A stretch of 64,000 nt of DNA from Candidatus Thorarchaeota archaeon (GTDB lineage Archaea; Asgardarchaeota; Thorarchaeia; Thorarchaeales; Thorarchaeaceae): assembly GCA_029855935.1 (NCBI GenBank), contig JAGSHN010000031.1:32001-96000 (forward strand), read 5' to 3'. Below are positions 1 through 64,000 of the stretch, piece by piece. The position numbers were made by a program, and so were the translations under genes. A model generated the notes under the pieces. That model saw nothing but the letters and a program-made list of their open reading frames with translations, searched no databases and was not told the DNA's origin. Positions within the stretch are counted from its first letter, which is position 1; the number at the start of each line of letters is the position of its first letter.

Positions 1-513
1 AACAGAACGACCTCTTATGTGGTCCACGCCTACGTTCAGGAATATCAGCAGCTGGGGACTCAGACCGAACTCGTCCTCCCCTCACAGGGAGCCTTCACTC
101 TATACTTTCCTGAGGGCGGAGGCTCGCCGGACATCCCTGAGAACACCTTTGTGGACCCTGATGCCCTCGGCCAGTACGCTGTGGTCGAGATTCAGTTTGA
201 GACCTCGGACTTTGGGCCGGTCGGATCCCTGTGGTGGTGGACGGATGCCCACGTGCATTATGTCATTGCGCTCGACGTTGTCGTGATAGGGCAGTGGATA
301 TGGCCACTGGACGAGGCACTGGGTGGCGAGAACAGGGCTGGTGGCGGGACGAAAGTGTCGCCCTGGGACGCCGCAGCACGGGCGCTGGGCGATGCATTCT
401 CAGCGCTCGGCGACTGGCTGAACCAGTTCTGGTGGGTCATCCCCATCGTGATCATCAGCGTTGCCACCCTTGTGCTTCTTGTCCTGTTGAGAGGAATCGT
501 GCCGAGGAGGTAA
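1..513 (+). CDS. Putative virion membrane protein, 5'-truncated by window, C-terminal TM anchor
   Basis: Frame open from base 1; ends in FWWVIPIVIISVATLVLLVLL-RGIVPRR. Confidence 0.7.
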   Translation, partial: NRTTSYVVHAYVQEYQQLGTQTELVLPSQGAFTLYFPEGGGSPDIPENTFVDPDALGQYAVVEIQFETSDFGPVGSLWWWTDAHVHYVIALDVVVIGQWIWPLDEALGGENRAGGGTKVSPWDAAARALGDAFSALGDWLNQFWWVIPIVIISVATLVLLVLLRGIVPRR

Positions 514-520
514 TAGCATC

Positions 521-721
521 GTGGAGTGGGGGCTGGTCTTTATCGTGCTGGCAGCAGCAATAGGAGTGGCAGGCTCGCTACTAGTTGAGGATATGCTGGT
601 GGCGGTCTATCACCACTGGGTCAAGAAACGCCAGCAGGAGAAGATCCCAGTACGTCGCTGGGTCGTCAGGGACTATGGCGACAGGATGGTCATTCTATGC
701 AGGGGGTGGAAGAGGGAGTGA
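521..721 (+). CDS. Small single-TM viral protein
   Basis: Hydrophobic N-terminus then basic tail; stop overlaps next start. Confidence 0.6.
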   Translation: MEWGLVFIVLAAAIGVAGSLLVEDMLVAVYHHWVKKRQQEKIPVRRWVVRDYGDRMVILCRGWKRE

Positions 722-3700
722 GAGGTCGCGCTGTGGTCCTGCTCTTTGTACTGATGATTATGCTACCAGCCCTCGGGCCGATGGTGCCCTCACTGGTTGT
801 TCCCCCCTCCCACCAGACTACTTCTGGCCCGAGGGCTGACCCCTCACAGAACTTCAGCACGAGCGCGGACGGGGACGTGTCGCCCGACTCCATCACCAGT
901 TTCAGCGAGACTCTCCCGGATGATGTCATGTTCTATCCCGATAACGAGTCCTATGGGAGCGGGTACGTCGAATCGTTCGCCGACGTCACTGACTGGTACA
1001 CAAATGCTTGGGAGAGCGAAGACTCCTACTCAACGGATGGAGATATTCTGTCGCTGGAGTCGTACGGAAACGCGAACAATGACGTTGACAAACTCTTGAG
1101 CGACTCAATCTCAATCTCAATGTACAACTACTTTGAATTCAGATACCGAATGAATGTGAGTACTGGGGGCGCAGATGGTGTCTGGATTGCCTTCTACGAT
1201 GCGGCAGGCGCCTTGATTCGCTACTGGTCCACGGATTCATTGACGGCCAATAAGTGGGTCACGGTGAAGCGTTGGATACCCACGTTGTCTGCGGGCAGCA
1301 GTTCGTCAACGACCATTGAGAAGGTGGGGCTCTATACGAGAACGGATGTCGGAGAGCACGCGAGGCTTGACGTTGACTACGTGCGTGTTGCCTCTGGTGA
1401 TCAAATGGGCTGGCAATATGACGGTTCTACTCTCTGTGGTGTAGAACCCGCGTCGTTGGCGAACTGGCAATCTACTACTGAGATATTAAGTGGGGACCAG
1501 TTTCGGGTCACAGCGAAGAAGATTGCCGCAGGTAACTCCTATTTCTACGTCAAGTTCTACACAGACACGACAAGCACGATTGCTGAGGTCGATGAGGACT
1601 ACTATCCCTTTTTCAAGATTAGATGGGCTGGCGATAATCTCAATGACACTAGCTGCTGGATGTATCTGTATGTGTACGGACAGGACAAGAACCCCACGTG
1701 GACGGAAATGATGACCGCGGGGCTGGTCCATAGTGTCGACTTCAATGAGACCGTTGTCATGAATGTCGACGCAATCGCAAGCGAGCCCAACTCTCGTGAC
1801 TACATCGCAACAATCTATGTATACCTTGATGATAATCGCATCAATTCAGTCGTACAGATTACTGTAGACTACATGAAGATGTACTCCATTGCGGAGTTCT
1901 CCATCTCGCAGAACTACGTTGAGGTCGATGATATTGCGTATGTACAGAACGGTCTGCTGTACACGGAGCTGGACGGGTATCCTGAATCAATCATATTCAA
2001 CCACGACCCAGCAGTTTCAATATCCCCGACTTATAACGTTGTGAACTTGACGCTTGCCGACTCCGACCCGACGAGCAGTCCCTACGACTACGGGGTAAGG
2101 GTCTATCAGACCACTTCTACGTACTTGACAAAGTACGAGGAAACGAGATTCGATTGGACGAGTTCACTGACAGAGGTGACCGATTTCTTCATAGAGTCCT
2201 ACTATACGAACATCATCAGCGCAATCAAGTTCTGGCAGGACTCCGCTGCGCCGGAGATAATAGCTGTATGGAACACGCCCTCCGAGCCAGACAATGCCAC
2301 AAGTGTTCGGTTCTCCGTGACAGCCTATGATCTGATGGGAGTCTACTCGGTCTCGCTAGTGTCCCTGATGCAGCCGGCCGGATCCTCCATCTCCGCCATA
2401 ACTCTATCGCGCTATGCTCTGGGCGCAGGATCTGAGCTCTGGACCGCGAACGAAACACTGTCGGTGCCGGGCGAGTACGTGTTCGAGGTCCGCGTCTCGG
2501 ACGGAGCGAATGTCGCCTACGAGACACTCTCTCTGGTGGTGGACCAGTACGAACCCGCTACGCTCGTGGTCAGCGACAGCGTCTTCTCGTACAACAACGA
2601 GACCAACGTCCTATCGGGTGATGTGTCCATTCCCTGCTCCTATTCTGTGTACGAGAACGACAGCCTTACGGCGTCCGGATCGCTGTCCGCAGGCTCCTAC
2701 AGCATCGAGTGGCCTCACTCGACCACCCCTGGTAATTACTTCTGGGCTGTCAAGTTTGAAAATGGAGGCCACACGATGTGGAGGAATGGGACGTACCACA
2801 TCGATGGCCAGATTCATGACGGTGATCTGTACTACGCTCTCCTATACTCCTACCCTCTGGAGGTGACCGACATGTCACACTTCTGCGCCAGACCAGAATA
2901 CAGCGGGTACATGTTCTTCCTGCTATGGGGCGACCTCGACAACGTCACCACTTCCATCACAATGGAGCCCTATGTGTACGAAGGAGCCATGACCGGATTC
3001 TACTGCGAGGTCTACGGAGTCTGGTCGCTCCTCATCCCAATTGACGATGCCACGATACATCAGTTTGCGAGTTCTAACGTTGGAAACGTGTTCAGTAATT
3101 TCACTATGAAGTACAACGGTCGAGTCGTGACACCTGCAATAACGACCTTCGGCGGGGGATGGGATCACTACACGTACGAATTTTTCAACACCGGAAGCGG
3201 ACAGACTGGAGTCATCTATCTCAGTGACTACTTTCTTGCACCAAAGACGTTTCAGTACTTTGTCCTCGATAATGGAACCTTCGTGGACTCGAACACTATA
3301 GACTATGACATCGCGGTGTATCATAATTATGAACTATCTCCGTACATAGGTGGCTGGGGGCGCTTCCTGTTCCGCGTTCGCGTCAACAACCAATTTGCGG
3401 GCTGGGGTGTAGGAGTCACTTGGACGGATCAGGACTACAACGACGGACGTCAGTATCTGGAGGTCGACCTCTACGGCCTCAACACCGATTTTCTCGACAC
3501 TACCTGTTCCATCCAACTCGATCTTGTCTGGGGGATAGCATTCCTGGCAAACGAGACCTTCTCCTTCGATGAAGACGGGATAGCGACGGCACTCACCTCT
3601 CTCTACACCCAACCGCTTCTCTACGTTCCCGGAAGGCTCCAGATTGAGAACCGGCTTGCACTTGTGGCGGAGCGGTACGTCACCTTCTCCGGCACGACGA

Positions 3701-4146
3701 ACCTCCCCTGTAATGTCACGGTTACGGAGAACGGCACCGTCGTTGCGACTGCTGAGATCTCGCAGGCGGGAGAGTTCTCCCTGCTGTGGAATAGAAGTGT
3801 CGGGAACGGCGACATCATCGCAACCCTTCACTTCTACACCTCGACCAGTGACGTCTACATCAACGTCACCTATGCCATGCTCCGCGAGATTGAGTACGTG
3901 GACTACGACCAGATCTGGAAGATAGTCCAGAGCGAGGCGGACAGGATAATACGACAGAGTCCAGCGGGAGCCAGCCCAGAGGCTGTGCAGAATATAGTCT
4001 CCAATGCAGTCGTGCCAATCTGGGCATTCATAGTTGTCTTCGGCGTGTTCGGTCTTCTCCTCCTGTGGAGGTTCACGGACTCGATTGCGGAACGGGTCGC
4101 CAAGATGATGAGAAGGAGCGCGGGACTCAGGAGGTCGAGAGGATGA
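718..4146 (+). CDS. Large surface spike/adhesin-like glycoprotein (~1140 aa)
   Basis: N-terminal signal/TM, beta-rich Y/T/S/D modules, many N-x-S/T sequons, C-terminal TM; GTG start at 718 after GGGA. Confidence 0.8.
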   Translation: MRGRAVVLLFVLMIMLPALGPMVPSLVVPPSHQTTSGPRADPSQNFSTSADGDVSPDSITSFSETLPDDVMFYPDNESYGSGYVESFADVTDWYTNAWESEDSYSTDGDILSLESYGNANNDVDKLLSDSISISMYNYFEFRYRMNVSTGGADGVWIAFYDAAGALIRYWSTDSLTANKWVTVKRWIPTLSAGSSSSTTIEKVGLYTRTDVGEHARLDVDYVRVASGDQMGWQYDGSTLCGVEPASLANWQSTTEILSGDQFRVTAKKIAAGNSYFYVKFYTDTTSTIAEVDEDYYPFFKIRWAGDNLNDTSCWMYLYVYGQDKNPTWTEMMTAGLVHSVDFNETVVMNVDAIASEPNSRDYIATIYVYLDDNRINSVVQITVDYMKMYSIAEFSISQNYVEVDDIAYVQNGLLYTELDGYPESIIFNHDPAVSISPTYNVVNLTLADSDPTSSPYDYGVRVYQTTSTYLTKYEETRFDWTSSLTEVTDFFIESYYTNIISAIKFWQDSAAPEIIAVWNTPSEPDNATSVRFSVTAYDLMGVYSVSLVSLMQPAGSSISAITLSRYALGAGSELWTANETLSVPGEYVFEVRVSDGANVAYETLSLVVDQYEPATLVVSDSVFSYNNETNVLSGDVSIPCSYSVYENDSLTASGSLSAGSYSIEWPHSTTPGNYFWAVKFENGGHTMWRNGTYHIDGQIHDGDLYYALLYSYPLEVTDMSHFCARPEYSGYMFFLLWGDLDNVTTSITMEPYVYEGAMTGFYCEVYGVWSLLIPIDDATIHQFASSNVGNVFSNFTMKYNGRVVTPAITTFGGGWDHYTYEFFNTGSGQTGVIYLSDYFLAPKTFQYFVLDNGTFVDSNTIDYDIAVYHNYELSPYIGGWGRFLFRVRVNNQFAGWGVGVTWTDQDYNDGRQYLEVDLYGLNTDFLDTTCSIQLDLVWGIAFLANETFSFDEDGIATALTSLYTQPLLYVPGRLQIENRLALVAERYVTFSGTTNLPCNVTVTENGTVVATAEISQAGEFSLLWNRSVGNGDIIATLHFYTSTSDVYINVTYAMLREIEYVDYDQIWKIVQSEADRIIRQSPAGASPEAVQNIVSNAVVPIWAFIVVFGVFGLLLLWRFTDSIAERVAKMMRRSAGLRRSRG

Positions 4147-4355
4147 GAGTGAAGGAGACCATAGCGCGAAAGTCAACCTACACGATGATCTTGGCAGTGA
4201 GTTTCTTCATTGCTGTGCTATTGTTCAGCGACTGGTTCGGCGTGACATTCGTGGGCGGGATAGGTGAGCTCTTCCGGCTGTTTCTGCTGTTCCTGCTGCT
4301 CACCAGCCTGTCCAGCGTTCTCACGTGGGCGATGTTCAGGGGGTCGACTGAGTGA
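4143..4355 (+). CDS. 70-aa two-helix hydrophobic protein (candidate capsid/matrix protein)
   Basis: ATG overlaps upstream TGA; two hydrophobic helices joined by a Gly-rich turn. Confidence 0.6.
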   Translation: MRVKETIARKSTYTMILAVSFFIAVLLFSDWFGVTFVGGIGELFRLFLLFLLLTSLSSVLTWAMFRGSTE

Positions 4356-4696
4356 TGCTAGTCCTCCTCGTTCTCAGTCCGTTCATTCCGTTGTTCGCCC
4401 TCATGGTACACGAGGGCGCCCACGCATTGATGGCCCGCTGTAGACGGGTCCACTACGTATGGTTCTGGGACGGCAGGCACATAGGTCTGGACCTCGACGA
4501 GCACGCTCCAAGGACAGCGCTGAGGTCAATTGCAGCAGCGGGACCCATTGCCGAGCTAGTGGCGCTACTCTGTTGGCTAGTAGTTCTTGTCGTCCAAGAA
4601 GTGATCATCTGGCCCATGTTCATCCCTCAGATTGCCTATGCCATCTGGTATGGGAACGAAGAGATTAGACGTGTAGAAGCGGAGGTTGAAGAATGA
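4352..4696 (+). CDS. Minimal M50/site-2-protease-like Zn metallopeptidase
   Basis: HEGAH in a hydrophobic helix plus IAAAGP motif. Confidence 0.65.
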   Translation: MMLVLLVLSPFIPLFALMVHEGAHALMARCRRVHYVWFWDGRHIGLDLDEHAPRTALRSIAAAGPIAELVALLCWLVVLVVQEVIIWPMFIPQIAYAIWYGNEEIRRVEAEVEE

Positions 4697-4724
4697 ATCA
4701 GGCACTCAAGCTGAACCTGTTCAT
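4688..4724 (+). repeat. 37-bp exact direct repeat, copy 1
   Basis: GAAGAATGAATCAGGCACTCAAGCTGAACCTGTTCAT, identical at 9577..9613. Confidence 0.95.
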
Positions 4725-5712
4725 AGTGTTCTTGGAGGTCGCGGTGGTGGTCGGACCTCTGCTGCTAATCAGACAAGCGGAGGCGGTCGGTGCTGCGAAC
4801 CCCTTCACGAACACGACGATATTTATCGCAGTTGCTGCCGTCGTGGCCTTCGTGGGCCAGCAGATCGTGAAGTACAGCGTGGAGAGGGAGCTCGGTGCAA
4901 ACCGCGTTCTCGACCTCGTCGTGCGCGGGAAGGGTGCCAGGGCCGAGGAGAAGAACGAGGTAGAGCACAGATACATAGTCTCCGAGACCTACCCTCTGTA
5001 CGACTCATCGCTGGACGACCTGCTGAAAGGCGAGCAGGCGCAGATCTACGCGACCGTGCGCGAGTACTGGGACCGCGTCACCAGTCGTGAGCGTGAGGGA
5101 AACACGCACATCGAGTTGGTGAACACAGATGAGGGCTGGAAGCTCTTCCTCATGCCAGCCCCCTTCGAGGTCACGTTCTCATTCTCGGAGCGCTTCATCG
5201 AGGGTGGCCTCTGGGGCAAGAAGATGCTCGCGAGCTCCGGCTCCGCACTGAGCCTTGGTGAGATGTCGCAGCAGGTGGAGTTCGACACGCGCAAGATAGA
5301 GAACTGTGAGGTGCTCATCATAGTCGATTCCAACTATCTTGCGGCGGCGCTTGAGGCGAGAATCTTACTCGACCCGGATTTGAACATCGACGAGATTGCG
5401 CAGGCCATCCAGCGCCACGTCCAGTTTCAAAATGTGCAGCTCGCTATGGACCTCACGGCGGCAACAGAAGAGAACAAGGTCCTCTGGGAGAAGTATCTGG
5501 CTCAGGATTACGACGTCGACCGACGTGCAGCCAAGAAAGCGAGATTGATGACCGTGAAGTATCTGGAGGGCGAGGAGGATGCGATCCCGAAGGAGTCCCG
5601 CGTCAGCCTGTCGTCACTGAAGTGGTGGCACTGGCTTCTGGTGATCCTGCTCATCGTCGGAGGAGTACTACTATTGCGGATGTTGCTGGTACCAGCGCCT
5701 GCAGGAGGATGA
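4693..5712 (+). CDS. Viral membrane protein (2 N-terminal TM, coiled coil, C-terminal TM); long paralogue of 9582..10181
   Basis: Hydropathy; colinear similarity to 9582..10181. Confidence 0.75.
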   Translation: MNQALKLNLFIVFLEVAVVVGPLLLIRQAEAVGAANPFTNTTIFIAVAAVVAFVGQQIVKYSVERELGANRVLDLVVRGKGARAEEKNEVEHRYIVSETYPLYDSSLDDLLKGEQAQIYATVREYWDRVTSREREGNTHIELVNTDEGWKLFLMPAPFEVTFSFSERFIEGGLWGKKMLASSGSALSLGEMSQQVEFDTRKIENCEVLIIVDSNYLAAALEARILLDPDLNIDEIAQAIQRHVQFQNVQLAMDLTAATEENKVLWEKYLAQDYDVDRRAAKKARLMTVKYLEGEEDAIPKESRVSLSSLKWWHWLLVILLIVGGVLLLRMLLVPAPAGG

Positions 5713-5715
5713 GAT

Positions 5716-6192
5716 ATGGCATCTAGAATGAGGGAGATCCGCGAGTGGATAGAGTTCGCAGAGGACCGCGCGGCTGCAAAAGAAGAAGCGAAGAAGGCCG
5801 CAAGCGCAGATATAGACCCCAAGAAACATGGCCTGTTCGCGGGGAGCCGGCCGAAGTCAAGGCTGGTCCGTGGTATCAACAGGCTCCGGCTTGTGCAGTC
5901 GTTCTCAGAGATTGGCAAGGACAAGATTGTGGAGGACGAGCAGCTCCTGCCGAGGCTTCTCGCAGAGAATCTCGAGCAGAATCTCGACTACTATGTCCTG
6001 CTACCGCGCCCCGCGCTGGTCGAGGCGCGTGAGCACGGTCAGGAAGTCGTCCCTATCAGTCCTGCGGAGCTCGACGAGGAGACGCGGAGATTGCTGGAGA
6101 TGACCGAGATCCCTGCTCAGGAGCAGGGTAACGAAGAGTCTAAGAGTGAAGATGAGCATGTAGAGGGTGATAGGAACGATGAGAATGAATGA
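5716..6192 (+). CDS. Hypothetical viral protein with acidic C-terminus
   Basis: GGAGG RBS, operon position. Confidence 0.7.
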   Translation: MASRMREIREWIEFAEDRAAAKEEAKKAASADIDPKKHGLFAGSRPKSRLVRGINRLRLVQSFSEIGKDKIVEDEQLLPRLLAENLEQNLDYYVLLPRPALVEAREHGQEVVPISPAELDEETRRLLEMTEIPAQEQGNEESKSEDEHVEGDRNDENE

Positions 6193-6451
6193 AGAGAAGC
6201 TGGGACTGACCGCGAACATCATTCAGGTCTTTGGACTCGGGCTGGCATTGATGGTGGCCTTCCAACTGATGAACATCGTGGACCAAATGCTCTACTGGCT
6301 GTCAGTGACTGCACTCGCGAGTGCCTTTCTCGCTGGCGTCGTCTTATCCAACAGAGAGTCAAAGCTCACTCATGCCCTCTGGCTGATGGCTCTGTCATTC
6401 ACTCTCATTGTCGTTGGCTATGCCATAGTCGTCATTGGGGTGAGAACATGA
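6185..6451 (+). CDS. Three-TM viral membrane protein
   Basis: Hydropathy; overlapping gene junctions. Confidence 0.7.
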   Translation: MNEEKLGLTANIIQVFGLGLALMVAFQLMNIVDQMLYWLSVTALASAFLAGVVLSNRESKLTHALWLMALSFTLIVVGYAIVVIGVRT

Positions 6452-6633
6452 AGAGGCAGACTCTGGAGGATATTCAACTTGTGATGTTGGGAGCCGGCGT
6501 GTTTGTTCTCATGTACCTCATTGGGAAAATGGTGGCTAACACGGACATTCTGGCCCCCGGTAACGAGTTCTATCTGATAGCTGTGTTGATAGGTGCTGCA
6601 GCACCATTCTATGTCCTTCTATTCGACAGATGA
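6448..6633 (+). CDS. Two-TM small viral protein
   Basis: Hydropathy; ATGA overlap. Confidence 0.65.
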   Translation: MKRQTLEDIQLVMLGAGVFVLMYLIGKMVANTDILAPGNEFYLIAVLIGAAAPFYVLLFDR

Positions 6634-6646
6634 GGACTGACCATGC

Positions 6647-8365
6647 ATGACCGCGACCACTGCCAGCGAGAGCCACTTCGACATCCCTCCGGGCGGGGAC
6701 AGACCACCGGAGCCAATACGTAGGGACCGCTACGGCAGGTGGCTCGCATACTTTCCCAGCAGAGGCTGGTACCCTGCAGTGCCGGTGCCCACACTCAAAC
6801 GATGGGACAAAACAGAACTGGACTGGCGTCTCGATGCAAGGATCTGGTGGGCGACAGACACCGTCCGCGAGAGCTGGAAGAACCGGGCCGAGGAGGACCC
6901 ACGCCTCTTCCGTGCACTTACGACAGACGGCACACTGACCTTTCTCCGCACTATTCAGCAGCTCGCGTTCCGCTTCGAGGGGCATGAGGGCGGGAATGCA
7001 GTCATTGCCATCAGAGGGCCGCGTCGAAGCGGAAAGTCGTTCCTGGCATTCTCCATTACCGGCCTGTGGACCCGAATGATGCGCTCGCAGGCACATATCA
7101 CGTTCTCCGCAGGTCTGACCAGTACCTTGGCCAAGTCCTCCGATGGCGATATCATCGTGGTAGATGAGAACAGTGCGCTCTCCGGTGGAGAGAGTTCCAC
7201 GTTCTACAAGCAACGTAAGAATCTGATAGACCAGACCGGCGTGAAGAAGATCGCACTGGTGCTCATTGGCCCGGACATCGACTTCAAGGCCTTCGGTCGC
7301 GCCCTCGACCTCGGCATCGAATGGTGGGGTGCCTGGCAGAGCAAGAACGCCACCCGCTTTGTCGTGTTCGACCATGCCGAGCGACCTCTCTATGTCGCAG
7401 GTCTCCAGCGGACGTTCCTGTGGACTCAGGAGCCATTCGCCTCCTATCTTGTCCAGAAGCATGCGATGTTGGATGAACTCATAGAGGCTGGAGGCGTAGA
7501 CACAGCAGCCACAGCCTATGATGAAATGTGGGATGAATACTACTCAGTGCTGATGCAGGAGATACGGGAACGATACCCGCATCACGTCCCATCGGTGCGC
7601 ACTATCCGAAGTATTGCAGTACGAGACCTCAAGCTGAGGTTTCCAACAATCAGCTTTCGTGACGACCTCTGTACGCTAGTTCGCGACGATCTCAAGGCCA
7701 GCATGGAGGTACAGAGTGATAATAATTCATCACTCCCAGTGGTGTCTACGACGACATCAGAGGGGTGGGAGACCTTCCGCGAGGGGATGTACCGACTGGG
7801 GTTCGAGTACGGCGGCGGGAAGAAGCACAGAGAGCGAGATGCGTGGGCGCTCGCCTGGTGGTACGTGCCAGAGACCACGGAGCACTGGACCTACAAGGAA
7901 GTGGCCCGAAAGGTGAACTTTGACGGAAATCCCGACTCGCTCGGCAAGCAGATAAACCGGCTGTTCGGTCGAATCCCCACGAAGGCCGTTGGAGACCTTG
8001 GCGAGATTTGCCTCGCGTCGTGGTTAGATTCTCTCCGCCCGCGCCGCGCACCGAGCACCGGACGTGGCACGCCCGACCTGCTGGTGGACGTGGAGGGTCA
8101 GGAGGTCGCGATCAACGTCAAGACCTCGCTCGAGGACAACTACCGCGAACACATACCCACCACACCAGAGTACCACTGGCGGCCCAACGCCCTGATCGCA
8201 CTGGTCCTGCCCAGACTCCTCGAGATACGACTCTTCCCCATCACACAACCCAAACAGTCCATCAACCGCAACAACGGAGTCCTGACAACGCCGGAGAGGG
8301 TTTCTAACCACGTCAGAGAGATGGTCCTCCGTCAGCAGACAGAGGGCGGAGGCGGCGGCGTCTGA
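6647..8365 (+). CDS. P-loop ATPase (morphogenesis/packaging-like) fused to HTH and C-terminal PD-(D/E)xK-like nuclease
   Basis: Walker A GPRRSGKS, Walker B IIVVDE; C-terminal GDLGE...PDLLV...INVK. Confidence 0.75.
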   Translation: MTATTASESHFDIPPGGDRPPEPIRRDRYGRWLAYFPSRGWYPAVPVPTLKRWDKTELDWRLDARIWWATDTVRESWKNRAEEDPRLFRALTTDGTLTFLRTIQQLAFRFEGHEGGNAVIAIRGPRRSGKSFLAFSITGLWTRMMRSQAHITFSAGLTSTLAKSSDGDIIVVDENSALSGGESSTFYKQRKNLIDQTGVKKIALVLIGPDIDFKAFGRALDLGIEWWGAWQSKNATRFVVFDHAERPLYVAGLQRTFLWTQEPFASYLVQKHAMLDELIEAGGVDTAATAYDEMWDEYYSVLMQEIRERYPHHVPSVRTIRSIAVRDLKLRFPTISFRDDLCTLVRDDLKASMEVQSDNNSSLPVVSTTTSEGWETFREGMYRLGFEYGGGKKHRERDAWALAWWYVPETTEHWTYKEVARKVNFDGNPDSLGKQINRLFGRIPTKAVGDLGEICLASWLDSLRPRRAPSTGRGTPDLLVDVEGQEVAINVKTSLEDNYREHIPTTPEYHWRPNALIALVLPRLLEIRLFPITQPKQSINRNNGVLTTPERVSNHVREMVLRQQTEGGGGGV

Positions 8366-8380
8366 GTGGGAGAGCGACGT

Positions 8381-8575
8381 TCAGTAGTCCTCGCGAAGGC
8401 ATCTACTAAGTTGTTGGAGAAACTTGACGATCTCCAAACCTTTGGCCATGCTGGTTTTAAAGAAAGTCCCCAAGAGAGGACTGGAGAAAAGGACACGATG
8501 ATTGTGTGTGTCCTCACAGACTATAATCTCGATGCCCTCAACCTCTATAGTTTCTCTCTCTCGAGGTTCTGTCAT
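8381..8575 (-). CDS. 64-aa hypothetical protein, probably leaderless
   Basis: MTEPRERETIEVEG...; BRE/TATA-like CGAAAG-TTTTTAC ~24 nt upstream on the minus strand. Confidence 0.5.
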   Translation of the reverse strand: MTEPRERETIEVEGIEIIVCEDTHNHRVLFSSPLLGTFFKTSMAKGLEIVKFLQQLSRCLREDY

Positions 8576-8606
8576 GCATTTACATGTCCTTGCGTTGCGT
8601 AAAAAC

Positions 8607-8638
8607 TTTCGCACTCCACCAGGTACGGAGGTGCGAAA
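8607..8638. promoter_or_regulatory. Inverted repeat TTTCGCAC-N16-GTGCGAAA overlapping a BRE-like element (candidate operator)
   Basis: 8-bp perfect arms with inner TCC/GGA pairing. Confidence 0.45.
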
Positions 8639-8649
8639 ATCTCTTCGCC

Positions 8650-8687
8650 TAATAGGGAAAAAGGAGGGGTCCGAGTGGGACTCGGAC
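8650..8687 (-). terminator. Hairpin plus pyrimidine tract downstream of 8696..8869
   Basis: GTCCGAGT-GGG-ACTCGGAC, then CCCTCCTTTTTCCC on the minus strand. Confidence 0.6.
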
Positions 8688-8695
8688 AGACTACT

Positions 8696-8869
8696 TTAAC
8701 GATTGCTCCCGAACTGCCTGTAATAGTTCCATGTAATCACAGAATTGACAATGACAAAGACTAGAGACCACAGCAACACTTCAAGATAATCCATGTATCC
8801 CAACAAGTACATGATCACGAGAACTGCTGTAACCGCCCCCTGAGGAATCACGAACACGAACGCCGGCAT
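8696..8869 (-). CDS. Small two-TM protein of the lysogeny cassette (superinfection-exclusion candidate)
   Basis: Hydropathy; own TATA-like CTTTATAG near 8950 (minus) and terminator. Confidence 0.6.
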   Translation of the reverse strand: MPAFVFVIPQGAVTAVLVIMYLLGYMDYLEVLLWSLVFVIVNSVITWNYYRQFGSNR

Positions 8870-8962
8870 TGGTTGCCTTCTCAACTTCTAATCCCCCGCG
8901 CAGGACTTCTTGACCGTCCACGCGGGAGCCCGTATATCCTATCCATCCTATAAAGTCTCTTC

Positions 8963-9250
8963 CTATGCCTGTTCGAGAATCGCAAGTATCTCCCTGATCT
9001 TCTCCGCTACCCTGCGCCCCTTCTCTGTCAGCCGCAGATAGACCTTCGGTCGAGGCCCCTCCTCTCTCTCCTCGACAATCAGACCGAGCCTTCGAAGATT
9101 CTGTCGGCACCTGCGCAACGCATCTTGACTGACTATTCCTCGAGGATTGAACTGGCCTCGCAGAAGCTCGGTCACGAATCTCTCCTTCTCCTGCAACATG
9201 AGTAGGACCCGCAAGGCTCCCCGTTGCTCAAGCATTTCCAACAAATTCAA
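8963..9250 (-). CDS. Winged-helix transcriptional repressor (MarR/HxlR-like)
   Basis: LRRLGLIVEE...KVYLRLTEKGRRVA wing motif. Confidence 0.85.
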   Translation of the reverse strand: MNLLEMLEQRGALRVLLMLQEKERFVTELLRGQFNPRGIVSQDALRRCRQNLRRLGLIVEEREEGPRPKVYLRLTEKGRRVAEKIREILAILEQA

Positions 9251-9293
9251 TGTCTATCGTCATTCAACAACCGACATGATTTAGTTATCCGTT

Positions 9294-9374
9294 TCCTGTC
9301 GTATACCGAATAGCAATATCCTTAATAGGCAGTTGTGGTCATTATAGGATGTCGACATTCGATATGCGACAGGA
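9294..9374. promoter_or_regulatory. Symmetric bidirectional promoter with two 18-bp operators
   Basis: 9294..9311 and 9357..9374 are inverted repeats (16/18); back-to-back TATA-like boxes TATTAAGGAT (minus) and ATTATAGGAT (plus). Confidence 0.7.
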
Positions 9375-9381
9375 GGTAGAA

Positions 9382-9585
9382 ATGAAACACAAGCGTTGGT
9401 ACATGACGGAGGCGACGTGGCGGCGCTTCTCGCGTTTTCGCAAGGAGCTGGAGCTGCGTCTAAACAGAGATCTGAGCCAGGACGAGTTCGTGAGAGTCCT
9501 GTGTGATCACAAGGACGTCGTTCTGGACGTGCTACTGAACACCGCCTCGGCGGACTGTGCTTCTCGAGGAGGGACCGAAGAATGA
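9382..9585 (+). CDS. Ribbon-helix-helix-like regulator (Cro-like position)
   Basis: KHKRWYMTEATWRRF...LSQDEFVRVL; AGGAGG RBS. Confidence 0.65.
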   Translation: MKHKRWYMTEATWRRFSRFRKELELRLNRDLSQDEFVRVLCDHKDVVLDVLLNTASADCASRGGTEE

Positions 9586-9613
9586 ATCAGGCACTCAAGC
9601 TGAACCTGTTCAT
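9577..9613 (+). repeat. 37-bp exact direct repeat, copy 2
   Basis: Identical to 4688..4724. Confidence 0.95.
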
Positions 9614-10181
9614 TGTATTTCTGGAGGTGGTAGTGATAGCAGTCCCTGCCACGTTCGCGAAATGGCTTGGACTGCCCACTGTAGATTTCTTCATAGCTGT
9701 TACCGTTGCCTCTCTCTTGGCATCAGTCACCGGGTTATACTTTGTGCATTATACCGTCGAACGTGAACTTGGCAATGCGAGAGTTCTCGATCTCACAGTC
9801 CAGGAAGGTGACATAGAATGGGCACACAGGCTCTACATCTATGAAATCCTCAGCACGGAGAAGGTCAACGACTCCGAGGTTCGTGACTGGTTGCACAGGG
9901 TCTCAGAGGAGTGGCACAGTGTTGTGGTGCTCACTGACGAGGGCTCGAAGCTTCTGCTTACGCGCCGCCCCTTCGAGGAGGAGTTCATCTTCCGCGAGCG
10001 GTTCGTGGAGGCTGGACTCTGGGGCAAGAGAGCCCCAGTAGCGACGGGCTCGGCGGTGGTGCTGGGACGGGATGGTGCAGTAGACGTCCTTTTTGTGACT
10101 GATTCTGCCAGTCAGCGCAGAGACGTTGCTATGAAAATGATGCGCCTCTTAGAAGGTACTTCGGAGGTGGAGGCCCAGTGA
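9582..10181 (+). CDS. Truncated paralogue of membrane protein 4693..5712
   Basis: Shared MNQALKLNLFIVFLEV, VERELG..RVLDL, TDEG.KL, ERF.E.GLWGK blocks. Confidence 0.8.
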   Translation: MNQALKLNLFIVFLEVVVIAVPATFAKWLGLPTVDFFIAVTVASLLASVTGLYFVHYTVERELGNARVLDLTVQEGDIEWAHRLYIYEILSTEKVNDSEVRDWLHRVSEEWHSVVVLTDEGSKLLLTRRPFEEEFIFRERFVEAGLWGKRAPVATGSAVVLGRDGAVDVLFVTDSASQRRDVAMKMMRLLEGTSEVEAQ

Positions 10182-10408
10182 GCAGCGAAGTCCTCTTCGA
10201 GAAAGTCAAGAGAGTCGTGTTCAACGGAGACGGACTGATTGTCGTGTACGTTGGAGACTTCGCGTCTTTTGAGAGATTGCACGAACGGATAATGCACTCC
10301 ACGACAATCTGCGTCAAGACGAACCTGTTCGGCACTACTCAGTACTGGGAGATCCCGACCAGCCGCGTTGTACTATCGCTCGAAACGGAGAAGGAGGGGA
10401 GCGCATGA
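10178..10408 (+). CDS. Hypothetical viral protein
   Basis: GGAGG RBS, GTGA overlap. Confidence 0.65.
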   Translation: MSSEVLFEKVKRVVFNGDGLIVVYVGDFASFERLHERIMHSTTICVKTNLFGTTQYWEIPTSRVVLSLETEKEGSA

Positions 10409-10782
10409 GCGGCAAGGCAAAGCAAGACTTCGCAGACGCAAGTCTCCTTGAGCTCTTGAAGTTCCACGAGGAGAACGCTTCAATCTGGAAGACCTTACCG
10501 AGCGACCTCGTTGACGCGTTCTGGGAGCGTTTCAACGAGTTGATGCGCAAGATGGCCGTCGTGATGAAGTGGGACCTCGACGACCTGACGGAGGATCATA
10601 TTGAGCCTCTCAAGGGTGAACTTGCGGCTGTGAAAGACCAGGTGGCGGCGCTCCGGGACAAGGTTGACGAGGCCGCAGCAGAGCTGCGCCAGTTGAGTAA
10701 ACGGTTTGAACGCCTTCTCACCGCACTACAGAATACGGAGGTCTCAATCTCCGTGCGCGATTTCGTGGAGGTGGGCAGATGA
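10405..10782 (+). CDS. Coiled-coil viral protein
   Basis: Heptads LKGELAAVKDQVAALRDKVDE. Confidence 0.7.
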   Translation: MSGKAKQDFADASLLELLKFHEENASIWKTLPSDLVDAFWERFNELMRKMAVVMKWDLDDLTEDHIEPLKGELAAVKDQVAALRDKVDEAAAELRQLSKRFERLLTALQNTEVSISVRDFVEVGR

Positions 10783-10950
10783 AGACGGTGAAGAATGTGG
10801 AAGGCGTCAGCATTGCGATGGCGCCATGTCCAAACTGCGGTGGCCTTCGACTCCGTTTTGCCATTGAGCAACAAATGCGAGGTATTCTGTGCGAGCTGCG
10901 GATTGCTGTTGCTGGAAGTCTTGGGCGGAGGTGAAGAAACGTGCGAGTGA
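10779..10950 (+). pseudogene. TFIIB-type Zn-ribbon protein split by a +1 frameshift
   Basis: CPNCG in the frame from ATG 10779; EVFCASCGLLL in the +1 frame. Confidence 0.5.
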
Positions 10951-11315
10951 CGTGGAATGGCGATAACACAGTGACGTTTGAAGGCTCTCGTGAGACCTCC
11001 ACGGCCATTGTTGAAGCCCTTGATTTTGCCCGCAGGCTCTTTGCGGGGCTGGACAGGCTGGGTGAGCGGCAGAGGGACGCGGACGAGGCGAGATATGTGC
11101 GTTCAGAGGAATCGGGTGTGTCTCCTTCCTTCACGCTTGATCCCGCCGAGACTCGCCTAGGGAACTGCCCTCTGTGCGGGGGCGTACTGGAGCGGAAGAG
11201 TACGAGCTCAAGGATAGGCCCGCCGGGTATGATTCAGAGCGAGGAGATCCACACGACTGTCTACTGCCCCCATTGCGGCTACGAGCAGGTCTCATTCGAG
11301 GAGGTGCCTCTGTGA
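10941..11315 (+). CDS. Zn-ribbon protein
   Basis: CPLCG...CPHCG. Confidence 0.7.
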   Translation: MRVTWNGDNTVTFEGSRETSTAIVEALDFARRLFAGLDRLGERQRDADEARYVRSEESGVSPSFTLDPAETRLGNCPLCGGVLERKSTSSRIGPPGMIQSEEIHTTVYCPHCGYEQVSFEEVPL

Positions 11316-12046
11316 CTGCGAACAGAATTCGCATCAAGAAGTCGGTGGGACCATTCTGGAGGTGGACCATCAATTTCATGGTCGGATGTGACCAATGTCT
11401 TTACTGTTACAACAAACGGTGGAATTGGGCCCGCGGGTCACCACGAATCAAAACGGACCTGTCGCTCCTAAGGAAACAAGCAGAGTCCTTCGAATGGAGC
11501 CCAGGACCGTCGGCAATGTGCACAACGCTCTATGACGTGCTCACGTCCAGCAGTCATGACCCATTCCACGTCTCATCACTATCCACAGCGGTAGAGATTC
11601 TCCGGCTACTGGCGAATACCCCTGTGGCGAGTCATCTACGGGTTCTCACAAAGATGGCACTGTTCAATCCTCCACGGTGCGGGGGGCTTTGGGGCATGAC
11701 AATCACAACACTAAATGGTGCAGTGGCTCGGCTGCTGGAACCTCTTGCATCGCCCCCACACGAGCGTTTCAACGCTCTTCAGAACTGGGCCCAGCGAGGG
11801 CACAAGCTGTGGCTCTCCGTCGAGCCTATGCTGGAGGGAATGCATCTTCATGACCTCATTTGGTCCTTGGAACGGCTCGGTGTTCATCCCCAAGAGGTCT
11901 GGGCCGGACGACTAAATCATCGTCATCTATCGACAAAGGCAGCAGAGTACGCTCTCGATGATGCTGAGATAGTGAGGCAGTTCGAAGAGGCGAGAGACTC
12001 CTTTCCAGAGATACGGTGGTATCTGAAGAGGGAGGTGAGGGCGTGA
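11312..12046 (+). CDS. Radical-SAM-like protein (SPL/DUF5131-like)
   Basis: INFMVGCDQCLYCY; ITTL...LLEPLASPPHERF; WLSVEPM. Confidence 0.7.
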   Translation: MTANRIRIKKSVGPFWRWTINFMVGCDQCLYCYNKRWNWARGSPRIKTDLSLLRKQAESFEWSPGPSAMCTTLYDVLTSSSHDPFHVSSLSTAVEILRLLANTPVASHLRVLTKMALFNPPRCGGLWGMTITTLNGAVARLLEPLASPPHERFNALQNWAQRGHKLWLSVEPMLEGMHLHDLIWSLERLGVHPQEVWAGRLNHRHLSTKAAEYALDDAEIVRQFEEARDSFPEIRWYLKREVRA

Positions 12047-12492
12047 GCGTCGACACGATTTCCGCATCCACATCGATCACCGAGAGCTACGTCGCGACGG
12101 CGACCGTCTACACATCCTACTATGCCAGATTGATGAGAAACGTGGATGAACGACCCGATTTGACGCACGTGGCGGTCAGTCGCTACTGGCCTCGGTGGAT
12201 GAAGAAACCTGAGGGCGTGCTGTGGCTTCCAAATCTAGGGCCTAGCAAGCAGCTGCTCTTCACTGCAAAGAAACTGAGCATGGACTTCGAGGAGTACGGT
12301 CACCGATATCTTCACGAGATCCTTGACACACGGGACGGCCGGGAGGCGCTGAACAGGCTGTTGGCACTCCTCGAAGATGGAGAAGATGTCGTGCTGTACT
12401 GCTACGAGAAAGATGTCCGATGTTGCCACCGCTTCTGGCTCTCGGCACTTCTCTGTCACGCGTACGGCTTTGGCCAGGGGGGAGAGCTGTGA
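12043..12492 (+). CDS. DUF488-family protein
   Basis: YTSYY, SRYWPRW, LGPSKQL, VVLYCYEKD..CHR. Confidence 0.8.
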   Translation: MSVDTISASTSITESYVATATVYTSYYARLMRNVDERPDLTHVAVSRYWPRWMKKPEGVLWLPNLGPSKQLLFTAKKLSMDFEEYGHRYLHEILDTRDGREALNRLLALLEDGEDVVLYCYEKDVRCCHRFWLSALLCHAYGFGQGGEL

Positions 12493-12755
12493 AGTCTCCG
12501 CCAACAGCTGAGATAGAGCGAGGACTCTGGCGACAGGGCAAGGACCCCGCCAACATCCAACCCTATTGCAGGCTATGTATGAGAAGGAGGGAATGTGATA
12601 ACTGGCTTCTACAGCATGTACCGATGATGCGATGCGAGAACTTTCTCTTTCCCTGTCCAAAGTGCGGCGAGAACGTGGAGCTGCGCTATGACGAGGCCAG
12701 CGAGTCGTGGGGCTACGTGTGCAGGCAATGCAAGCTGATTTTGGTGGTTCGGTGA
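12489..12755 (+). CDS. Zn-finger protein
   Basis: CRLC, CPKC, CRQC. Confidence 0.7.
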   Translation: MKSPPTAEIERGLWRQGKDPANIQPYCRLCMRRRECDNWLLQHVPMMRCENFLFPCPKCGENVELRYDEASESWGYVCRQCKLILVVR

Positions 12756-12756
12756 C

Positions 12757-14577
12757 GTGACCATGACCGAGGCACATGTCAGTGACTGGACGGTGACGGA
12801 CGAAGAGCTGCTCTCGCTCATCCAACGCTACGAGCAAGAGTTCGGGGAGTGGAATCCAGAACACTTCTTTGAGATATTCTTTCATGTCCTTCGGCCCTCT
12901 TCTCCCCGGCAGGTGCACATCGAATACGTGAATGAGTTGCGAGAGCGCGGAGCAAATAGCTGTATATTGCTCCCTTCTTGGCGGACTCCCCAGAAGGTAC
13001 ACGTCATAGCATCGTATCTTCTACGCAAACATCGCTTCTATGCTCAGTCCAAGAATAGCCCGATATGGATGTATCACGAGGACGAAGGGATCTGGCGGCC
13101 GGATGGTGAGGAATTCATTCAACGGTTCGTGAGAGAGATTCTCGGCGAGGATTTCAGAACGCACGTAGTCAACGAGGTCGTCAATTCTATCCGATATGCA
13201 TCCTACAATCCAAGCGTGGAGTTAGGCGGGCCGCCACACAAGATCGTGGTCAATAATGGCCTTCTGAATATTGAAACGCGAGAACTTGAGGGCTTCGCCG
13301 CGGACGAATACCACATTGTCCGCCTTCCGGTGGACTATGACCCAGATGCAGACTGCCCTCGTTTTAGGAAGTTCTTGGACGAGATTCTGGACTCTGAAGA
13401 TGACAAGAAGGCCATCATCGAGCATCTCGGCTCTTGTCTACATCGTGTCCCGTATTCGAATATCGTGTTGCTTCTCGGCGAGGGGTCCAACGGTAAGAGC
13501 GTTCTGCTCAATGTTGTCAAGACCTTTCTCGGTGCGGAGAACGTCAGCGCCATTCAGCTGCAGAGGCTTGAGGAGCGCTTTCAGACCGCCAAGCTGCACG
13601 GCAAGCTCGCCAACATCTGCGCGGACCTGCCAGCTAACCCCATCCGATACACCGGCATGATAAAGATGTTGACGGGGGGAGATATCATCACCGCGGAGCG
13701 CAAGAACAGAGACCCATTTGAGTTTGTCAATCACGCCAAGCTGTGGTTTAGTGCAAACGAAGTACCGCCGTCTTGGGACGGCACGGACGCATTTCATAGA
13801 AGAATGCGAATCATAGAGTTCAGGCGCCAATTCTTGGATGACGATCCGAACACCATCCCGCAGGACATCCTGGTGCCTCAGCTGACAACAGAGGAAGAGC
13901 TATCAGGAATACTCAACCTCGCTCTGGATGGGCTGGCGAGACTACGACACCAGGGCCACCTCTCGGGAACCCCAGGTGTCGAGGCGGCTCGGCGGCAGTA
14001 CATCAAGCGCAGCGACCCAATCCAGTACTTTGCCATGTACTTCTTGGAACAGGACCCCACTGCGCCGAGCGTGCCGAAGCAAGAGATGTACGATATGTAT
14101 GTCAAACTGTGCCGCGCGCTTGGCAAGATCCCGAAGTCCGACGGGTGGTTCGGTAAGAGGCTGAAGATGCTTCTGCCATACATCTCTGAATCACAGCCCC
14201 GCGAGGAGGGTTCCCGCATTCGTGTGTGGGATGGTGTGCGCATCCGATACGACCTGCTACAGAAGGAGGGGGTAGAGGTGCCCTCTGGCACAGGTGGAAC
14301 AGGTTCCCTACTTATTTCGTCGTCTAAAGTGATTGACTCTATGGAGAGAAGTAGGGAAACAACCCGTTCCACCCGTGCCACCCGTTCCACAATACTGAGG
14401 GCCCTGAGTGGACATGATCTGACGGAGGGCGCGTTGTGGGACGCTCTTGGCTGCAGTTCAGAGGAGGAGCGGAGGAGGGTGTCGGAGGCCCTGCAGGAGC
14501 TCGTGCGAGAGGGCAGGGTGATGGCGCGTGGCGACACTCCCGTGTACTACCGCGCCGTAAGAGGTGATGCACGATGA
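12757..14577 (+). CDS. D5/P4-like superfamily-3 helicase with C-terminal wHTH; no recognisable primase domain
   Basis: NNGLLN, YDPDADCPRF, GEGSNGKS, KMLTGGD.I.AERK, FSANE.P, RRMRII.F. Confidence 0.9.
   Translation: MTMTEAHVSDWTVTDEELLSLIQRYEQEFGEWNPEHFFEIFFHVLRPSSPRQVHIEYVNELRERGANSCILLPSWRTPQKVHVIASYLLRKHRFYAQSKNSPIWMYHEDEGIWRPDGEEFIQRFVREILGEDFRTHVVNEVVNSIRYASYNPSVELGGPPHKIVVNNGLLNIETRELEGFAADEYHIVRLPVDYDPDADCPRFRKFLDEILDSEDDKKAIIEHLGSCLHRVPYSNIVLLLGEGSNGKSVLLNVVKTFLGAENVSAIQLQRLEERFQTAKLHGKLANICADLPANPIRYTGMIKMLTGGDIITAERKNRDPFEFVNHAKLWFSANEVPPSWDGTDAFHRRMRIIEFRRQFLDDDPNTIPQDILVPQLTTEEELSGILNLALDGLARLRHQGHLSGTPGVEAARRQYIKRSDPIQYFAMYFLEQDPTAPSVPKQEMYDMYVKLCRALGKIPKSDGWFGKRLKMLLPYISESQPREEGSRIRVWDGVRIRYDLLQKEGVEVPSGTGGTGSLLISSSKVIDSMERSRETTRSTRATRSTILRALSGHDLTEGALWDALGCSSEEERRRVSEALQELVREGRVMARGDTPVYYRAVRGDAR
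14286..14390. repeat. Iteron/palindrome array, candidate replication origin inside the helicase gene
   Basis: 2x TGG(C/A)ACAGG, TTCCCTACTT...AAGTAGGGAA, 3x inverted CCCGT(T/G)CCA. Confidence 0.7.
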
Positions 14578-14756
14578 ACGAGAACAGAAAGCGGAGGATC
14601 TGTCCCTATCTAACGCCGAGGCAGCCCTGCCCATCTCCTGGCCTCGTAGACTGTCACATCCACACGGACTGGGGACTGGTGCCCTGCCCGGTGATAATTG
14701 TGAAGCGTTCCTCCAACCCAGAGTTTGTCGAGGGAGGTAGAGAAGAGGAGGAATGA
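14574..14756 (+). CDS. Small Cys-rich viral protein
   Basis: ATGA overlap, 4 Cys. Confidence 0.5.
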   Translation: MNENRKRRICPYLTPRQPCPSPGLVDCHIHTDWGLVPCPVIIVKRSSNPEFVEGGREEEE

Positions 14757-14760
14757 TGTG

Positions 14761-14925
14761 ATGGCAAGAGTGTGTAGATGTAAGAGGTGTGGTGTGCTAT
14801 TGGAAGAGGTCATGCTATTGGCTCTGTTACGAGAGCTCGGAAATCATGTCTCTGGGCCGATCAGTACGTGTTGGTCTGGTGGTCCGGAACACGATTTCGA
14901 GTGGGTGGAGGTGGATAAGAAATGA
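14761..14925 (+). CDS. Small Cys/His viral protein
   Basis: CKRC...C...H; GGAGG RBS. Confidence 0.55.
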   Translation: MARVCRCKRCGVLLEEVMLLALLRELGNHVSGPISTCWSGGPEHDFEWVEVDKK

Positions 14926-15110
14926 CCGAAGATGGAGTCCTTGAGGATGTGGTGCGACAGTTCGCACACATCTTTGGACAAGCAGTCACCAGCGTCGTGC
15001 TGGTTGTGGTCTGCACTGACGACGTCAAGAGTGCCAAGAACATCTGCAACGAAATCAAGAGACGCTTGATGCATCAATCGCGACCATCCAGCTTATGGAC
15101 TGGAGAGTAG
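14922..15110 (+). CDS. Small hypothetical viral protein
   Basis: GGAGGTG RBS, ATGA overlap. Confidence 0.55.
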   Translation: MTEDGVLEDVVRQFAHIFGQAVTSVVLVVVCTDDVKSAKNICNEIKRRLMHQSRPSSLWTGE

Positions 15111-15116
15111 TGGGAG

Positions 15117-15401
15117 GTGATGATAATGTCGGTTAAGAGAAGATTCTGGCGCGGCTACTGGGTAAGATTGGTGGTCCTGTCGGCGATAGCGATGATTGGC
15201 ATGCTGTTCTTCGCGTTGTTCACAATCGACACCTTTGTGAGCGTGCATGTCAATGTGCCATTGCCAGTCAGAACTGTGGGATTCCTCATCTGTGCGGTGG
15301 TAGCCTCGTGGTTCTTCCTGATTGCATTGTATAAGAACACTCTGTGGGCCATACGTGTACGCAGGAAGATGCGCGCGGTCGAAGGAGGCGATGAGGAGTG
15401 A
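15117..15401 (+). CDS. Two-TM viral protein
   Basis: Hydropathy; GGAGGTG RBS. Confidence 0.65.
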   Translation: MMIMSVKRRFWRGYWVRLVVLSAIAMIGMLFFALFTIDTFVSVHVNVPLPVRTVGFLICAVVASWFFLIALYKNTLWAIRVRRKMRAVEGGDEE

Positions 15402-15592
15402 CTGAGGAGACCAGCCAGGGCCGCCGGCTTGCAGCCATCACAGTGTTGCTGATGTCGATGATCACGCTACTCGGTGATGGTTTCCTGTTGGTGGCGATGG
15501 GGCAGTATCCTCTCCTCTTTGCGAACGTTGTCTATGTGAGCTACGTCCTGATTGCGGTCTACGTATATCTCTGGGAGAGTGATGTGGAGTGA
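15398..15592 (+). CDS. Two-TM viral protein
   Basis: Hydropathy; GTGA overlaps. Confidence 0.6.
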   Translation: MTEETSQGRRLAAITVLLMSMITLLGDGFLLVAMGQYPLLFANVVYVSYVLIAVYVYLWESDVE

Positions 15593-16059
15593 CGTGCCTG
15601 AGATGCGGCCGGGATGCCGTCGACTACTACGTGGACAATGGCATTCAGCGCCATGACGACTGGGCGTGCGCCATCTTGGGCATCGGAGGGGCGCCGTACT
15701 GCTGGAAGTGTCGGCATGAGTACTACTTCTCCGAGCAGCACTGCGACTACGTTGCGATCTTTGAGTTTCGTAACATCTTCGGCGCCAGGTATCGTACTGA
15801 CGTCCTCTTCTGGAAAGGCATGAGAGAGCTCGATGCTGCACTGGAGAGGATGCGTCTGGTTGGCGAGTACCTGCATCGTGCGTCTGGTCGGCAGGCACGA
15901 TACCTCGGTGTGTCTGCGGGTCAGAGAGGGGGCGTGTCATTCATTTTCGGCACGGAGAACAGTCTGGACTTTCTGCGAGAGCGGATAATGTGGGTCCGAA
16001 GAATGATGGCGGTGCCGGTTCAAGGGACGCTGGAGGAGTTTCTGGAGGTGGAGGTGTGA
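15589..16059 (+). CDS. Zn-binding hypothetical viral protein
   Basis: CLRC...CWKC. Confidence 0.65.
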   Translation: MTCLRCGRDAVDYYVDNGIQRHDDWACAILGIGGAPYCWKCRHEYYFSEQHCDYVAIFEFRNIFGARYRTDVLFWKGMRELDAALERMRLVGEYLHRASGRQARYLGVSAGQRGGVSFIFGTENSLDFLRERIMWVRRMMAVPVQGTLEEFLEVEV

Positions 16060-16649
16060 GACTTCGCGTTCTGGACCTGTTCTCGGGTCTCGGAGGTTTC
16101 TCGGAGGCGTTTCTGCGGCGGGGGCATGAGGTGTTCCGAGTGGACAACGACGTCCGTTTCGCGCAGGTCCCGTGTACTATCATAGGGGACGTGCGGGAGA
16201 TTGACATTGAGCAGTTCGTACCGATTGATGTTGTCTTGGCGAGTCCACCGTGCGAGACATTCACACGGCGTCATCTGCCCTGGCTGGATGCACGTGATGG
16301 CGAGATAGAGGAGGCAATGCTGCTTGTGGAGGCTGCAGTGATGATCATCGACGATTTGGAGCCACAGTTCTGGGTATTGGAGAATGTGCAGGGTGCCGTA
16401 CCGCACATATCCAGACTGCTGGGCCCGCCCAGACAACGTATCGGCTCGCGCTACCTGTGGGGTGTCTTCCCGCGGATACATCTCACTCCGCAGGAGGAGC
16501 GCGAGTGCTACGGAAAGTACCGCCTTCCGCCCAGCGTTCCGAACCGGGCTGCGGAGCGCGCCAGGATTCCGTATGTGCTGAGCTTGGCACTCTGCCGGGC
16601 CATGGAGGAACAACAGACACTGCTGGAGGTGCTGGAGGATGAGCGCTGA
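16056..16649 (+). CDS. Short DNA cytosine-5 methyltransferase
   Basis: Motif I LDLFSGLGG, motif IV SPPC, motif VI ENV. Confidence 0.85.
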   Translation: MRLRVLDLFSGLGGFSEAFLRRGHEVFRVDNDVRFAQVPCTIIGDVREIDIEQFVPIDVVLASPPCETFTRRHLPWLDARDGEIEEAMLLVEAAVMIIDDLEPQFWVLENVQGAVPHISRLLGPPRQRIGSRYLWGVFPRIHLTPQEERECYGKYRLPPSVPNRAAERARIPYVLSLALCRAMEEQQTLLEVLEDER

Positions 16650-17734
16650 GGCTGCTGAGCCGGGAGATCTGTGGGCGCTGGTACGGGAGTTGGTGGAGAA
16701 GGCAAAGGAGGAACTGAGGACTGAGAGAGAGCGACAGGAGCAGGTTCCTGAGCGAGTTCGAGCGGAAACTTGAACTGGAGGGTCTTCGGCCCAGAAGCAT
16801 CAGGAACTACATGTACTGGGCTGGCCGACTGTACCCTCTGACCCGTCCCCGTCTCGAGGAGCTGCTATTGCAAGCGAGAAGCGCAAGCACTTACAACCTC
16901 GTCTTGCAGACAGCGAGAAAGATGGTCACATTGATGGGGATCTCTGTGAGTCTGGAGGGACTGCGGTTTCGCCGCGTGGAGAATCGCGTGCGGCATCATG
17001 AGGACCTTCTGACCGTCGACGAGGTTCGTGCAGTCATCCGTGAGGCTCGGACAACGGCAGCAGCCAGTGCGATTGCAGTGTGCTGGGATGGCGCCCTCAG
17101 AGTCGGCGAGCTACTCTCATTCGAGATGCGCGACATCCGACAGGACGAGTACGGCTACGTGATCATCGTGCGCGGTAAGACCGGCGAGAGGCCTGTGCGT
17201 CTCGTCCGCAGCTGCGGACATCTCTCTGCATGGCTCAGGCATCGCGGTGAGGAACCCGGACGGGTCTTTCCATTCACAGCAGACTGGCTCCGCGGACATC
17301 TGCGTCGTGCTGCCCGTAGGGCCGGCATAAGGAAGAGAGTCTACCCGCATCTACTGAGACATTCAAGACTGACAGAACTGGCCAAGAGCCTGCCTCGACA
17401 GGCACTTGTGGCATTTGCGGGTTGGAACGCCGAGACGGATATGGACAGTGTGTACGTTCATCTCAGCCAGCAGGATGTGGACTCGGCCGTGTTGCGGGCG
17501 GCTGGTGTTCCGGTGGGCAGTAGCGAGTCCTCTGTGCAGCGTTGCCCGCGCTGTCATCTTCTCACGGACGGCGGAGACTTTTGCAGCAATTGTGGGGCGG
17601 TGCTGCAGGTCACTGCTGATGATCTACAGAGGCTGACTCTTGAGCAGATGATGTTCCGGGCGTTGCAGATGCCTGAGGTCCAGCGCGCGATGATTGATGC
17701 ATTCAAGCGCATTATAGATGAACAGAAGGAGTAG
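16639..17734 (+). CDS. int: Tyrosine integrase with C-terminal Zn ribbon; N-terminus split by a frameshift near 16723-16741
   Basis: GALRVGEL, RGKTG, HLLRH, AGW, VYVHL catalytic set; CPRC..CSNC; core-binding-like FLSEFERKLELEGLRPRSIRNY lies upstream of the first in-frame ATG (16811). Confidence 0.9.
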
Positions 17735-17820
17735 TTAGAAAGGTGTTATGTGACATAGTAAGACCAAGGGTCAGGTACCTTTATGAGAGCCGTCACGGCA
17801 GCCACACGGGAGCGATGCTG

Positions 17821-18906
17821 ATGAAGCCCTTCTTTGTGATAGGCACACGGCCCGAGATAATCAAGACGGCCCCGGTCATCAAGGAGTTTGAGGAAAACAG
17901 GGGCATTCCTTGCTACGTGCTTCACACTGGACAGCACTACTCAAACACGATGAGCAGGACTTTCTTCGCGGACATGGACCTGAGAGAGCCCGACGAGAAC
18001 CTTCACATCGGCTCGGGGACGCACTCCGAGCAGACTGCCAAGGCGCTCATTGGAATCGAGAAGTCGCTGATGCGTGAGAGACCCAACGTGGTGCTCGTTC
18101 AGGGGGATACGAATGCCGTCTTGTCAGCAGCCCTTGCGGCAGTCAAGCTCCATATCCCGGTGGCTCATATCGAGGCCGGACTCAGGAGCTACGACCAGAG
18201 AATGCCAGAGGAACACAACCGTCGCCTCACAGACCACGCCTCGAAATATCTCTTTGCGCCCACGAAGCGCGCCGCCCAGATTCTCAGGCAGGAGAACGTC
18301 TGGGGCAAGATCTATGTGACAGGCAACACTGTCATTGACGCACTCGAGATGCGACTGCCCGCCGCACTCAATACACCTCTGCCTGCAGTGGCGTCGTCGC
18401 TGGACAACTTTGCGCTATTGACGCTGCATAGAGCTGAGAATGTTGACGACCCCAAGATACTGAGAGGACTCATCGACGGGCTGAACAGACTGGGCGACCA
18501 CATCATATTTCCCGCACATCCGCGAACCATTGCAAGACTGAACGAGTTCGGGTTGATGGACCACCTCAAGAGCGCGAATGCGATTCATCTCATCGAGCCT
18601 GTCGGCTATCTGACATTTCTCCATCTGATGGTGGCGTGTAGATACGTTCTCACCGACTCCGGGGGCATTCAAGAGGAAGTGACAGCCCCATCAATCAACA
18701 AGCGTGTCTTTGTGTTGAGGACATCCACTGAGAGGCCAGAGGCCATTGAGTCGGGTCATGCTGTGGTCGTGGGTGTCAATCCGGATGTCTTTCCCGAACT
18801 CGTCATCAAGGGCAGAGACGAGGGGCTGGACGCTGAGAGGCCCTGCCCGTACGGTGATGGTACTGCCTCAAAGAAGATTGTCGACATCCTGTTGGTTGAA
18901 AACTAG
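17821..18906 (+). CDS. wecB: UDP-N-acetylglucosamine 2-epimerase (non-hydrolysing)
   Basis: GTRPEIIK, HTGQHY, HIEAGLRS, TDSGGIQEE, YGDG. Confidence 0.95.
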   Translation: MKPFFVIGTRPEIIKTAPVIKEFEENRGIPCYVLHTGQHYSNTMSRTFFADMDLREPDENLHIGSGTHSEQTAKALIGIEKSLMRERPNVVLVQGDTNAVLSAALAAVKLHIPVAHIEAGLRSYDQRMPEEHNRRLTDHASKYLFAPTKRAAQILRQENVWGKIYVTGNTVIDALEMRLPAALNTPLPAVASSLDNFALLTLHRAENVDDPKILRGLIDGLNRLGDHIIFPAHPRTIARLNEFGLMDHLKSANAIHLIEPVGYLTFLHLMVACRYVLTDSGGIQEEVTAPSINKRVFVLRTSTERPEAIESGHAVVVGVNPDVFPELVIKGRDEGLDAERPCPYGDGTASKKIVDILLVEN

Positions 18907-19022
18907 CCTCCGAGGAGGCGAAAAACGGCCCCAAACAGGCCATTTTCGATGGAAATCCAAACAATGCTTATATGTGGGCCCTGCAAAATCGTTAATACAA
19001 CTTTTATAGAAAGGGGAAAGAA

Positions 19023-19193
19023 ATGAGCTACATAGTCAAGAGCAAGATACAGGAGTTCGCGAAGAAGAAGGGCCTAATGGTTGGAAGCGACTTCTATGGT
19101 GCACTCGACAAGGCGGTCGAGGGGCTTCTGAAGGATGCAGCAAAGCGTTGCACCGAGAACAAGAGGAAGACACTCAAGGCGTACGACTTGTAG
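19023..19193 (+). CDS. 56-aa histone-fold protein (short alpha3/face-to-face type); absent from ORF track
   Basis: MSYIVKSKIQEFAKKKGLMVGSDFYGALDKAVEGLLKDAAKRCTENKRKTLKAYDL; TATA CTTATAT ~18967. Confidence 0.85.
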   Translation: MSYIVKSKIQEFAKKKGLMVGSDFYGALDKAVEGLLKDAAKRCTENKRKTLKAYDL

Positions 19194-19212
19194 TCAGGTG
19201 CTTGGTGGACTC

Positions 19213-19251
19213 GGAAGGCGTTACATCACGCCTTCCCCTCCCTTCTTTTTC
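19213..19251 (+). terminator. Histone gene terminator
   Basis: GGAAGGCG-N8-CGCCTTCC then a C/T tract ending TTCTTTTT. Confidence 0.65.
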
Positions 19252-19314
19252 CTATCGCATGGCTTATGAGCGTGCATGCCGCTCTGAGGCTGTCCTCAGA
19301 GAGGCGGACACAAT

Positions 19315-20091
19315 ATGTACAACGTAGTACTGACCAATGATGACGGCCCGCATAGTGAGGGGCTACTCACGCTCGCCGATGCTCTCTCCAATCTAGTCGA
19401 CCTGACCGTGATAGTACCGGACGGACAGCGAAGCGCAACGGGGAAGGCTCTCACACTGAACAGGCCTCTCAGGGCGGTCACGCTGCAGCGTGACAGATAC
19501 AGACTCATCACGCACGATGGCACTCCAGCTGACTCTGTAGTCCTTGCCAGATTCTTCGTGGGCAGAATTGACCTTCTGATCTCCGGCATAAATGCGGGGG
19601 CCAACGTGGGCTACCAGAGTATGCTCACAAGCGGGACCGTGGGGGCCGCGCTCGAAGCCGCACTGAACGGCTATGCTGCCATTGCCGCCTCTGTAGAGGC
19701 CTCGCCCTCCGAGTGGTTCAATCATCAGGGGAGCGAGAGGGACTACGCACTCCCCTGCAGAGTGGTCACGGACATAGCAATGAGAGTACTAGAGAGGGGG
19801 ATGCCACCAGACACCGATGTCATCAACATCAACTTCCCCTGCGTCGTCACCGAGCACACCGAAATAGTGGTCACCCGGCCGACCAGAGTCCGGATGCGTA
19901 ATGAGGTCGTCGAACGGAAAGACCCGCACGACAGAACCTACTACTGGCTGAAAGGAATCGAGACAGAGCCAGCGCCGGGGACCGACGCCTACGTTGTGCT
20001 CAAACAACAGGGCATCTCGGTCACGCCGATACGGATAGGTGGCGCAACCGAAGAGTCGCTCTCAACGCTCAGGGAGTTTCTTGGCCTGTGA
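19315..20091 (+). CDS. surE: 5'/3'-nucleotidase SurE
   Basis: LTNDDG, GTPAD, SGINAGAN, SGTVGAA. Confidence 0.95.
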   Translation: MYNVVLTNDDGPHSEGLLTLADALSNLVDLTVIVPDGQRSATGKALTLNRPLRAVTLQRDRYRLITHDGTPADSVVLARFFVGRIDLLISGINAGANVGYQSMLTSGTVGAALEAALNGYAAIAASVEASPSEWFNHQGSERDYALPCRVVTDIAMRVLERGMPPDTDVININFPCVVTEHTEIVVTRPTRVRMRNEVVERKDPHDRTYYWLKGIETEPAPGTDAYVVLKQQGISVTPIRIGGATEESLSTLREFLGL

Positions 20092-21088
20092 CCTTTGCAA
20101 GGGCATCCCAGAGGGCATCGGTCTCGGGCCGTGGCAGCGGTTCCTGCCGACCATCGCGGGAGATCAGTCGTTCCGCAGGGTCGGCCACAAACTCCCCAAT
20201 GACGGTGGCCTCGACGCCTGCAGACTGCAGGGCTCCCGTGACACTTGCGCTGTGACCACGCTTGACAGCAATCAGCATACATCCACTGCTGATCAGACAC
20301 AGGACATCAATTCCGAGCACCTCGCAGATCCTGCGCGTGGCCTGATGTATTGGTATGCTCTCACCCCTAATCCTGACCCCAATATTGCTGGCGTCACAGA
20401 TCTCGTGGACCCCTCCAGCAAGCCCACCCTCAGTGGGATCGTGCATGGCGGTGACGTGACCAGTGGAGAAGGCAACCACACCATCCGTGACAACGCTTGT
20501 TGACATCCTCAGAGCCCGTGCCGCGGCAAGAAGGTCTTCACTCAGGAACTGCCCCAGGTAGGTATGTCCCTCAGTGGCAAGGATGGCTGTCCCCTCAAGG
20601 GCGATGCTCTTGGTCAGCACGAGCTCATCACCAGGTCTTGCGCCCGAGGAGGTCACGTATTGGCCGTTCTTGGCTAGGCCGACCATAGACCCTACCGCGA
20701 TGGGACGGTCAATTCCCTCCGTCACCTCAGTATGCCCCCCAATGACGGCGATGTCGAGTTCTCTCGCCGCAGCGTCAACCTGGGCCATCACTCGCTCGAC
20801 ATCCTCTGGTGAACTGCCGTCAGGCATTATGAGAGACAGGAGGAACCAGCGGGGTGCCACCCCAAAGGTCGCGATGTCATTGGCGTTCACATTGACGACG
20901 AGCCATCCGAGGTCCTCGATTGAGCCTGTTATCGGATCAGTCGCCATGATGAGGGCGTCCTCGCCGACGCGGACGACAGCAGCATCCTGTCCGAGCGCGG
21001 GGCCGAGCAGAACTGCAGAATCGGAGCAGCCAAGAAAGCGGAACACGTTGTCTCTCAGAACCTGTGGTGGTACCTTTCCGGGCCTCAT
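20069..21088 (-). CDS. AIR synthase/HypE-family protein
   Basis: GQDAA, TDPIT, NANDIA, IGGHTE, MHDPTEGG. Confidence 0.85.
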   Translation of the reverse strand: MRPGKVPPQVLRDNVFRFLGCSDSAVLLGPALGQDAAVVRVGEDALIMATDPITGSIEDLGWLVVNVNANDIATFGVAPRWFLLSLIMPDGSSPEDVERVMAQVDAAARELDIAVIGGHTEVTEGIDRPIAVGSMVGLAKNGQYVTSSGARPGDELVLTKSIALEGTAILATEGHTYLGQFLSEDLLAAARALRMSTSVVTDGVVAFSTGHVTAMHDPTEGGLAGGVHEICDASNIGVRIRGESIPIHQATRRICEVLGIDVLCLISSGCMLIAVKRGHSASVTGALQSAGVEATVIGEFVADPAERLISRDGRQEPLPRPETDALWDALAKVTGQETP

Positions 21089-21279
21089 GGTGCCTACACC
21101 GTCAATCAGGAATCGGGCGCTGGTGCGCACAAGTCCTGTGCCGTGGCGTATGAAAAGTGGGTTCATCGAACCCCTATACGGGGATCTCCTCACTCACTAT
21201 GGGCACCAGGCAGGTGTCGGACTTGTGCGCGCCCCAGAATCAATGCCCTCCGCTAATAACACCATCGAGTAGTGCATCT

Positions 21280-22773
21280 TCATCGCAGGTATGCCTCAGG
21301 GCTCTCAAGCGCCTCGGCCTCGAGTCGACTCCTCGACTGGCACGCGGCTATGAATAGCCCCAGGACCGATGGCTCATCAAGGACCTCTCTGAGTAGAAAC
21401 GCACGGCCGCCGGAGAGATGCGCGAGAAGGAACGCACCAAAGGACTCCCGGAATGAAGGTACGGCCAGAATTGTCTCTACGACACTGTGGTAACCGTCCT
21501 TATTCATCCTGAGCGTGGCCGCCAGCTCCAGCGCCTCATGGTATGGATGCTTGAGAAGACGGACCCAGTTCTGCTGGTCCGCCCGCAGGTTGACAGCGAC
21601 CAGGCGTACCTTGTGCCGCCTTGCCGTTCGTGCAGCGAGCACAAGGTCACGTACTGGAGTGTACTTTGCGCTACCGGGCTTCGCTGTCTGAGCAAGAGGG
21701 ATGTTGGGGGAGAAGTCAGATATGACAACGATGAGAGGCTCGATGCTGCTGTCACGCATTCGCTCTCTGCGAATGGTCTCAAGGGCCTTCATCACACCAT
21801 CTGCGAGTGGGGTCAGGCCGGACATCCTGAGCCTTGCGAGAGCGCGATAGATCTTGTTCCAGTTGCTCGTCGGCGCCTGTACCTCGATTGCGCCGCTATC
21901 CTTGAACGCAATAATTCCCACTCTGTCACGGGAGCCTCGGGTCTCACGTTCAATTCGTTCGACAATCTTGCGAATGTCACGCGCATAGCCCCGCATAGAC
22001 AGACTGACGTCAATGACTAGAATGACTGTGAGTGGGGTACGTGCGGCGAAAACCTTCTCCCGGATGTCCTCGGCCTTGATTCTGATGGGAAGTCCTGAAC
22101 GCTCTGCGCCTTGTCGGGTCACTGCGGCAAGTACCGTCGCCACAATGTCTATGCTCTGAACCTCAGCATCGGGTTCTCGTGACCTCACGGGACGCCCGTG
22201 CTGGGTGGACTCTGATGCCTTCAGCGAGCCTGTTCCACGGGAGGCCACGCGCTTTCTGATCCAGCCTCCGGAGGAAACGCGGGAACGTATGCTGGCTCGC
22301 GCCATCAAGTCCTTCGGGTCAAATATCGGCTGCCCGGAGTCGAGGTCCGGGGTCCTGACAAAGAACTCGGGCTCGAGTAGAGGACTCTCCCTGATGTCCG
22401 ACTTGGTCCCTGCGACCTTAGAATGACGGAACTCGCTGTAGGGACGCGTTGCAGTCCCCACCTCGTCGCCCTCCTCTGCCTCCGCTGGACCGGGCTCCAC
22501 AACATCGATTCCAGCAGCAGGACCACTCTTTCTTCGGAGCATAGTCCTCAGCCAGTACCTGACGAACAGATAGATGGATGGAACTGCTATGACTGTGTCA
22601 ACTATGATGAGGGGGATCGATGGGATGACGCCGGGAGGATAGCCAGCAAGGATGTTCAATGGACTGAACAGCAGTGTCATCAGATACATGCTGGCCGATA
22701 CCATCAAGATGGCCAGAATAGTCCCCCGGATAGGATGCCCCACCGGGTTTCGAATCTTAGACGCAGTTTTTTT
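21280..22773 (-). CDS. ChlD-like C-terminal part (2 TM + vWA), reached by -1 frameshift from the upstream ChlI-like ORF
   Basis: v[19 protein letters not shown]; frame opens immediately after TAA at the A9 run. Confidence 0.75.
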
Positions 22774-23942
22774 TTACCACCCTCGGACGCCGACTCTGCG
22801 TAGCTCTTTCCGCGACCAAATCTCCCGCCGCTAAACCTCCGTCCAGTCGACTCACCAGAGGACGGCACCTCAGTGGGCGAGTGTCTGTGTTCCTTCTTTC
22901 TGGCAAGGTCCATCGCGCGTACAATGGCCTCATCGATGTCCTGCGGAGCAGGCGGCTCCAAGAGCCCTCCACGCCGTGTCCTATGACTCAGTGCGAGCTG
23001 CGCAGCAAGCCGGATGTCATCGAGATTGACCTCAGTGCGACCCTGAAATGCCGCGTGCGTGATGGCGGTCTTGCTGATGATTATGTCTGGTCGGACGCCA
23101 TCCACCTCAAGAGCGTCGCACGCCATCGCAACCGCTCGCAGAGTAGCGTTCGACATCACGACACTGGAGAGGGACTCCCTCGCTCTCATGATCCGCTCGC
23201 GCAGCGACTCCTCGGCCTCAGCCCAGTTCTGATGAAAGTCCTGCGGGGAGCGCTCAAAGTCTAGGTTGCGGCGTACAAGCTCCATCCTCTGTTCGATTGT
23301 GAGCCCTCTGCCAACGGCCACATGCAAAGGGAATCTGTCGAGCAACTGAGGTCTGAGCTCACCCTCCTCGGGGTTCATTGTCCCAATGAGGATGAAGTCC
23401 GATGGGTGGGATATGGAAATTCCCTCGCGTTCAATCACATTGACCTTGGTGGCCGCAGCATCGAGCAGGTCGTCAACCAGATGGTCGGGCAAGAGATTGA
23501 CCTCATCGACATAGAGTACGTTCTGATTCGCCTCGGCCAGTATTCCAGGTCGCAGGGCCTGTATCCCCTCCTGCAGAACACGTTCTATGTCAATCGAGCC
23601 GATGAGCCGATCCTCCGTTGCGGATAGGGGCAGGTTCACCACACGCATCTTTCTCTTCGTTCTAGGAAGACTGCCCTCCTGCTCAAGACGCTCACGACAC
23701 TCGGCGCACAGGGCCTCGGGGAAGTTCGGATTACAGCTGAAGCGGCACCCCTCCACAACCTCGACCTCAGGGAGGAGATCGGCAAAGGCCCGCACGATGG
23801 TCGTCTTTCCTGTCCCCTTCGGACCGGAGACCAGAACGCCGCCAATTCTCGGATTGATACCATTCAGAATCAGTGCCAGCTTGAGCTGGTCTAGGTCAAC
23901 GATGGCTGTAAATGGGAGGTAGAGGCGTGCACCACGCTGCAA
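22704..23942 (-). CDS. Mg/Co chelatase subunit I-like AAA+ ATPase
   Basis: [40 protein letters not shown]; TTG start inferred. Confidence 0.9.
22767..22775 (-). other. Slippery A9 frameshift site
   Basis: T-AAA-AAA-AAA-C; downstream hairpin at 22725..22747. Confidence 0.7.
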
Positions 23943-24066
23943 GACAACTGCCCCTTGGTCTTTGACAGATGGTGCGGTGGAAGCTTCTTGTAATAAATCA
24001 GTCGAATCACGTGCTCGCTGGCCGAACCAGTGCAATACAAATAGAGGGGAAGGAACGGGTGTAGCG

Positions 24067-25230
24067 GTGTTTCAGGATTTGTTCTCGGCGCTCCATCATC
24101 TCAAGTGTCCAAACTGTGGCAAGGAGTACTCGGCCGACACGGTTGTAGGTACTTGTGACTGCGGCTCGCCCCTGTTTGTCATATACCATATGCGTGTTGT
24201 AGAGGAGGCCATGCGGGTCGATCTCTTCCCCACAGGGGTGAACTCGCTATGGCGATACTCGATGCTGCTACCACTGAGGTCACCACAGTATGTGATCACT
24301 CTGGGCGAGGGTTGGACTCCACTCATTCAGGCACCGCGTCTGTCGGAGCACTACGGACTGAGGATGCTGCGAGTCAAGTGCGAGAGCCAGAACCCCACCG
24401 GCTCGTTCAAGGATCGCGGACTCAGTGTGACGGTCTCAAGACACGTAGAACTCGGCTGTGACAAGTTCGCCCTCCCGACAGCCGGCAATGCTGGGGTCGC
24501 ACTGAGCGCGTACTGCGCGCGGGCGGGCGTGAGATGCAGAGTCTATATGCCAGAGGACACTCCGGACAGGTTTGTCAAGGAGTGCGAGAGATACGGGGCA
24601 GAGGTATTCAGAGTCGAGGGGACAATCAGCGAGTGCAGAGCAGCAATGATAGCGGAGTCGCCGGACTTTGTCGACCTGTCGACGACAAGAGAACCGTATC
24701 GCGTCGAGGGCAAGAAGACAATCGGCTTCGAGATAGCTGAGCAACTGGAGTGGAATATGCCCGATGTCATAGTCTGTCCGACAGGCGGCGGTACTGCGCT
24801 CCTCGGGATCTGGAAGGCCATAGGCGAGCTCCGCGCGCTCGGCCTGATGGACAAGCACGATGGTCCTCGTCTTGTTGCTGCTCAGAGCGAGCACTGCGCC
24901 CCTGTCGTCAGAGCAGTGGAGAGAGGTGACTCGCAGGTGGAAACCTGGGAGGGGCCCGAGACCGCAGCGTTGGGCCTCAGGGTCCCCAGTCCCTTTGCGA
25001 AGAAGCTGATTCCCAAGGCGATACGTCAGACAAAGGGCACCGCAGTGGCGGTCGCAGAGAACGACATGTGGGAGGCACAGAGACTCGCTGCAAAGCTCGA
25101 AGGGTTGGACATCGGACCTGAGGCCGCCGTCGGCCTCGCGGGAATAGGTAACCTTGTTGAGGCCGGCGAGATAGATCCAGACGAAGAAGTGGTGCTGCTC
25201 AACACCGGAGGGTCTGCAAGGTATGGGTAG
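24067..25230 (+). CDS. thrC: Threonine synthase-like PLP enzyme
   Basis: N-terminal CxxC..Cx[25 protein letters not shown]. Confidence 0.85.
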
Positions 25231-25363
25231 AACGGGCCGTTGTAGCTCGTTCCGCAGATGTGGTCGGCCAACGAGGTATGTCCAAGACGCACTTGAGAGA
25301 GAGGAAGACGAGGGGGAGGAGAGAGACGATAGTCCTGCTCCAGACGTATTGTCTTCGTGCTCC

Positions 25364-26008
25364 TCATTCTCGAGCCTGTGGCATGACATGCGGGAGAATG
25401 GCCCGCAGGTCGTTCTCCTCCACAACCACATGTGCAGCACGGGCTACCTCTTCGTCTTCGGGCATAAAGGCAATCGCAAGGCCGACAACAGACATTGCGT
25501 CAACATCATTGCGTCCGTCACCGACGAATGCTGTCTCCCTGAGCGACACGCCAAGGTCAGAGGCGATTCTCTCCACTATCTCCTTCTTCTGACCCCAGCC
25601 GACATTCGTCTCGACCTCTCCGGTCAGGACACCGTCGCGATGTATCAGACGATTGGTCACGACGTACGATATCCCCAGGCGTCGAGCGACGTCCTCCGCA
25701 AGAACGTCAAGCCCACCAGACAGAATCGCCGTCCTGATGCCAGCATCGTGGAGCGCCTGCACCGCCTCACGGGCCCCGGGTACGAGGCGCGTCTCGCGGA
25801 CCACCCTGAGGACCTCATCAATGCGACGCCCCCTCCATAGACCTGCGTCGAGGTCGGCCCACTCGTTGTACGAGATCTCTCCAGCGAAGAACATATCGTA
25901 GTACTTGCGCCCCTCATCGGTGGTCCCGAACAGCTGATGTAGGCGCCACCAGATACTGCTGTGCTGTGTCAGGGTACCGTCCGCATCAAATACAACAAGT
26001 CGAATCAT
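25364..26008 (-). CDS. HAD-IB phosphoserine-phosphatase-like hydrolase
   Basis: FDADGTL, SGG, VGDGRND. Confidence 0.85.
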   Translation of the reverse strand: MIRLVVFDADGTLTQHSSIWWRLHQLFGTTDEGRKYYDMFFAGEISYNEWADLDAGLWRGRRIDEVLRVVRETRLVPGAREAVQALHDAGIRTAILSGGLDVLAEDVARRLGISYVVTNRLIHRDGVLTGEVETNVGWGQKKEIVERIASDLGVSLRETAFVGDGRNDVDAMSVVGLAIAFMPEDEEVARAAHVVVEENDLRAILPHVMPQARE

Positions 26009-26069
26009 GTCGGAGAGTCACCATTGGTGCGGGCCCTTACGCGAGTATGGAACATAGCATACTGCGGAT

Positions 26070-26705
26070 TCACTCGCCCGCGGCCTCACGAGAGAGGCGT
26101 GCAATCACCTCATCAATCTTCGCATCGTGCCCCTCCACCTCGGGCTCCTGTTGAGGTACGTCACTCCCGGGTGAGGGAAGAACACCCTCGCGCTCCAAGA
26201 GGACCTCGGCCTCGATCGATGCGAGACGCCTGTCAACCGCGGATTCAATCTCGGACGCACCCAGCGATGGAGAGATGTCCTCTGACAGGAAGTCGGTCGC
26301 AAGTGAGACCCTGTCGATGACCGAGCTCAATCTATCAAGCTCGCTGCGAATCTCTGTCGGGTTGATGGACTTGGCCGCCTCCTCAAGGACCTCCCGGGAC
26401 TTCCGTATGGCCTTTACTATCTCCTGTTGAGAACGGGCATTCTCAATCTGTAGCTGGACGGTACGTAGCGTGACCATCTGCTGTTGAACCTGAGTACGTT
26501 GGGCCCTCAATGACTCGGCGTTGCGGACATAGGCCCTTGCAAGTGCATCGTCACCCTCGCGGACCGCAGCACGAGCCAAGTCAAGGTTATGGTCGATCTC
26601 CGCCCCATATCTCCGAGACATCATCTCCAAGTTATTGATCATACCGCGAATGTCAAGGATGTGCTTCTCGACATCGACCGACCTGCGTCCGCTAAGAAAA
26701 CCCAT
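26070..26705 (-). CDS. ESCRT-III (Snf7/CdvB-family) protein
   Basis: MGFLSGRR amphipathic start; helical hairpin ARAAVREGD..LARAYV; acidic C-terminus with terminal helix IDEVIARL. Confidence 0.8.
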   Translation of the reverse strand: MGFLSGRRSVDVEKHILDIRGMINNLEMMSRRYGAEIDHNLDLARAAVREGDDALARAYVRNAESLRAQRTQVQQQMVTLRTVQLQIENARSQQEIVKAIRKSREVLEEAAKSINPTEIRSELDRLSSVIDRVSLATDFLSEDISPSLGASEIESAVDRRLASIEAEVLLEREGVLPSPGSDVPQQEPEVEGHDAKIDEVIARLSREAAGE

Positions 26706-26860
26706 CTTGCCCACCGGGATTATGGCCACTGTGAGTAGTTCCGTAGCCACGGTTTTTAAAGCGTTGTAGCACGCTGGCTAATACACGACCAAGAAGTCAC
26801 AGTCCTATCCTCGGGAGGCCTACCCGAGACTCGGGACAACAGACAAAGCAGTGATGCCAG

Positions 26861-27676
26861 ATGGGAGTGAGAGATCTTCTTGAGGAGGCTGCCCAGGCCG
26901 CTATTGAGGTCGTGAGAGAGAACACGGCGATTGCAAGTGAACTGACGGGAACACGCAATCCGTTCGGAGACAAGACCCTGGTCCTTGACAGACGCGCAGA
27001 GGAGGCCATCATAGAGGTAATTCGGAGCTGGTCGGTCCCCACTGCCATTCTCTCGGAGGAGGCTGGAATTATATTGTCGGAGGAGGAGCCCGAGTATCTG
27101 GCGGTGATAGATCCCATTGATGGCTCCGCGAACCTTGAGCGGCGCATCCCTCTGTGCTCGGTGGGCATTGCACTGGTCCCATACTCAGACAGAATGTCTA
27201 TGCACGACGTGGAGGCTAGCCTCGTTAGGTCGTACTTCACCGATGAGGTCTATGTTGCAATCAGAGGAGAGGGCGCATTCAGGAATGGTGAGAGAGTGAG
27301 AGTGAGGGAGGAGGTCCCAATCGAGGAGGCAATCATCTCATACGATACGAAGAAGAGATGGGACAGGGAGTTTACCGACTCATCGATACGCGTGCTGTCT
27401 TCAGTGCGAGATATGCGCAGATCGGCCAGCAATCTGCTGGACCTCTGCTGGGTGGCCGGGGGATCTCTCGATGCAATGGTCGACCTGAGGAACATCCTTC
27501 CCATAGTACACATAATGGGGACGCACATCGTACTGGAGGCGGGCGGGACTGTCGTCGGAGTTGACGGCAAGACGCTCGACCTTGAGATATCGATGACCAA
27601 TCGGATGAGCTTTGTCGCGGCCAGCGGACCAAGACTTGCTGAGGACATCAGACAGAGGTTTGTGGGAGTCGCCTGA
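26861..27676 (+). CDS. Inositol monophosphatase/FBPase
   Basis: SEEAG, IDPIDGS, DLCWVAGG. Confidence 0.9.
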   Translation: MGVRDLLEEAAQAAIEVVRENTAIASELTGTRNPFGDKTLVLDRRAEEAIIEVIRSWSVPTAILSEEAGIILSEEEPEYLAVIDPIDGSANLERRIPLCSVGIALVPYSDRMSMHDVEASLVRSYFTDEVYVAIRGEGAFRNGERVRVREEVPIEEAIISYDTKKRWDREFTDSSIRVLSSVRDMRRSASNLLDLCWVAGGSLDAMVDLRNILPIVHIMGTHIVLEAGGTVVGVDGKTLDLEISMTNRMSFVAASGPRLAEDIRQRFVGVA

Positions 27677-27828
27677 GAGCCGGACTGTTCGATGTGGCTG
27701 ACGATCCCAGAAAAAGTCGACCTCAGCCTCATATTTCAGTCTGAAACACTCGCTCGACTCTTTGAAACAGTTCCTGTTCCTAAGAGGTTAAAAGGCTGAC
27801 ACAGGTGTTCTCGGATGAGGAGTTAACT

Positions 27829-28647
27829 ATGGTCAAGGCAGTACCATTTGTACCACCTGAAGTGAAGAAGGCAATGCAGGACGTCAAGCACAAGATAGTC
27901 GTACTGTCTGGCAAGGGCGGTGTCGGCAAGACGACCGTGGCCACCAATCTGGCTATGTCCTTTGCCAAGAAGGGGCTGTCAGCAGGTGTCCTAGATGTGG
28001 ACATCTACGGTCCAAATGTTCCGAAGCTTCTGGGACTGGAGGGGCAGCATCCGCGCGCCGACGAGAACATGATCTATCCGATAGAGGGGCCGCTGAAGAC
28101 CAAGGTCATGAGTATGGGGTTCCTTCTGAGGAAGAGTGATGATGCTGTTGCATGGAGGGGCCCGCTCGTCGCGAAGGCGGTCACACAGTTCTTGGGAAAC
28201 GTGAAGTGGGGCGAACTGGATGTTCTTGTCATCGATCTTCCACCTGGCACAGGTGATGAGATTCTCAGTATTCTCCAGTCAATCCCAGATGCGGATGGGG
28301 TGATTGTGGTGACAACACCCCAGGAGGTAGCGGTGCTGGACGCTAGGAGAGCGATACAGCTCGCTGAGAAGATGGGCGTCCCCGTACTGGGCATCATTGA
28401 GAACATGTCGGAGTTTGTCTGTCCGAACTGTGGCAACTCGTACAAGATCTTCGGAGAGGGTGCAGCCAAGCGAGCGGCCGAGGAATATGGTATTGAGCAT
28501 CTTGGCACCCTGCCGCTGGATCCACGTGTCGTGACCCTCTCTGACGAGGGATCTCCGTTCGTCATCAGTGAGCCCGAGTCAAAGGTGGCGAAGGCATTCG
28601 AGGCGATAGTGGAGAGACTATCTGAGAAGATGGAACTCGATGACTAA
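27829..28647 (+). CDS. Mrp/NBP35 (ApbC) Fe-S carrier ATPase
   Basis: SGKGGVGKT, DLPPGTGD, ENMS..CPNC. Confidence 0.95.
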   Translation: MVKAVPFVPPEVKKAMQDVKHKIVVLSGKGGVGKTTVATNLAMSFAKKGLSAGVLDVDIYGPNVPKLLGLEGQHPRADENMIYPIEGPLKTKVMSMGFLLRKSDDAVAWRGPLVAKAVTQFLGNVKWGELDVLVIDLPPGTGDEILSILQSIPDADGVIVVTTPQEVAVLDARRAIQLAEKMGVPVLGIIENMSEFVCPNCGNSYKIFGEGAAKRAAEEYGIEHLGTLPLDPRVVTLSDEGSPFVISEPESKVAKAFEAIVERLSEKMELDD

Positions 28648-28815
28648 TCAATAGGCGCACCGGTCGGGCCGCGATTTGCCAGCTATTGCTGCTAGGGCGG
28701 TACGTTCCGACCGGGGCCTTGAGTTGTTTTTCAATAACTCAGAAGTCAGCCTGCTGGCGCCCTATGGAGACCCGTCCCTGATCTGACTGTATGCGTGCTT
28801 GCATCTGAAAGGGGC

Positions 28816-29187
28816 CTATTCGGCCTCGCCCTCATCAGAGGCCTCTTCCTCATTCGGCTTCTCGGCCTTGACCTCTTCCTCCTCAATGCTCTCAGCCTTG
28901 GCAGTCCTTGGCGCAATGCCCATCAGATAGAAGTATCCGAGGATCAGGCTGACCAACGACAGGAGGACCGTAACGCCGACCGCACCAGCATAGCCAAACC
29001 AGCTCACCGGGTTGATGACTAGGTTCTCCACAGCGCTGGAGAGAGCAATCTGCTGGAGCCACATCGGAATCACGAACACCAGCGGGATACAGATTATGAT
29101 GAGGAGCACGATGGACATAATAATCTCGGCCATATGAGTTAGAACTCTGCGTATCGTGCTGTCAACTGCCTTCTTTGCCGACGCCAT
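28816..29187 (-). CDS. Two-TM hypothetical protein
   Basis: Hydropathy, acidic tail, TATA CTTTAAAG ~29230. Confidence 0.7.
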   Translation of the reverse strand: MASAKKAVDSTIRRVLTHMAEIIMSIVLLIIICIPLVFVIPMWLQQIALSSAVENLVINPVSWFGYAGAVGVTVLLSLVSLILGYFYLMGIAPRTAKAESIEEEEVKAEKPNEEEASDEGEAE

Positions 29188-29258
29188 GTGTCTGTCTCCT
29201 TCAGTCTGGGACCGACGGGGCTCATGCTTTAAAGATTGCTCTGGAGAGCAGAGGGCTC

Positions 29259-29340
29259 TCGGGGACCCAAAAGGAGAGGAGAAGTGTCAGATGAGAGAGA
29301 GGATGAGTAGCGGTTGGGAATGGGAGGAAGGTCCCCGATT
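29259..29340 (-). ncRNA. Candidate sRNA 1 (terminal stem, CU-rich loop)
   Basis: 9-bp IR 29259..29267/29330..29338; TATA TTTATATT at 29363..29370 (minus). Confidence 0.5.
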
Positions 29341-29426
29341 ATATGATAATACGTTCTACTACAATATAAAGATAGCTTGTGCGTATGATCCTGCAGCGCC
29401 TCGGCTCAGAGTAGCAGAATGGGTAT

Positions 29427-29495
29427 CCGGGGCCATAGAAGAACGCAGGAAGGAGGAGAGAATATGGAGGTGCACAAATAGATGGCCCCGGTTCT
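29427..29495 (-). ncRNA. Candidate sRNA 2 (terminal stem, CU-rich loop with CACCUCC)
   Basis: 10-bp IR 29427..29436/29482..29491; TATA GTTATATG at 29520..29527 (minus). Confidence 0.5.
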
Positions 29496-29626
29496 CCTTG
29501 ATTCCTTGTACAATCAATGCATATAACAAAAGCTGTGATTAATAGTTATTGCGGTACTCGCAATTCAGAGCCCGAGGTATTGACGTCATCGCAACCCTTA
29601 TTAGGAAGTGATTGCGTAGTCCTCAA

Positions 29627-29772
29627 GTGAATGTGCCGGAGAGGCGTGTGACTCGTTTCAAGCGAGAATCCCTCCCACAATCCTGATCGCATTTGAAGTG
29701 CACACATCCTCTCCTCCTCTCAAGCAATCAAAAGCGAACCTTTCTCCTTTTCGCGCCTCCCGGCACACTCAC
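29627..29772 (+). ncRNA. Candidate sRNA 3 (~21-bp terminal stem, CU-rich loop)
   Basis: Arms 29627..29648/29752..29772; TATA CTTATTA at 29597..29603. Confidence 0.5.
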
Positions 29773-29941
29773 TCCATCCATTGTCCTTCTGTTGGTAGGG
29801 CCTGTACTTTGAGGGTGACCCTTTTCCGATACAGCTGTGGCTGCGTACGGGCAGGTCAAGCCGAAATCGTCCAGCCAATTGGACAATCAGTGGAGAAGGA
29901 TACCGCTGTCGCGATGAAACCCTCTACCAGCGGCCTTCTCA

Positions 29942-30328
29942 CTACAAGGTGCACGTGTCAGTCGTCGGCAGAACTGACGTGCGACCGTCATTGAACACCT
30001 CGATAAAGAAGGGATCCTGCGCCTCTCCCACCTTGGTCCACCCGAACTGATCCTTTCGGTAGTACTTGTAGTCACTCGGATCATAGCACACTTCGACGAC
30101 AGACCCCTCTGGAAGTTTCTGGAGATATAGAGAGACCTCTTCTATGGATTCGTGAGAGTACGACTCGCCCAACCGGATATGGTGGATGTGGTCGCTGACC
30201 TCAATCAGCAGAGCAACATACGGATTCGAGTGGGAACCGTGTCTAGACGGGACCGGTGGTCTTCGGCACGAGTACGCACCACTGACTGAACGTAGGACCG
30301 TATAGATACCCTTGTCTATCTGCATCAC
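29942..30328 (-). CDS. Hypothetical protein
   Basis: 128-aa ORF with an AT-rich promoter region upstream. Confidence 0.6.
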   Translation of the reverse strand: MMQIDKGIYTVLRSVSGAYSCRRPPVPSRHGSHSNPYVALLIEVSDHIHHIRLGESYSHESIEEVSLYLQKLPEGSVVEVCYDPSDYKYYRKDQFGWTKVGEAQDPFFIEVFNDGRTSVLPTTDTCTL

Positions 30329-30548
30329 TGTCTCAATCCCGGCTGTTTATCCGGCGGGGTTACCGGCAAGTGTATAATATGAACTCATATGCCCTTATAA
30401 TAGGAGTGCTATGAGGGGGGCCGAAAAAATCGCATAGAGCGCCGGTTCCTCGGCCATTCTCCGCTTCACCAGCCGTATTGTCCCGGCTGCCAACGCAGAA
30501 TGTGCACACTTTGCGAAAAATTGGCCGAATTTTCTTAACAAACGGACA

Positions 30549-31250
30549 TCACGATTGCCGAATGCTATCATGCGCCGCGCCAATCTCGGCGCGCAGTGCT
30601 GGTAGTATCTCGGCAAGTCTACCGAATACCCTCTCCGCCCCAGCCTTCTTCAGCTCAAGTGCATTGGTCTCCCCGGTGGCCACGGCCCAGAAACGCACAC
30701 CGGCCCTCTTGGCCGCAGCAGCATCAATCCTTGCGTCCCCCACGTAGATGGCCTCATCTCGCGACACCGAGAGTTTCTTGAGGAGTGCCAGCAGGCCGTC
30801 AGGGTACGGCTTCGGGTTGGGCGACTCGTTGCGAGTCTGGATGACATCGAAATAGTCGCCGAGAGGAAGACGCTCTAGGACAATCTCCACGGCGTGGCGA
30901 CCATTGTTCGTCAGGATAGCCGTCTTGAGTCCCATCTTGCGTACCTCTGCAACGACATCAAGAACCCCGCGTATGAGCCTCGCGGACTTAGCAGCCTCGG
31001 CCTCGTGCCGGGTCAGTATTTCATCAATCTCGCGGTCCAGCGACTCCCACTCCTCAATGCTCATACCGTGGGAGAGGAAATACTCACGGGCTTTCATCTT
31101 TGTGCTGGAGATACCGTCCTCAGGGTCCAGAAGATCTGGGGGAAGTCCAAGCTCGATGTAGAACTTCTTTGTGTCCGAACGCATAGCATCAAGGGGGAGG
31201 GTGAGTTCGGTAATTGTCCCATCGAGGTCGAAGACGACAGCCCTGAGCAT
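30549..31250 (-). CDS. HAD hydrolase (phosphoglycolate-phosphatase-like)
   Basis: FDLDGTI, TNN, KPYPD, VGDARID. Confidence 0.9.
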   Translation of the reverse strand: MLRAVVFDLDGTITELTLPLDAMRSDTKKFYIELGLPPDLLDPEDGISSTKMKAREYFLSHGMSIEEWESLDREIDEILTRHEAEAAKSARLIRGVLDVVAEVRKMGLKTAILTNNGRHAVEIVLERLPLGDYFDVIQTRNESPNPKPYPDGLLALLKKLSVSRDEAIYVGDARIDAAAAKRAGVRFWAVATGETNALELKKAGAERVFGRLAEILPALRAEIGAAHDSIRQS

Positions 31251-31290
31251 GGCGGTGAACAACCCGAGCGAGGAGGAGACACAGCACTTC

Positions 31291-31977
31291 TTAACGGTTG
31301 CTCCCCGGGCATACTGGGGGTCGAACACGGCTGACGAACTGTCGAAGTACTGTCGTCATCTCGTCCAGTCCCCAGTTGTAGAAGTGGTCAGCGCCTTCAA
31401 TTGTGCGGACAAGTGGATCAGCATTGTCCATCAGCGACGCGATGCGGGTGACATCAGAAACGGATACGACCGAATCACGGTCGCCGTGGAGCAGGAGTAC
31501 CGGGCAGGTGATAGCACTCAGTCTCTCAGCCAGCAACGGCACGTCTGCGGCAATATCGTAGGAGGCGCTTATCGTGACCAAGAACGACACAGATGTCAGG
31601 CCAGCAATGTGCAGTGCCACCGAACCACCAAACGAATACCCAACAACACCAATATCAGGGTGCTGGCTCGCGGAGCGGAGGTGCGAGCGCATCTCGTCCA
31701 TCGCGCTCAGTGCGTCATCGATGGCGCCATCAACACCCGCATAGGGGAGGCCCGACGGTGGACCTCGGAAGTCGAACCTGAGAGTAGCCACTCCAAGTGA
31801 TAGCAGTGTCTCTTCGGTCGCAAGGACTATGCGGTCCTCTTTGCAGCCGCCGTATAACGGATGAGGATGAAGAAGGAGGGCACCACCCTGAGACCATTGG
31901 GGGACCGTCACGATGGCGGGGAGACTCCCACCAGGGCCCTCAATGATCAGTTCTTCACGGCTGGCCAAGTTGCTCAT
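31291..31977 (-). CDS. Alpha/beta hydrolase
   Basis: HPHPLYGG, GYSFG, HGDRD, GADHF. Confidence 0.9.
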   Translation of the reverse strand: MSNLASREELIIEGPGGSLPAIVTVPQWSQGGALLLHPHPLYGGCKEDRIVLATEETLLSLGVATLRFDFRGPPSGLPYAGVDGAIDDALSAMDEMRSHLRSASQHPDIGVVGYSFGGSVALHIAGLTSVSFLVTISASYDIAADVPLLAERLSAITCPVLLLHGDRDSVVSVSDVTRIASLMDNADPLVRTIEGADHFYNWGLDEMTTVLRQFVSRVRPPVCPGSNR

Positions 31978-32443
31978 TCGGGTCCCCACCGTAGTAGAGT
32001 GCCTTTGTGCAGGTATGGGACATGTCCGCCGGGACAACAACGTCCATTCTGACGCGATGAGAGATTCCCTTGGCCAGTGCCTCAACATAGGGCAGACAGA
32101 CCGTGTCGCAATAGACACTGCCCCTCTTCACAAACGCCGCATGCTGCGGACAGTATGGATGCTCCGTTTCCACACGACTGTCATTGACCCACCGGACGCG
32201 AATCTTGGCACCCATAAGACCACCAACGACAAGCCAAGCGTCGAGGGCATCCTGCAGAGAGTCGCCCAGCTCAAGACGTTCTCTGAGGAGCCCAGCGTCC
32301 TCGGTCCCCAGGCGTCTGAAGACCTCTGCCACAGCATCGCGTCCGGCCTCACCAAATCGCTCGTCGAGGACAACAGCCAGCTCCGTCATCAGGCGATAGA
32401 GGTTGTCTCGAATCTCGGCGACCTTCATAGGACTGGGAATCAT
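31955..32443 (-). CDS. V4R/ATC-hydrolase-like small-ligand-binding protein
   Basis: ERFGE, YCP...CDTVC...TC pattern. Confidence 0.55.
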   Translation of the reverse strand: MIPSPMKVAEIRDNLYRLMTELAVVLDERFGEAGRDAVAEVFRRLGTEDAGLLRERLELGDSLQDALDAWLVVGGLMGAKIRVRWVNDSRVETEHPYCPQHAAFVKRGSVYCDTVCLPYVEALAKGISHRVRMDVVVPADMSHTCTKALYYGGDPNEQLGQP

Positions 32444-32687
32444 CCCTCTCACGGCCAGCTTTCGTGCAAGACCCAAATCTCTCACACTCCTAGCACCGAC
32501 TGAGGAGTGACTCCTCATTAGTCTTTGGCAACGCTAGGGAGGGGACGGTACAGGGACTTCTGCCATATCAGGGGGAATACGAGGAACGCGACACATTGTG
32601 TCCTCGAACAATTTATTGCAGGGCCGTTTCAACCTCGGACCCAGTGTCTTCATACAACAACGGAGTGTTGCCGCTGTGACGGACAGG

Positions 32688-33695
32688 ATGGATAGCAGGT
32701 CAATGAGATCAATGGTTGAGATATTCCCCGAGCTCTTGCTTCGAGGGAGCGTGAATCAGGACGTGCTTGAGAGAGCCGATATGATACGTGAGCGCGGAAT
32801 GCAGGGGATATGTCTCGTCGGGATGGGTGGCAGCTCGATCGCCGGCGAGGTGTCCAGAGCGCTCCTCCAAGGAGAAACGGAGATTCCGGTCATCAGCGTG
32901 AGAGACTACCGCCTGCCTCAGGCCGTCAACAGAGAGTGGACAGTTCTGGTCGTGAGCTACTCGGGCAACACAGAGGAGACACTCTCCGCCTTCGATGATG
33001 CCCGTCGTCGTGGTGCCGAGATATTTGCCGTGACAACAGGTGGCAGGCTAGCGGAGCTCGTACACCAAGACGAGATTATCAGACTGAGTTCAGGCCTGCA
33101 GCCAAGAGCTGCACTCCCACATATGTTCTCGCTGGAATACACTCTACTGAGAAGACTGACGGGCCTGCCGGAAGTCGACCTCTCAGATGTAGCCGCTCAC
33201 CTGAAACGGGCAAGAGAGGCCTGGCGTGATGGGAAGCCGATCTCACCACAGAGCATCACATCAGCGCTGATTGACAAGATACCCCTGTTTGTGGGGTGGC
33301 GACATCTGGCGCCCGTGGCATACAGAGCGAAGTGTCAGGTAAATGAGAATGCCAAGGCGCCAGCACTTTACTCTGAGATTCCGGAGTTTGACCACAATGA
33401 GATCGAGGCTTCGGGTAGATACTCGGCTTCGAGAATAGTGCCCATCTTTCTCAGGAGCCATCTGGAGGACGAGAGAGTCGCACTCCGGATACGGGCCACG
33501 ACGGAGGTGATGAGAGAAGAGGGGGCAGATATCGTTGAGATACCTTCCCTTGGTCATGACAGCCTGACGGAGACCCTGGCGGCCATTCTCTTCTGCGATG
33601 AGGTCTCTGTGGACCTCGCTGACAGGCTTGGTGTGGATGCGACTATTGTCAGAAGAATCGAGCGTCTCAAGAGGATCCTCGCAGGCGAGGGCTAG
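32688..33695 (+). CDS. Bifunctional phosphoglucose/phosphomannose isomerase (SIS)
   Basis: GMGGS, SYSGNTEET, QPRAA, ENAK, PEFDHNEIE. Confidence 0.9.
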   Translation: MDSRSMRSMVEIFPELLLRGSVNQDVLERADMIRERGMQGICLVGMGGSSIAGEVSRALLQGETEIPVISVRDYRLPQAVNREWTVLVVSYSGNTEETLSAFDDARRRGAEIFAVTTGGRLAELVHQDEIIRLSSGLQPRAALPHMFSLEYTLLRRLTGLPEVDLSDVAAHLKRAREAWRDGKPISPQSITSALIDKIPLFVGWRHLAPVAYRAKCQVNENAKAPALYSEIPEFDHNEIEASGRYSASRIVPIFLRSHLEDERVALRIRATTEVMREEGADIVEIPSLGHDSLTETLAAILFCDEVSVDLADRLGVDATIVRRIERLKRILAGEG

Positions 33696-34228
33696 ATGAT
33701 TCTCACACCCTCGTATAGGAACTGCACCCGCCGAACCGACTGAGGGGAGTCCAACACACGGTAGAATATCGTAAGTGTGACCTGGAATACCCACGTGTCC
33801 GTGTTGGTCGCGTTGAGTAGGGCTGCCTTATCAAGGTCATCTGTGATTCGTCCACTGACCGTGAAATTGGCTCGATAACCAGGGTATAGCGACCGATTGT
33901 CCGCAGGAATGGTCAGTCGAAAGTTCGTGTAGCTGAGGGAATTGCCATCCAGCTTGACTGCGGCGGTCAGGGACATAAGGTTCGCATCGCCCTGCAGAGT
34001 CAGCGGGACCCTAAACCCGAAGACAAAGTCCAGCCTAGGATTGATGCTGAGGTTTGCCGGATCATAGTCAACAAGGTTGACGGCATTGAGGCGTACGTCC
34101 AGAGTAGAAACCATTGCATAGCTGCCACCATAGTAGGCAGCGTTGCTGACAAGCGTGAAGGCACTGACTAGGGTGATGATGATTGTTGCAACCACTATTC
34201 GGTTCTGGGTCTTGGGGTCGGATATCAT
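33692..34228 (-). CDS. Membrane-anchored hypothetical protein
   Basis: N-terminal TM, beta-rich ectodomain with sequons. Confidence 0.65.
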   Translation of the reverse strand: MISDPKTQNRIVVATIIITLVSAFTLVSNAAYYGGSYAMVSTLDVRLNAVNLVDYDPANLSINPRLDFVFGFRVPLTLQGDANLMSLTAAVKLDGNSLSYTNFRLTIPADNRSLYPGYRANFTVSGRITDDLDKAALLNATNTDTWVFQVTLTIFYRVLDSPQSVRRVQFLYEGVRII

Positions 34229-34284
34229 CGGCGCTCGCTCTCTTCCATCCGGAGACCCAATATCACACTTCCGCTCGGCGCATC

Positions 34285-35151
34285 TTAGAGAAGGAGCGAC
34301 AGTGCAACAATATGAACGATCCACGGAAAGAGCGCAAGGAATGTGGGTAGGGGTATTGCTGGCAGTATGCTGCCCTCGCGTAGAACGACGAAGACGTTGA
34401 CTGCGATACCAAGGGCCCCCAAGAGAAAGGACATACTCCAGACGTAGAACGGAAAATGAGTTATCGCGTGGGCGCCTACCAGCGAGAACACTATGAAGTC
34501 ACCCGCACCGACTGTTGCAGGGCCAGACCTGACATGTGCGTACTCGAATGGATCCTTACCGGGAGATGCAATCAGAGGTTGAGCCCTGGCACGAGGATGG
34601 TAACGGGTGAGGACATAGTCCTCAATGATGACGCTAATAGTGATGACAAAGATGGTACTGGTGAGCATTGTCACTCCGAGAAAAGTGCCGAAGATGCTAC
34701 CATAGAATATCACAAAGAGGTTCCTGATGACAGGAGGGATGACATCGACTATGATCAGAGCCAGTGACATCAGTGACACGCCGAGCGACACGACGAGGAG
34801 AAACCCGTACACGACGCTGGTTGTACCCTTGAACATCACCAGGAGAAGTGTCTCGCCGACAAAGATTGACACAAAGCCGAGAATCGGGGAGACCACGAGC
34901 GCGACGACGAGTCTGCGTCCGCGACGGCTCCCAGTCTGGACTACCCAGTAGAGGGCGCCGACCACGAGAGAGCCAAGTATGGTCGACACGATTGCTTGGA
35001 TGACTAGGCCGTAGAGACTGTAGCTCACCCCTGTGCCTATGGATCGTCCAACGTAGCTGGATGAGAGAACGGCCGAACCCACGGCTGAACCTATGACCAG
35101 AGGAGATAGTGCTACCACCATCAGTCTTGCGCGGTTCCAGTCCACTCTCAT
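34285..35151 (-). CDS. Presenilin/SPP-like GxGD intramembrane aspartyl protease
   Basis: Multi-TM; IIEDY, VGAGDF, LPAIP. Confidence 0.7.
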   Translation of the reverse strand: MRVDWNRARLMVVALSPLVIGSAVGSAVLSSSYVGRSIGTGVSYSLYGLVIQAIVSTILGSLVVGALYWVVQTGSRRGRRLVVALVVSPILGFVSIFVGETLLLVMFKGTTSVVYGFLLVVSLGVSLMSLALIIVDVIPPVIRNLFVIFYGSIFGTFLGVTMLTSTIFVITISVIIEDYVLTRYHPRARAQPLIASPGKDPFEYAHVRSGPATVGAGDFIVFSLVGAHAITHFPFYVWSMSFLLGALGIAVNVFVVLREGSILPAIPLPTFLALFPWIVHIVALSLLL

Positions 35152-35288
35152 AGTACCCACGCCCCGCATTCGAGGCTTGGACTTATAGTCAGTCTGTTCA
35201 CCGCACTGGCGAGCAGCATCGCGTGGACTGAACGCGGAAGAGGGCGTCGACAGCCCGTGGGGGGAATGTTGAGAAAAGAAAGGTAGGA

Positions 35289-35304
35289 GGGGACAATAGT
35301 CCCC
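35289..35304 (-). terminator. Terminator after dppA
   Basis: GGGGAC-AATA-GTCCCC followed on the minus strand by TCCTACCTTTCTTTTCTC. Confidence 0.55.
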
Positions 35305-35330
35305 CTTAGTCTTGTACTACTGACGCCACT

Positions 35331-37187
35331 CTACCGCTGACGCAGGAGGACGTAGCCACCGACGAGAATCACAACAGCAGCGCCAACCGCACCAGCAACG
35401 ATTGCCAGAGTGTAGTCTGGAGCAGTCGTCGTGGTCGTCTCGGTTGTGGTCTCGGTTGTGGTCTCGGTAGTAGTGGTTGTGGTGGAGCGGTCGAGTCCGT
35501 GGAAGTAGTTCGGGTTGTAGGTCAGCTCGGTGAACTCACCTGCAACATACTCGGAGATGTTGAATGGACCACTGGTGACCATACTGTCAGTGGGCGGGTT
35601 GGGCTGCCACTGGTCCCAGTGTTCCGTACCAATTGTCTCGAAGAAGTGCTTCGGGATGATTGGCTTGTATCCGACAGTGTGCAGGTGCCAGTAAGACTCG
35701 GTGTCGAACTCCACAACGACCGTGTACGTCGTGGGAGCGTATGCTGCGGTCATCTCGGAGAGATCCGCACCATACGGGTTGCCTGGCGCATCACGGTAGT
35801 AGTTCAATGAGAACGCTACGTCTTCTCCGGTCAGTGGTGTTCCATCTGTCCATGTGGCGTTCTGTACTAGGTTGAACGTAAACCGTGTATGCCCTTCTGG
35901 GACGTCAGGGTTGGTTGCGTGAGTGTCCGCTGTGTAGCTCTCTGCCAGCCAGAGGATGTCGTGACCCTGCGGGTCAATGGCGATCAGGCTGTCGTAGAGC
36001 TCACTCAGCACGTTCATTGTGTATGCGGAGCTGCTCGCCATGAAGTTGAACGTGTCAACGTCAAGCGGGTTGCTCCAGCGGAACGTGCCACCGAATGGAC
36101 CACCCTTGTCTGTCTTGAGGTGAACCTTGTAGTTCGTCCACCAGCCAGGCACACCACCGCTGACATCGTTCACAAAGCCCTCGAACCTGTCGGTTCTGTA
36201 GGCCGAGAGGAGGATGTTCTCGTAGCAGATGATCATCGGGCTGTCGTAGACCCAGATCCTCTGCATCTCGATGGCTGCCTCATAGACATCCTCGTAGTCA
36301 GTGGAGTGCAGGAGCTGATCTCTCCAGGTGTCGTAGGTGGAGTTCCTCCAGTTCGGGAAGTTGTAGTATGGTTCGTCAGCGTACTCCGACCAGAACTCGT
36401 AGGCCAGCCAGTCGACATCGAAGCTGCCGAAGCTGGAACCAAGGAAGACGATGTCGTAGTCACCGTGGAAGTAGAGTCTGGTGAGGTACTCGTAGAAGTC
36501 CGTTGGGGTGGACACCGCATCAACACCGAGAGCCTTCAGAGCATCGGCGACAATCTGGCCGACCTCAATGGCGATGTTGGAGGACTGTGCACACTCGACG
36601 TTGACTGAGAAGTCAGAGCCGTCGGGTGCCTCAAGCCAACCATCACCGTCGACGTCGGCGAAGCCAGCCCTGGCAAGCAGGTACTTACCATAGCCAACGT
36701 TTGCCTCGTAGTATGTGTAGGGCAGCATCCCCTCAATTGAGAACGGGTTGACCTTTGGCACACAGGAGTCCTGTGGCTCGGACAGACCGTCCCACACGTT
36801 GTCGGAGATCTTCTCCTTGTCAAGGGCAAACGCGAGGGCCCTGCGGAATTCCGTGATGTTGAACGGGTACTTCGCCGTATTGATGGTGACGTATCCGTAG
36901 CCGTTTCGGAGTACGTTGGCCACCTTGATGTTCGCTGCCGCCTCAAGGGTCGGCAGGTGCGTCGGGTCGACCATATCTCCGATCAGATCGATCTGGTCGT
37001 TCTGAAGAGCTAGAACCTGCTGGTCGTCGCCCTCTATCACGTTGAAAACAAGCTTGTTGATATATGGCCCATTCTTGAAGCCGCCAGGAATAGTCTGCGC
37101 CTTGGCATAGATTGGCGACATGGCCATCAACGTGAATGCGGCGACGAGCGAAATAGCAAGTACTCTCTTCGCACGTGCGCTCAGCAT
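35331..37187 (-). CDS. dppA: Peptide ABC transporter substrate-binding protein (family 5)
   Basis: RRALAFALDK, WTDGTPLTGEDVAFS, SGPF; Thr-rich linker and C-terminal TM. Confidence 0.9.
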   Translation of the reverse strand: MLSARAKRVLAISLVAAFTLMAMSPIYAKAQTIPGGFKNGPYINKLVFNVIEGDDQQVLALQNDQIDLIGDMVDPTHLPTLEAAANIKVANVLRNGYGYVTINTAKYPFNITEFRRALAFALDKEKISDNVWDGLSEPQDSCVPKVNPFSIEGMLPYTYYEANVGYGKYLLARAGFADVDGDGWLEAPDGSDFSVNVECAQSSNIAIEVGQIVADALKALGVDAVSTPTDFYEYLTRLYFHGDYDIVFLGSSFGSFDVDWLAYEFWSEYADEPYYNFPNWRNSTYDTWRDQLLHSTDYEDVYEAAIEMQRIWVYDSPMIICYENILLSAYRTDRFEGFVNDVSGGVPGWWTNYKVHLKTDKGGPFGGTFRWSNPLDVDTFNFMASSSAYTMNVLSELYDSLIAIDPQGHDILWLAESYTADTHATNPDVPEGHTRFTFNLVQNATWTDGTPLTGEDVAFSLNYYRDAPGNPYGADLSEMTAAYAPTTYTVVVEFDTESYWHLHTVGYKPIIPKHFFETIGTEHWDQWQPNPPTDSMVTSGPFNISEYVAGEFTELTYNPNYFHGLDRSTTTTTTETTTETTTETTTTTAPDYTLAIVAGAVGAAVVILVGGYVLLRQR

Positions 37188-37381
37188 ATTCTCTGTCTCC
37201 TTCCGAGTCGAAATCGGATTGAGAATCCGTGCGACTAGCATAGATAAAAGCGTTATGATGGACTCGGATACACAAAGATTGCGGAGAACGAAACCCAAGG
37301 AACAACGTCAGGGTACAGTTGCGCCGACGGACGGCGTCCGGAGGACCATCAGTCTCCCAGCCAGCGGTCTGCTATGGCGGT

Positions 37382-39001
37382 TCACCGTTCCCTCAGGCGC
37401 GGGTTCAGCACCTGGTCGAGTGTGTGACCAACGAACGTGAAGGCCAGCGACAGGAGAGTGATCATCAGTCCCGGGAAGACGACCACCCACCACGCACCGT
37501 TGCTGAAGCCACCAGCAGCCTGGGCGTCGGCGAGCATGCGTCCCCAGCTGGGTTGGCTGGGATCAGTCAGTCCGAGGAAGGAGAGGCCAGCCTCTGAGAG
37601 GATTGCGCCTACGACGCCCAGCGTGATGTCGGCAAAGAGTATGGGTGTCACGTTGGGGAGGATGTGCCTGAATATGATGTAGGTGTCTGAGGCACCGATG
37701 GCACGCGCGGACTCCACGTATGCCTTGTTCTTCTCGGCCATAACTTGAGACCGAATCAGCCGTGACGTACCGGTCCATCCAAGTATCGCTATGACGACGA
37801 TGATGTTCTCAATGGTTGGTCCGAGGAACGCCGCGAGCACCATCATAAGCGGCAGTCCCGGGATGACGAGCAGAAAGTCAACGATTCGCATCAGTATCTC
37901 ATCGATTTTCCCGCCGAAATATCCCGATGTCAGACCGACAATCACACCGACACCGCTAGAGAGAAGGGTGGCCAAGATACCGATTGTCAGGCTGATTCGT
38001 GTTCCGAACACCAGCTGAGACCACGCGTCAGCACCCTTGTCGGTGGTCCCCAATAGGCCAAAGTAGGGCCCGTAGGCGTAGACGCTCACGTGGGTTATGT
38101 CGACTGATACGGAGCCGTCGTAGTCATGCCAGTTAAGAAACATGTTCTTGGTGGGCGCAAGACCCACAGCCAGTGTCAAGACATCCGTGGGATCCTCTTG
38201 ACCATTGCCGTTGTCCACCATTCCGCCCCACGCCTCAAGGATGTCAAACCAGCTCAGGTCCATCCCACGGGTGATGTCGGTATTCGAGTACGGTGGGTAC
38301 GACTTGTAGATCATCCTCCAGTTGCCTGACGAGTCGATGAGCCAGGCGTAGACCTTGAACATCAGGCCGCCATCAGACTTTGTTGCAAAGTCACCGCTGA
38401 GATGAACTCTCAGCCTGATGCTGACATTCACGTCGCTTGGCAAGCGCTCGTACGGCCAATCAAAAGACTGCGTGAAATAGACGAAGTCACGTACATCGGG
38501 CATCTGGCTTGAGGCATTGAATGGCAGATTGAAACGCGGACGGTCACTACTGTTGTGCATCCAAGTCAGACGGACATAATTCTCGTCCCCGGGACCAGTA
38601 CTCAGATGATGACTTCCCGTGAAGTATGAGTGGTTGCCGTAGGTCTGCGAGCCGTAGAACTGAATGTGATTAGTCTGTAGCGGATCGTCAGGAGTATATG
38701 TCATCGATAGGTCGGGGTCGGGCAGGTACTCGCCAGTCTGTACGGCTCCCGGGTCAAAGACGCTCATCCACGATGGCGCAAGGAACGAAGGGGCTATCTT
38801 GTTGCCGGGGGAGGGGTTGTACGACACAAAGTATGGCGCGCCTATTGCCAAGACGATAAAGAATGTGAGAATGGCAACACCAATTACACCCATCCTGTGA
38901 CGTTTGTACTCGCCCCAGAAGGTCACCCAGCCGATGTACCAATTGCTGTCGCGCCAGCTCTTCGTCGCCTTCGACAATACAGTCACCTTCTTGGCTCGCA
39001 A
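37382..39001 (-). CDS. dppC: Peptide ABC permease DppC with large extracellular insertion (copy 1)
   Basis: LGTTDKGAD, YVESARAIGA, RHILPN, SWGRML. Confidence 0.9.
   Translation of the reverse strand: MRAKKVTVLSKATKSWRDSNWYIGWVTFWGEYKRHRMGVIGVAILTFFIVLAIGAPYFVSYNPSPGNKIAPSFLAPSWMSVFDPGAVQTGEYLPDPDLSMTYTPDDPLQTNHIQFYGSQTYGNHSYFTGSHHLSTGPGDENYVRLTWMHNSSDRPRFNLPFNASSQMPDVRDFVYFTQSFDWPYERLPSDVNVSIRLRVHLSGDFATKSDGGLMFKVYAWLIDSSGNWRMIYKSYPPYSNTDITRGMDLSWFDILEAWGGMVDNGNGQEDPTDVLTLAVGLAPTKNMFLNWHDYDGSVSVDITHVSVYAYGPYFGLLGTTDKGADAWSQLVFGTRISLTIGILATLLSSGVGVIVGLTSGYFGGKIDEILMRIVDFLLVIPGLPLMMVLAAFLGPTIENIIVVIAILGWTGTSRLIRSQVMAEKNKAYVESARAIGASDTYIIFRHILPNVTPILFADITLGVVGAILSEAGLSFLGLTDPSQPSWGRMLADAQAAGGFSNGAWWVVVFPGLMITLLSLAFTFVGHTLDQVLNPRLRER
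37404..37904 (-). repeat. ~500-bp mosaic near-identical inverted repeat, copy 1
   Basis: Reverse complement matches 56754..57254 in long identical blocks. Confidence 0.9.
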
Positions 39002-39200
39002 GCACCTCTCCCGTCAGGATATCCAGGGCTTTGCATGACAGCCAGCGTGCGCGAGCCTTCAAACACCTTATCAAGATTGTGGACTGCGTACAACGCACGT
39101 TCAGTAAACCCTAAAGCCCAGCTTGTCGAGACTCAGAGTCAGTGACTTGGCGGTGGAAAACTTGAGAACAGACAGCCAGCTTTCCGACGAGGATGTTGCC

Positions 39201-40304
39201 ATGACAGTGCCGGCGCAGGAGTCGCCCGAATACGTGAGGACAAGCCTCGCCGCTGCGATGACGATTGGAAAGGTGCAAGGGAGATTCTATAGAGATGCCA
39301 AACTGTACTGTATCAACATCCTGTTGACGTACGACGAGGGGTGTCACGCCAAGTGTGCCTACTGTGGCCTCTCGGGGTCGCGGCAGACCGAGAGGGAGTG
39401 GACAGAGAACTCTTTCATCAGAGTGGACTGGCCCGTCTTTCCCGTCGAGGACATAAAACAGGCATTGCATGATGGTACCTGTCCACACGTTGAGAGGGTC
39501 TGTGTGTCAATGATCACCCACAGACGGGCTCGCGAAGACTGCCTCACAGTGGTCAGGGATCTAAGGGATGTCATCCCACATATCTCGGTGCTCATAACTC
39601 CCACAATCATCAACCGCGACTGGCTTGAGCGGGCCAAGGAGGCGGGAGCAGACAAGGTCGGGATAGCGATAGACGCTGCCACACCAGAGATCTTTGAGAA
39701 ACTGAGGGGGAGAGGAGTGAGAGGCCCTCACAAATGGGAGAGATACTGGCAGACGGTGGCAGACGCTGTCGAGATATTCGGGCCTGAGAATGTTGGCATA
39801 CACCTGATAGTGGGCATCGGCGAGACCGAGAGGGAGATGGTGATGGCAATCCAGAGGGCCCAGAATCTAGGTGCGAGAACACACCTATTCTCGTTCTTCC
39901 CAGAGGAGGGATCGGTGATGGAGGACTGGCCACAGCCCCCCATTGGCGCCTACAGACGGGTGCAGCTGGCCCGCTACATCATAAACAAGGGCATTGGTTC
40001 GGCGCACGACATGCAGTTCAACGAGAGAGGACAGATCGTGTCCTTCGGCATCGCCGATGACGTGCTCGAACAGGTGATTGCTGATGGAGAGGCCTTTATG
40101 ACATCAGGCTGCAGCGGGGAAACAATGGACAACGCGTGCAACAGGCCTTTCGGCAACTGCACACCCTATCAGGCCTCTGTCGGCCACTGGAGAAACTTCC
40201 CAATGCGACCGTCACCAGAGGACATTGAGCTGGTTCGGCAACAGATCTGGGACTACTCAACAGAATACCACGAGCCAGAGGTCGATAGCGATATTGAGCG
40301 ATGA
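39201..40304 (+). CDS. lipS2: Radical SAM lipoyl synthase subunit LipS2-like
   Basis: CHAKCAYC; TSGC...CNRP motif. Confidence 0.75.
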   Translation: MTVPAQESPEYVRTSLAAAMTIGKVQGRFYRDAKLYCINILLTYDEGCHAKCAYCGLSGSRQTEREWTENSFIRVDWPVFPVEDIKQALHDGTCPHVERVCVSMITHRRAREDCLTVVRDLRDVIPHISVLITPTIINRDWLERAKEAGADKVGIAIDAATPEIFEKLRGRGVRGPHKWERYWQTVADAVEIFGPENVGIHLIVGIGETEREMVMAIQRAQNLGARTHLFSFFPEEGSVMEDWPQPPIGAYRRVQLARYIINKGIGSAHDMQFNERGQIVSFGIADDVLEQVIADGEAFMTSGCSGETMDNACNRPFGNCTPYQASVGHWRNFPMRPSPEDIELVRQQIWDYSTEYHEPEVDSDIER

Positions 40305-41289
40305 GATAGACAGCGTCTTTCGAATGCCTGGTGGAGAGCTTAAGACGCTGTATGACAGGGCATTCAGGATAGGTCGGAGGGTCGCTGGCGACAGAATTGC
40401 GTTCTATGCACCAGGTATGGTGCACTATGACACAGAGTTCTACACCGCGACGGACCCGTATAGATTTCCTAGTATCTCAATCACAGGAGCAGCCTGTTCA
40501 CTGAACTGCGAGCATTGCAGTGGGCATCTCCTAGAGACTATGATTCCGGCCCCGACACCAGAGGCGCTGTGGCAGGTCCTGAAGAAGGTCAAGGAGAAGG
40601 GAGGCGAGGGCTGTCTCATCAGTGGAGGATCGACCGCCCGCGGTGACGTTCCTCTGACAAGGTTCGTGCCGACAATTGCACGAGCCAAGCGAGAGCTCGG
40701 GCTGAGCATCGTCGTCCACACTGGTGTGGTGTACAGTGATACTGTTGAGCAGCTGGCGCGCGCGGGAATTGATGGTGCCATGCTGGACATCATAGGTTCA
40801 AGGGACACTATGAGGGAGGTCTATCATCTCGACCTTGCACCAGAGGTCTTTGACAGGTCGATGCAACTGCTGAGCGACTTTGGCATTCCTATGATGCCAC
40901 ACATTGTCGTCGGTCTGTACTACGGGAAGCTGAGGGGCGAGGCGGAGGCGATTCGGATGATATCGAAGTACAATCCCGAGTCCGTCATTGTTGTGGCCTT
41001 CAAACCTCTCGACAACACCCCGATGGAGAGTACGACGCCGCCTAGTCCGACTGACATCTCGCGGGTCATCTTGGCCGCACGACTCCAGATGCCAGATGTC
41101 CCACTCATCCTCGGCTGTGCCCGGCCCCACGGTGAACATCGTCGTGTGACGGACGTGTTGGCGCTGAGATGCGGTGTGAATGGTATTGCATATCCGACGG
41201 AAGAGGCGTATGAGGCGGCACGTGAGATGGGCCTCAAGGTAGTCATGTCGAACAAGTGTTGCTCGCTGATTGCAGATACTTTGAGATGA
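40294..41289 (+). CDS. lipS1: Radical SAM lipoyl synthase subunit LipS1-like
   Basis: CSLNCEHC; LGCARP and terminal CC. Confidence 0.75.
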   Translation: MSDEIDSVFRMPGGELKTLYDRAFRIGRRVAGDRIAFYAPGMVHYDTEFYTATDPYRFPSISITGAACSLNCEHCSGHLLETMIPAPTPEALWQVLKKVKEKGGEGCLISGGSTARGDVPLTRFVPTIARAKRELGLSIVVHTGVVYSDTVEQLARAGIDGAMLDIIGSRDTMREVYHLDLAPEVFDRSMQLLSDFGIPMMPHIVVGLYYGKLRGEAEAIRMISKYNPESVIVVAFKPLDNTPMESTTPPSPTDISRVILAARLQMPDVPLILGCARPHGEHRRVTDVLALRCGVNGIAYPTEEAYEAAREMGLKVVMSNKCCSLIADTLR

Positions 41290-41319
41290 CGGCCGCACCA
41301 CCGGAGGACTGACAATAAG

Positions 41320-42924
41320 ATGAACGACGAATGGCGACTCCTTGATACTGGTGTGTTGACGGGTGCCGAGAATATGGCACTTGATGATGCCATCCTTGAG
41401 TGCCGCGCTCAGGGACGCACCCCGAACACCCTGAGATTTCTTCAGTTCAATCCGGCAACAGTGCTGGTGGGCTACCATCAGTCGGTGAAGCAAGAGGTCA
41501 GGGTGGAGTACTGTAGAAGGAATGGGGTCGACATAAACAGAAGAATCACCGGAGGCGGCACGATATTGTTCACCCCGACTTGCCTTGGATGGGAGATCTA
41601 CGCCGACAAGTCGGCGCCGGGAATCAGGGAACTACGCTGGGACCTTGACCGCCTTGCAAGAAAGGTCTGTCAGGGCGCTGTGGCTGGTATCCGAAGACTG
41701 GGCGTTGAGGCCGAGTTTCGACCTAAGAACGATATCGAAGTCGGGGGCCGAAAGATATCTGGCACTGGCGGCACCGAGCGAGGAGATGCCTTCATGTATC
41801 AGGGGACGCTCCTCATCGACTTCGACGTTGACCTGATGCTCAAGACGCTGAGAATCCCTGTGGAGAAGCTGAAGGACAAGGAGATAGACAGCGTCAAGCA
41901 GCGAGTCACCTGCCTCAAATGGGAACTAGGGGAGGTACCTCCACTCCAACGGATAAAGAGGTCCCTCGTGGAGGGGTTTGCAGAGGTCTTTCAGGCGGAG
42001 TTCAGAGAGGAGGAACTCTACGAATGCGAAACAGAACTGCTCAAGGAGAGGCTGCCATACTTCCGGTCTGAGGAATGGGTTCACCTCATCGAGCCGCCAG
42101 AGTGGACTCAGGGCCAAGTGACGGCACTTCGCAAGACACCCGGTGGGCTGGTACGCGTCTCAATCGCGCTGAACATTCAAGGAAACTTCATCGTCAGTGC
42201 CCTCATCACGGGAGACTTTCAGGTCTTTCCGCAGAGAGCAATAATGGACCTTGAGGCAAGGCTGAAGAATCTCTCAGCAGACGAGGAGTCAATCAGAGAG
42301 GCAGTCTATGATTTCTTCCAAGAAACAGAAACACGCATCTTTGGGGTGGAACCAGACGACCTCGTACAGATAATCCTCGAGGCCGTGAAGAAGAAGGCAT
42401 TCCACGTCATCGGGCTGAATCTGGAGGAGGCGGACCACATAATGACGGTCAACTTCATGCCGGATGAGCTGCTGGAGCAATATTTCGACTACGTGCTATT
42501 ACCCTATTGTGCAAAGCTGGTCGACTGTGACTACAGATGGATTGAGGGATGTGATGCGTGCGGTGGTTGTACAATCAGTCCGGTATACGCGCTCTGTGAA
42601 ACCCTCGGCATACCAGTGCGAACGATTCAGAACTTCGAACACCTGATTGAAACCATCAACGAGTTCAAAGAGAGGGGAGCACGTGGGTACATCGGGTCCT
42701 GCTGCCAGGGATTCTACACCAAACACCACGATGACTTTGTGGATACGGAGGTACCTGCCCTCCTAGTCGACGTTGACGACTCCACGTGCTACGAGCTCGG
42801 AGAGGAACAAGAGGCCTATATCGGTCAATTCGAGGGACAGACGTCACTCAAGGATGACTTGATGGTGAAGATCATTCGCGAACTTCACAGAAGAGGACGG
42901 ATTGGTGGGGTGAAATTCGATTAG
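41320..42924 (+). CDS. lplA: Lipoate:protein ligase with C-terminal Cys-rich DUF116-like domain
   Basis: NMALD, RRITGGG, NDI..GRKISG, KTPGGL; LPYC...C..CGGC. Confidence 0.85.
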   Translation: MNDEWRLLDTGVLTGAENMALDDAILECRAQGRTPNTLRFLQFNPATVLVGYHQSVKQEVRVEYCRRNGVDINRRITGGGTILFTPTCLGWEIYADKSAPGIRELRWDLDRLARKVCQGAVAGIRRLGVEAEFRPKNDIEVGGRKISGTGGTERGDAFMYQGTLLIDFDVDLMLKTLRIPVEKLKDKEIDSVKQRVTCLKWELGEVPPLQRIKRSLVEGFAEVFQAEFREEELYECETELLKERLPYFRSEEWVHLIEPPEWTQGQVTALRKTPGGLVRVSIALNIQGNFIVSALITGDFQVFPQRAIMDLEARLKNLSADEESIREAVYDFFQETETRIFGVEPDDLVQIILEAVKKKAFHVIGLNLEEADHIMTVNFMPDELLEQYFDYVLLPYCAKLVDCDYRWIEGCDACGGCTISPVYALCETLGIPVRTIQNFEHLIETINEFKERGARGYIGSCCQGFYTKHHDDFVDTEVPALLVDVDDSTCYELGEEQEAYIGQFEGQTSLKDDLMVKIIRELHRRGRIGGVKFD

Positions 42925-42934
42925 GAAGTTCGAT

Positions 42935-43981
42935 GTGATCGTTGTGGGTGGTGGGCCAGCAGGTGCCGCTACTGCGATTGTCAGTGCCCGACGTGGACAC
43001 AGAGTTTTACTCATTGAGAGAGGAGTCCCCCCACGACACAAGCCGTGCGGAGGGGTCCTCCCGCAGGTAGCCGAGGAGACCATTGAGGACATCATCGGTG
43101 TACCAATCCCCGAGGAGGTCTTCTCAGACCCGTCGCACCTTGGTCTCTACTACGTACCACCCTCAGGGAGAGAGAATGGCGGACGCGTCCGTGGCTACTC
43201 CATACTCAACGTTGACAGGGACGCATTCGATGACTGGATCCTCACACGAGCGATAGTGAACGGAGTCCAAGTGAAGTTCGGTGCCACCTTTGTTGGATTT
43301 GTTGACAAGTCGCACACGGAGGTCGTCTACTCAAGTCCCGAGGGGATACACAGGGCAAGGGCCAGATTCGTCGTGGGCGCAGATGGTGTCCGGTCAAGAG
43401 TTCGGGATGCTCTGGGTGGGGGACCTGTTCCGCTGCTCGTAGTGGCCCAGTACTATCTTCCTCGGCAGGCCGCGGGGGCCATTGCGAACTGCTTCTACGG
43501 GCTTTTCCGCGAGGACATCTCTCCCTCATACGCCTATGCTATTCCCAAGGACAAGTCGCTCATTGTGGGCACTGGGGTCTTGCCGAAACAGGAGCCAAAT
43601 GTAGCCGTGGCCATGCGGGCATTGCTACTGTGGATCAGAGAGGAGTTCGGCGTGGCCACGGAGACCATCCTGAGGAGAGAGGCGTGGGCCATACCATACG
43701 GATTCTTCAATCCGGGAGAGCGAAATGTCATCCTCGTCGGAGACGCGGCCGGTCTGTGCAATCCGCTCTCGGGAGAGGGTATCAGGCTCGCCATCGAGTC
43801 CGGAGAGGCCGCAGCTGACGCCATCGACCAGGCAACCAGAGACAGTGATGCTGCAGACATCTATCGCAGTGGTGTGAGGCGTATCGCGGACTTTGTCCAG
43901 TCGGTCAGAGAGACGATCGATGGCTGGTCGAACGGTGATAGAGAGCAGTTCGTGAGGGAAGAGCTGACAAGGAGAATGTGA
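42935..43981 (+). CDS. Geranylgeranyl-reductase-family FAD oxidoreductase (LipT-like context)
   Basis: VVGGGPAG, KPCGG, GADG, VGDAAG..NPLSGEGI. Confidence 0.85.
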   Translation: MIVVGGGPAGAATAIVSARRGHRVLLIERGVPPRHKPCGGVLPQVAEETIEDIIGVPIPEEVFSDPSHLGLYYVPPSGRENGGRVRGYSILNVDRDAFDDWILTRAIVNGVQVKFGATFVGFVDKSHTEVVYSSPEGIHRARARFVVGADGVRSRVRDALGGGPVPLLVVAQYYLPRQAAGAIANCFYGLFREDISPSYAYAIPKDKSLIVGTGVLPKQEPNVAVAMRALLLWIREEFGVATETILRREAWAIPYGFFNPGERNVILVGDAAGLCNPLSGEGIRLAIESGEAAADAIDQATRDSDAADIYRSGVRRIADFVQSVRETIDGWSNGDREQFVREELTRRM

Positions 43982-44125
43982 GTCATTCGCGTCCCCATCA
44001 AGGAGAGAGCGGACAGAACTCGCCAGTGGGAGTAGCATACTGTACTGTCTGATGGAGGAGTGGAGATGATAAGAAAAAGGGGAGCGCATGGGGAGTACTA
44101 TGACTCCTCATGCCTGTTGCTCGGG

Positions 44126-45175
44126 CTATCCGTACTTGATTCGTGGATCAAGCACGCCGTACAGCAGGTCCGCCACGAAGTTGGCGAGCACCGCCGTGAT
44201 GGCGATGATCATAAAGATTGCCTGCACGACGGGATAGTCCAGCCGGACTAGACTATCGAAGATGTATCTGCCGAGCCCACGCCAGTTGAACACGGTCTCA
44301 GTAAGCGTTGCCCCGTTGATGAGGAAACCGAAGGTCATTGCAATGATTGTGACCATCGGCAGCAGCGCGTTCTTCAGACCGTGCTTGTAGAGGACTTGGT
44401 TCTCGTCAAGGCCCTTGGCCCGAGCGGTGAGAATGTAGTCCTCTGTCATGACGTCGATCAGGTTGTTGCGCATATACAGGAAGTATCCACCGTAGCCTCC
44501 GACGCCCAGAGCGACCATCGGCAATATCAGGTGGTGAAGGATGTTGCCGGCCACGTATAGTGGCCCCAGCGGGTCGTCTTTGACTGCCACCCAGAGTTCG
44601 TAGTCCATCGTACCTCGCAACGGGAAGCTAATCAGACCATTCGTCCATATTGGCATGTAGAAGGCAAAGACCATCAGGAGCAGCATTCCCAGCCAGAATA
44701 TGGGGAGGGCGTAGATGAACAGTGCCACTGTGACGGCGGTTACATCCTTTGTGGAGCCGGGCTCAGCAGCGACCTTCACACCAGTCCAGATGCCCAAGAT
44801 GATTGATACTATGGAGGAGGTCCCCATCAACAGCAGAGTGTTGGGAAGACGACTCATTATCTCATCGATGACAAGGCCCTTGCTGACAAAGGACCTGCCA
44901 AAGTTGCCGGTGAACATGTTGACGATGTAGCGCCAGAACATGTATATCCAGTCGAAGATGTCAGGGTCTGGTACCAGACCAAATCTGAGATAGATCTCCT
45001 CGAGAGCCTCACGGGTCAGGTTTCTCCGGAGGTTCTCGTCAATCATCAGGTCAACGGGACTGATGCCGAGTACAAACGTCGGAAGCCTGAACAGAAAGAA
45101 GTTGAAACAGACGACTGCAACTATCAGCAGGAACATGTAGATGCTTCGTCTGATGACGTATTCTCGGAGCCCCAA
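44126..45175 (-). CDS. dppB: Peptide ABC permease DppB
   Basis: FGRSF, RLPNT, DYILTARAKG, DPRI. Confidence 0.9.
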   Translation of the reverse strand: MGLREYVIRRSIYMFLLIVAVVCFNFFLFRLPTFVLGISPVDLMIDENLRRNLTREALEEIYLRFGLVPDPDIFDWIYMFWRYIVNMFTGNFGRSFVSKGLVIDEIMSRLPNTLLLMGTSSIVSIILGIWTGVKVAAEPGSTKDVTAVTVALFIYALPIFWLGMLLLMVFAFYMPIWTNGLISFPLRGTMDYELWVAVKDDPLGPLYVAGNILHHLILPMVALGVGGYGGYFLYMRNNLIDVMTEDYILTARAKGLDENQVLYKHGLKNALLPMVTIIAMTFGFLINGATLTETVFNWRGLGRYIFDSLVRLDYPVVQAIFMIIAITAVLANFVADLLYGVLDPRIKYG

Positions 45176-45361
45176 AGAATCACCTTCTCATACTATTCGT
45201 CACTCAGGTACCTAGTGGCGCTAAGTACCGTGTCACACTGGAGCACGAGCCTCCACCCCCATATAAGGATAATGTTCACCGCGGAGAGAGGCTGCTGCCG
45301 CTGGTGACCAGAGGAGTTTTAGGTTGCGTTCTCACCCCCGACTGCAGCAGGCGGGATCCAG

Positions 45362-46156
45362 ATGTCAGACCGGAGGAGACTGGCAGAGTTCGCGGTTCTC
45401 ATCTTCGCATACGTCTTGTTGTCCGCTACAGCAGGCCGAATCGTCCCCGAACAGATGGAGGACGCGGTTGCAACAGTCACATTCTTCGCAGTGCTATTTC
45501 TGATGTATGTCACCGTTGCGCTTTTCTTGGACAGAGAGGGGGGCGGATCGGTCTCCACTCTGGGGTTGCAACAAGATGGGAAGGCGGTGCAACAGATCTC
45601 AGCGGGCGTTCTGGCCGGCGTCGGCGCTGCAATGTCGGTCACGCTGCTGGCAATACTGCTCGGGGGTCAGCTACGCCCGGCGAGCGACGTGACTGCCGGG
45701 CTCCTCATCTCGACAGCGTCCATTGCCGTCATTGTATCATTTGTTGAGGAGCTGACCTATAGGGGATATCTCCTGACAAGGATGGAGAAGTGTCTTGGAC
45801 AACGCCTTGCCATCGTCGGAAGCTCTGTGTTCTTCTCGCTGATGCACTTCTCATGGTGGACTCCGCCCTATCAGGTCCCCCCATATCTCGTGGCGATGTT
45901 CACCGCCAATATCTTCGTCGGTGGATGCACCCTTGCACTTGCATACTACTGGTCGGGTAGAAGACTCTGGGCCCCGATGGCGTTCCACGCTTCGTGGAAT
46001 GTCGTGGCATACGCTCTCTTTCCGATATACCCTCGAGAGAACGTCACTCAGGTCATCCTGACCCAGATAGAGTGGGGAGCCACTACTCTAGTGGGCTTCG
46101 CCATCGGCATCATTCTTCTCTGGCTCCTACTCACGGAGGGAGAAAAACAGGTGTAG
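45362..46156 (+). CDS. CPBP (CAAX/Abi) intramembrane metalloprotease
   Basis: EELTYRG, FSLMH, HASWN. Confidence 0.85.
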   Translation: MSDRRRLAEFAVLIFAYVLLSATAGRIVPEQMEDAVATVTFFAVLFLMYVTVALFLDREGGGSVSTLGLQQDGKAVQQISAGVLAGVGAAMSVTLLAILLGGQLRPASDVTAGLLISTASIAVIVSFVEELTYRGYLLTRMEKCLGQRLAIVGSSVFFSLMHFSWWTPPYQVPPYLVAMFTANIFVGGCTLALAYYWSGRRLWAPMAFHASWNVVAYALFPIYPRENVTQVILTQIEWGATTLVGFAIGIILLWLLLTEGEKQV

Positions 46157-46211
46157 GAGGCGGGCATAGAATCCGCCTCACCACATAACTTCAGCGTGCT
46201 GATACTGTGCC

Positions 46212-46931
46212 CTACTCGCTTGGCTGGGGACCGGTCAACCCTTCACGAGGACCGGACTCTTCCTCCTCATATGGCACCACAAGCATCGTCATACCGCTCA
46301 CGCCGAGCACTCTGACAGTCTGGCCGGTCTTGACGTGATCACCAACGGTGCGCGCCCACCAGATCTCGGCACCTGACTTGACCTTGCCCTTGGGAGCAAG
46401 GTCCGTTATGGCAACAGCCGTGGTGGGACCAAAGGTATAGTCTGGCCACTTGTCGTAGTCTCTCAGAAGCACCATATAGACGCCCATCAGAGCGAGAGCA
46501 GTGCCTGCCATTATGTACACTGCAAGCTGATGCGACGGGTCGGCCAACGTGGCGACCACTATTGCAAGCGCGTAGATTGGGCAGAACTTCAAGGCAACCT
46601 TGGCGTTGAGAAAGCCGCCGTGGAGGAAGCTCCCGCCACCAGCAAACATGGCGACCATCAGAAACAAGACGACCGCTATCACAAGCAGCTTGCCAGTGTC
46701 GAACTGCGCGTTGCCAAGGAAGACCTCAAAGACAAAGAGAAGTACTACCAGTGGGATGACCACCTGTGCCATGGCCTTCCCTGTCGCGGGCTCCAGTGTC
46801 AACACCATCAGAGTGAGTATGACAGCCATCAGAATCAGTCCTATGAAGGGGTCATACATGACGTATCCTATGACCCAGCTGAGCAGGGTCAGCATCAGCA
46901 GGACAATGCACATCTTCACCCAAGCGTCCAA
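46212..46931 (-). CDS. NfeD-family membrane protein
   Basis: Multi-TM plus OB-fold tail GKVKSGAEIWWAR; adjacent to SPFH gene. Confidence 0.8.
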   Translation of the reverse strand: MDAWVKMCIVLLMLTLLSWVIGYVMYDPFIGLILMAVILTLMVLTLEPATGKAMAQVVIPLVVLLFVFEVFLGNAQFDTGKLLVIAVVLFLMVAMFAGGGSFLHGGFLNAKVALKFCPIYALAIVVATLADPSHQLAVYIMAGTALALMGVYMVLLRDYDKWPDYTFGPTTAVAITDLAPKGKVKSGAEIWWARTVGDHVKTGQTVRVLGVSGMTMLVVPYEEEESGPREGLTGPQPSE

Positions 46932-46964
46932 TCCGCCTCACCCACCCCTAGCTGAAGTCTTTAC

Positions 46965-47786
46965 CTAGCCCCCCTTGTCCGAGGGGACCCTGATGCCGCC
47001 TGTCGCCGCACTGAGGGCGGCGGACGTGCCCGCGGCCATTCCGACCTCAGGGATGTTGGTTGGCACCATAATGATGAGATTGGCATTCTTGGATATCTCT
47101 TGCATGATGTTCCATGTTCTCAGCACAAAGCCGATAGTCGACTGCTCGTATTTCCTCGCCGCCTGCAACATCGTTTCTGAGGCCTCAAGCTCTGCCTGTG
47201 CCAAGGTGATTCTAGCACGTCGCTCTCGCTCAGCCTGCGCCTCGCGGCTCATCGCATCCTGCAGCTGGGTCGGTATGACAACATCGCGAATCTCAACCGA
47301 TGAAACCTTGACGCCCCAGTGCTCGGTCTTCTCGTCGATGAGCTCCTGCAGGTGCATTGCGATCTTGTCGCGCTCGGAGAGCAGTTCATCAAGAGTGACC
47401 TTTCCTATGGTCTCTCTGAGCGTCGTCTGGGCTGCAAGCTCGACGGCAAGGGTGTACCTCTCGACCTCCAGAATTGCCTTCTCCACATCGACGACCTTGA
47501 AGTACATCACAGCGTCGACGATGACAGGGACATTGTCCTTGGTGAGTGACCTCTCGGTCTTGAAGGCGTACGTCTGAAGTCGGAGCGACACCCTCATTGC
47601 GATTGTGTCAATCACGGGTGTCACCCAGATGAGGCCAGGGCCCTTGATTCCCTTGTACTTGCCGAGCCTCATAATGGCGACACGCTCCCATTCGTTCAAC
47701 CGCTTGATGCCGCTCGCTATGATCATCAGGATGACAAGCAAGAGCAGCCCAAATAGAACCCATAGCATCGTTGGATCAATCTGCAA
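46965..47786 (-). CDS. Stomatin/SPFH protein
   Basis: RLGKY..GPG, TKDNV..VDAV, AQTTLR, AQAERERRA. Confidence 0.95.
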   Translation of the reverse strand: MQIDPTMLWVLFGLLLLVILMIIASGIKRLNEWERVAIMRLGKYKGIKGPGLIWVTPVIDTIAMRVSLRLQTYAFKTERSLTKDNVPVIVDAVMYFKVVDVEKAILEVERYTLAVELAAQTTLRETIGKVTLDELLSERDKIAMHLQELIDEKTEHWGVKVSSVEIRDVVIPTQLQDAMSREAQAERERRARITLAQAELEASETMLQAARKYEQSTIGFVLRTWNIMQEISKNANLIIMVPTNIPEVGMAAGTSAALSAATGGIRVPSDKGG

Positions 47787-47937
47787 CTCTTCAATCTCCC
47801 TCTGACAAGTCTATGCGACCTCGGAGCAGATGTCTACTCCGGGCCGCAGTCGAATCATGTGCATATTAATCTTGACACCCACGTGGTGATGCTGGAGATC
47901 TGTGTCGCACCGTGTGGCTCCCTAGCGAGCCCGAGTC

Positions 47938-48678
47938 CTAGCTCTGGCCGCCAGACCTCAAGAACGGGGTACCTGAAAGAGCCTTGAACAAGGCCAGACC
48001 AACGACCACAATGAGGATTGTGGCGACTATTCTCTCCACTGGATACACGAGCAGGACAATATTGTAGGAGGTTGCCACAGACTCGGGAGAGACTCCCAGA
48101 GAGACAAAGTAGTAGGCCGCGATCGCCGAGCCGACAATGTGGTCCGTCATGACTGACAGGAATGACGTAATTCCGAGGAAAAGGGTGAGCTGGGTCGGCG
48201 AACTTGTGTCAAGGCCCCTCTCCACCACAGATGCCACGCCGGGAATCAGCATCACAAGCGCAATAGGAAGTGCAATAAGATGAAGCCACAGATAGAGCGG
48301 CGCATAGGGAGCAATGGGGCTCGCCACGTAGGCCACAACAGCGATGGGATATACGATTCCCACCACCTGGCCCTTGCCGGTGCGCAGGCAGCCAGCAGCC
48401 AAGGCGCCTGCCGCCGTGGCGATGGGAGTGTACGGACCCAAGACGCCCGCCGGGGGATTGAGAACAATTCCAACGTAGGAGCCGATGAGGACGGCGATAG
48501 GGCCGTAGATCGGCCCTAGGAGCAGCCCAATCAGCGATGCTGAGAGAAGGCCCACTGAGATGAAGCCATTCCCACCGACAGCAATCGAGAAAGGAATGAT
48601 TGTTGCCACCGTGTGGAATGCTGCGAAGATTCCTACAAAGGACCAAGCGTGGGTAAGGGAAGGTATCTCTAGAGACAT
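47938..48678 (-). CDS. ECF transporter S-component-like membrane protein
   Basis: IGLLLGP..G motif, multi-TM, YPVER. Confidence 0.65.
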   Translation of the reverse strand: MSLEIPSLTHAWSFVGIFAAFHTVATIIPFSIAVGGNGFISVGLLSASLIGLLLGPIYGPIAVLIGSYVGIVLNPPAGVLGPYTPIATAAGALAAGCLRTGKGQVVGIVYPIAVVAYVASPIAPYAPLYLWLHLIALPIALVMLIPGVASVVERGLDTSSPTQLTLFLGITSFLSVMTDHIVGSAIAAYYFVSLGVSPESVATSYNIVLLVYPVERIVATILIVVVGLALFKALSGTPFLRSGGQS

Positions 48679-48881
48679 TTCAGTCGCCTTGCGGGTTTCT
48701 CTGACTTCCCGCCTGAGAACCTCTATATTAAACGTACGGACCGAGAATAGCGATAGCCCCCAGCTGTCGCAATCACACCGCACCGTAGTCGTGGGCAGCA
48801 CATCCCGGCAACAAAACCCTGGTGAAGGGCGCCATGAACGAACGTGCACGGGCACAATGGGGAAACCGTCGCCGCGGAGAA

Positions 48882-49820
48882 CTAGCTGCTCGACGACGCC
48901 ACGACCCAGAAGAAGAGAAAGCCAAGAATCCAGACAAAAAGTCCTGCTCCAAGGACGACACCGAGTGCAGCACCCATCCCCGATGACCCCAGATTCACGT
49001 GGGCATTAGTGAACTGCTTGAATCCGCCGACGTACTTCGTCTCGTAGCCGCAGTGAAACTCCTTGTCTGTGATGGCACCACATATCTCGCAGACATAGCG
49101 ATTCTGAAACACAGCGCCAATCAGGCTGTCGAGATTGCAGCCGATGAAGGCGGTGAGAACAGACAACGGAAATATCAGGAGAATCTCTGCTGACGATGTG
49201 ACGGGGACAAGACCGGGTGTAAAGAGAGCATAGAGCGAAACAATCGTGCCGATTGCCGCTCCGGCAAAGAGTGCAACGCCTTCTCCGAGGAGAGAAACAG
49301 CCCCAATGGTCCCAGCGGGAACCTTGCGGCGGAGATTGGTGATCAGTCGGGGCTTTCGCTTGCTGAAGACGCCAATCTCGCTTGCCAGTGTGTCCGCGCT
49401 TGTCGTGGCCACCGAGCCTATGAACCCGCCGAACATCCAGAATGCAAGAGAGGGACTGACTGCACCAACTTCAGCAAGACGCTGTGACACAAAGATGCCA
49501 ATGGAGAACATCATAGGAATTATGCCACTGCCAAAGACATTCTTCCATGAACGTTTGCCCTTGGCCTCTTGGGCCACATTCTTTCTCATCTTGGCCCTGT
49601 ACTTGTACTTCGTTGCAATGCCAGAGCTGATGAAGAAGAAGAGAAGGACTGTGAACGCCGCGACACCACCGGTGTACCACACTGTGAATCCAACGAAGAA
49701 GGCACTGATGAGTCCCGATATGTCTACGAATCCTAGTCTGTAGCTCAGGGCCCCTAGAAAGGCCATCACTATCAGACCGGATATGACCGAGCTTGACAGG
49801 AACTCTATCACACCTCTCAC
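48882..49820 (-). CDS. DUF92 (TMEM19-like) membrane protein
   Basis: ADTLASEIG, GTIGAVS..G, DSLIGA..Q. Confidence 0.85.
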   Translation of the reverse strand: MRGVIEFLSSSVISGLIVMAFLGALSYRLGFVDISGLISAFFVGFTVWYTGGVAAFTVLLFFFISSGIATKYKYRAKMRKNVAQEAKGKRSWKNVFGSGIIPMMFSIGIFVSQRLAEVGAVSPSLAFWMFGGFIGSVATTSADTLASEIGVFSKRKPRLITNLRRKVPAGTIGAVSLLGEGVALFAGAAIGTIVSLYALFTPGLVPVTSSAEILLIFPLSVLTAFIGCNLDSLIGAVFQNRYVCEICGAITDKEFHCGYETKYVGGFKQFTNAHVNLGSSGMGAALGVVLGAGLFVWILGFLFFWVVASSSS

Positions 49821-50012
49821 CTCGTTGTCTTCGCATCACCGAGAGTCAGCGTCAACGGCAGTGTTCTATGAGTATATATCAGTTGATAGCAGTATTCTCA
49901 CATTACCAAGAGGCGGCGTATTGGTGGCATTTAAGCCTTTGCCACCGACTTCTGCAGTTGCCGAAGCCGAGTTCGATATAGTACAGAGTCGACGCCCATT
50001 CCCGGTGTCAAG

Positions 50013-52139
50013 TCACGTGGCCTCGGATGGGACGACGAGAAACGACCGGGAGTCCGTTGAAGCAACAATCCGCCCCCGACTATCGAGTATGACAAGGCGA
50101 AGAACACATCTCTCAGATGTCCGGATGCTCTCTCTACTGACCACGAGGGGAGGAAAGTCATCAGAGGTGAAGGTCAGGCTCTCTGAGTCGGAGGGGTATA
50201 GGATGCCCTCGGTCCCCGCGAGAGGCTGATCCCGAGATGAGGACAGAAGTTCCACCCTACAGGGGGCGGACTGTATCGATGCGCCACCAGTGTCGATCTT
50301 CCCGCGAAACAAGACCGGCGTCTTGCCACGCACATAGGAAACGGTGGCGAGGGGCTCAATGAAGAGGCGAGGAATGGACGTGGAGAAACCAGCCCTGAGT
50401 TGAGTCACTCCCTCACCCATTCGTGCAGTCACGCTGACCGAGTACTCTTGCGGCTCAACGGCAGTATCAAAGGCCGTCGGCTCTACGATGGTCTGACGAG
50501 GGGCGAGGCTAAGAGGACCGACAGAATGCTTCTTGACAATCAAACCCCTTGCATCGGTCACTAAGCAGACAAGTGATGAGACCGTGATCTCGTGGGCCGT
50601 CGTGTTGCGAAGCAATATCGACAGGCGGGCTGTTGTCCCGGCAATCACGTGGTCTGCACTGAGGAGAAGTCTCAGTTCGAGACCTTGATGCCAGCGCAAC
50701 CAAGTGGGTAGCATGGGCGCGCCGCCAACAGGATCGCTGGCCCATTCTCCTATCCAGTCTTGTGCCGTCTTGGCCAAAGAGCGAATCAGAGAGTCCACAT
50801 CCAGTCCGGACCGCGCGTAGAACGTTAGGACAAGGTCTGCGGGCGTCGTCCGTGAATGCCAGAGCTCGCTCCCAAACACGGATACGAGGACTGGTCTCAG
50901 AAGGGGGCTCTGCAGCACTCCCATCTGGTCCAGCTCTTCACCAATGAGATAAAGTAGAGATGTGAGGGCGTCGCCGAGCGTTCGATGGGCGAGTACGTGA
51001 CCTGTCCCGTTATCGTTGACGTTGGGATCTCTTGTCGGTCCCTGATTGTAGAGAGCAGCCATCAGGGGGTCTTCGTCGATCGTGGCAGGTGCGAACGGTC
51101 CGTTCAGACCCGCCAATATCGCGCTCGTGCAGTTCGTGATAAGAGAAGCAGTGTCGACACACGGGACCTCAGACCCTGCCACGAGCGATCCAAATGCCCT
51201 CACAGCAAGTCCCTGAAGCAGTGCCGCGATGGCCACAGTCCGTGTGACTGATAGTTGAAGGTCAAAGACCTGAACTCTGACACCCCCGCCCTGGCGCTCA
51301 AGCACTATGCAGGCGCCCTTATCGCTTGGAGAGACCGATGATGCTGAACCCATGTCATCTCTAGTCAGCGGCGGTACAACGGGAAATCGTCCGCCGCTAT
51401 CAAGGCTATACTGATGATATAGTCGCAGCGAACGCACGCAACCCTCTGCCTGCAGCTCGGTATCAGGACCCAGGCTGACATCACAAGTGGGACGAGAGGC
51501 CACTATAGGCGAGTTGACGGAGAGGGCAATGAGGTGAGGAAGAAAATCGCGGAAGATGTTGTATACTGCCCTCCGTGTCAGCTGGTCGGCGTGAGGACCA
51601 AGCACTATGTGACGCTCTCCGAAGGACAACCGTTGGTCGTGTGACATCACGGGATTGAGGCCCAGCGGGAGAAGCACCACATCCACGGTATGTTTGAATG
51701 CCTCCCATACGCTGCGGAGGAGGGCACGTAACCACCAGTCAAGCTCGTTGAATGAGGAACAGGTGGGAGTTGAGATGATTGGATGTGCAGGACCGTCGGG
51801 GGACGACCCAATCTCACATTCAAAGATGCCATAGGATGCCACGCTCCCGTCAGGAAGAGCATAGCGGACACGTCCTGTGATTCGAGGTCTGACTGAGCTC
51901 GGCGAGAGCACCGTTGCTGTACGGAATCGACTCCTGACAGACTTCAAGGATGATGTCCTGGCCGCCTCACCAATGAGGGACGCGAGGGTGTTGGCCAGTG
52001 ATGGGACAGCGGGCAGTATCTCCCCGATTGTGAGCGGCGTGCCATCGGCGTGGGTGATCTGAGGCTCAATCTCAATCCTGTGGGGAAATGGCAGCCCAAT
52101 CTCCCCACGGCCTTCGGTCGGCGGAGTTCCAGCGCTCAA
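50013..52139 (-). CDS. Degenerate glutamate-cysteine-ligase (GCS2)-fold protein with C-terminal Ig-like domains
   Basis: IEIEPQ, STPTC, LPHLIALSVNSP; several catalytic motifs altered. Confidence 0.6.
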   Translation of the reverse strand: MSAGTPPTEGRGEIGLPFPHRIEIEPQITHADGTPLTIGEILPAVPSLANTLASLIGEAARTSSLKSVRSRFRTATVLSPSSVRPRITGRVRYALPDGSVASYGIFECEIGSSPDGPAHPIISTPTCSSFNELDWWLRALLRSVWEAFKHTVDVVLLPLGLNPVMSHDQRLSFGERHIVLGPHADQLTRRAVYNIFRDFLPHLIALSVNSPIVASRPTCDVSLGPDTELQAEGCVRSLRLYHQYSLDSGGRFPVVPPLTRDDMGSASSVSPSDKGACIVLERQGGGVRVQVFDLQLSVTRTVAIAALLQGLAVRAFGSLVAGSEVPCVDTASLITNCTSAILAGLNGPFAPATIDEDPLMAALYNQGPTRDPNVNDNGTGHVLAHRTLGDALTSLLYLIGEELDQMGVLQSPLLRPVLVSVFGSELWHSRTTPADLVLTFYARSGLDVDSLIRSLAKTAQDWIGEWASDPVGGAPMLPTWLRWHQGLELRLLLSADHVIAGTTARLSILLRNTTAHEITVSSLVCLVTDARGLIVKKHSVGPLSLAPRQTIVEPTAFDTAVEPQEYSVSVTARMGEGVTQLRAGFSTSIPRLFIEPLATVSYVRGKTPVLFRGKIDTGGASIQSAPCRVELLSSSRDQPLAGTEGILYPSDSESLTFTSDDFPPLVVSRESIRTSERCVLRLVILDSRGRIVASTDSRSFLVVPSEAT

Positions 52140-52297
52140 TCACAGTGCCCCCGTCATCTACGTGGCACGTGGCCCGTACAAGAGGTCCGTCACGAGGCGG
52201 ACAGACAGCAGATGATGGCCACTCGTTGTCACATCACTCTATGGGAGTCCACTGAGTACGGGACCGACCTTTATTATCTTTGCTCGCACGGGGGATG

Positions 52298-52726
52298 CTA
52301 CTCGCTGGCAACGAGCCCGAAGACCTCCTTCACCTTCTCACTGATCTCCCGAAGACGATACCACACGGAGTCGCGGCCCCTTCTCTCAGCAAGCATGACG
52401 AAGAGTATCTGATAGTCAAACTCTGTGATGTCCTTGAGTAGGACTAGAGCTCGGTCATCTATGAAGTGGCTTCGATTGACACGACCGTCACGGAACCTGA
52501 TGGCTAGGGGACGCAGAGCCTTCTCCGCCCGGTCGAGCTTCCTGATTGCCTCACGGAAATTCTTGTCAGGATCGCCCATAGCGTAGCCGCCGACAAGGGG
52601 GGTCATTCCTGCGCCGAGCGAGCCTCGCCCAATCTCGTCTAGAACATCCATCGTTTCCTGAAAGTATGCGTACGCGTCAGAGAGACACTTCTTTATTCCG
52701 TACAGGACACGCGCACGGTCTGTCAT
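52298..52726 (-). CDS. Hypothetical helical protein
   Basis: 142-aa ORF with protein-like composition. Confidence 0.65.
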   Translation of the reverse strand: MTDRARVLYGIKKCLSDAYAYFQETMDVLDEIGRGSLGAGMTPLVGGYAMGDPDKNFREAIRKLDRAEKALRPLAIRFRDGRVNRSHFIDDRALVLLKDITEFDYQILFVMLAERRGRDSVWYRLREISEKVKEVFGLVASE

Positions 52727-52834
52727 TGAAGACCCCCGGGCAAGACTGTGAGAGGGAGAAAGACAGCAGAACTGAAGAGGGGCGGGTCAGATGACCGCGC
52801 CCTGCTCATCAGTACTTTACTCTCGTCGACGCAC

Positions 52835-53899
52835 CTAGAGCTCCATCTCACCCAGCTCACCAGCAAAGTGGCAAGCGACGTGATGACCGTTGCCCATATC
52901 GCGTTCAACGGGTATCTCTCTGGTGCAGATCTCCTGCGCGTATGGACAACGCGGGTGAAACCTGCAACCACGTGGGACATTGATTGGGCTCGGGGGCTCG
53001 CCCTTCAGCGACTCGACACGACGCTTGACTGTCGGATCTCCAGACGGGACTGCAGAGATCAGAGCGCGCGTGTAAGGATGCTGGGGGTTGAAGGCGACCT
53101 CGTGAGATGGGCCAATCTCCATTATCTTGCCAAGATACATGATACCGATTCTGTCTGCGATATAGGTTGCGACAGCAAGGTCATGTGTGATGAACAGATA
53201 CGTCAGACCAAGCTCCTCGCGCAGCTTGAGCAGCAGGTTCAATATCTCGGCACGGATTGAAACGTCTAGCATCGACACCGGCTCGTCGGCGACCATGAAC
53301 TCCGGGTGGAGAATGAGCGCGCGTGCGATGGATATGCGCTGGCGCTGCCCGCCTGACAGCTCATGCGGATATCTGTCAATGTAGTCCTCTGCGGGAGTGA
53401 GAGCGACACTCTCAAGCGCCTCAAGGACACGCTCCCTGCGCTGACTGGGAGTGAGCTGAATCTTGTGGACAGTGAGTGGCTCGGACACGATGCTGTAGAT
53501 GCTCTGCTTGGGGTTGAGAGACTCGTATGGATCTTGGAAGGTGATCTGCATTCGCTTCCGCAGTTCCTTCATCTCATTGCGGTCAAGAGTACCGAGATCG
53601 ATTCCTGCATATATCACCTCACCATCGGTCGGGGGCTCAAGGTACAGAATGCACCGTCCAGTCGTTGTCTTGCCGCAGCCGGACTCTCCTGCGAGAACGA
53701 GAATCTCTCCCTTCTTGATGTCAAAGCTCACCCCGTCGACTGCCTTCACGTACAGCTCCTGTTTGTAGAGCAATGACGAGAGAAACCCTGTGTTGACAGG
53801 GAACCATTTCCTTAGATTCCGCACTTGGATGAGAGTCTCGCCTGGGGCTACCTCCTGGGCCTCCGTGAGATACCTGCTAGTCTGTGGAATTGCCATCAT
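52835..53899 (-). CDS. dppF: Peptide ABC ATPase DppF
   Basis: GESGCGKT, LSGGQRQR, HPYT, GCRFHPRC. Confidence 0.95.
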   Translation of the reverse strand: MMAIPQTSRYLTEAQEVAPGETLIQVRNLRKWFPVNTGFLSSLLYKQELYVKAVDGVSFDIKKGEILVLAGESGCGKTTTGRCILYLEPPTDGEVIYAGIDLGTLDRNEMKELRKRMQITFQDPYESLNPKQSIYSIVSEPLTVHKIQLTPSQRRERVLEALESVALTPAEDYIDRYPHELSGGQRQRISIARALILHPEFMVADEPVSMLDVSIRAEILNLLLKLREELGLTYLFITHDLAVATYIADRIGIMYLGKIMEIGPSHEVAFNPQHPYTRALISAVPSGDPTVKRRVESLKGEPPSPINVPRGCRFHPRCPYAQEICTREIPVERDMGNGHHVACHFAGELGEMEL

Positions 53900-53902
53900 C
53901 CA

Positions 53903-54892
53903 TCACTCCAACTCTACCTTCAGCTTGCCCTTCAGCTCCTCAGCGAAGTGACAGGCCACCCATCTGCCGGGTTCAATCTCCTCGAAAGCCGGCTCTTCTC
54001 TCTTGCATATGTCCTGAGCGTACGGACAACGCGGATGGAACCTGCAGCCGGGCGGTGGGTCAATCAGATCTGGCGGAGAACCCGGGATGGACGTGAGAGT
54101 CTTCTTCTCAGCCTTTACCATACTTGGAATTGCTCCCACCAGTCCGGTCGCGTACGGATGCACCGGCTCCTTGAACACCGACACCACGTCGGCCAGCTCT
54201 GCAATTCGACCGGCGTACATGACCGCGACCTTGTCACACGTTTCAGCAATGACGCTCAGGTCGTGCGTGATGAGAATCAGTGAGAGGCCGAGGTCCTTCT
54301 GAAGCTTCTGCATCAGCTTCAGGATCTGGGCCTGAATAGTCACGTCGAGCGCTGTCGTCGGCTCGTCGGCAATCACGAGGTCCGGATTGCACGCGAGGGC
54401 CATAGCAATCATTGCGCGCTGACGCATCCCACCGCTGAACTCGTGTGGGTAGTTGTGGATCCGGCCAGGGTCGAGTCCGACCATCTCGAAGAGCCGTGCC
54501 ACTCTGTCCAGGGCCTCTTCCTCAGTCACGTTCTCGTGCATCAGAATGGCCTCAGCAATCTGTTCCCCAATCTCGAAGACAGGGTTCAGTGCGTTCATCG
54601 CGCCCTGGAAGACTATGGCCACGTTCTTCCATCGGATGTCACGCATCTCGCGCGGAGTCTTTCGCAGCAGGTCTTCGCCCTTGAAGTAGATGTTACCACC
54701 GACAATGTTTGCAGCCGGCGGAAGAAGCTGCATTATGGAATAGGCAAGAGATGACTTTCCGCAGCCTGATTCACCTGCCAGTCCTATGGACTCTCCCGCC
54801 TCCAGCTGAAGCGAAACGTTGTCCACAGCCTTGACAAGTCCGCGCTTGGTTGAATAGTACATTCTTAGGTTCCTTATATCAAGCAGAGGCAT
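53903..54892 (-). CDS. dppD: Peptide ABC ATPase DppD
   Basis: GESGCGKS, FSGGMRQR, DEPTTALDVT. Confidence 0.95.
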   Translation of the reverse strand: MPLLDIRNLRMYYSTKRGLVKAVDNVSLQLEAGESIGLAGESGCGKSSLAYSIMQLLPPAANIVGGNIYFKGEDLLRKTPREMRDIRWKNVAIVFQGAMNALNPVFEIGEQIAEAILMHENVTEEEALDRVARLFEMVGLDPGRIHNYPHEFSGGMRQRAMIAMALACNPDLVIADEPTTALDVTIQAQILKLMQKLQKDLGLSLILITHDLSVIAETCDKVAVMYAGRIAELADVVSVFKEPVHPYATGLVGAIPSMVKAEKKTLTSIPGSPPDLIDPPPGCRFHPRCPYAQDICKREEPAFEEIEPGRWVACHFAEELKGKLKVELE

Positions 54893-55085
54893 CTTCTCAA
54901 TCTCCGCCGGAGCTCTATAGCAATGGTAGGGTGTCTTGTCTGTCTGCACCCATTGCGTGGGGTGCTTCTCGGTCGGCTTAAATATATTCCCTTTGACGAC
55001 CTCGGCTTTGCACTCGGTTCACAGTTGCAACGTACAGCTGTCGAAATGCGTAAAAGTAGGAATGGCGAGGATGGCGTGAAGCCTG

Positions 55086-55400
55086 ATGACGATAAGGTCA
55101 TTTCCAAAGACGCGCAACGAGCCCCGCAAGAGAATACTTCTCATACCTGTGGTCCTCATTCTTGGAGGCTATGTACTCACTCTTCTTCATCCGGTGTTGG
55201 GAACAGGCTTCATCGGCATTCTGCTCGCATTGACGGGGGTGCTCTCGGTCTTTCTCGTGGGGATGGTCTTTGCTGACATCTGGGTGTCCGCACGGCGGAC
55301 CAGACAGATGATTGAGAGAAGACAGAGAGAGCTCGCCGACGATAGTGATGTGTCGGATGAGGACATTCCCGATCCTTTCCAAGACGAGATGGGCGACTGA
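55086..55400 (+). CDS. Two-TM hypothetical protein
   Basis: Hydropathy, acidic tail. Confidence 0.6.
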   Translation: MTIRSFPKTRNEPRKRILLIPVVLILGGYVLTLLHPVLGTGFIGILLALTGVLSVFLVGMVFADIWVSARRTRQMIERRQRELADDSDVSDEDIPDPFQDEMGD

Positions 55401-55671
55401 GCTCTCGGTATGGTGTCACCCGACAATGGCTGTGTGAACAGAGCCTTGCTCCCCAAACAACAACAGAGAGTAGGCAGTCATTGTGCTGTTACCGTCAGTG
55501 CATACAATGTCTGTGTGTCGTCCGGTGGCGAGATGTCGCAAGATGTTACTCAAAGGGGATGAGCGCAGACCGAACTGCTTTTTAGGGGAATTTGTCGGAG
55601 CTAGCGCGTTCAGAACTAGTACAAAAGGAACGACGTCTATCTGAACTGTCGGTCCCTACGGAGGTCAGTCC

Positions 55672-57276
55672 TTGTCCATCAAGAAAGGCAGCTGGAAAGA
55701 CAGTAACTGGTACGTGAGCCTGACCGGATTCTGGAGAGAGTACAAGAAACACAGGATAGGTGTCCTTGGACTGCTTGTGATCGTGATGTTCTTTGGAATG
55801 GCAATTGGTGCACCACTCTTGGCCACGCACAACCCCTCGCCCGGAGTGAAGGTGGCACCACCGTTCCTCGCTCCCGCATGGGTGCAGGTCTTTGACTCGG
55901 GCGCCATAAGGAACGGAGAGTATCTGCCTGACCCGAATCTTGACAGAGGAACAACAACCAGTCATTTGCAGATATATGGAAGCGACACGTACGGGAATGA
56001 GTCATCGTTCTCGGGATACTATCACCAGGCCACAAGCGCTGACGACCTCAACTATATGGCGTTGCAATGGAACCATCATGCTGGTGACAGGCCGAGCTTC
56101 AGGTTTCCGTGGCCCTCCGAGAGCGAAACAGAGATGCCTATGACAGAAGACTTTGTCTACTTCACGCAGACTCTCGACTGGCCATACGAGCGGATGCCGA
56201 AGGATGTCAATGTGTCCTTTGCCTTCTCCACCCATTTCACTGGCGACTTCGCCACGCACGAGGAGGCTGGCCTGATGTTCAAGGTCTACGTCTGGCTCAT
56301 CGACTCCTCGGGCAACTGGAAAATGATCTACAAGACCTCGCCACCCTACTATGACTATCCCATCACACGAGTCGCAGACCTTAACTGGTTCGACATCGTG
56401 GCAGGCTGGAGAGGAATGGTGAAGAACAGCACCAGTGGGACCCAGGAGGATCCAGAAGACAAACTGACGCTCGCTGTGGGCCTCGCCCCGTACAAGAACT
56501 TCTTCTACTACAATGGGCATTGGGTCTACCGCGAGTGGTCGGGTAGCGTGGAGGTGAGAGTTTCCCGCCTCTCAGTCTACGTCTACGGCGGATACTTTGG
56601 ATACCTTGGCACAACGGACAAGGGCGGTGACGCATACTCCCAACTCATCTACGGTTCCAGAGTGTCACTGACGATTGGACTACTTGCAACAGCACTCTCC
56701 ACTGCTGTCGGTGTCATAGTCGGCATGGTCGCAGGATACTTCGGCGGAAAGACCGATGAGATACTGATGCGAATCGTTGACTTTCTGCTCGTCATCCCGG
56801 GACTGCCGCTTATGATGGTGCTCGCGGCGTTCCTCGGACCAACCATTGAGAACATCATCGTCGTCATAGCGATACTTGGATGGACCAGTACGTCACGGCT
56901 GATACGATCTCAGGTGCTCGCTGAGAAAAACAAGGCATACGTGGAGTCCGCGCGTGCCATCGGTGCCTCAGACACCTACATCATATTCAGGCACATCCTC
57001 CCCAACGTGACGCCCATTCTGTTTGCAAACATCACGCTGGGCGTCGTAGGCGCAATCCTCTCAGAGGCTGGCCTCTCCTTCCTCGGACTGACTGATCCGA
57101 ATGTTCCGAGTTGGGGACGCATGCTCGCCGATGCGAGAGCATCTGGTGGCTTCAGCAACGGTGCGTGGTGGGTGGTCGTCTTCCCGGGACTGATGATCAC
57201 TCTCCTGTCGCTGGCCTTCACGTTCGTTGGTCACACACTCGACCAGGTGCTGAATCCACGACTCAGAGAGCGATAG
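55672..57276 (+). CDS. dppC: Peptide ABC permease DppC with large extracellular insertion (copy 2)
   Basis: Paralogue of 37382..39001. Confidence 0.9.
   Translation: MSIKKGSWKDSNWYVSLTGFWREYKKHRIGVLGLLVIVMFFGMAIGAPLLATHNPSPGVKVAPPFLAPAWVQVFDSGAIRNGEYLPDPNLDRGTTTSHLQIYGSDTYGNESSFSGYYHQATSADDLNYMALQWNHHAGDRPSFRFPWPSESETEMPMTEDFVYFTQTLDWPYERMPKDVNVSFAFSTHFTGDFATHEEAGLMFKVYVWLIDSSGNWKMIYKTSPPYYDYPITRVADLNWFDIVAGWRGMVKNSTSGTQEDPEDKLTLAVGLAPYKNFFYYNGHWVYREWSGSVEVRVSRLSVYVYGGYFGYLGTTDKGGDAYSQLIYGSRVSLTIGLLATALSTAVGVIVGMVAGYFGGKTDEILMRIVDFLLVIPGLPLMMVLAAFLGPTIENIIVVIAILGWTSTSRLIRSQVLAEKNKAYVESARAIGASDTYIIFRHILPNVTPILFANITLGVVGAILSEAGLSFLGLTDPNVPSWGRMLADARASGGFSNGAWWVVVFPGLMITLLSLAFTFVGHTLDQVLNPRLRER
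56754..57254 (+). repeat. ~500-bp mosaic near-identical inverted repeat, copy 2
   Basis: Matches the reverse complement of 37404..37904. Confidence 0.9.
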
Positions 57277-57541
57277 GCGCGGACAGTGTGACGGAGCGGG
57301 ACTCGCGAGGTCCTGCCTCCATCCCTCCTTTTTCTTCTCGTTCCTCTCACGCCAATCAGGTATCCACGACGCCTGACCACGGTGTAGAGATGGCCACTCC
57401 CGACCGAGCCGGCTCCTAGATGCGGAGTGAGCACTACGTATGGCCAACTGATTTAAGTATCAAGAAGCTACGCCTACAATAGACAGGATAGGTGCACGAC
57501 CCCTGGTCGACCATTCTATCAGCACGTCGGAGAGAGTATCT

Positions 57542-58780
57542 TTGTCAGAAACAAGGCGCCTACTGTTGGAGTTCAAGACGGAACTTGTGAGTAGCCGGGC
57601 AAAGAGAGATAGCAGGATAAGGGAGGAACTGATCAAAGCAATCTCCGATGTTTCTGAGGTGATACGAGAACGAGCACTGATAGCAGCAATAGATCTTGAT
57701 GACCCAACAATTGTGGAACACATCATCAAGAGCATGGACGACCCTGATGACGATGTACGAATTGCAGCCGCCCAGGCACTCGCGTGGTACCGGCAACCTC
57801 GTACCGTTCCGGTCCTCCTAAAGGGCCTGAAGGACCCGAATCCGTGGGTCAGATCGCACTGCGCGGCAGGACTCTCAAAGCTGATGAGCGGACCCATCTG
57901 GGCAAGACTGTCGGAGGACGCTGTTGCCAATCTTGTGGCTGGATTCCCCGACTGGACAGACGAAGAGATCACCCAGTTTATGGAGCGGATTGGCGTCAAT
58001 CCGAAGGCGATCGCTAACTATCTGGAGTGGAGGAGCAAGGGCTTCGATGTCGAGATTGACATGTCAGTGATAGAGGAAATGGAGAGCGGGCCGATTATTC
58101 TGGCAGGTGCAGAGGAGGAGGCCCGACCCTCGCTGTCGAGCCAGCTGGGCGTGCCAATGTCATCTGAAGTTGAGGCAATACTGAGCGAGCTCCCGCGAGA
58201 AGTGCTTGAGAAACTCCCACCCGAGGACTTGGCACGGCTGACGCCCAAGACTGCAAGGGAGCTTGTGGACTCGCTGACCGCGCCAAGCGCGCCCACGCCG
58301 CCAGAGCGGCCAGGGAAGAAGAAAGTGAAGGTGCGCCGCGTCAGGAGGGTCAGGAAAGTCAAGAAGGGGCCGACAAGAGAAGAGCTGATCGCCCAGCTTC
58401 CGCCAGAGGTGAGAGAGGCGATTCCCGAGGAGAAGCTCGATGAACTTGGGGTCGAGGAGTTACAGGCGCTGATTGCTGCACCGCCTCCGGTGGGCGGCAC
58501 GGGGGTAGAAGCGGCCGGAGTGCCAGAGGACGAGATGGTCCCAGAGGCTGAGGCCAAGCCAGTGAAGCGGAAAAGAAAGAAGAAGACCAAGGCGAAGAGC
58601 GCTGCAAAGACCCCTGAGGAGGAGAAAAAGAGGCTTCTCACGGAGAAATTCGGTGCTGATAAGGCCGAGATACTGGTCAAGGTCCCCGATGAGTTGCTTG
58701 GCGACATCCCTGAGGAACAGATCAAGCAGATGGATGTCGACACTCTGAGCGACTTGGTTCGAGCACTTGGTGTGGAATAG
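57542..58780 (+). CDS. HEAT-repeat protein with three C-terminal LP-x-E helical repeats and basic patches
   Basis: DPDDDVRIAAAQAL, DPNPWVRSHCAAGL; LPREVLEKLP, LPPEVREAIP, VPDELLGDIP. Confidence 0.75.
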   Translation: MSETRRLLLEFKTELVSSRAKRDSRIREELIKAISDVSEVIRERALIAAIDLDDPTIVEHIIKSMDDPDDDVRIAAAQALAWYRQPRTVPVLLKGLKDPNPWVRSHCAAGLSKLMSGPIWARLSEDAVANLVAGFPDWTDEEITQFMERIGVNPKAIANYLEWRSKGFDVEIDMSVIEEMESGPIILAGAEEEARPSLSSQLGVPMSSEVEAILSELPREVLEKLPPEDLARLTPKTARELVDSLTAPSAPTPPERPGKKKVKVRRVRRVRKVKKGPTREELIAQLPPEVREAIPEEKLDELGVEELQALIAAPPPVGGTGVEAAGVPEDEMVPEAEAKPVKRKRKKKTKAKSAAKTPEEEKKRLLTEKFGADKAEILVKVPDELLGDIPEEQIKQMDVDTLSDLVRALGVE

Positions 58781-58906
58781 GCTCTATGGCGGGTTGGACA
58801 GGAACAGACTGATATGCTCCTATGCAGAACAACCGATTGTCAGCTGGCAGGGAAAGCTGCAATTGGCCAGCCTGATACACCATAGCCATAGTGGTGGGCG
58901 CGGGAC

Positions 58907-61531
58907 TTGCTCATAGTTCAGGACACCAAAACCAATGATGTCATTCGTATCATCACAGTTGACGCACTCGTGCAGCTCGGCGAGGTCCGGGCAGGCAAAC
59001 ACGTCAGGAGATTCGACCCTCAGAGGCTCTTGGGATATTTCCGTGCGGTCAATGATCACCTGCTCAGCTTCGCGAGCAGGTACGGCGATGCCTATCGGTA
59101 TCTCCCCCTTCGCAACCGCCCGAATCCATCTGCGGCCCCATTGATTGGCGATTTGTATGAGGGTACAACCGATATTGCTCGTAGCTGGCTGGTGGACCTC
59201 TTTCTCGTGGCGCCTCTTGTGAAAGTGGGGGACATTGTACTACCTTCGAACCAGCAGACATCCAACGTACGCCTGGCCAGAAACTGGTGCCTGATGTCAC
59301 AGCACTCGTCACGACTCTACGTCGCTCAAGACCTCCGACAGGGACGGGTAGATGACCCCGGCTGGGTCACCTTTGTGACAGCCTCTGATCTGTCTGGCGG
59401 GCACAGCAGCATCAGTACCCGAGCATTGACCACAGCGATAGAGAGGAACAGTCCGCTCATAGTCTCGCTGAGTGGAACAGAAGACGTCGACACACTACTG
59501 GAATGGCTCGTTAGGCTGAGAGAGGGTCACGCCGACACGCCACGGCTGATGTTTCACATTCGCTCATACGAGGAGTGGGAAGGATCCATCGGGAGACTGC
59601 TCGACATTCCAAAGTCAATGCTGCTGACAAGCGGAGCGACCATCACACGCCTGTCAGAGGTCATCAGATATCTACGTAGGCACGACGGCGGAGACTGGTC
59701 CCGCAGACTCGTCTTCGCAAGCGCCTATCCTGAAACTCAATCGGGTGACAGCATTCCCGAGATCCTGAGTTTTCTGCTGAGCAAGAGCCTTTCAGCGACT
59801 CCACTGGACCTTCACAGAATTCTGGGTGGAAATCTGCTGGGAATGCTACCACCACGGCCCACATTCCTCAGACTTGCGGACTCAAAGGCGTCGGTGGTAA
59901 TGGAAGCCACACTCGGCCGGCTGGGACTACGCGAGATAACGAGATTTCTCAAGGTACTTCTCCGTGGCGACCGTGTGGGCCTAGTCTCAGTGGACTTCAT
60001 GGTGACGAAGGAGGGCCGGGTGTCAACCTCAGATGCTGTGCTGACACTTGCGGACATCTACGAGAGCACAGCAAGGGCCTTCGCCCTGTGCACAGAGAGG
60101 GATGGCACCTTGATAGCCACAGGATGGCGTGGTTCGTTTGAGGAGGTTCTAGAGGAACGGGACGATGACACCTTCAGGACAATAGTACGTTCCACTGCGT
60201 CATCAGAGGCAACAGTGTTCGACTCTCCAGCCCATCTCAACCAGCTCGGAGCGATGCTCGTGCGTTTCCTTGGGCTGTCGGAGGCCAATGCCGTTCTCTC
60301 AGCACTTCACTACAGAGTCAGCGTGCGGCACAGCTCACCAGGCATGGTATTGATGGCACCCGAGGACCTCAGCGCACTCGGAATAGCCAGCGGCGAGAGA
60401 GCAATCATACTTCACAGTGGAACCCGGCAGTGGTGGGGAGGCACTGTCAGAGAACTCAACACGATTCCCAGGCATGAGGTCGGCATAAGTGACAGAGAAG
60501 CGGGCCTCTTCGGCGCGAATGAGGGCACCTCTGTCGATGTCGTTAGATGTCAGATGACACCACAGACATTGGAGGAGCTCGTCATCGGTTTTGAGAGAAG
60601 CGACGGGCACGTATCGATCGAGGATGATGCCTACCTGTACATGCATCATCAGGCAATTCGGCAGCGACTGGAGGGGGCAATGGTTGGCATCGGCACGCGC
60701 CTCAATGTCTTTCCGACCGACACCACGATTAGGGCCTCAGTCATCGCCACTGAGCCGCCGTTGATGCCCGGTCAGCTTGGGAGAGTCACTGAAGAGACCC
60801 GTATCCAGACGGTCCCGGTCCCGCTGCTTCGCGAGATGAACGTGGTCCTATGTATCATCAGCCATGGACATACCAGTGAGGCCACCCTCCCTGTGGAGGA
60901 TCCAATGTCAATAAGACGACGCCTCGAGCCGCTTCAGCAGGTGGTCCCCAGGTTCTCTGAGATAGGCGAGAGGATAGAGCGTACGGTCGACCGCCGCAGC
61001 GCGACCGTCATAGCCGGGTTGCTAATCCTCTCAGCCCTGAGTCAGAACCGTTCGCAGGGACGCTTGGCTCTCATTCGCGGGGGTGAGCGTGTCGAGAGAT
61101 TCGGAATACAGAAAGGGCAGTTGGTGAAGCATTTTGCAGAATTCGAAGATGACCTCTCCACACAGGAGATACTGCACTCAATCGTGGCCTCTATCGTGGA
61201 GTTGGCCGGGGGGCAGGACACCTACTCTCCGGACGAGGACTTGTACCAGGCCATCGCCGAGACCCTCTATGAGATGGGCGATGATATGCCGACAATGGTG
61301 ATCGTACTGTCCGACACGAGGCCCAATCCTAGCGATGATGCCGAGGTGTTCCTCCGTGCCATTGCAACGCACAAGAGATACACGATAGACTGGTTGACGC
61401 TCGGGGCTGAGGAGCAGCCAACGCCGGGAGAACGGCTGATGAAACTGATCAACAGCAGGATATTCGTGCTGGCGCAGCTCTCTGCTCGGGAGATCTTGGC
61501 CTATCTCCTGACCGCGGTACAATACCGATGA
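58907..61531 (+). CDS. Multidomain protein: degenerate amidohydrolase barrel + Cdc48/VAT-N-like + degenerate vWA
   Basis: VDALVQLG, RLVFASAYP, ILGGN; MAPEDLSALGIASGE..ISDREAGLFGANEG.SV; VIVLSD, LTLG. Confidence 0.65.
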   Translation: MLIVQDTKTNDVIRIITVDALVQLGEVRAGKHVRRFDPQRLLGYFRAVNDHLLSFASRYGDAYRYLPLRNRPNPSAAPLIGDLYEGTTDIARSWLVDLFLVAPLVKVGDIVLPSNQQTSNVRLARNWCLMSQHSSRLYVAQDLRQGRVDDPGWVTFVTASDLSGGHSSISTRALTTAIERNSPLIVSLSGTEDVDTLLEWLVRLREGHADTPRLMFHIRSYEEWEGSIGRLLDIPKSMLLTSGATITRLSEVIRYLRRHDGGDWSRRLVFASAYPETQSGDSIPEILSFLLSKSLSATPLDLHRILGGNLLGMLPPRPTFLRLADSKASVVMEATLGRLGLREITRFLKVLLRGDRVGLVSVDFMVTKEGRVSTSDAVLTLADIYESTARAFALCTERDGTLIATGWRGSFEEVLEERDDDTFRTIVRSTASSEATVFDSPAHLNQLGAMLVRFLGLSEANAVLSALHYRVSVRHSSPGMVLMAPEDLSALGIASGERAIILHSGTRQWWGGTVRELNTIPRHEVGISDREAGLFGANEGTSVDVVRCQMTPQTLEELVIGFERSDGHVSIEDDAYLYMHHQAIRQRLEGAMVGIGTRLNVFPTDTTIRASVIATEPPLMPGQLGRVTEETRIQTVPVPLLREMNVVLCIISHGHTSEATLPVEDPMSIRRRLEPLQQVVPRFSEIGERIERTVDRRSATVIAGLLILSALSQNRSQGRLALIRGGERVERFGIQKGQLVKHFAEFEDDLSTQEILHSIVASIVELAGGQDTYSPDEDLYQAIAETLYEMGDDMPTMVIVLSDTRPNPSDDAEVFLRAIATHKRYTIDWLTLGAEEQPTPGERLMKLINSRIFVLAQLSAREILAYLLTAVQYR

Positions 61532-61600
61532 GGACTTGCCAGCAGAATGTGTACCGCATCACATTTTAGTCGGCCTCCGTACTAGGACTAACGAGCACTG

Positions 61601-61978
61601 ATGAACGAGAGCGAGGTTCCTATCGAGTTCCAGTTTGAGGATGGACAGGTATTGAGAGCCGTTCTCGATGTGGTCAGGGCCCCGCAGATTGTTGATGCAA
61701 TCAGGCACAGGCTGCCCCTTGAATCGAGAACAGTCCTTGTGAGAAACGAGATGAAGATACCGCTGGATATTTCGAGGGGGAATCAGAAGCCAACCCACGA
61801 GGTCAAGGCTGGCGACATAGCATATATGCCTCTTGGCGACTCGCTCTGTATCTACCTCGCGGACATGCGCACCTTCAGCCCAGTGAACGTGATTGGAAGA
61901 GTCAGAAGCATCGACAACCTGGATATGCTAAGGCACCTTCGCCGGGGCGCAAGGGTCACGGTGAGGCTGAGCGAATGA
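61601..61978 (+). CDS. Cyclophilin-like fold protein (DUF369-like)
   Basis: GDIAYMPLGDSLCIY, SPVNVIGRV. Confidence 0.8.
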   Translation: MNESEVPIEFQFEDGQVLRAVLDVVRAPQIVDAIRHRLPLESRTVLVRNEMKIPLDISRGNQKPTHEVKAGDIAYMPLGDSLCIYLADMRTFSPVNVIGRVRSIDNLDMLRHLRRGARVTVRLSE

Positions 61979-62080
61979 CGGATCAGACAAGAGAAAAGGT
62001 GGACAGGCACACTTGATCTGTCTGATGAGGTGAAAGATCTCGTAGAGGAATACCATAGTCGCCACACAGAGATGATCGCA

Positions 62081-62632
62081 CTATATCCTTTGCAGCGATC
62101 GCAGGAGCTCTCTTGTCTCCGAAGACTCACGCGGTACTGGGTCAACGACTATACCTGGCTCGTATGTTTCGATGATGACCTCTACGCCTGAGTCGCGTAC
62201 TCGCTTGAAGCCTCTCTTTGACAGGGCACGTACAGTCAGCGTGGTAGTGTCGAATTGTGTCTTCCCCGTCGCCTGCCCCACGGCTGCATCATGCCTGAGC
62301 CGACTTCTCAACATTCTGACCTGTTCTTTCAGCTCGGCAACGCGGACCTGAAGCTCGTTTCTCTCCTCTGTCACGCGCCGCTCGGCCTCAAGCAGCGCCT
62401 CATAGTCCTTCATCGGGACAAACTCCTCGCTTCGATCGATCCAATACACTGTTGTGCCGTCTTGTCGGCGCCTGGTACGTACGAGCCCGAGAGCCCTCAA
62501 TACTGCAATGACATCATAGACTCGCCGCTTGGGGACGCCTATCGTCAGGGCAATAATGTCACTCCGGATGCCCTCGTCCCCGCACTCCTTTATGAGACTG
62601 ATGCACTTCTGGGCCAACTCAACGAGCTTCAC
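62081..62632 (-). CDS. E2F/DP-like winged-helix transcription factor with coiled coil
   Basis: VPKRRVYDVIAVLRALGLV...VYW matches the E2F/DP RRxYD signature; heptad region follows; GAGGTG RBS before GTG 62632. Confidence 0.85.
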   Translation of the reverse strand: MKLVELAQKCISLIKECGDEGIRSDIIALTIGVPKRRVYDVIAVLRALGLVRTRRRQDGTTVYWIDRSEEFVPMKDYEALLEAERRVTEERNELQVRVAELKEQVRMLRSRLRHDAAVGQATGKTQFDTTTLTVRALSKRGFKRVRDSGVEVIIETYEPGIVVDPVPRESSETRELLRSLQRI

Positions 62633-62728
62633 AGTTGCACCTCGGTGGAGAATCCTGCATGATCTCATATGGAGAGAAGGTGGTCCCCCTACTGCCGAAC
62701 TCTGTCTTAAGTGTTTGTATTATCCTGT

Positions 62729-62785
62729 CGATTTTTCGCGGTTCCGATTTTTCGAGAGGCGTATTCGGCCCACTGTGGCGCGAGA
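62729..62785. promoter_or_regulatory. Candidate E2F-like binding sites
   Basis: CGATTTTTCG twice (62729, 62745), the first extending to TTTTTCGCGG; TGGCGCGAGA at 62776. Confidence 0.5.
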
Positions 62786-62863
62786 TAGCAGCACCGACAA
62801 TTTGATAACATACAGTCAGGGGCCGTCAGTTGCTTGAAACGCAACAGAGCGGCGGCGATAGTG

Positions 62864-64000
62864 ATGAAAAGAAAGAGAGTAATCATAATGGGTGCTGCTG
62901 GCCGAGACTTCCACAACTTCAACGTGTACTTTCGTGACAACGAGGAGTACGAAGTTGTGGCCTTCACGGCAGAACAGATCCCCGGAATAGAGGACAGAAT
63001 CTATCCCCCTGAACTCTCCGGAAGACTGTATCCTGAGGGCATCAAGATATACCCTGAGGAGAAACTGCCCGAACTGGTCCAGAAGTATCAGCCAGAGCAG
63101 TGCATTCTTGCGTATTCCGACCTGTCGCACATAACGGTCGGACATAAGATAGCGTGGGTGAACTCCCTAGGCCCCGACATGCGTCTGATGGGGCCGACGA
63201 CAACTATGCTGAAGAGCAAGAAACCGGTCATTGCTGTATGTGCCATCCGGACAGGCTGCGGAAAGAGCCAGACCTCACGCAGAGTCAACAAGATACTCGT
63301 AGATATGGGGCTCAAGCCAGTCAATGTCAGGCATCCCATGCCCTACGACCCGGATCTGACCACACAGATAGCGCAGAGGTTCGAAACACTGGAGGATATG
63401 GACAGGTACCGCTGCACGATTGAAGAGCGGGAGGAGTATGAGCCCATGATAAACATGGGTGTCGTGGTCTATGCTGGGGTGGACTATGCAAAGATCCTTG
63501 AGCAGGCGGAGCAAGAGGCAGACATCATCACATGGGACGGCGGAAACAACGACTTCCCCTTCTACAAGCCCGACCTGCTCATCACGGTCGTCGATCCGCA
63601 CAGGGCCGGTCACGAGGTGACGTATTATCCGGGTGAGACCAATCTCAGGATGGCGGACGTGATCATAATCAATAAGGTCGAAACCGCCGACTATGAGAAC
63701 ATAGAGAAGGTCAGACGGAATATCGAGGCGCTCAACCCCGATGCTGTGGTCATCGACGCAGCCTCACCAGTCCGTGTCGAGGACATAAGCGTCATCAGAG
63801 GCAAGCGTGTGCTCGTCATCGAAGATGGCCCGACAGTGACCCACGGTGAGATGCGGTACGGCGCGGGCTACATTGCCGCTCGCAAGGCTGGTGCCACGAT
63901 TGTTGACCCACGGCCGTATGCGGTGGGCAGCATACGCGACACCTTCGAGAAGTACCGCCATCTTGAGAATGTCCTGCCAGCAATGGGTTACGGTGCCGAG
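62864..64000 (+). CDS. Predicted GTPase / cyclic 2,3-diphosphoglycerate synthetase-like, 3'-truncated
   Basis: MGAAGRDFHNF, RTGCGKSQT, RHPMPY, TIEEREEYE, WDGGNND; absent from ORF track because no stop in window. Confidence 0.85.
   Translation, partial: MKRKRVIIMGAAGRDFHNFNVYFRDNEEYEVVAFTAEQIPGIEDRIYPPELSGRLYPEGIKIYPEEKLPELVQKYQPEQCILAYSDLSHITVGHKIAWVNSLGPDMRLMGPTTTMLKSKKPVIAVCAIRTGCGKSQTSRRVNKILVDMGLKPVNVRHPMPYDPDLTTQIAQRFETLEDMDRYRCTIEEREEYEPMINMGVVVYAGVDYAKILEQAEQEADIITWDGGNNDFPFYKPDLLITVVDPHRAGHEVTYYPGETNLRMADVIIINKVETADYENIEKVRRNIEALNPDAVVIDAASPVRVEDISVIRGKRVLVIEDGPTVTHGEMRYGAGYIAARKAGATIVDPRPYAVGSIRDTFEKYRHLENVLPAMGYGAE

What the first reader, a model, noticed from the sequence alone, without database searches (positions are those of the whole stretch)
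1..17760. Integrated, probably membrane-extruded virus in an Asgard genome with an unusual gene set
Seen: spike/adhesin, at least 9 TM proteins, ATPase-nuclease, mini-protease, genetic switch, D5-like helicase, C5 MTase and integrase; no recognisable terminase, portal, HK97 or DJR capsid in the visible part. Known: pleolipoviruses and spindle-shaped archaeal viruses use a block of spike/adhesin, small membrane proteins and an NTPase. Inference: a temperate enveloped or spindle-shaped virus, possibly a new family, in a host that encodes ESCRT-III.
Basis: partly seen in the sequence, partly recalled or inferred. Interest (0 to 1): 0.85.

Follow-up and report, generated by a model that had tools for sequence, protein, structure and literature searches.

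The report
Integrated virus-like element in Thorarchaeota
A 20.6-kb mobile element sits in the chromosome of a hydrothermal-vent Thorarchaeota (Asgard) archaeon and belongs to a rare, apparently undescribed Asgard-wide group that is probably a membrane-type virus with no classical capsid, although no virus particle has been shown.

Summary
Two genomes of the same genus have the flanking genes about 125 bp apart. Here 20,597 bp lie between them, flanked by a 9-bp direct repeat (AAAGGTGTT). The element runs from 2,858 bp left of the window to position 17,747.

The missing left part encodes only three membrane-anchored beta-rich proteins. It has no head-tail genes and no conjugation genes.

The host is a Thorarchaeota archaeon with two Snf7 (ESCRT-III) genes.

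One module is shared: anchored Ig-like proteins, a giant anchored glycoprotein, 4-6 small membrane proteins, then a P-loop ATPase–helical linker–Hjc-like nuclease. It recurs in another Thorarchaeota genus, in three other Asgard families, and on an 18.2-kb contig with a 115-bp terminal overlap (probably circular) that has no integrase or helicase.

The ATPase family (229 representatives) resembles the His1 ORF16 ATPase and Zot-like viral ATPases. It does not resemble the pleolipovirus VP8.

No capsid protein was identified. I found no CRISPR spacer match and no sign of excision. As assembled, the integrase lacks an in-frame start for its N-terminal domain.

Verdict: certainly a mobile element, probably (about 55%) a temperate membrane-type virus of a new family.

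This scan has noted the same kind of element before on other Thorarchaeota DNA.

The parts
1..513 (+). C-terminal 170 codons of a membrane-anchored protein. The ORF starts at contig C27 31239; the likely true start is the MKRQRRR signal at about C27 31533. It has an N-terminal signal or TM segment and a C-terminal TM anchor. Upstream of the window, still inside the element, lie a 323-aa gene (window -2725..-1754) and a 184-aa gene (-1704..-1150). Both have an N-terminal TM helix and a beta-rich domain. The attL core lies at -2858..-2850.
   Evidence: ORFs, hydropathy; homologue on the circular relative (E 1.7e-5; the 184-aa protein E 1.7e-14); the 184-aa model is a TM helix plus an Ig-like beta-sandwich.
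521..721 (+). 66-aa protein with one N-terminal TM segment, overlapping the start of the spike gene. A 67-aa one-TM counterpart sits at the same place on the circular relative.
697..4146 (+). 1149-aa surface glycoprotein (spike or adhesin candidate): signal or TM segment at 12-30, TM anchor at about 1100-1126, 19 N-x-S/T sites.
   Evidence: Homologues on G324 (28% over 538 aa), on the circular contig (29% over 655 aa, E 1e-47) and on L137. The G324 copy links it to giant anchored proteins in three other Asgard families. Only a weak Big_6 Pfam match.
4143..4355 (+). 70-aa protein with two TM helices directly after the spike gene. By size and topology alone it is a candidate major particle protein.
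   Evidence: G324 has an 87-aa two-TM protein in the same position. No similarity to His1 VP21.
4352..4696 (+). 114-aa membrane protein with HEGAH (HExxH) in its first TM helix; possible small intramembrane metalloprotease.
   Evidence: Motif seen. No family match. G324 has a 131-aa protein with HELGH.
4693..5712 (+). 339-aa protein with N-terminal TM helices and a C-terminal TM anchor. It is a paralogue of 9582-10181 and a homologue of the G324 280-aa protein.
   Evidence: 42% identity over 190 aa to the paralogue; E 2e-6 to G324.
5716..6192 (+). 158-aa acidic soluble protein, no family match.
6167..6633 (+). Two small membrane proteins: 94 aa with three TM segments and 61 aa with two TM segments. 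They lie just upstream of the ATPase gene.
   Evidence: No similarity to His1 VP21.
6647..8365 (+). It has no TM segment.
8963..9250 (-). 94-aa winged-helix regulator, repressor-like.
   Evidence: HxlR/PadR weak matches. PHROG transcriptional regulator 1.5e-6. 61% identical on G324. Its DNA is conserved in G386, G392 and G321.
9251..9381 (.). Divergent control region with an imperfect inverted repeat (CCTGTCGTATACCG ... CGATATGCGACAGG) and two opposed TATA-like boxes.
   Evidence: Read directly. One palindrome found.
9382..9585 (+). 67-aa small basic protein, first gene of the rightward operon.
   Evidence: 51% identical on G324.
9582..10181 (+). 199-aa truncated paralogue of the 339-aa membrane protein. 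Its first 16 residues are identical.
   Evidence: Contigs of the source run break at both copies.
11174..12492 (+). 290-aa protein with a CxxCxxC motif (weak radical-SAM PA0069 and phrog_13321 matches), followed by a 158-aa DUF488-N3a protein. Possibly a DNA modification or repair pair.
12757..14577 (+). 606-aa D5/P4-type superfamily-3 helicase (D5_N, DUF5906, Pox_D5 C-terminal region, C-terminal wHTH). No primase domain was recognised.
   Evidence: TIGR01613 199 bits, cut-off 108.7.
15117..15592 (+). Two small membrane proteins (94 and 64 aa) in the right-hand operon.
15990..16649 (+). 219-aa C5 cytosine methyltransferase-like protein. Only the N-terminal third of the family profile is matched.
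   Evidence: PF00145 4e-12, profile 2-117 of 324..
16639..17734 (+). Tyrosine integrase with a C-terminal zinc ribbon. The reading frame opens at 16718 and already encodes core-binding-type sequence there. The first in-frame start is at 16811. An ATG at 16639 lies in another frame, across a GAGAGAGAG tract (16723-16731).
   Evidence: The Logan contig of the source run has the same letters.
17739..17747 (.). attR core AAAGGTGTT, 4 bp after the integrase stop codon. The identical attL core lies at window -2858..-2850.
   Evidence: The empty sites in G312 and G313 read AAAGGTCTTGTT at the matching place.

Best explanation
This is a 20.6-kb temperate mobile element of a Thorarchaeota archaeon. A tyrosine integrase inserted it into the promoter region between a host membrane/HhH gene and the UDP-GlcNAc 2-epimerase gene.

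Its left 11 kb is one co-oriented operon. I read that operon as a particle-building module. It encodes membrane-anchored Ig-like proteins, a 1149-aa glycosylated spike or adhesin, six small mostly membrane proteins, and a soluble ATPase–helical linker–Hjc-like nuclease.

Proposed mechanism (inferred):
1. The structural proteins are inserted into the host membrane.
2. The ATPase-nuclease binds the replicated circular genome, resolves or cuts replication intermediates, and drives the DNA into a membrane-derived particle, either spindle-shaped or pleomorphic.
3. The particle leaves without lysis, as in spindle-shaped archaeal viruses and filamentous phages.

The right 9 kb holds a divergent wHTH switch, an SF3 helicase for replication, DNA-modification genes and the integrase.

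Shown here: insertion, boundaries, gene content, the fold of the ATPase-nuclease, and conservation of the module across Asgard lineages and on a probably circular replicon.

Inferred, not shown: that a particle is made, what shape it has, and what the ATPase-nuclease does.
For: - Empty site in G312 and G313, and a 9-bp direct repeat.
- Patchy spread: 0 of 4 same-genus genomes and 13 of 400 genomes of the phylum.
- The module is syntenic in G324 (same family), in G016, G294 and G142 (other Asgard families), in L137, and on an 18,223-bp contig with a 115-bp terminal overlap that has no integrase or helicase. So the morphogenesis-type module is conserved while the replication modules differ.
- ATPase family: 229 representatives with an invariant P-loop and E-D-K triad. 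hhalign to His1 ORF16 gives 92.5%, E 4.7e-7, over 238 columns. The best of 159 host Walker-A proteins gives 87.9% over 96 columns or fewer.
- The order adhesin, block of small genes, then a TM-less pI-like ATPase matches the published description of wyrdviruses (bioRxiv 10.1101/2021.07.29.453957).
- No head-tail, double-jelly-roll or T4SS families were found.
Against: - No protein could be tied to any known capsid or virion protein. The small two-TM proteins show no similarity to His1 VP21. The spike, 184-aa and 323-aa profiles match nothing in His1, SSV1 or HRPV-1.
- The His1 ORF16 score is only slightly above generic AAA+ scores (54.6 against 53.4). SSV1 B251 matches only at the P-loop.
- None of the host's 217 CRISPR spacers matches the element or its relatives, and no spacer-like match was found in 400 Asgard genomes.
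- No relative was found in IMG/VR or in the phage records.
- As assembled, the integrase lacks an in-frame start for its N-terminal domain, so this copy may be unable to excise.
Confidence: 0.55

Rival explanations
1. It is an integrative plasmid or a small conjugative-type element, not a virus. The giant adhesin would make cell-to-cell contact. The membrane proteins would form a channel. The ATPase-nuclease would nick or resolve the DNA and pump it into a recipient cell. No free particle would be made.
For: - No capsid protein was identified.
- There is no CRISPR or virome signal.
- An ATPase with a DNA-binding region and a nuclease suits DNA processing for transfer.
- Similar Asgard elements with many TM proteins have been read as possible conjugative or secretion-like systems (PMC11529989).
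Against: - No VirB4/TrbE, VirD4/TraG or HerA-type family was found by Pfam, PHROGs or NCBIfam.
- The ATPase has no TM segment.
- Its nearest sequence and structure neighbours are viral: His1 ORF16, inovirus Zot, and viral Atlas clusters.
- At 18-25 kb with about 35 mostly tiny genes, it looks like small archaeal viruses.
Confidence: 0.27
2. It is a grounded remnant. The element was once mobile (virus or plasmid) but can no longer excise, because its integrase has lost its start or suffered a frameshift. The surface module would now serve the host.
For: - The N-terminal domain of the integrase lies upstream of the first in-frame start, across a (GA)n tract.
- The methyltransferase is only partial.
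- Depth in the source run is the same on the element and on its flank, and the contig bridges attR.
- GC content equals that of the host.
Against: - All long ORFs of the module are intact.
- The element is absent from all four same-genus genomes, so the insertion is recent on that scale.
- A single-base error, or slippage at the GA tract, would restore a full integrase.
- Contigs cannot show rare excised forms.
Confidence: 0.12
3. It is an ordinary host cell-surface gene island that happens to lie next to an unrelated integrase and helicase.
For: Most products are secreted or membrane proteins with no family match.
Against: - The whole 20.6 kb, surface genes included, is missing as one block at the empty site.
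- The same surface genes travel with the ATPase on a probably circular 18-kb contig and in other families.
Confidence: 0.02

Closest known systems
Wyrdviruses (Asgard spindle-shaped viruses; Medvedeva et al., bioRxiv 10.1101/2021.07.29.453957)
   Same: - Asgard hosts and genomes of 15-26 kb.
- As described in the paper, the morphogenetic module has an adhesin, a block of about five unassignable genes and a TM-less ATPase that resembles filamentous-phage pI/Zot.
- Replication modules vary between relatives.
- Here the order is the same, and the ATPase has Zot-like structural neighbours.
   Different: - No His1-type capsid protein could be identified.
- The ATPase here carries an added helical region and an Hjc-like nuclease.
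- The host is Thorarchaeia, the GC content is 56%, and the element is integrated.
- I had no wyrdvirus sequences, so direct homology is untested.
His1 virus (Halspiviridae)
   Same: - The ATPase family profile aligns with His1 ORF16 (putative ATPase with a C-terminal HTH) at 92.5% over 238 columns.
- His1 also has signal-plus-anchor structural proteins and many small TM proteins.
   Different: - There is no match to VP21, ORF26 or ORF27.
- His1 is linear with a protein-primed polymerase. This element has an SF3 helicase and an integrase.
- The ATPase margin over generic AAA+ proteins is small.
Pleolipoviridae (HRPV-1)
   Same: Same general layout: a spike with a C-terminal anchor, small membrane proteins, then an NTPase. 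There is no capsid. Replication modules vary between relatives.
   Different: - VP8 is not related to this ATPase beyond the P-loop (0.7%).
- VP3 and VP4 give no match.
- The spike here is twice as long.
- The hosts are haloarchaea.
Filamentous-phage pI/Zot assembly ATPases (Tubulavirales)
   Same: The P-loop domain has Zot-annotated proteins among its nearest predicted-structure neighbours (BFVD rank 2, TM 0.52 by target; Atlas rows 4, 5 and 9). The gene sits at the end of a membrane-protein operon.
   Different: - No Pfam Zot match in any of 36 members.
- No TM segment.
- A nuclease is fused to it.
- The solved-structure ranking is generic RecA-like.
24.7-kb integrated Thorarchaeota element noted earlier in this scan (e1-5445800, e1-5445796)
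   Same: It has the same kind of module and the same conclusion was reached (capsid-less, probably membrane-coated virus; Asgard-wide rare family). The G324 element I found independently spans about 24.7 kb and shares the spike, the ATPase, the wHTH gene, the small switch gene and an integrase.
   Different: - It lies in a different genus and at a different site; that element is said to sit in a small RNA gene, this one in a promoter region.
- Only 27-61% protein identity.

Membership tests
Tyrosine-recombinase integrative elements | Tyrosine integrase at one end, direct repeats at both ends, empty site in relatives | tested here: met
   PF00589 at 42.3 bits against a cut-off of 27.1. A 9-bp repeat 20,597 bp apart, with the attR core 4 bp after the integrase stop. 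Empty site in G312 and G313. Caveat: no in-frame start for the N-terminal domain of the integrase.
Spindle-shaped archaeal viruses (Halspiviridae, Fuselloviridae, wyrdviruses) | His1 VP21 / SSV1 VP1-type major capsid protein (about 80 aa, two hydrophobic segments) | tested here: inconclusive
   Proteins of 70 and 61 aa with two TM segments exist in the module. They show no sequence signal to VP21 (hhalign 0.2% or less) and no PHROG or Pfam match. Single-sequence tests on such short hydrophobic proteins are weak.
Spindle-shaped archaeal viruses (Halspiviridae, Fuselloviridae, wyrdviruses) | TM-less morphogenesis ATPase related to His1 ORF16 or to pI/Zot | tested here: met
   hhalign to His1 ORF16 92.5%, E 4.7e-7, 238 columns. 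No TM segment. Zot-like structural neighbours. The margin over host AAA+ proteins is small (87.9%). SSV1 B251 matches only at the P-loop.
Wyrdviruses | Sequence homology of the adhesin and the five-gene block to wyrdvirus proteins | not testable with these tools
   No wyrdvirus sequence was at hand. The phage-record and IMG/VR searches gave no match. Only the published gene order could be compared.
Pleolipoviridae | VP8-type NTPase and VP3/VP4-type membrane and spike proteins | tested here: not met
   VP8 0.7%. The spike, 184-aa and 323-aa profiles match no HRPV-1 protein.
Caudoviricetes | HK97-fold capsid protein, portal, large terminase | tested here: not met
   No such Pfam or PHROG family in any ORF of the element, the upstream 2.9 kb included. 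The nuclease of the ATPase is Hjc-like, not RNase H-like.
Varidnaviria (double-jelly-roll viruses such as skuldviruses and FylV1) | Jelly-roll capsid protein and FtsK/HerA packaging ATPase | tested here: inconclusive
   No family match (the same calls as for Caudoviricetes). The one structural protein I folded is an Ig-like sandwich on a TM helix. The ATPase is not specifically FtsK/HerA-like. The 323-aa and 326-aa proteins were not folded.
Conjugative elements (archaeal pNOB8-type, T4SS) | VirB4/TrbE and VirD4/TraG ATPases | tested here: not met

The most novel reading that the evidence does not exclude
These elements are a new, Asgard-wide family of capsid-less viruses built in the membrane. 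Their genome-loading motor would be a Zot/His1-type ATPase fused to a Holliday-junction-resolvase-type nuclease. That would make it a functional counterpart of a terminase, built from different parts, which cuts or resolves the replicated circle while feeding it into a budding or extruding particle. The family would extend the spindle or pleomorphic virus world to Thorarchaeia and other Asgard classes, in both temperate and episomal forms.
Probability: 0.4. Interest if true: 0.8.

Novelty: new variant of a known kind. Interest (0 to 1): 0.62.

Why it matters
- Few Asgard viruses are known. For Thorarchaeia, only head-tailed ones came up in the papers I read (PMC13700489).
- An integrated element with exact ends, an empty site in relatives and a probably circular cousin gives a concrete handle on a rare Asgard mobile-element family.
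- The ATPase–nuclease fusion (229 representatives, no family name) is a testable candidate for a new way of loading DNA into membrane-derived particles.
- Hosts with ESCRT-III make the exit route a question worth asking, although nothing here bears on it yet.
- The integrase, its 9-bp site and the small replicon could also be of use for future genetic tools in Asgard cultures.

Tried and rejected
- tRNA target: ARAGORN calls a tRNA-Ser at 17586-17673, inside the integrase gene. Its anticodon position is odd and Rfam finds no tRNA. I treat it as a false call.
- No exact repeat of 13 bp or more between the two ends. The 9-bp core emerged only after aligning with the empty sites.
- Close relatives of the ATPase: none in IMG/VR, none in the GTDB contig scan with a single protein, none in the phage records. 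The spike also has none in the phage records.
- The word-indexed search found only two ATPase relatives and none for the 184-aa protein.
- CRISPR: 217 spacers from six arrays of the host hit neither the element nor its relatives. The element's DNA against 400 Asgard genomes gave no spacer-like full-identity hit.
- Source run X1 (hydrothermal vent metagenome, Logan contigs only): a contig bridges attR. Depth is 18-27 on the element and 27 on the flank. No loose end was listed at the att core. Contigs cannot show rare excised forms, so this says nothing either way.
- Small TM proteins against His1 VP21, and the spike, 184-aa and 323-aa profiles against all larger His1, SSV1 and HRPV-1 proteins: no signal. 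One such script timed out.
- Protein-atlas feature searches for the spike, the 184-aa and the 323-aa proteins scored 0.83 or less and gave only generic Ig/PKD leads.
- PDB sequence search with the ATPase alone found nothing. The profile gave only P-loop matches and a marginal Hjc match.
- Pfam on ten proteins of the circular relative found no replication protein.
- I did not use complex prediction, because no specific binding claim is made.

Full report
**Where it lies**

The window is G000:C27:32001-96000 of a 2.97-Mb, 32-contig genome, so 32 kb of contig lie to its left. I read that part.

Left of the element are ordinary host genes: glutamate dehydrogenase, dCTP deaminase, a PRPP-synthetase-like gene and a purine-nucleoside-phosphorylase-type gene. 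Next comes a 259-aa four-TM/HhH protein on the minus strand. Right of the integrase lies UDP-GlcNAc 2-epimerase.

**Host**

- The best matches of the epimerase are Candidatus Thorarchaeota / Promethearchaeota MAGs at 65-75% identity.
- One of them, QMYR01000011.1, has the same length (25,013 bp) as contig C11 of the same-genus genome G312.
- The genome has two Snf7 genes above Pfam's cut-off. One of them is in this window, at C27 58172-58660.
- The source run is a hydrothermal vent metagenome.

'Asgard genome with ESCRT-III' is therefore correct.

**Insertion and boundaries**

In the same-genus genomes G312 and G313 the four-TM/HhH gene and the epimerase gene are neighbours, with about 125 bp between them. 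In G000, homology stops at C27 29107 and resumes at C27 49820.

Aligning the junctions with the empty sites shows a 9-bp direct repeat, AAAGGTGTT. It lies at C27 29142-29150 (window -2858..-2850) and at 49739-49747 (window 17739-17747). The empty sites read AAAGGTCTTGTT just after a TATA-like TCTTAAAGG.

- The element is 20,597 bp long. Its right repeat starts 4 bp after the integrase stop codon.
- A 9-mer shared by two 230-bp stretches is expected about 0.2 times by chance. Its position at the exact break of homology is what makes it credible.
- ARAGORN's tRNA-Ser inside the integrase gene is not supported by Rfam.
Each has an N-terminal TM helix and a beta-rich body (323 aa, 184 aa, and the 424/326-aa protein that runs into the window). 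None matches a head-tail or conjugation family.

**Gene content**

Pfam, PHROGs and NCBIfam recognise these:
- the SF3 helicase (D5_N, DUF5906, TIGR01613);
- DUF488-N3a;
- a partial C5 methyltransferase;
- a wHTH regulator;
- the integrase;
- and, weakly, a radical-SAM-like protein.

The whole left operon has no family match, and eleven ORFs inside the window have TM segments.

The 1149-aa protein has a signal, a C-terminal anchor and 19 sequons.

The integrase frame is open from 16718 and already encodes core-binding-type sequence there. That sequence is similar to the N-terminus of the G324 integrase. The first in-frame start, however, is at 16811, and an ATG at 16639 lies in another frame across a GA repeat. 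The Logan contig of the source run has the same letters. This may be a real frameshift, slippage, or a shared sequencing error.

**The ATPase-nuclease**

An exhaustive profile search found 229 representatives at 50% clustering, 23 of them below 1e-30. Most are 480-660 aa long.

In 36 aligned members the invariant residues are G129, K130, D173, E174, E453, D477 and K492.

The AF2 model has pLDDT 84.5.
- The N-terminal domain is a RecA/ASCE-type P-loop fold. Many matches are tied: phi8 P4 at 9.4, RecA at 8.4.
- Among predicted viral structures, an inovirus Zot protein is second.
- The nearest ESM-Atlas clusters are mostly viral, and several carry Zot or AAA annotations.

The family profile gave these hhalign results against known viral ATPases:

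| Target | Result |
|---|---|
| His1 ORF16 | 92.5%, E 4.7e-7, 238 columns |
| HRPV-1 VP8 | 0.7% |
| SSV1 B251 | 23%, P-loop only |

As a control, I compared the profile with all 159 Walker-A ORFs of the host. Apart from the protein itself, the best reached 87.9% over at most 96 columns. The His1 link is therefore the best match, but not by a wide margin.

**Relatives**

| Relative | What it shares |
|---|---|
| G324 (same family, other genus) | A syntenic element of about 24.7 kb: spike (28%), the 339-aa homologue, ATPase (27%), wHTH (61%), the small switch gene (51%) and an integrase |
| G016, G294, G142 (three other Asgard families) | The ATPase sits downstream of 1117-1822-aa anchored proteins that share a region with the G324 spike, plus several TM proteins |
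| L137 (8.9-kb contig) | Partial spike and ATPase |
| JBQSKB010000160.1 (18,223 bp, GC 56%) | See below |

The family is patchy: 13 of 400 genomes of the phylum and 0 of 4 of the same genus.

JBQSKB010000160.1 carries homologues of the 184-aa protein (E 1.7e-14), the 424-aa protein, the spike (E 1e-47) and the ATPase (E 5e-50). They are in the same circular order. The contig also holds 22 small genes on the other strand. It has no integrase, no SF3 helicase and no host gene, and its ends overlap by 115 identical bases. That is what a circular replicon looks like after assembly.

The module therefore travels on different backbones. Pleolipoviruses and wyrdviruses show the same pattern.

**Other structural proteins**

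The 184-aa protein folds (pLDDT 78.7, alignment of two sequences) as a TM helix followed by an Ig-like beta-sandwich.
- The nearest Atlas clusters are DUF5305 proteins (TM 0.65-0.67).

This fits a membrane-anchored surface protein and is not a known capsid fold.

No profile of the spike, the 184-aa or the 323-aa families matches His1, SSV1 or HRPV-1 proteins. None of the small TM proteins resembles VP21.

**Activity**

The host's spacers do not hit the element, and 400 Asgard genomes hold no spacer-like match. The source-run contigs show the integrated form at host-like depth. None of this can rule out a rare excised form.

**Literature**

| Paper | What it describes |
|---|---|
| 10.1101/2021.07.29.453957 | Wyrdviruses have the order adhesin, five genes, then a TM-less pI-like ATPase |
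| 10.64898/2026.08.12.739948 | NMV3, a spindle-shaped virus with a His1-like capsid protein |
| 10.64898/2026.02.13.705702 | FylV1, a double-jelly-roll provirus |
| PMC13700489 | For Thorarchaeia, only head-tailed viruses |

I found no description of this ATPase-nuclease family or of this element group.

Earlier notes of this scan describe a 24.7-kb Thorarchaeota element and reach the same reading.

**Verdict**

The element is certainly mobile in origin, and its boundaries are defined to the base.

The virus reading is the best one, at about 55%. A small integrative plasmid or transfer element is the main rival.

If it is a virus, it is closer in its ATPase and in its layout to spindle-shaped viruses (wyrdviruses, His1) than to pleolipoviruses. 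It would still form a separate group, marked by the fused Hjc-like nuclease.

Noticed in passing
G000 contig C28:228472-228705 (locus L012 14946-15170); CRISPR array at C28 231.6-233.5 kb: A fragment encoding residues 1-78 of the ATPase (50% identity) with two stop codons. It lies about 3 kb from a 25-repeat CRISPR array at the contig end. No other gene of the element was found nearby. It is probably the remnant of a second, related element.
   Followed up: partly
window 8254-8343: The 3' end of the ATPase gene is 86% identical over 90 bp to G322:C174:8719-8804. Contigs of the source run break at 8261-8290, so this short stretch seems to be repeated or shared between elements. Its role is unknown.
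   Followed up: no
window 4693-4730 and 9582-9619: The 339-aa membrane protein and its 199-aa paralogue begin with the same 16 residues. The independent contigs of the source run break at both places, as expected for an exact repeat. Recombination between the two copies would delete the ATPase and the switch.
   Followed up: partly
window 996-1301: Two low-depth (2.5-3x against 25x) 151-bp contigs of the source run differ from the spike gene at 12-14 positions. A rarer allele or a second strain of the spike seems to be present in the same sample.
   Followed up: no
window 11174-12492: A 290-aa protein with a CxxCxxC motif (weak match to PA0069-type radical SAM proteins and to phrog_13321) overlaps a DUF488-N3a gene. 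This may be a DNA repair or modification pair carried by the element.
   Followed up: partly
window 15990-16649: The C5 methyltransferase-like protein has 219 aa and covers only profile positions 2-117 of 324. It is either a truncated gene or a split or minimal form.
   Followed up: no
whole genome G000 (contigs C14, C17, C21): ARAGORN in bacterial mode finds only 29 tRNA genes, and 19 of them sit on two contigs of lower GC (C14 and C17, 53.7% against about 56%). This could reflect intron-containing tRNAs that were missed, or some heterogeneity in the bin.
   Followed up: no
G000 contigs C18, C20, C24, C28, C29: Six CRISPR arrays of two repeat types (31 nt and 37 nt) hold 217 spacers.
   Followed up: partly
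window 26172-26660 (minus strand): One of the host's two Snf7 (ESCRT-III) genes lies 8.4 kb to the right of the element.
   Followed up: no

Follow-up and report, generated by a model that had tools for sequence, protein, structure and literature searches.

The stretch of Thorarchaeota DNA analysed here (64,000 nucleotides, from the metagenome-assembled genome of an uncultured Asgard archaeon; hereafter, the window) contains a gene-free gap of 754 bp at positions 29188-29941, flanked by two minus-strand genes, and the question raised by this locus is what the gap encodes. Folding places three units between positions 29255 and 29772, two on the minus strand (U1 and U2) and one on the plus strand (U3), each of which comprises a TATA box and, 23-30 nt downstream of it, an end-to-end helix around a mostly unpaired loop (Table 1). 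The three-unit cluster is thereby confirmed as an observation: the units lie where the first-pass annotation of this DNA had placed them, and the loop sequences that it quoted are correct. No tRNA was found in the gap. The wider neighbourhood is of a housekeeping character (Snf7, a Mrp/NUBPL ATPase, HAD hydrolases and a sugar isomerase), and no link was found between U1-U3 and the provirus at 1-17.8 kb of the window, the operons of which had been suggested as possible targets. U1, U2 and U3 are very probably real small RNA genes. That they are three single-copy genes specific to one Thorarchaeota family, with their own promoters and clasped CU-rich loops, and that those of U2 and U3 mask ribosome-binding sites in trans, is a fuller proposal that is put forward tentatively.

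Table 1. Features of the gene-free gap and its two flanking genes (positions in the window).
Feature	Position	Strand	Description
Membrane-protein gene	28816..29187	-	123 aa, acidic tail; adjoins the cluster; tblastn match in 66 of the examined loci
Palindromic TATA-like element CTTTAAAG	29227..29234		No change within the genus alignment; the ATG at 29187 follows after ~40 nt
U1 small RNA gene	29255..29342	-	~80 nt; fold, genus alignment, model R3
U1 closing helix	29259-29268 with 29329-29338	-	10 bp, one U-G pair included (fold)
U1 conserved loop core	29285-29319	-	AACCGCUACUC ... CUCUCUCAUCUGACA
U1 TATA box TTTATAT	29364..29371	-	25 nt before the helix; ATATAA invariant in the genus alignment
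U2 small RNA gene	29423..29495	-	~70 nt; fold, model R2
U2 closing helix	29427-29436 with 29482-29491	-	10 bp
U2 conserved loop core	29440-29462	-	UUCUCUCCUCCUUCCUGCGUUCU
U2 TATA box TTTTGTTATAT	29521..29531	-	~29 nt before the helix
Open reading frame	29546-29707	-	53 codons
Near-palindrome TTGCG-N5-CGCAA	29549..29563		Between the divergent U2 and U3 promoters; candidate transcription-factor site
U3 promoter: BRE-like half-site ATCGCAAC and TATA box CTTATTAG	29588-29595 and 29597-29604	+	23 nt before the RNA
U3 small RNA gene	29628..29772	+	~145 nt in this genome (relatives: 90-190 nt); fold, model R1
U3 closing helix	29628-29648 with 29752-29771	+	~20 bp, one bulge
U3 inner hairpins	29652-29666 and 29689-29701	+	Two, small
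U3 unpaired conserved tract	29670-29676	+	CCCUCCC
U3 unpaired conserved tract	29702-29741	+	ACACAUCCUCUCCUCCUCUCAAGCAAUCAAAAGCGAACC
U3 tract of four U residues (U4)	29748-29751	+	Precedes the 3' arm
p128 gene	29942..30328	-	128-aa conserved soluble protein, convergent with U3; adjoins U3 in every checked locus

The three units share a design and differ in detail. The helix of U1 closes a 60-nt loop for which no pairs are predicted, and the core of this loop is better kept than its flanks in the genus alignment. The helix of U2 (fold z = -3.4) encloses a core that is invariant across homologues as UUCUCUCUCCUCCUUCC(A/U)GCGUUCU. The longer helix of U3 (fold z = -5.0) encloses two small hairpins together with long unpaired tracts; the smallest U3 genes (~90 nt) have no more than clasp and open loop, which marks both inner hairpins as optional insertions. 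The U3 homologues carry CUCCCUCCUGAAAUCCU and ACACAUCCUCUCCUCCUCAAGCAACCA(A/U)GCGAACC, which are followed, directly 5' of the 3' arm, by a tract of four to seven U residues (U4-U7) in 28 of 30 sequences. The motif CCUCC is present in 30/30 U3 and 29/30 U2 sequences and is predicted to be unpaired in each of the homologues, with a mean unpaired probability of 0.94 in U3 and 0.88 in U2, and the minimum free energy structure closes end to end in 25/29 and 30/30 sequences, respectively. The first-pass description of all three units as RNAs that display anti-Shine-Dalgarno motifs is plausible for U2 and U3 and is not borne out as a conserved trait of U1, in which motifs of the CCUCC type occur in only one of six sequences and are peculiar to the present genome. 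The core of U1 is unlike that of U2 and U3, and U1 probably has targets of its own. Given these unlike sequences and cores, and the weak cross-matches between the covariance models R1 (U3), R2 (U2) and R3 (U1) (14-21 bits), the units are regarded as three distinct families with a common design; the earlier notion of a single family with differing sequences holds as to the design and not as to the family.

Could such units arise by chance from base composition? The present genome was scanned for 8-bp GC stems that close loops of at least 70% pyrimidine, which gave 23 matches compared with 11-19 in shuffles that preserve the local composition of 60 nt, and most of the 23 are antisense to purine-rich coding sequence. 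These figures make the architecture alone weak evidence. One intergenic look-alike (C20:44502-44583) was rejected, as it shows no conservation in 40 relatives, even within the genus. No matches in the genome are more skewed than U1 and U2, which stand 90 bp apart, an adjacency that is unlikely to be due to chance. The claim that the units go beyond compositional chance is thus borne out by their conservation, covariation and clustering, and not by their architecture; the case for them as genes, as read from sequence, rests on the intergenic clustering of three units and, above all, on comparative data.

The comparative data are of several kinds. Within the genus the whole gap can be aligned, with less change in the loops than in their flanks. 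Across the archaeal family, R1 matches 43 of the 86 genomes, in 12 of the 16 genera, with one copy in each, the present genome included. When the filters are switched off, diverged U3 copies appear at the expected place in some of the R1-negative genomes (L086, for example), so that the count of 43 is a lower bound. R2 matches 29 of the 86 genomes in seven genera, including genera g3, g2 and g4 in which R1 gives no match; four more genera can be added by eye, in which U2 lies on the strand opposite to U3 and 140-240 nt upstream of it. R3 has a narrower range (8/86): the five genomes of the genus all match, as does G016, and the matches in G024 and G044 are weak. In genera g2, g3 and g4, units that resemble U1 but have diverged further can be seen at the equivalent position. 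Both U1 and U2 are single-copy in the present genome. No U2 was found by R2, and no U3 by R1, among 125 sampled Asgard genomes outside the family, and an exact-pattern scan for U3 in ~186,000 species genomes returned 11 contigs of Thorarchaeota/Promethearchaeota metagenome-assembled genomes (MAGs) together with two bacterial matches that are probably due to chance. The order of the locus is kept across the family, namely Mrp (+), membrane protein (-), U1 (-), U2 (-), U3 (+), p128 (-) and HAD (-).

The closing helices of U2 and U3 show compensatory change. Because MAFFT alignments of U2 across genera were out of register, model-based alignments were used, in which 92.5% of the cells of the U2 helix are paired and 9/10 pairs show double changes; for U3, the corresponding values are ~90% (90.4%) and 7/9 closing-helix pairs, although alignments fitted to a model structure lean towards pairing. 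None of 500 shuffles reached the observed values for either helix, and the paired cells fell to 32-64% when the partners were slid by one to three columns. The raw sequences themselves contain very different complementary arms (CCGGGGCC, GGGGGUC, CGACCUGAGG, CUCGAGGG and GGCUUGGGGGUC). Stem covariation, which had been named as a check on the units, was therefore recovered within the family for U2 and U3. On the plus strand, U3 has more G-U than A-C pairs, and a bulged U after the GUG of the closing helix recurs among homologues; by contrast, an outer extension of this helix (UUGAA/UUCAA) is not consistently paired in the alignment.

The signals for transcription lie on the same strands. BRE/TATA elements are kept 23-30 nt before the clasp on the predicted strand, for U2 as for U3 in ~30 genomes: U2 is preceded at the matching distance by ATTATAT or CTTAAAT in ~30 genomes, ATCRCAA followed by a TATA element is held at a constant distance before U3 across genera, and in G016 and G017 the units that resemble U1 have TTATAT ahead of them, as U1 does here. 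No conserved promoter was found on the purine-rich strands. Pyrimidine/T-runs follow the 3' arms of the units, in genus g3 as a T5 run directly 3' of U2. In 17 of 30 U3 genes a run of T5 or longer stands just before the 3' arm, where archaeal termination could occur before the clasp is made. With TATA boxes in place, kept in relatives, and T-runs at the 3' side, the proposal of three independent transcription units on the chosen strands is sustained. The divergent promoters of U2 and U3 may also share a regulator: of 30 genomes, 18 carry a dyad, GYGA-N3-TCRC, in the 110 nt that precede U3, compared with 1 of 30 control regions, and it takes up two fixed positions (~-72 and/or ~-40, the latter abutting the TATA box), a pattern that suggests, at the level of sequence, a dedicated transcription factor for the U2/U3 promoters. 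The copy of the dyad in the present genome is degenerate. Taken together, comparison of sequences and models fixes the genes, their strands, the predicted clasp helices, the conserved tracts that these leave exposed and the synteny of the locus.

What these RNAs do can be approached from the tracts that they expose. A feasible model may be that an archaeal BRE/TATA promoter of its own drives each unit and that the 5' and 3' ends of the transcript pair as a GC-rich clasp, so that the conserved pyrimidine-rich tract remains single-stranded. The tracts of U2 (CUCUCCUCCUUCC) and U3 (CCCUCC and CAUCCUCUCCUCCUC) would then pair in trans with purine-rich, GGAGG-type ribosome-binding regions of mRNAs in competition with the tail of the 16S rRNA, and the translation or stability of these mRNAs would be lowered, possibly with the assistance of an Sm-like protein on the U-tract. 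The 3' end of the 16S rRNA reads AUCACCUCCU, and GGAGG is enriched ~4-fold before crude ORF starts, where the top upstream hexamers are GAGGAG, AGGAGG and GGAGGA, although GGAGG precedes a candidate start in only ~6-15% of ORFs. Given this tail and this enrichment, the exposed tracts of U2 and U3 would be perfect competitors of the ribosome; in addition, the complement of the invariant U3 tract resembles an ideal start region (GGAGGAGAGGAUG). The genome holds three genes with an LSM domain. Own promoters, T-runs and an unpaired seed complementary to GGAGG, all predicted from sequence and models, are the structural features of the class of small RNAs that mask ribosome-binding sites. An anti-Shine-Dalgarno role is therefore plausible for U2 and U3, and trans-acting masking of ribosome-binding sites may be regarded as the most likely function, although confidence in it stays a little below even.

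Searches for particular targets were less informative. Genome-wide duplex and seed searches with the three loops were dominated by artefacts of long loops and gave no convincing target. An anchored search of the genome for start regions like GGAGGAGAGG followed by AUG, and a search for 14- to 16-mers complementary to the cores of U2 and U3, each returned a handful of matches, none of them convincing. A perfect complement of 16 nt at C28:50588 was rejected as a target, since the ORF at that place has 16 codons and is not a gene start. Between the contig of the rRNA operon and the units, complementary stretches, with G-U pairs counted, reached only 9-11 nt, the level expected by chance. Furthermore, any CU-rich RNA matches GGAGG, so that complementarity as such does not discriminate.

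The failure of the target searches lends some weight to a different reading, in which the RNAs are decoys or scaffolds for proteins: the clasped loop would mimic the 3' tail of the 16S rRNA or an oligo-U site, and a protein (an Sm-like protein, a KH-type binder of the 16S tail or the neighbour p128) would be titrated or assembled on it without pairing to mRNA. The conserved tract of U3 extends over ~40 nt, is invariant and single-stranded, and includes the non-CU sequence CAAGCAACCAAGCGAACC; it exceeds what the masking of a Shine-Dalgarno sequence would need and fits a dedicated partner, of which such tracts are typical, better. The U4-U7 tract 5' of the 3' arm in 28/30 U3 sequences, the three LSM genes and the recurrent bulged U point in the same direction; on the other hand, the Sm-site consensus, which is a eukaryotic one, is found in only 3/30 U3 sequences, and no Ro/TROVE gene was found. 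p128 is confined to the same archaeal family (41/43 inside it and 0/158 outside) and adjoins U3, and genus g3, in which the orthologue is found in 0/17, lacks U3 as well. However, this joint loss is a single evolutionary event, genome G017 keeps U3 without p128, and p128 has no recognisable RNA-binding fold: its predicted structure (pLDDT 80.6) gave no match above Z 4.1 (Foldseek against the PDB, VIA-align wide) and none above 0.76 in the Atlas, and its only match in Pfam is a weak one to DUF3592 that lies below the cut-off. Protein binding in place of mRNA pairing is considered unlikely, although it is the main alternative. It is also tempting to speculate that U3, and perhaps U2, forms the RNA core of a lineage-specific particle resembling an snRNP, in which a mimic of the 16S tail and an oligo-U site for Sm-like proteins and/or p128 would together titrate Shine-Dalgarno mRNAs or a factor that binds the tail of the small subunit. 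This more specific idea is improbable; if true, it would provide a prokaryotic decoy or snRNP-like particle without a described counterpart.

A third reading, by which the units are local regulators, is highly unlikely. Here U1 would act as leader or upstream element for the membrane-protein gene, with which it shares a strand, and U3 would act on the p128 transcript through an overlap of their 3' ends. Throughout the family both genes keep their places beside the cluster, 75 nt separate the end of U1 from the ATG at 29187, U1 could form eight pairs with the GAAGGAGA of the membrane-protein gene in the present genome, and the 3' ends of U3 and p128 are 38-170 nt apart. Nevertheless, the conserved TATA-like element CTTTAAAG stands between U1 and the membrane-protein gene, which implies that the gene has its own promoter, and the element is probably that promoter; as it is palindromic, plus-strand transcription across U1 is also possible in principle. 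The complementarity of U1 to the gene is absent from G001, U3 does not overlap the coding sequence of p128 and is present in G017 in the absence of p128, and U2 has no such neighbour. The membrane protein itself (123 aa) has no Pfam family above the cut-off.

Readings at the level of DNA or of protein fare worse. The inverted repeats could serve as protein-binding sites, or as a replication origin or recombination site, with polypurine/polypyrimidine spacers, and they are indeed intergenic, in a region that is slightly AT-richer (GC 0.51 vs ~0.56). The arms, however, vary freely and yet stay complementary, with G-U pairs allowed; conservation falls on the loops, which are asymmetric; a TATA box precedes each unit at the distance of a transcription start; no Orc1/Cdc6 gene is nearby; the GC skew is flat, without a turn; and the elements are single-copy and not mobile, all of which leave this reading with very little probability. 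Small protein genes on the purine-rich strands are scarcely credible: the 53-codon ORF opposite U3 opens with an ATG five bases after a GGAGG, precisely opposite the invariant tract of U3, and the U3 core, read as its complement, looks like a textbook start region, but the frame from the same ATG spans 33 codons in G001, 7 in G019 and 6 in G043, the indels are not multiples of three, the ORF would cross the promoter of U3 itself, and no promoter is kept on that strand.

It remains to compare U1-U3 with known RNAs. The suggestion that they are undescribed agrees with the databases: no match to Rfam 15 was obtained for the whole window at gathering thresholds, and under relaxed settings the cluster region gave only a wrong-strand match to Clostridiales-1 (15 bits; cut-off 48). 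A literature search found no paper on small RNAs of Thorarchaeota. Box C/D sRNAs are defined by a kink-turn that a C box (RUGAUGA) near the 5' end forms with a D box (CUGA) near the 3' end. This class is excluded because a C box is absent from every unit; CUGA occurs internally, in U1 and U3 only, and Rfam gives no C/D match. Circular forms, which had been anticipated, are unlikely to arise through the archaeal splicing pathway. The splicing endonuclease requires a bulge-helix-bulge motif with two 3-nt bulges separated by 4 bp, and this motif is absent: the helices of U1 and U2 are continuous, and the bulges of U3 are of single nucleotides only.

Closer in outline are the Y RNAs of eukaryotes and their bacterial relative YrlA, which likewise have paired ends, a long bulged helix, a large pyrimidine-rich loop and an oligo-U tail. 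Y RNAs are defined by the binding of Ro60; however, a search of the present genome (97% complete) for TROVE/Ro (PF05731) found no gene, whereas the control genomes scored, and membership of the Y RNA family is therefore excluded. The units have no match to the Y_RNA model of Rfam. Y RNAs also have a conserved lower-stem helix with a Ro-binding bulge; the closing helix of U3 carries the recurrent bulged U after GUG, its sequence is unlike the Ro site, and its outer extension is inconsistently paired. In Firmicutes, sRNAs of the RsaE/RoxS and LhrC types pair with G-rich Shine-Dalgarno regions through unpaired, C-rich CCCC motifs in hairpin loops; these RNAs are bacterial, and their display in hairpin loops belongs to architectures other than that of U1-U3.

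Asgard archaea are the closest prokaryotic relatives of eukaryotes, and to our knowledge their regulatory RNAs are essentially uncharted. The locus offers three RNA families defined by covariance models, within one locus and across a whole archaeal family, together with a candidate operator and the co-inherited p128. U1-U3 may thus serve as handles on translation control in Asgard archaea, in particular on the reliance on Shine-Dalgarno sequences and on Sm-like proteins as RNA chaperones, and the models R1-R3 can be used at once for the annotation of MAGs and for the search for transcripts in metatranscriptomes.

The nearest parallels in function would be two groups of RNAs. The cuckoo RNAs of Alphaproteobacteria (RSs0680/CcsR and SmelC397/NfeR1) carry CCUCCUCCC in the loops of two to four adjacent short hairpins and end in a bacterial terminator (PMC4615179). 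They resemble the present units in being clustered or sibling sRNAs with an exposed, CCUCC-rich motif of the anti-Shine-Dalgarno type as the sole conserved sequence, compensatory stems and a kept genomic context. By contrast, U1-U3 each form one end-to-end helix that clasps an open loop of 45-130 nt, with archaeal promoters; the motifs here are CUCUCCUCCUUCC (U2) and CAUCCUCUCCUCCUC (U3), with no match in sequence or model. Membership of the cuckoo RNAs was consequently rejected, on the single clasp folds and on the absence of an exact CCUCCUCCC from all three units. sRNA41 of Methanosarcina mazei, as outlined in PMC5867862, targets the ACDS operons, which were found experimentally (Buddeweg et al., 2018); like U2 and U3, it is an archaeal intergenic sRNA, and it has been proposed to block translation by covering internal ribosome-binding sites of mRNAs. 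It belongs to another phylum, and homology is not expected. By analogy, the design of U2 and U3 would match the logic of both systems (PMC4615179; PMC5867862). With a function that we infer from sequence, U1-U3 are very probably real, uncatalogued, family-specific archaeal sRNA genes, the clasped open loop of which would represent a new structure among RNAs of the anti-Shine-Dalgarno type.

The divergent promoters of U2 (minus strand) and U3 (plus strand), two of the three small RNA genes in the intergenic gap, share their surroundings with a conserved 11-bp dyad, GYGA-N3-TCRC, which 18 of 30 genomes carry at approximately -72 and approximately -40 of the U3 promoter. This dyad is a candidate operator, through which a putative transcription factor would govern both promoters. 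The TATA-like box beside U1 is palindromic and thus could fire in both directions.

Features flanking or overlapping the small RNA genes (window coordinates)
Feature	Position	Strand	Description
p128 gene	29942-30328	-	soluble protein, 128 aa
53-codon ORF	29546-29707	-	antisense to U3; perfect GGAGG-N5-ATG start
Dyad sites	29549-29563 and 29588-29595		also in U3 upstream regions in the compared stretches L013-L039
TATA-like palindrome CTTTAAAG	29227-29234		between membrane-protein gene and U1; invariant

The gene for p128, which flanks U3, is convergent with it in every case. The p128 family was detected in 41 of 43 genomes from the host archaeal family and in none of 158 genomes from elsewhere, and a distant paralogue is also present in most genomes. 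The predicted structure is confident (pLDDT 80.6) and adopts a mixed alpha/beta fold, for which no match was found in the PDB. The reading frame of the ORF antisense to U3 is not kept in relatives, so the ORF most likely exists only as a by-product of U3.

Two further elements lie elsewhere in the source genome (G000). An intergenic element resembling U1-U3 (C20:44502-44583, +) has an 8-bp GC clasp (in U1-U3, the helix that pairs the RNA ends) around a 60-nt loop (77% pyrimidine) containing CCCUCCCUCC and CACCACCUCU; it was found in 0 of 40 relatives and is therefore either a strain-specific element or a chance look-alike. At C28:231290-231450 (+), a TATA-like box (CCTAAAAGG) is followed by a GGGGCAG/CUGCCCC clasp. 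Next comes a 7-bp hairpin with a 22-nt loop (ACUUCCUCUCUCCUCCCAACCG) that has CCCAACCGC in common with U1; this element may be a further small RNA.

The 3′ end of the 16S rRNA gene (G000:C23; L044, 1255-1300) carries a hairpin-capable insertion of ~30 nt (AGCCCACAAGGGCACCUUGCGGGCCAUCA), which separates the last conserved helix (GCGGAUGGA) from the anti-Shine-Dalgarno tail AUCACCUCCU and is an rRNA expansion directly adjoining the mRNA-docking sequence.

Follow-up and report, generated by a model that had tools for sequence, protein, structure and literature searches.

The E2F proteins form the central G1/S switch of eukaryotes, and eukaryotic E2F genes carry their own sites. Homologues of E2F in Asgard archaea are listed as eukaryotic signature proteins. 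Their presence in Asgard genomes was reported in a 2024 review (PMC7617429), and a Candidatus Freyarchaeum protein is already annotated in GenBank as 'E2F family transcription factor'. PMC4862756, citing Zheng 1999, names RRxYD as the DNA-recognition motif. According to the same paper E2F requires an 'SGCGS' core, the consensus site is GCGSSAAA, and the base before CG is strictly G in the sites of eukaryotic E2F. Full-text literature searches combining E2F with the names of Asgard lineages found no study of the DNA sites or targets of Asgard E2F.

The gene described here lies in a 64-kb window, the whole stretch of DNA analysed, from a Thorarchaeota (Asgard) archaeon with a 97%-complete genome of 2.97 Mb. 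An initial annotation had read it as an E2F/DP-like factor preceded by eukaryote-style E2F boxes, a possible ancestral autoregulatory circuit in which both the protein and its cis element would predate eukaryotes. The features of the locus, in window positions, are as follows.

61601..61978, plus strand: cyclophilin-like PF04126 gene, the convergent downstream neighbour (Pfam, 55.4 bits)
62084..62632, minus strand: E2F/DP-family winged helix-turn-helix (wHTH) gene, 183 aa, GTG start, stop codon at 62081-62083
Within its protein: wHTH, residues 1-64, with K35-R36-R37-V-Y39-D40; long helix, 74-123; small C-terminal domain, 124-183
62638..62643, minus strand: Shine-Dalgarno-like GAGGTG, 5 nt before the GTG start (GGGGTGCA in orthologues)
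62703..62722, minus strand: BRE/TATA-like block, gene strand AATACAAACACTTAAGACA, including CTTAAG at 62706-62711; putative promoter
62729..62739, minus strand: proximal box, gene strand GCGAAAAATCG, a copy of TCGRAAAATCG with 1 mismatch, 107 nt before the start codon
62745..62755, minus strand: distal box, gene strand TCGAAAAATCG, an exact copy, 16 bp upstream of the proximal box
62777..62786, plus strand: third box of the initial annotation, TGGCGCGAGA, not conserved and probably due to chance
62864..64000 and past the window end (C27 94864 to about 96198), plus strand: cDPGS-like P-loop gene, the divergent neighbour (PDB 9sxb, E 6e-11)

The protein has a genuine winged helix of the E2F/DP family and is an already recognised Asgard member of that family. 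In the Pfam search that the initial annotation had proposed, PF02319 (E2F_TDP) scored 36.4 bits (E 4.3e-9) against a cut-off of 25.7, and a six-frame search of the genome returned the same gene at 38.3 bits as the only PF02319 match. Among the matches listed from a collection of 5.8 billion proteins (120 homologues), all carry PF02319, and the names, where given, are Thorarchaeota, Asgard group or Lokiarchaeota. The second-best Pfam family, TrmB (PF01978), stayed below its cut-off of 25.6 with 21.7 bits, and the NCBIfam TrmB model gave 12.2 bits against 600, which places the protein outside TrmB; the NCBIfam search as a whole found nothing above cut-off. The closest PDB chain by single sequence was E2F4 (E 0.002). 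A profile of 57 sequences compared with the PDB retrieved E2F8 (1.9e-7), E2F4 (2.4e-3) and DP2 (0.72), all within the helix-3 region, and no natural MarR or TrmB chains; known structures of the family include 1CF7, an E2F4-DP2-DNA complex, and 4YO2, E2F8. Helix 3 holds the RRxYD motif as KRRVYD (KRRVYDVIAVLRALGL in the minus-strand ORF), and P34, K35, R36, R37, Y39 and D40 are invariant in the alignment of 57 Thorarchaeota (Thor) sequences. To our knowledge RRxYD is not a feature of TrmB. The wHTH with RRxYD that had been read from the DNA is thus borne out by the E2F_TDP score, the invariant motif and the best PDB matches.

Of 76 genomes sampled from the Thor family, 70 have the orthologue; 30 loci were taken, of which 28 had usable upstream regions. 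Since the orthologues are mostly 183 aa long and begin V/M-KLVELA, and GAGGTG lies 5 nt upstream, the true start is most likely GTG 62632 rather than ATG 62668. The ORF had been listed as 62081-62668. The upstream regions contain GGGGTGCA in 16/28 and GCACCCCA in 21/28 cases. From the window (62560-62700, minus strand) and the orthologous loci, the mRNA of the E2F-like gene apparently has a leader of ~50 nt or more, inside which the upstream ATG at 62668 would fall; the leader is partly conserved within genera, and its extended Shine-Dalgarno sequence GGGGTGCA strongly so.

Behind the wHTH, a coiled coil and a beta-rich tail had been proposed, giving the domain order of E2F/DP. An AF2 model built with an alignment is confident for the wHTH at residues 1-64 (block mean pLDDT 86-91) and for one long helix spanning 74-123 (pLDDT as high as 97), and leaves the C-terminal ~60 residues poorly defined, with no more than two short strands and a helix at pLDDT 44-63. 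The helix agrees with the proposed coiled coil and lacks any sequence match to the CC-MB or DP domains; the description of the tail as beta-rich is weakened. Pfam gave no match to E2F_CC-MB (PF16421) or to the DP dimerisation domain (PF08781) in the protein at E<=1, and the profile search of the PDB linked no E2F/DP CC-MB chain to the helix or the tail. Because neither method ties these parts to CC-MB or DP, the E2F/DP domain order holds only loosely, as a wHTH, a helix and a small domain, a layout common to TrmB-type regulators. Foldseek against the PDB recovered a generic winged helix only, with 1cf7_A (E2F4) in 36th place yet with the highest identity (31% over 65 residues), and it was discarded as a family test, the wHTH not being distinguishable from MarR, ArsR or Z-alpha folds.

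Partners were sought in the same genome. The DP dimerisation domain PF08781 was not found there, and RB_A had no match in the 97%-complete genome, a weak negative in that control genomes likewise had none. The protein ends at residue 183, without a C-terminal extension able to carry a transactivation domain, and a search at E<=0.01 returned no longer homologues, whether fused or of eukaryotic length, which is weak evidence.

What is truly conserved at the locus is the TCGRAAAATCG box, present twice within the divergent control region. The window holds CGATTTTTCG (TCGRAAAATCG on the gene strand) twice, at 62729-62738 and 62745-62754, against 0.03 expected in 64 kb, and the 16-bp period agrees with the second copy 16 bp on that had been noticed initially. 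Phylogenetic footprinting was carried out as an unbiased k-mer survey of 250 nt upstream at the 28 loci, with expectations from dinucleotide shuffles. TCGRAAAATCG was found in 22/28 upstream regions (0.02 expected), and the top common 10-mer, CGAAAAATCG, which is CGATTTTTCG on the gene strand, was exact in 18/28. The other two k-mer signals were the Shine-Dalgarno sequence GGGGTGCA and AACACAAA, one of the top shared 8-mers and part of the BRE/TATA-like block. Of the 28 loci, 26 have a proximal copy that is in gene orientation and between -100 and -123 relative to the start codon; each of these 26 has a second copy, facing either way, at a distance of 16, 25, 36, 55-62 or 77 bp upstream of the first. 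Directly 3' of the proximal box the orthologues have a putative promoter block of the form A(A/T)(A/C)ACAAA-N3-5-TTAAATA, and the TATA-like CTTAAG of the initial annotation is indeed inside this conserved block. The Thor proteins whose genes carry the conserved box are only about 50-60% identical. The self-complementarity of TCGA allows a reading of the box as TCG(A)-N4-TCG(A) flanking an A-tract, a form that would suit a dimer.

The strings quoted in the initial annotation are all present (TTTCGCGG at 62734-62741, TGGCGCGAGA at 62777-62786 and CTTAAG at 62706-62711), and the initial reading would have the protein attach to its own promoter through eukaryote-type boxes (TTTSSCGS or TGGCGCGAGA), closing an E2F-style autoregulatory loop. 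The invariant RRxYD is in its favour, as are the presence of both strings at the locus and the enrichment of E2F-type boxes upstream of homologues in other Asgard families described below. Footprinting upstream of orthologues, which had been suggested as a check, speaks against it: TTTSSCGS occurs in 1/28 regions, the window itself, against a shuffle mean of 1.8, TTGGCGS in 2/28 against 1.5 expected, and CGCG is depleted (7/28 against 13 expected). Even members of the same genus (L003, L006) lack the look-alike boxes. Frequencies are at chance level, with 10 copies of TTTSSCGS in the window (9.4 expected) and 55 in the intergenic DNA of the genome against 68 for the reversed pattern. We regard this reading as improbable. 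TTTCGCGG overlaps the edge of the proximal TCGRAAAATCG box, and it matches TTTSSCGS because the conserved box happens to precede CGG, in this genome only; the proximal box reads CGATTTTTCGCGG here, and the two nearest relatives carry CGATTTTTCGAAAG and CGATTTTTCGTAAT. The base before CG is T in the Thor box and G in the eukaryotic E2F site. The look-alike E2F boxes of this genome are a chance by-product, and a tempting over-reading is thereby corrected.

The E2F-like and cDPGS-like genes share a divergent control region of 231 bp and stand head-to-head in 27/30 Thor-family loci. The cDPGS-like P-loop protein is a distant relative of cyclic 2,3-diphosphoglycerate synthetase and has a weak match to the cobW P-loop family of Pfam. 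Its gene does not adjoin the E2F-like gene outside the Thor family, and where the two are not adjacent the box is upstream of the cDPGS-like gene in 0/20 cases. In genomes without the E2F-like gene the cDPGS-like gene is either missing too or placed at a contig end. The cDPGS-like gene is highly conserved and nearly universal in Asgard archaea, found in 248/301 sampled genomes at 58-89% identity, without a curated family match. On the other side, the pairing of the cyclophilin-like and E2F-like genes is deeply conserved. The cyclophilin-like PF04126 gene is tail-to-tail with the E2F-like gene in 28/30 Thor loci and in 18/20 loci of other families (L108-L127). Taken as a whole, the locus is arranged as for any ordinary local regulator of prokaryotes.

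We lean slightly towards the view that the TCGRAAAATCG pair is the putative operator of the factor itself, autoregulatory or local. The E2F-like protein is proposed to bind the two boxes in the 231-bp region and would do so as a homodimer joined through its long helix, each box offering two TCG(A) half-sites that are spaced by 8 bp and enclose an A-tract. A homodimer is most likely because there is one such gene only and no DP or Rb domain was found. With the proximal box immediately 5' of the gene's own BRE/TATA-like block, binding would result in feedback control of its own transcription, and the divergent cDPGS-like gene may be controlled too. Archaeal sites upstream of BRE/TATA are usually activating, and activation is for this reason slightly favoured. 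The autoregulation proposed at the outset thus survives in part, as a conserved cis element does lie in the gene's own upstream region next to a TATA-like element, but the element is not of the E2F type.

The box is rare as well as fixed in position. Exact TCGRAAAATCG occurs 4 times in the 2.97-Mb genome, against 0 for the reversed pattern, and in another genome of the genus the counts are 10 and 0, respectively. A few further copies (on contig C29 of this genome and in G069) mean that the box is not exclusive to the E2F-like promoter. Near-copies upstream of two other genes were followed as candidate regulon members and rejected, the box being kept in only 1/28 orthologous loci of a gene for an SSB-like OB-fold protein (C10) and in only 6/30 of a SAM-methyltransferase gene (C21); both genes serve as negative controls for box conservation, which is specific to the E2F-like gene by comparison. 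The SSB-like protein (PF21473; C10:8904-9404, L046 1905-2402) belongs to an unusually expanded family, for which Thor-family genomes give 1-9 matches each and usually at least 3.

Two further groups of copies were observed. On C29 an ORF-poor stretch holds exact TCGAAAAATCG boxes at 32955 and 33563 (L045 1956, 2564), inverted relative to each other and ~600 bp apart, and the pair is kept in a second species (G069 C7:119194 and 119789, L033), with 69% DNA identity over 157 nt and a possible conserved small ORF of 54 aa between the boxes (tblastx). G069 also has a second tandem exact pair, spaced by 16 bp like the boxes of the E2F-like promoter (C5:125340 and 125356, L032 3341 and 3357), in a 1.1-kb stretch without long ORFs adjoining an EMC3/TMCO1-like (PF01956) gene.

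An inverted pair flanking a conserved stretch in two species would fit conservation of another kind, that of a transcribed leader or RNA element or of a replication- or recombination-related repeat. At the E2F-like gene, however, the boxes are 5' of the conserved BRE/TATA-like block and so are probably not transcribed with it, the distal copy varies in orientation and in spacing, as one would expect of sites for a protein, and Rfam gave no match at the second box-pair locus. We consider such an origin very improbable.

Full-length homologues (28-38% identical over the whole length) and short ones consisting of the wHTH only are present in many Asgard families, those named by cluster look-up being Hodarchaeota, Odin/Asgardarchaeia, Borrarchaeum, Freyarchaeum and Helarchaeota. 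The Thor box was found in 0/20 of the full-length homologue loci of other families that were scanned. E2F-type boxes were surveyed in 300 nt upstream of 40 E2F-like genes from other Asgard families (GC 16-47%), with 500 shuffles; the counts, which related genomes inflate and which are estimated to reflect some seven independent box-bearing lineages or paralogues, were as follows.

TTGGCG[CG], for example AAATTTGGCGGGAAA: 11/40 loci, 0.95 expected, count reached in 0/500 shuffles
TGGCG[CG]: 15/40 loci, 2.4 expected, count reached in 0/500 shuffles
TTTSSCGS: 9/40 loci, 1.7 expected, count reached in 0/500 shuffles
[CG]GCGGTT, the reversed control: 0/40 loci, 0.72 expected, count reached in 500/500 shuffles

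The enriched boxes include TTGGCGS, TTTGGCGGGAAA and TTGGCGCCAA. Boxes with a GGCG core, all intergenic, precede the genes of families f2 (TATTTGGCGCTAG), f6 (TTAAGGCGCCAGC), f14 (AAATTTGGCGGGAAAC, CAATTTGGCGGGAAAT), f15 (AAATTGGCGCCAAAT, GTGTTGGCGCC) and f21, and that of Hodarchaeota is GAATGGCGCCAGC; families f16, f19, f28 and f30 have no E2F-type box. These GGCG boxes fit both the 'SGCGS' core required by E2F and the consensus GCGSSAAA (PMC4862756). An ancient E2F-type box upstream of the E2F-like gene therefore gains statistical support from other Asgard lineages. The claim that protein and cis element predate eukaryotes fails at the present locus, where the E2F boxes are unconserved, and with TTGGCG[CG] at 11/40 elsewhere it may hold for the phylum.

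A wider regulon was considered in the f15 genomes, where TGGCGCCA is 3-13 times commoner genome-wide than its reversed control. As 21/24 of these sites are inside ORFs, in Gly-Ala codons, no regulon can be claimed. Among the few intergenic TGGCGCCA palindromes in f15 are those at G029 C9:402762 (L134) and G018 C25:999 (L143), which stand 87-88 nt upstream of an 81-aa ORF conserved in both genomes.

Across 25 sequences from 12 Asgard families G21, R36, R37, Y39, D40 and W64 are invariant. Helix 2 reads G-I-(R/K)-S-D in Thor proteins and G-I-N-N-x-E-L in other families, and the wing reads RRFDGTTVTW and RE(K/R)xGT(R/K)IxW, respectively. These substitutions coincide with the Thor-specific box, a correlation rather than proof of altered recognition. 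The recognition helix PKRRVYDVIA is identical in the Thor protein and in the short f14 homologues, whose upstream regions carry TTTGGCGG, so the Thor protein would have to read a different core from theirs.

This identity points to a second possibility, that the TCGRAAAATCG boxes are the sites of a different regulator, or an upstream promoter element of the divergent pair, while the E2F-like protein binds GGCG-type sites elsewhere. It would also agree with the restriction of the box to the one family in which the cDPGS-like gene took up the divergent position, and with the further copies at the second conserved locus. Against this, the intergenic DNA of the genome has no enrichment of E2F boxes, and the orientation and distance of the proximal box are fixed to the E2F-like promoter and not to that of the neighbour. 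Self-sites are, moreover, the commonest arrangement for archaeal wHTH regulators. We consider a separate regulator rather unlikely, and keep the self-operator as the preferred reading.

A tentative and more far-reaching scheme, to which we give somewhat less than even credence, is the following. The recognition code of E2F and its self-targeting would predate eukaryotes, with several Asgard lineages, Hodarchaeota among them, binding TTTGGCGG and TTGGCGCCAA in the factor's own promoter. The Thor family would be derived, its factor keeping the RRxYD helix with an altered helix 2 and wing and being retargeted to TCGRAAAATCG, and its gene having been placed head-to-head with a core P-loop gene.

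The analysis supplies two candidate sites for Asgard E2F, TCGRAAAATCG in Thorarchaeota and TTGGCG[CG] in other Asgard families, and one candidate target, the factor's own promoter. Whether an archaeal E2F is a real E2F thus becomes experimentally addressable.

The Thor factor resembles eukaryotic E2F/DP in its winged helix, which scores above the Pfam cut-off, in RRxYD, and in the helix that follows the DNA-binding domain; to the DNA-binding domain of E2F4 it is 31% identical over 65 residues. It differs from eukaryotic E2F/DP in being a protein of 183 aa, present in one copy per genome and without a DP partner, in having no detectable CC-MB, DP or Rb-binding regions, in an upstream box that is TCGRAAAATCG and not GCGSSAAA, and in the prokaryote-style, divergent and local arrangement of its locus. 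With archaeal TrmB-type regulators it shares the wHTH, the long dimerising helix, a C-terminal domain and the local control of neighbouring genes that we propose, although its score for TrmB (PF01978, 21.7 bits, cut-off 25.6) is well below that for E2F_TDP and it is without the sugar-binding domain. The nearest relatives are the other Asgard E2F-like proteins, which belong to the same family, have the same cyclophilin-like neighbour and share the invariant G21, R36, R37, Y39, D40 and W64. Unlike the genes of f2, f6, f14, f15 and f21, the Thor gene has its own box in place of their GGCG-core boxes, adjoins a cDPGS-like gene, and encodes helix-2 and wing signatures of its own.
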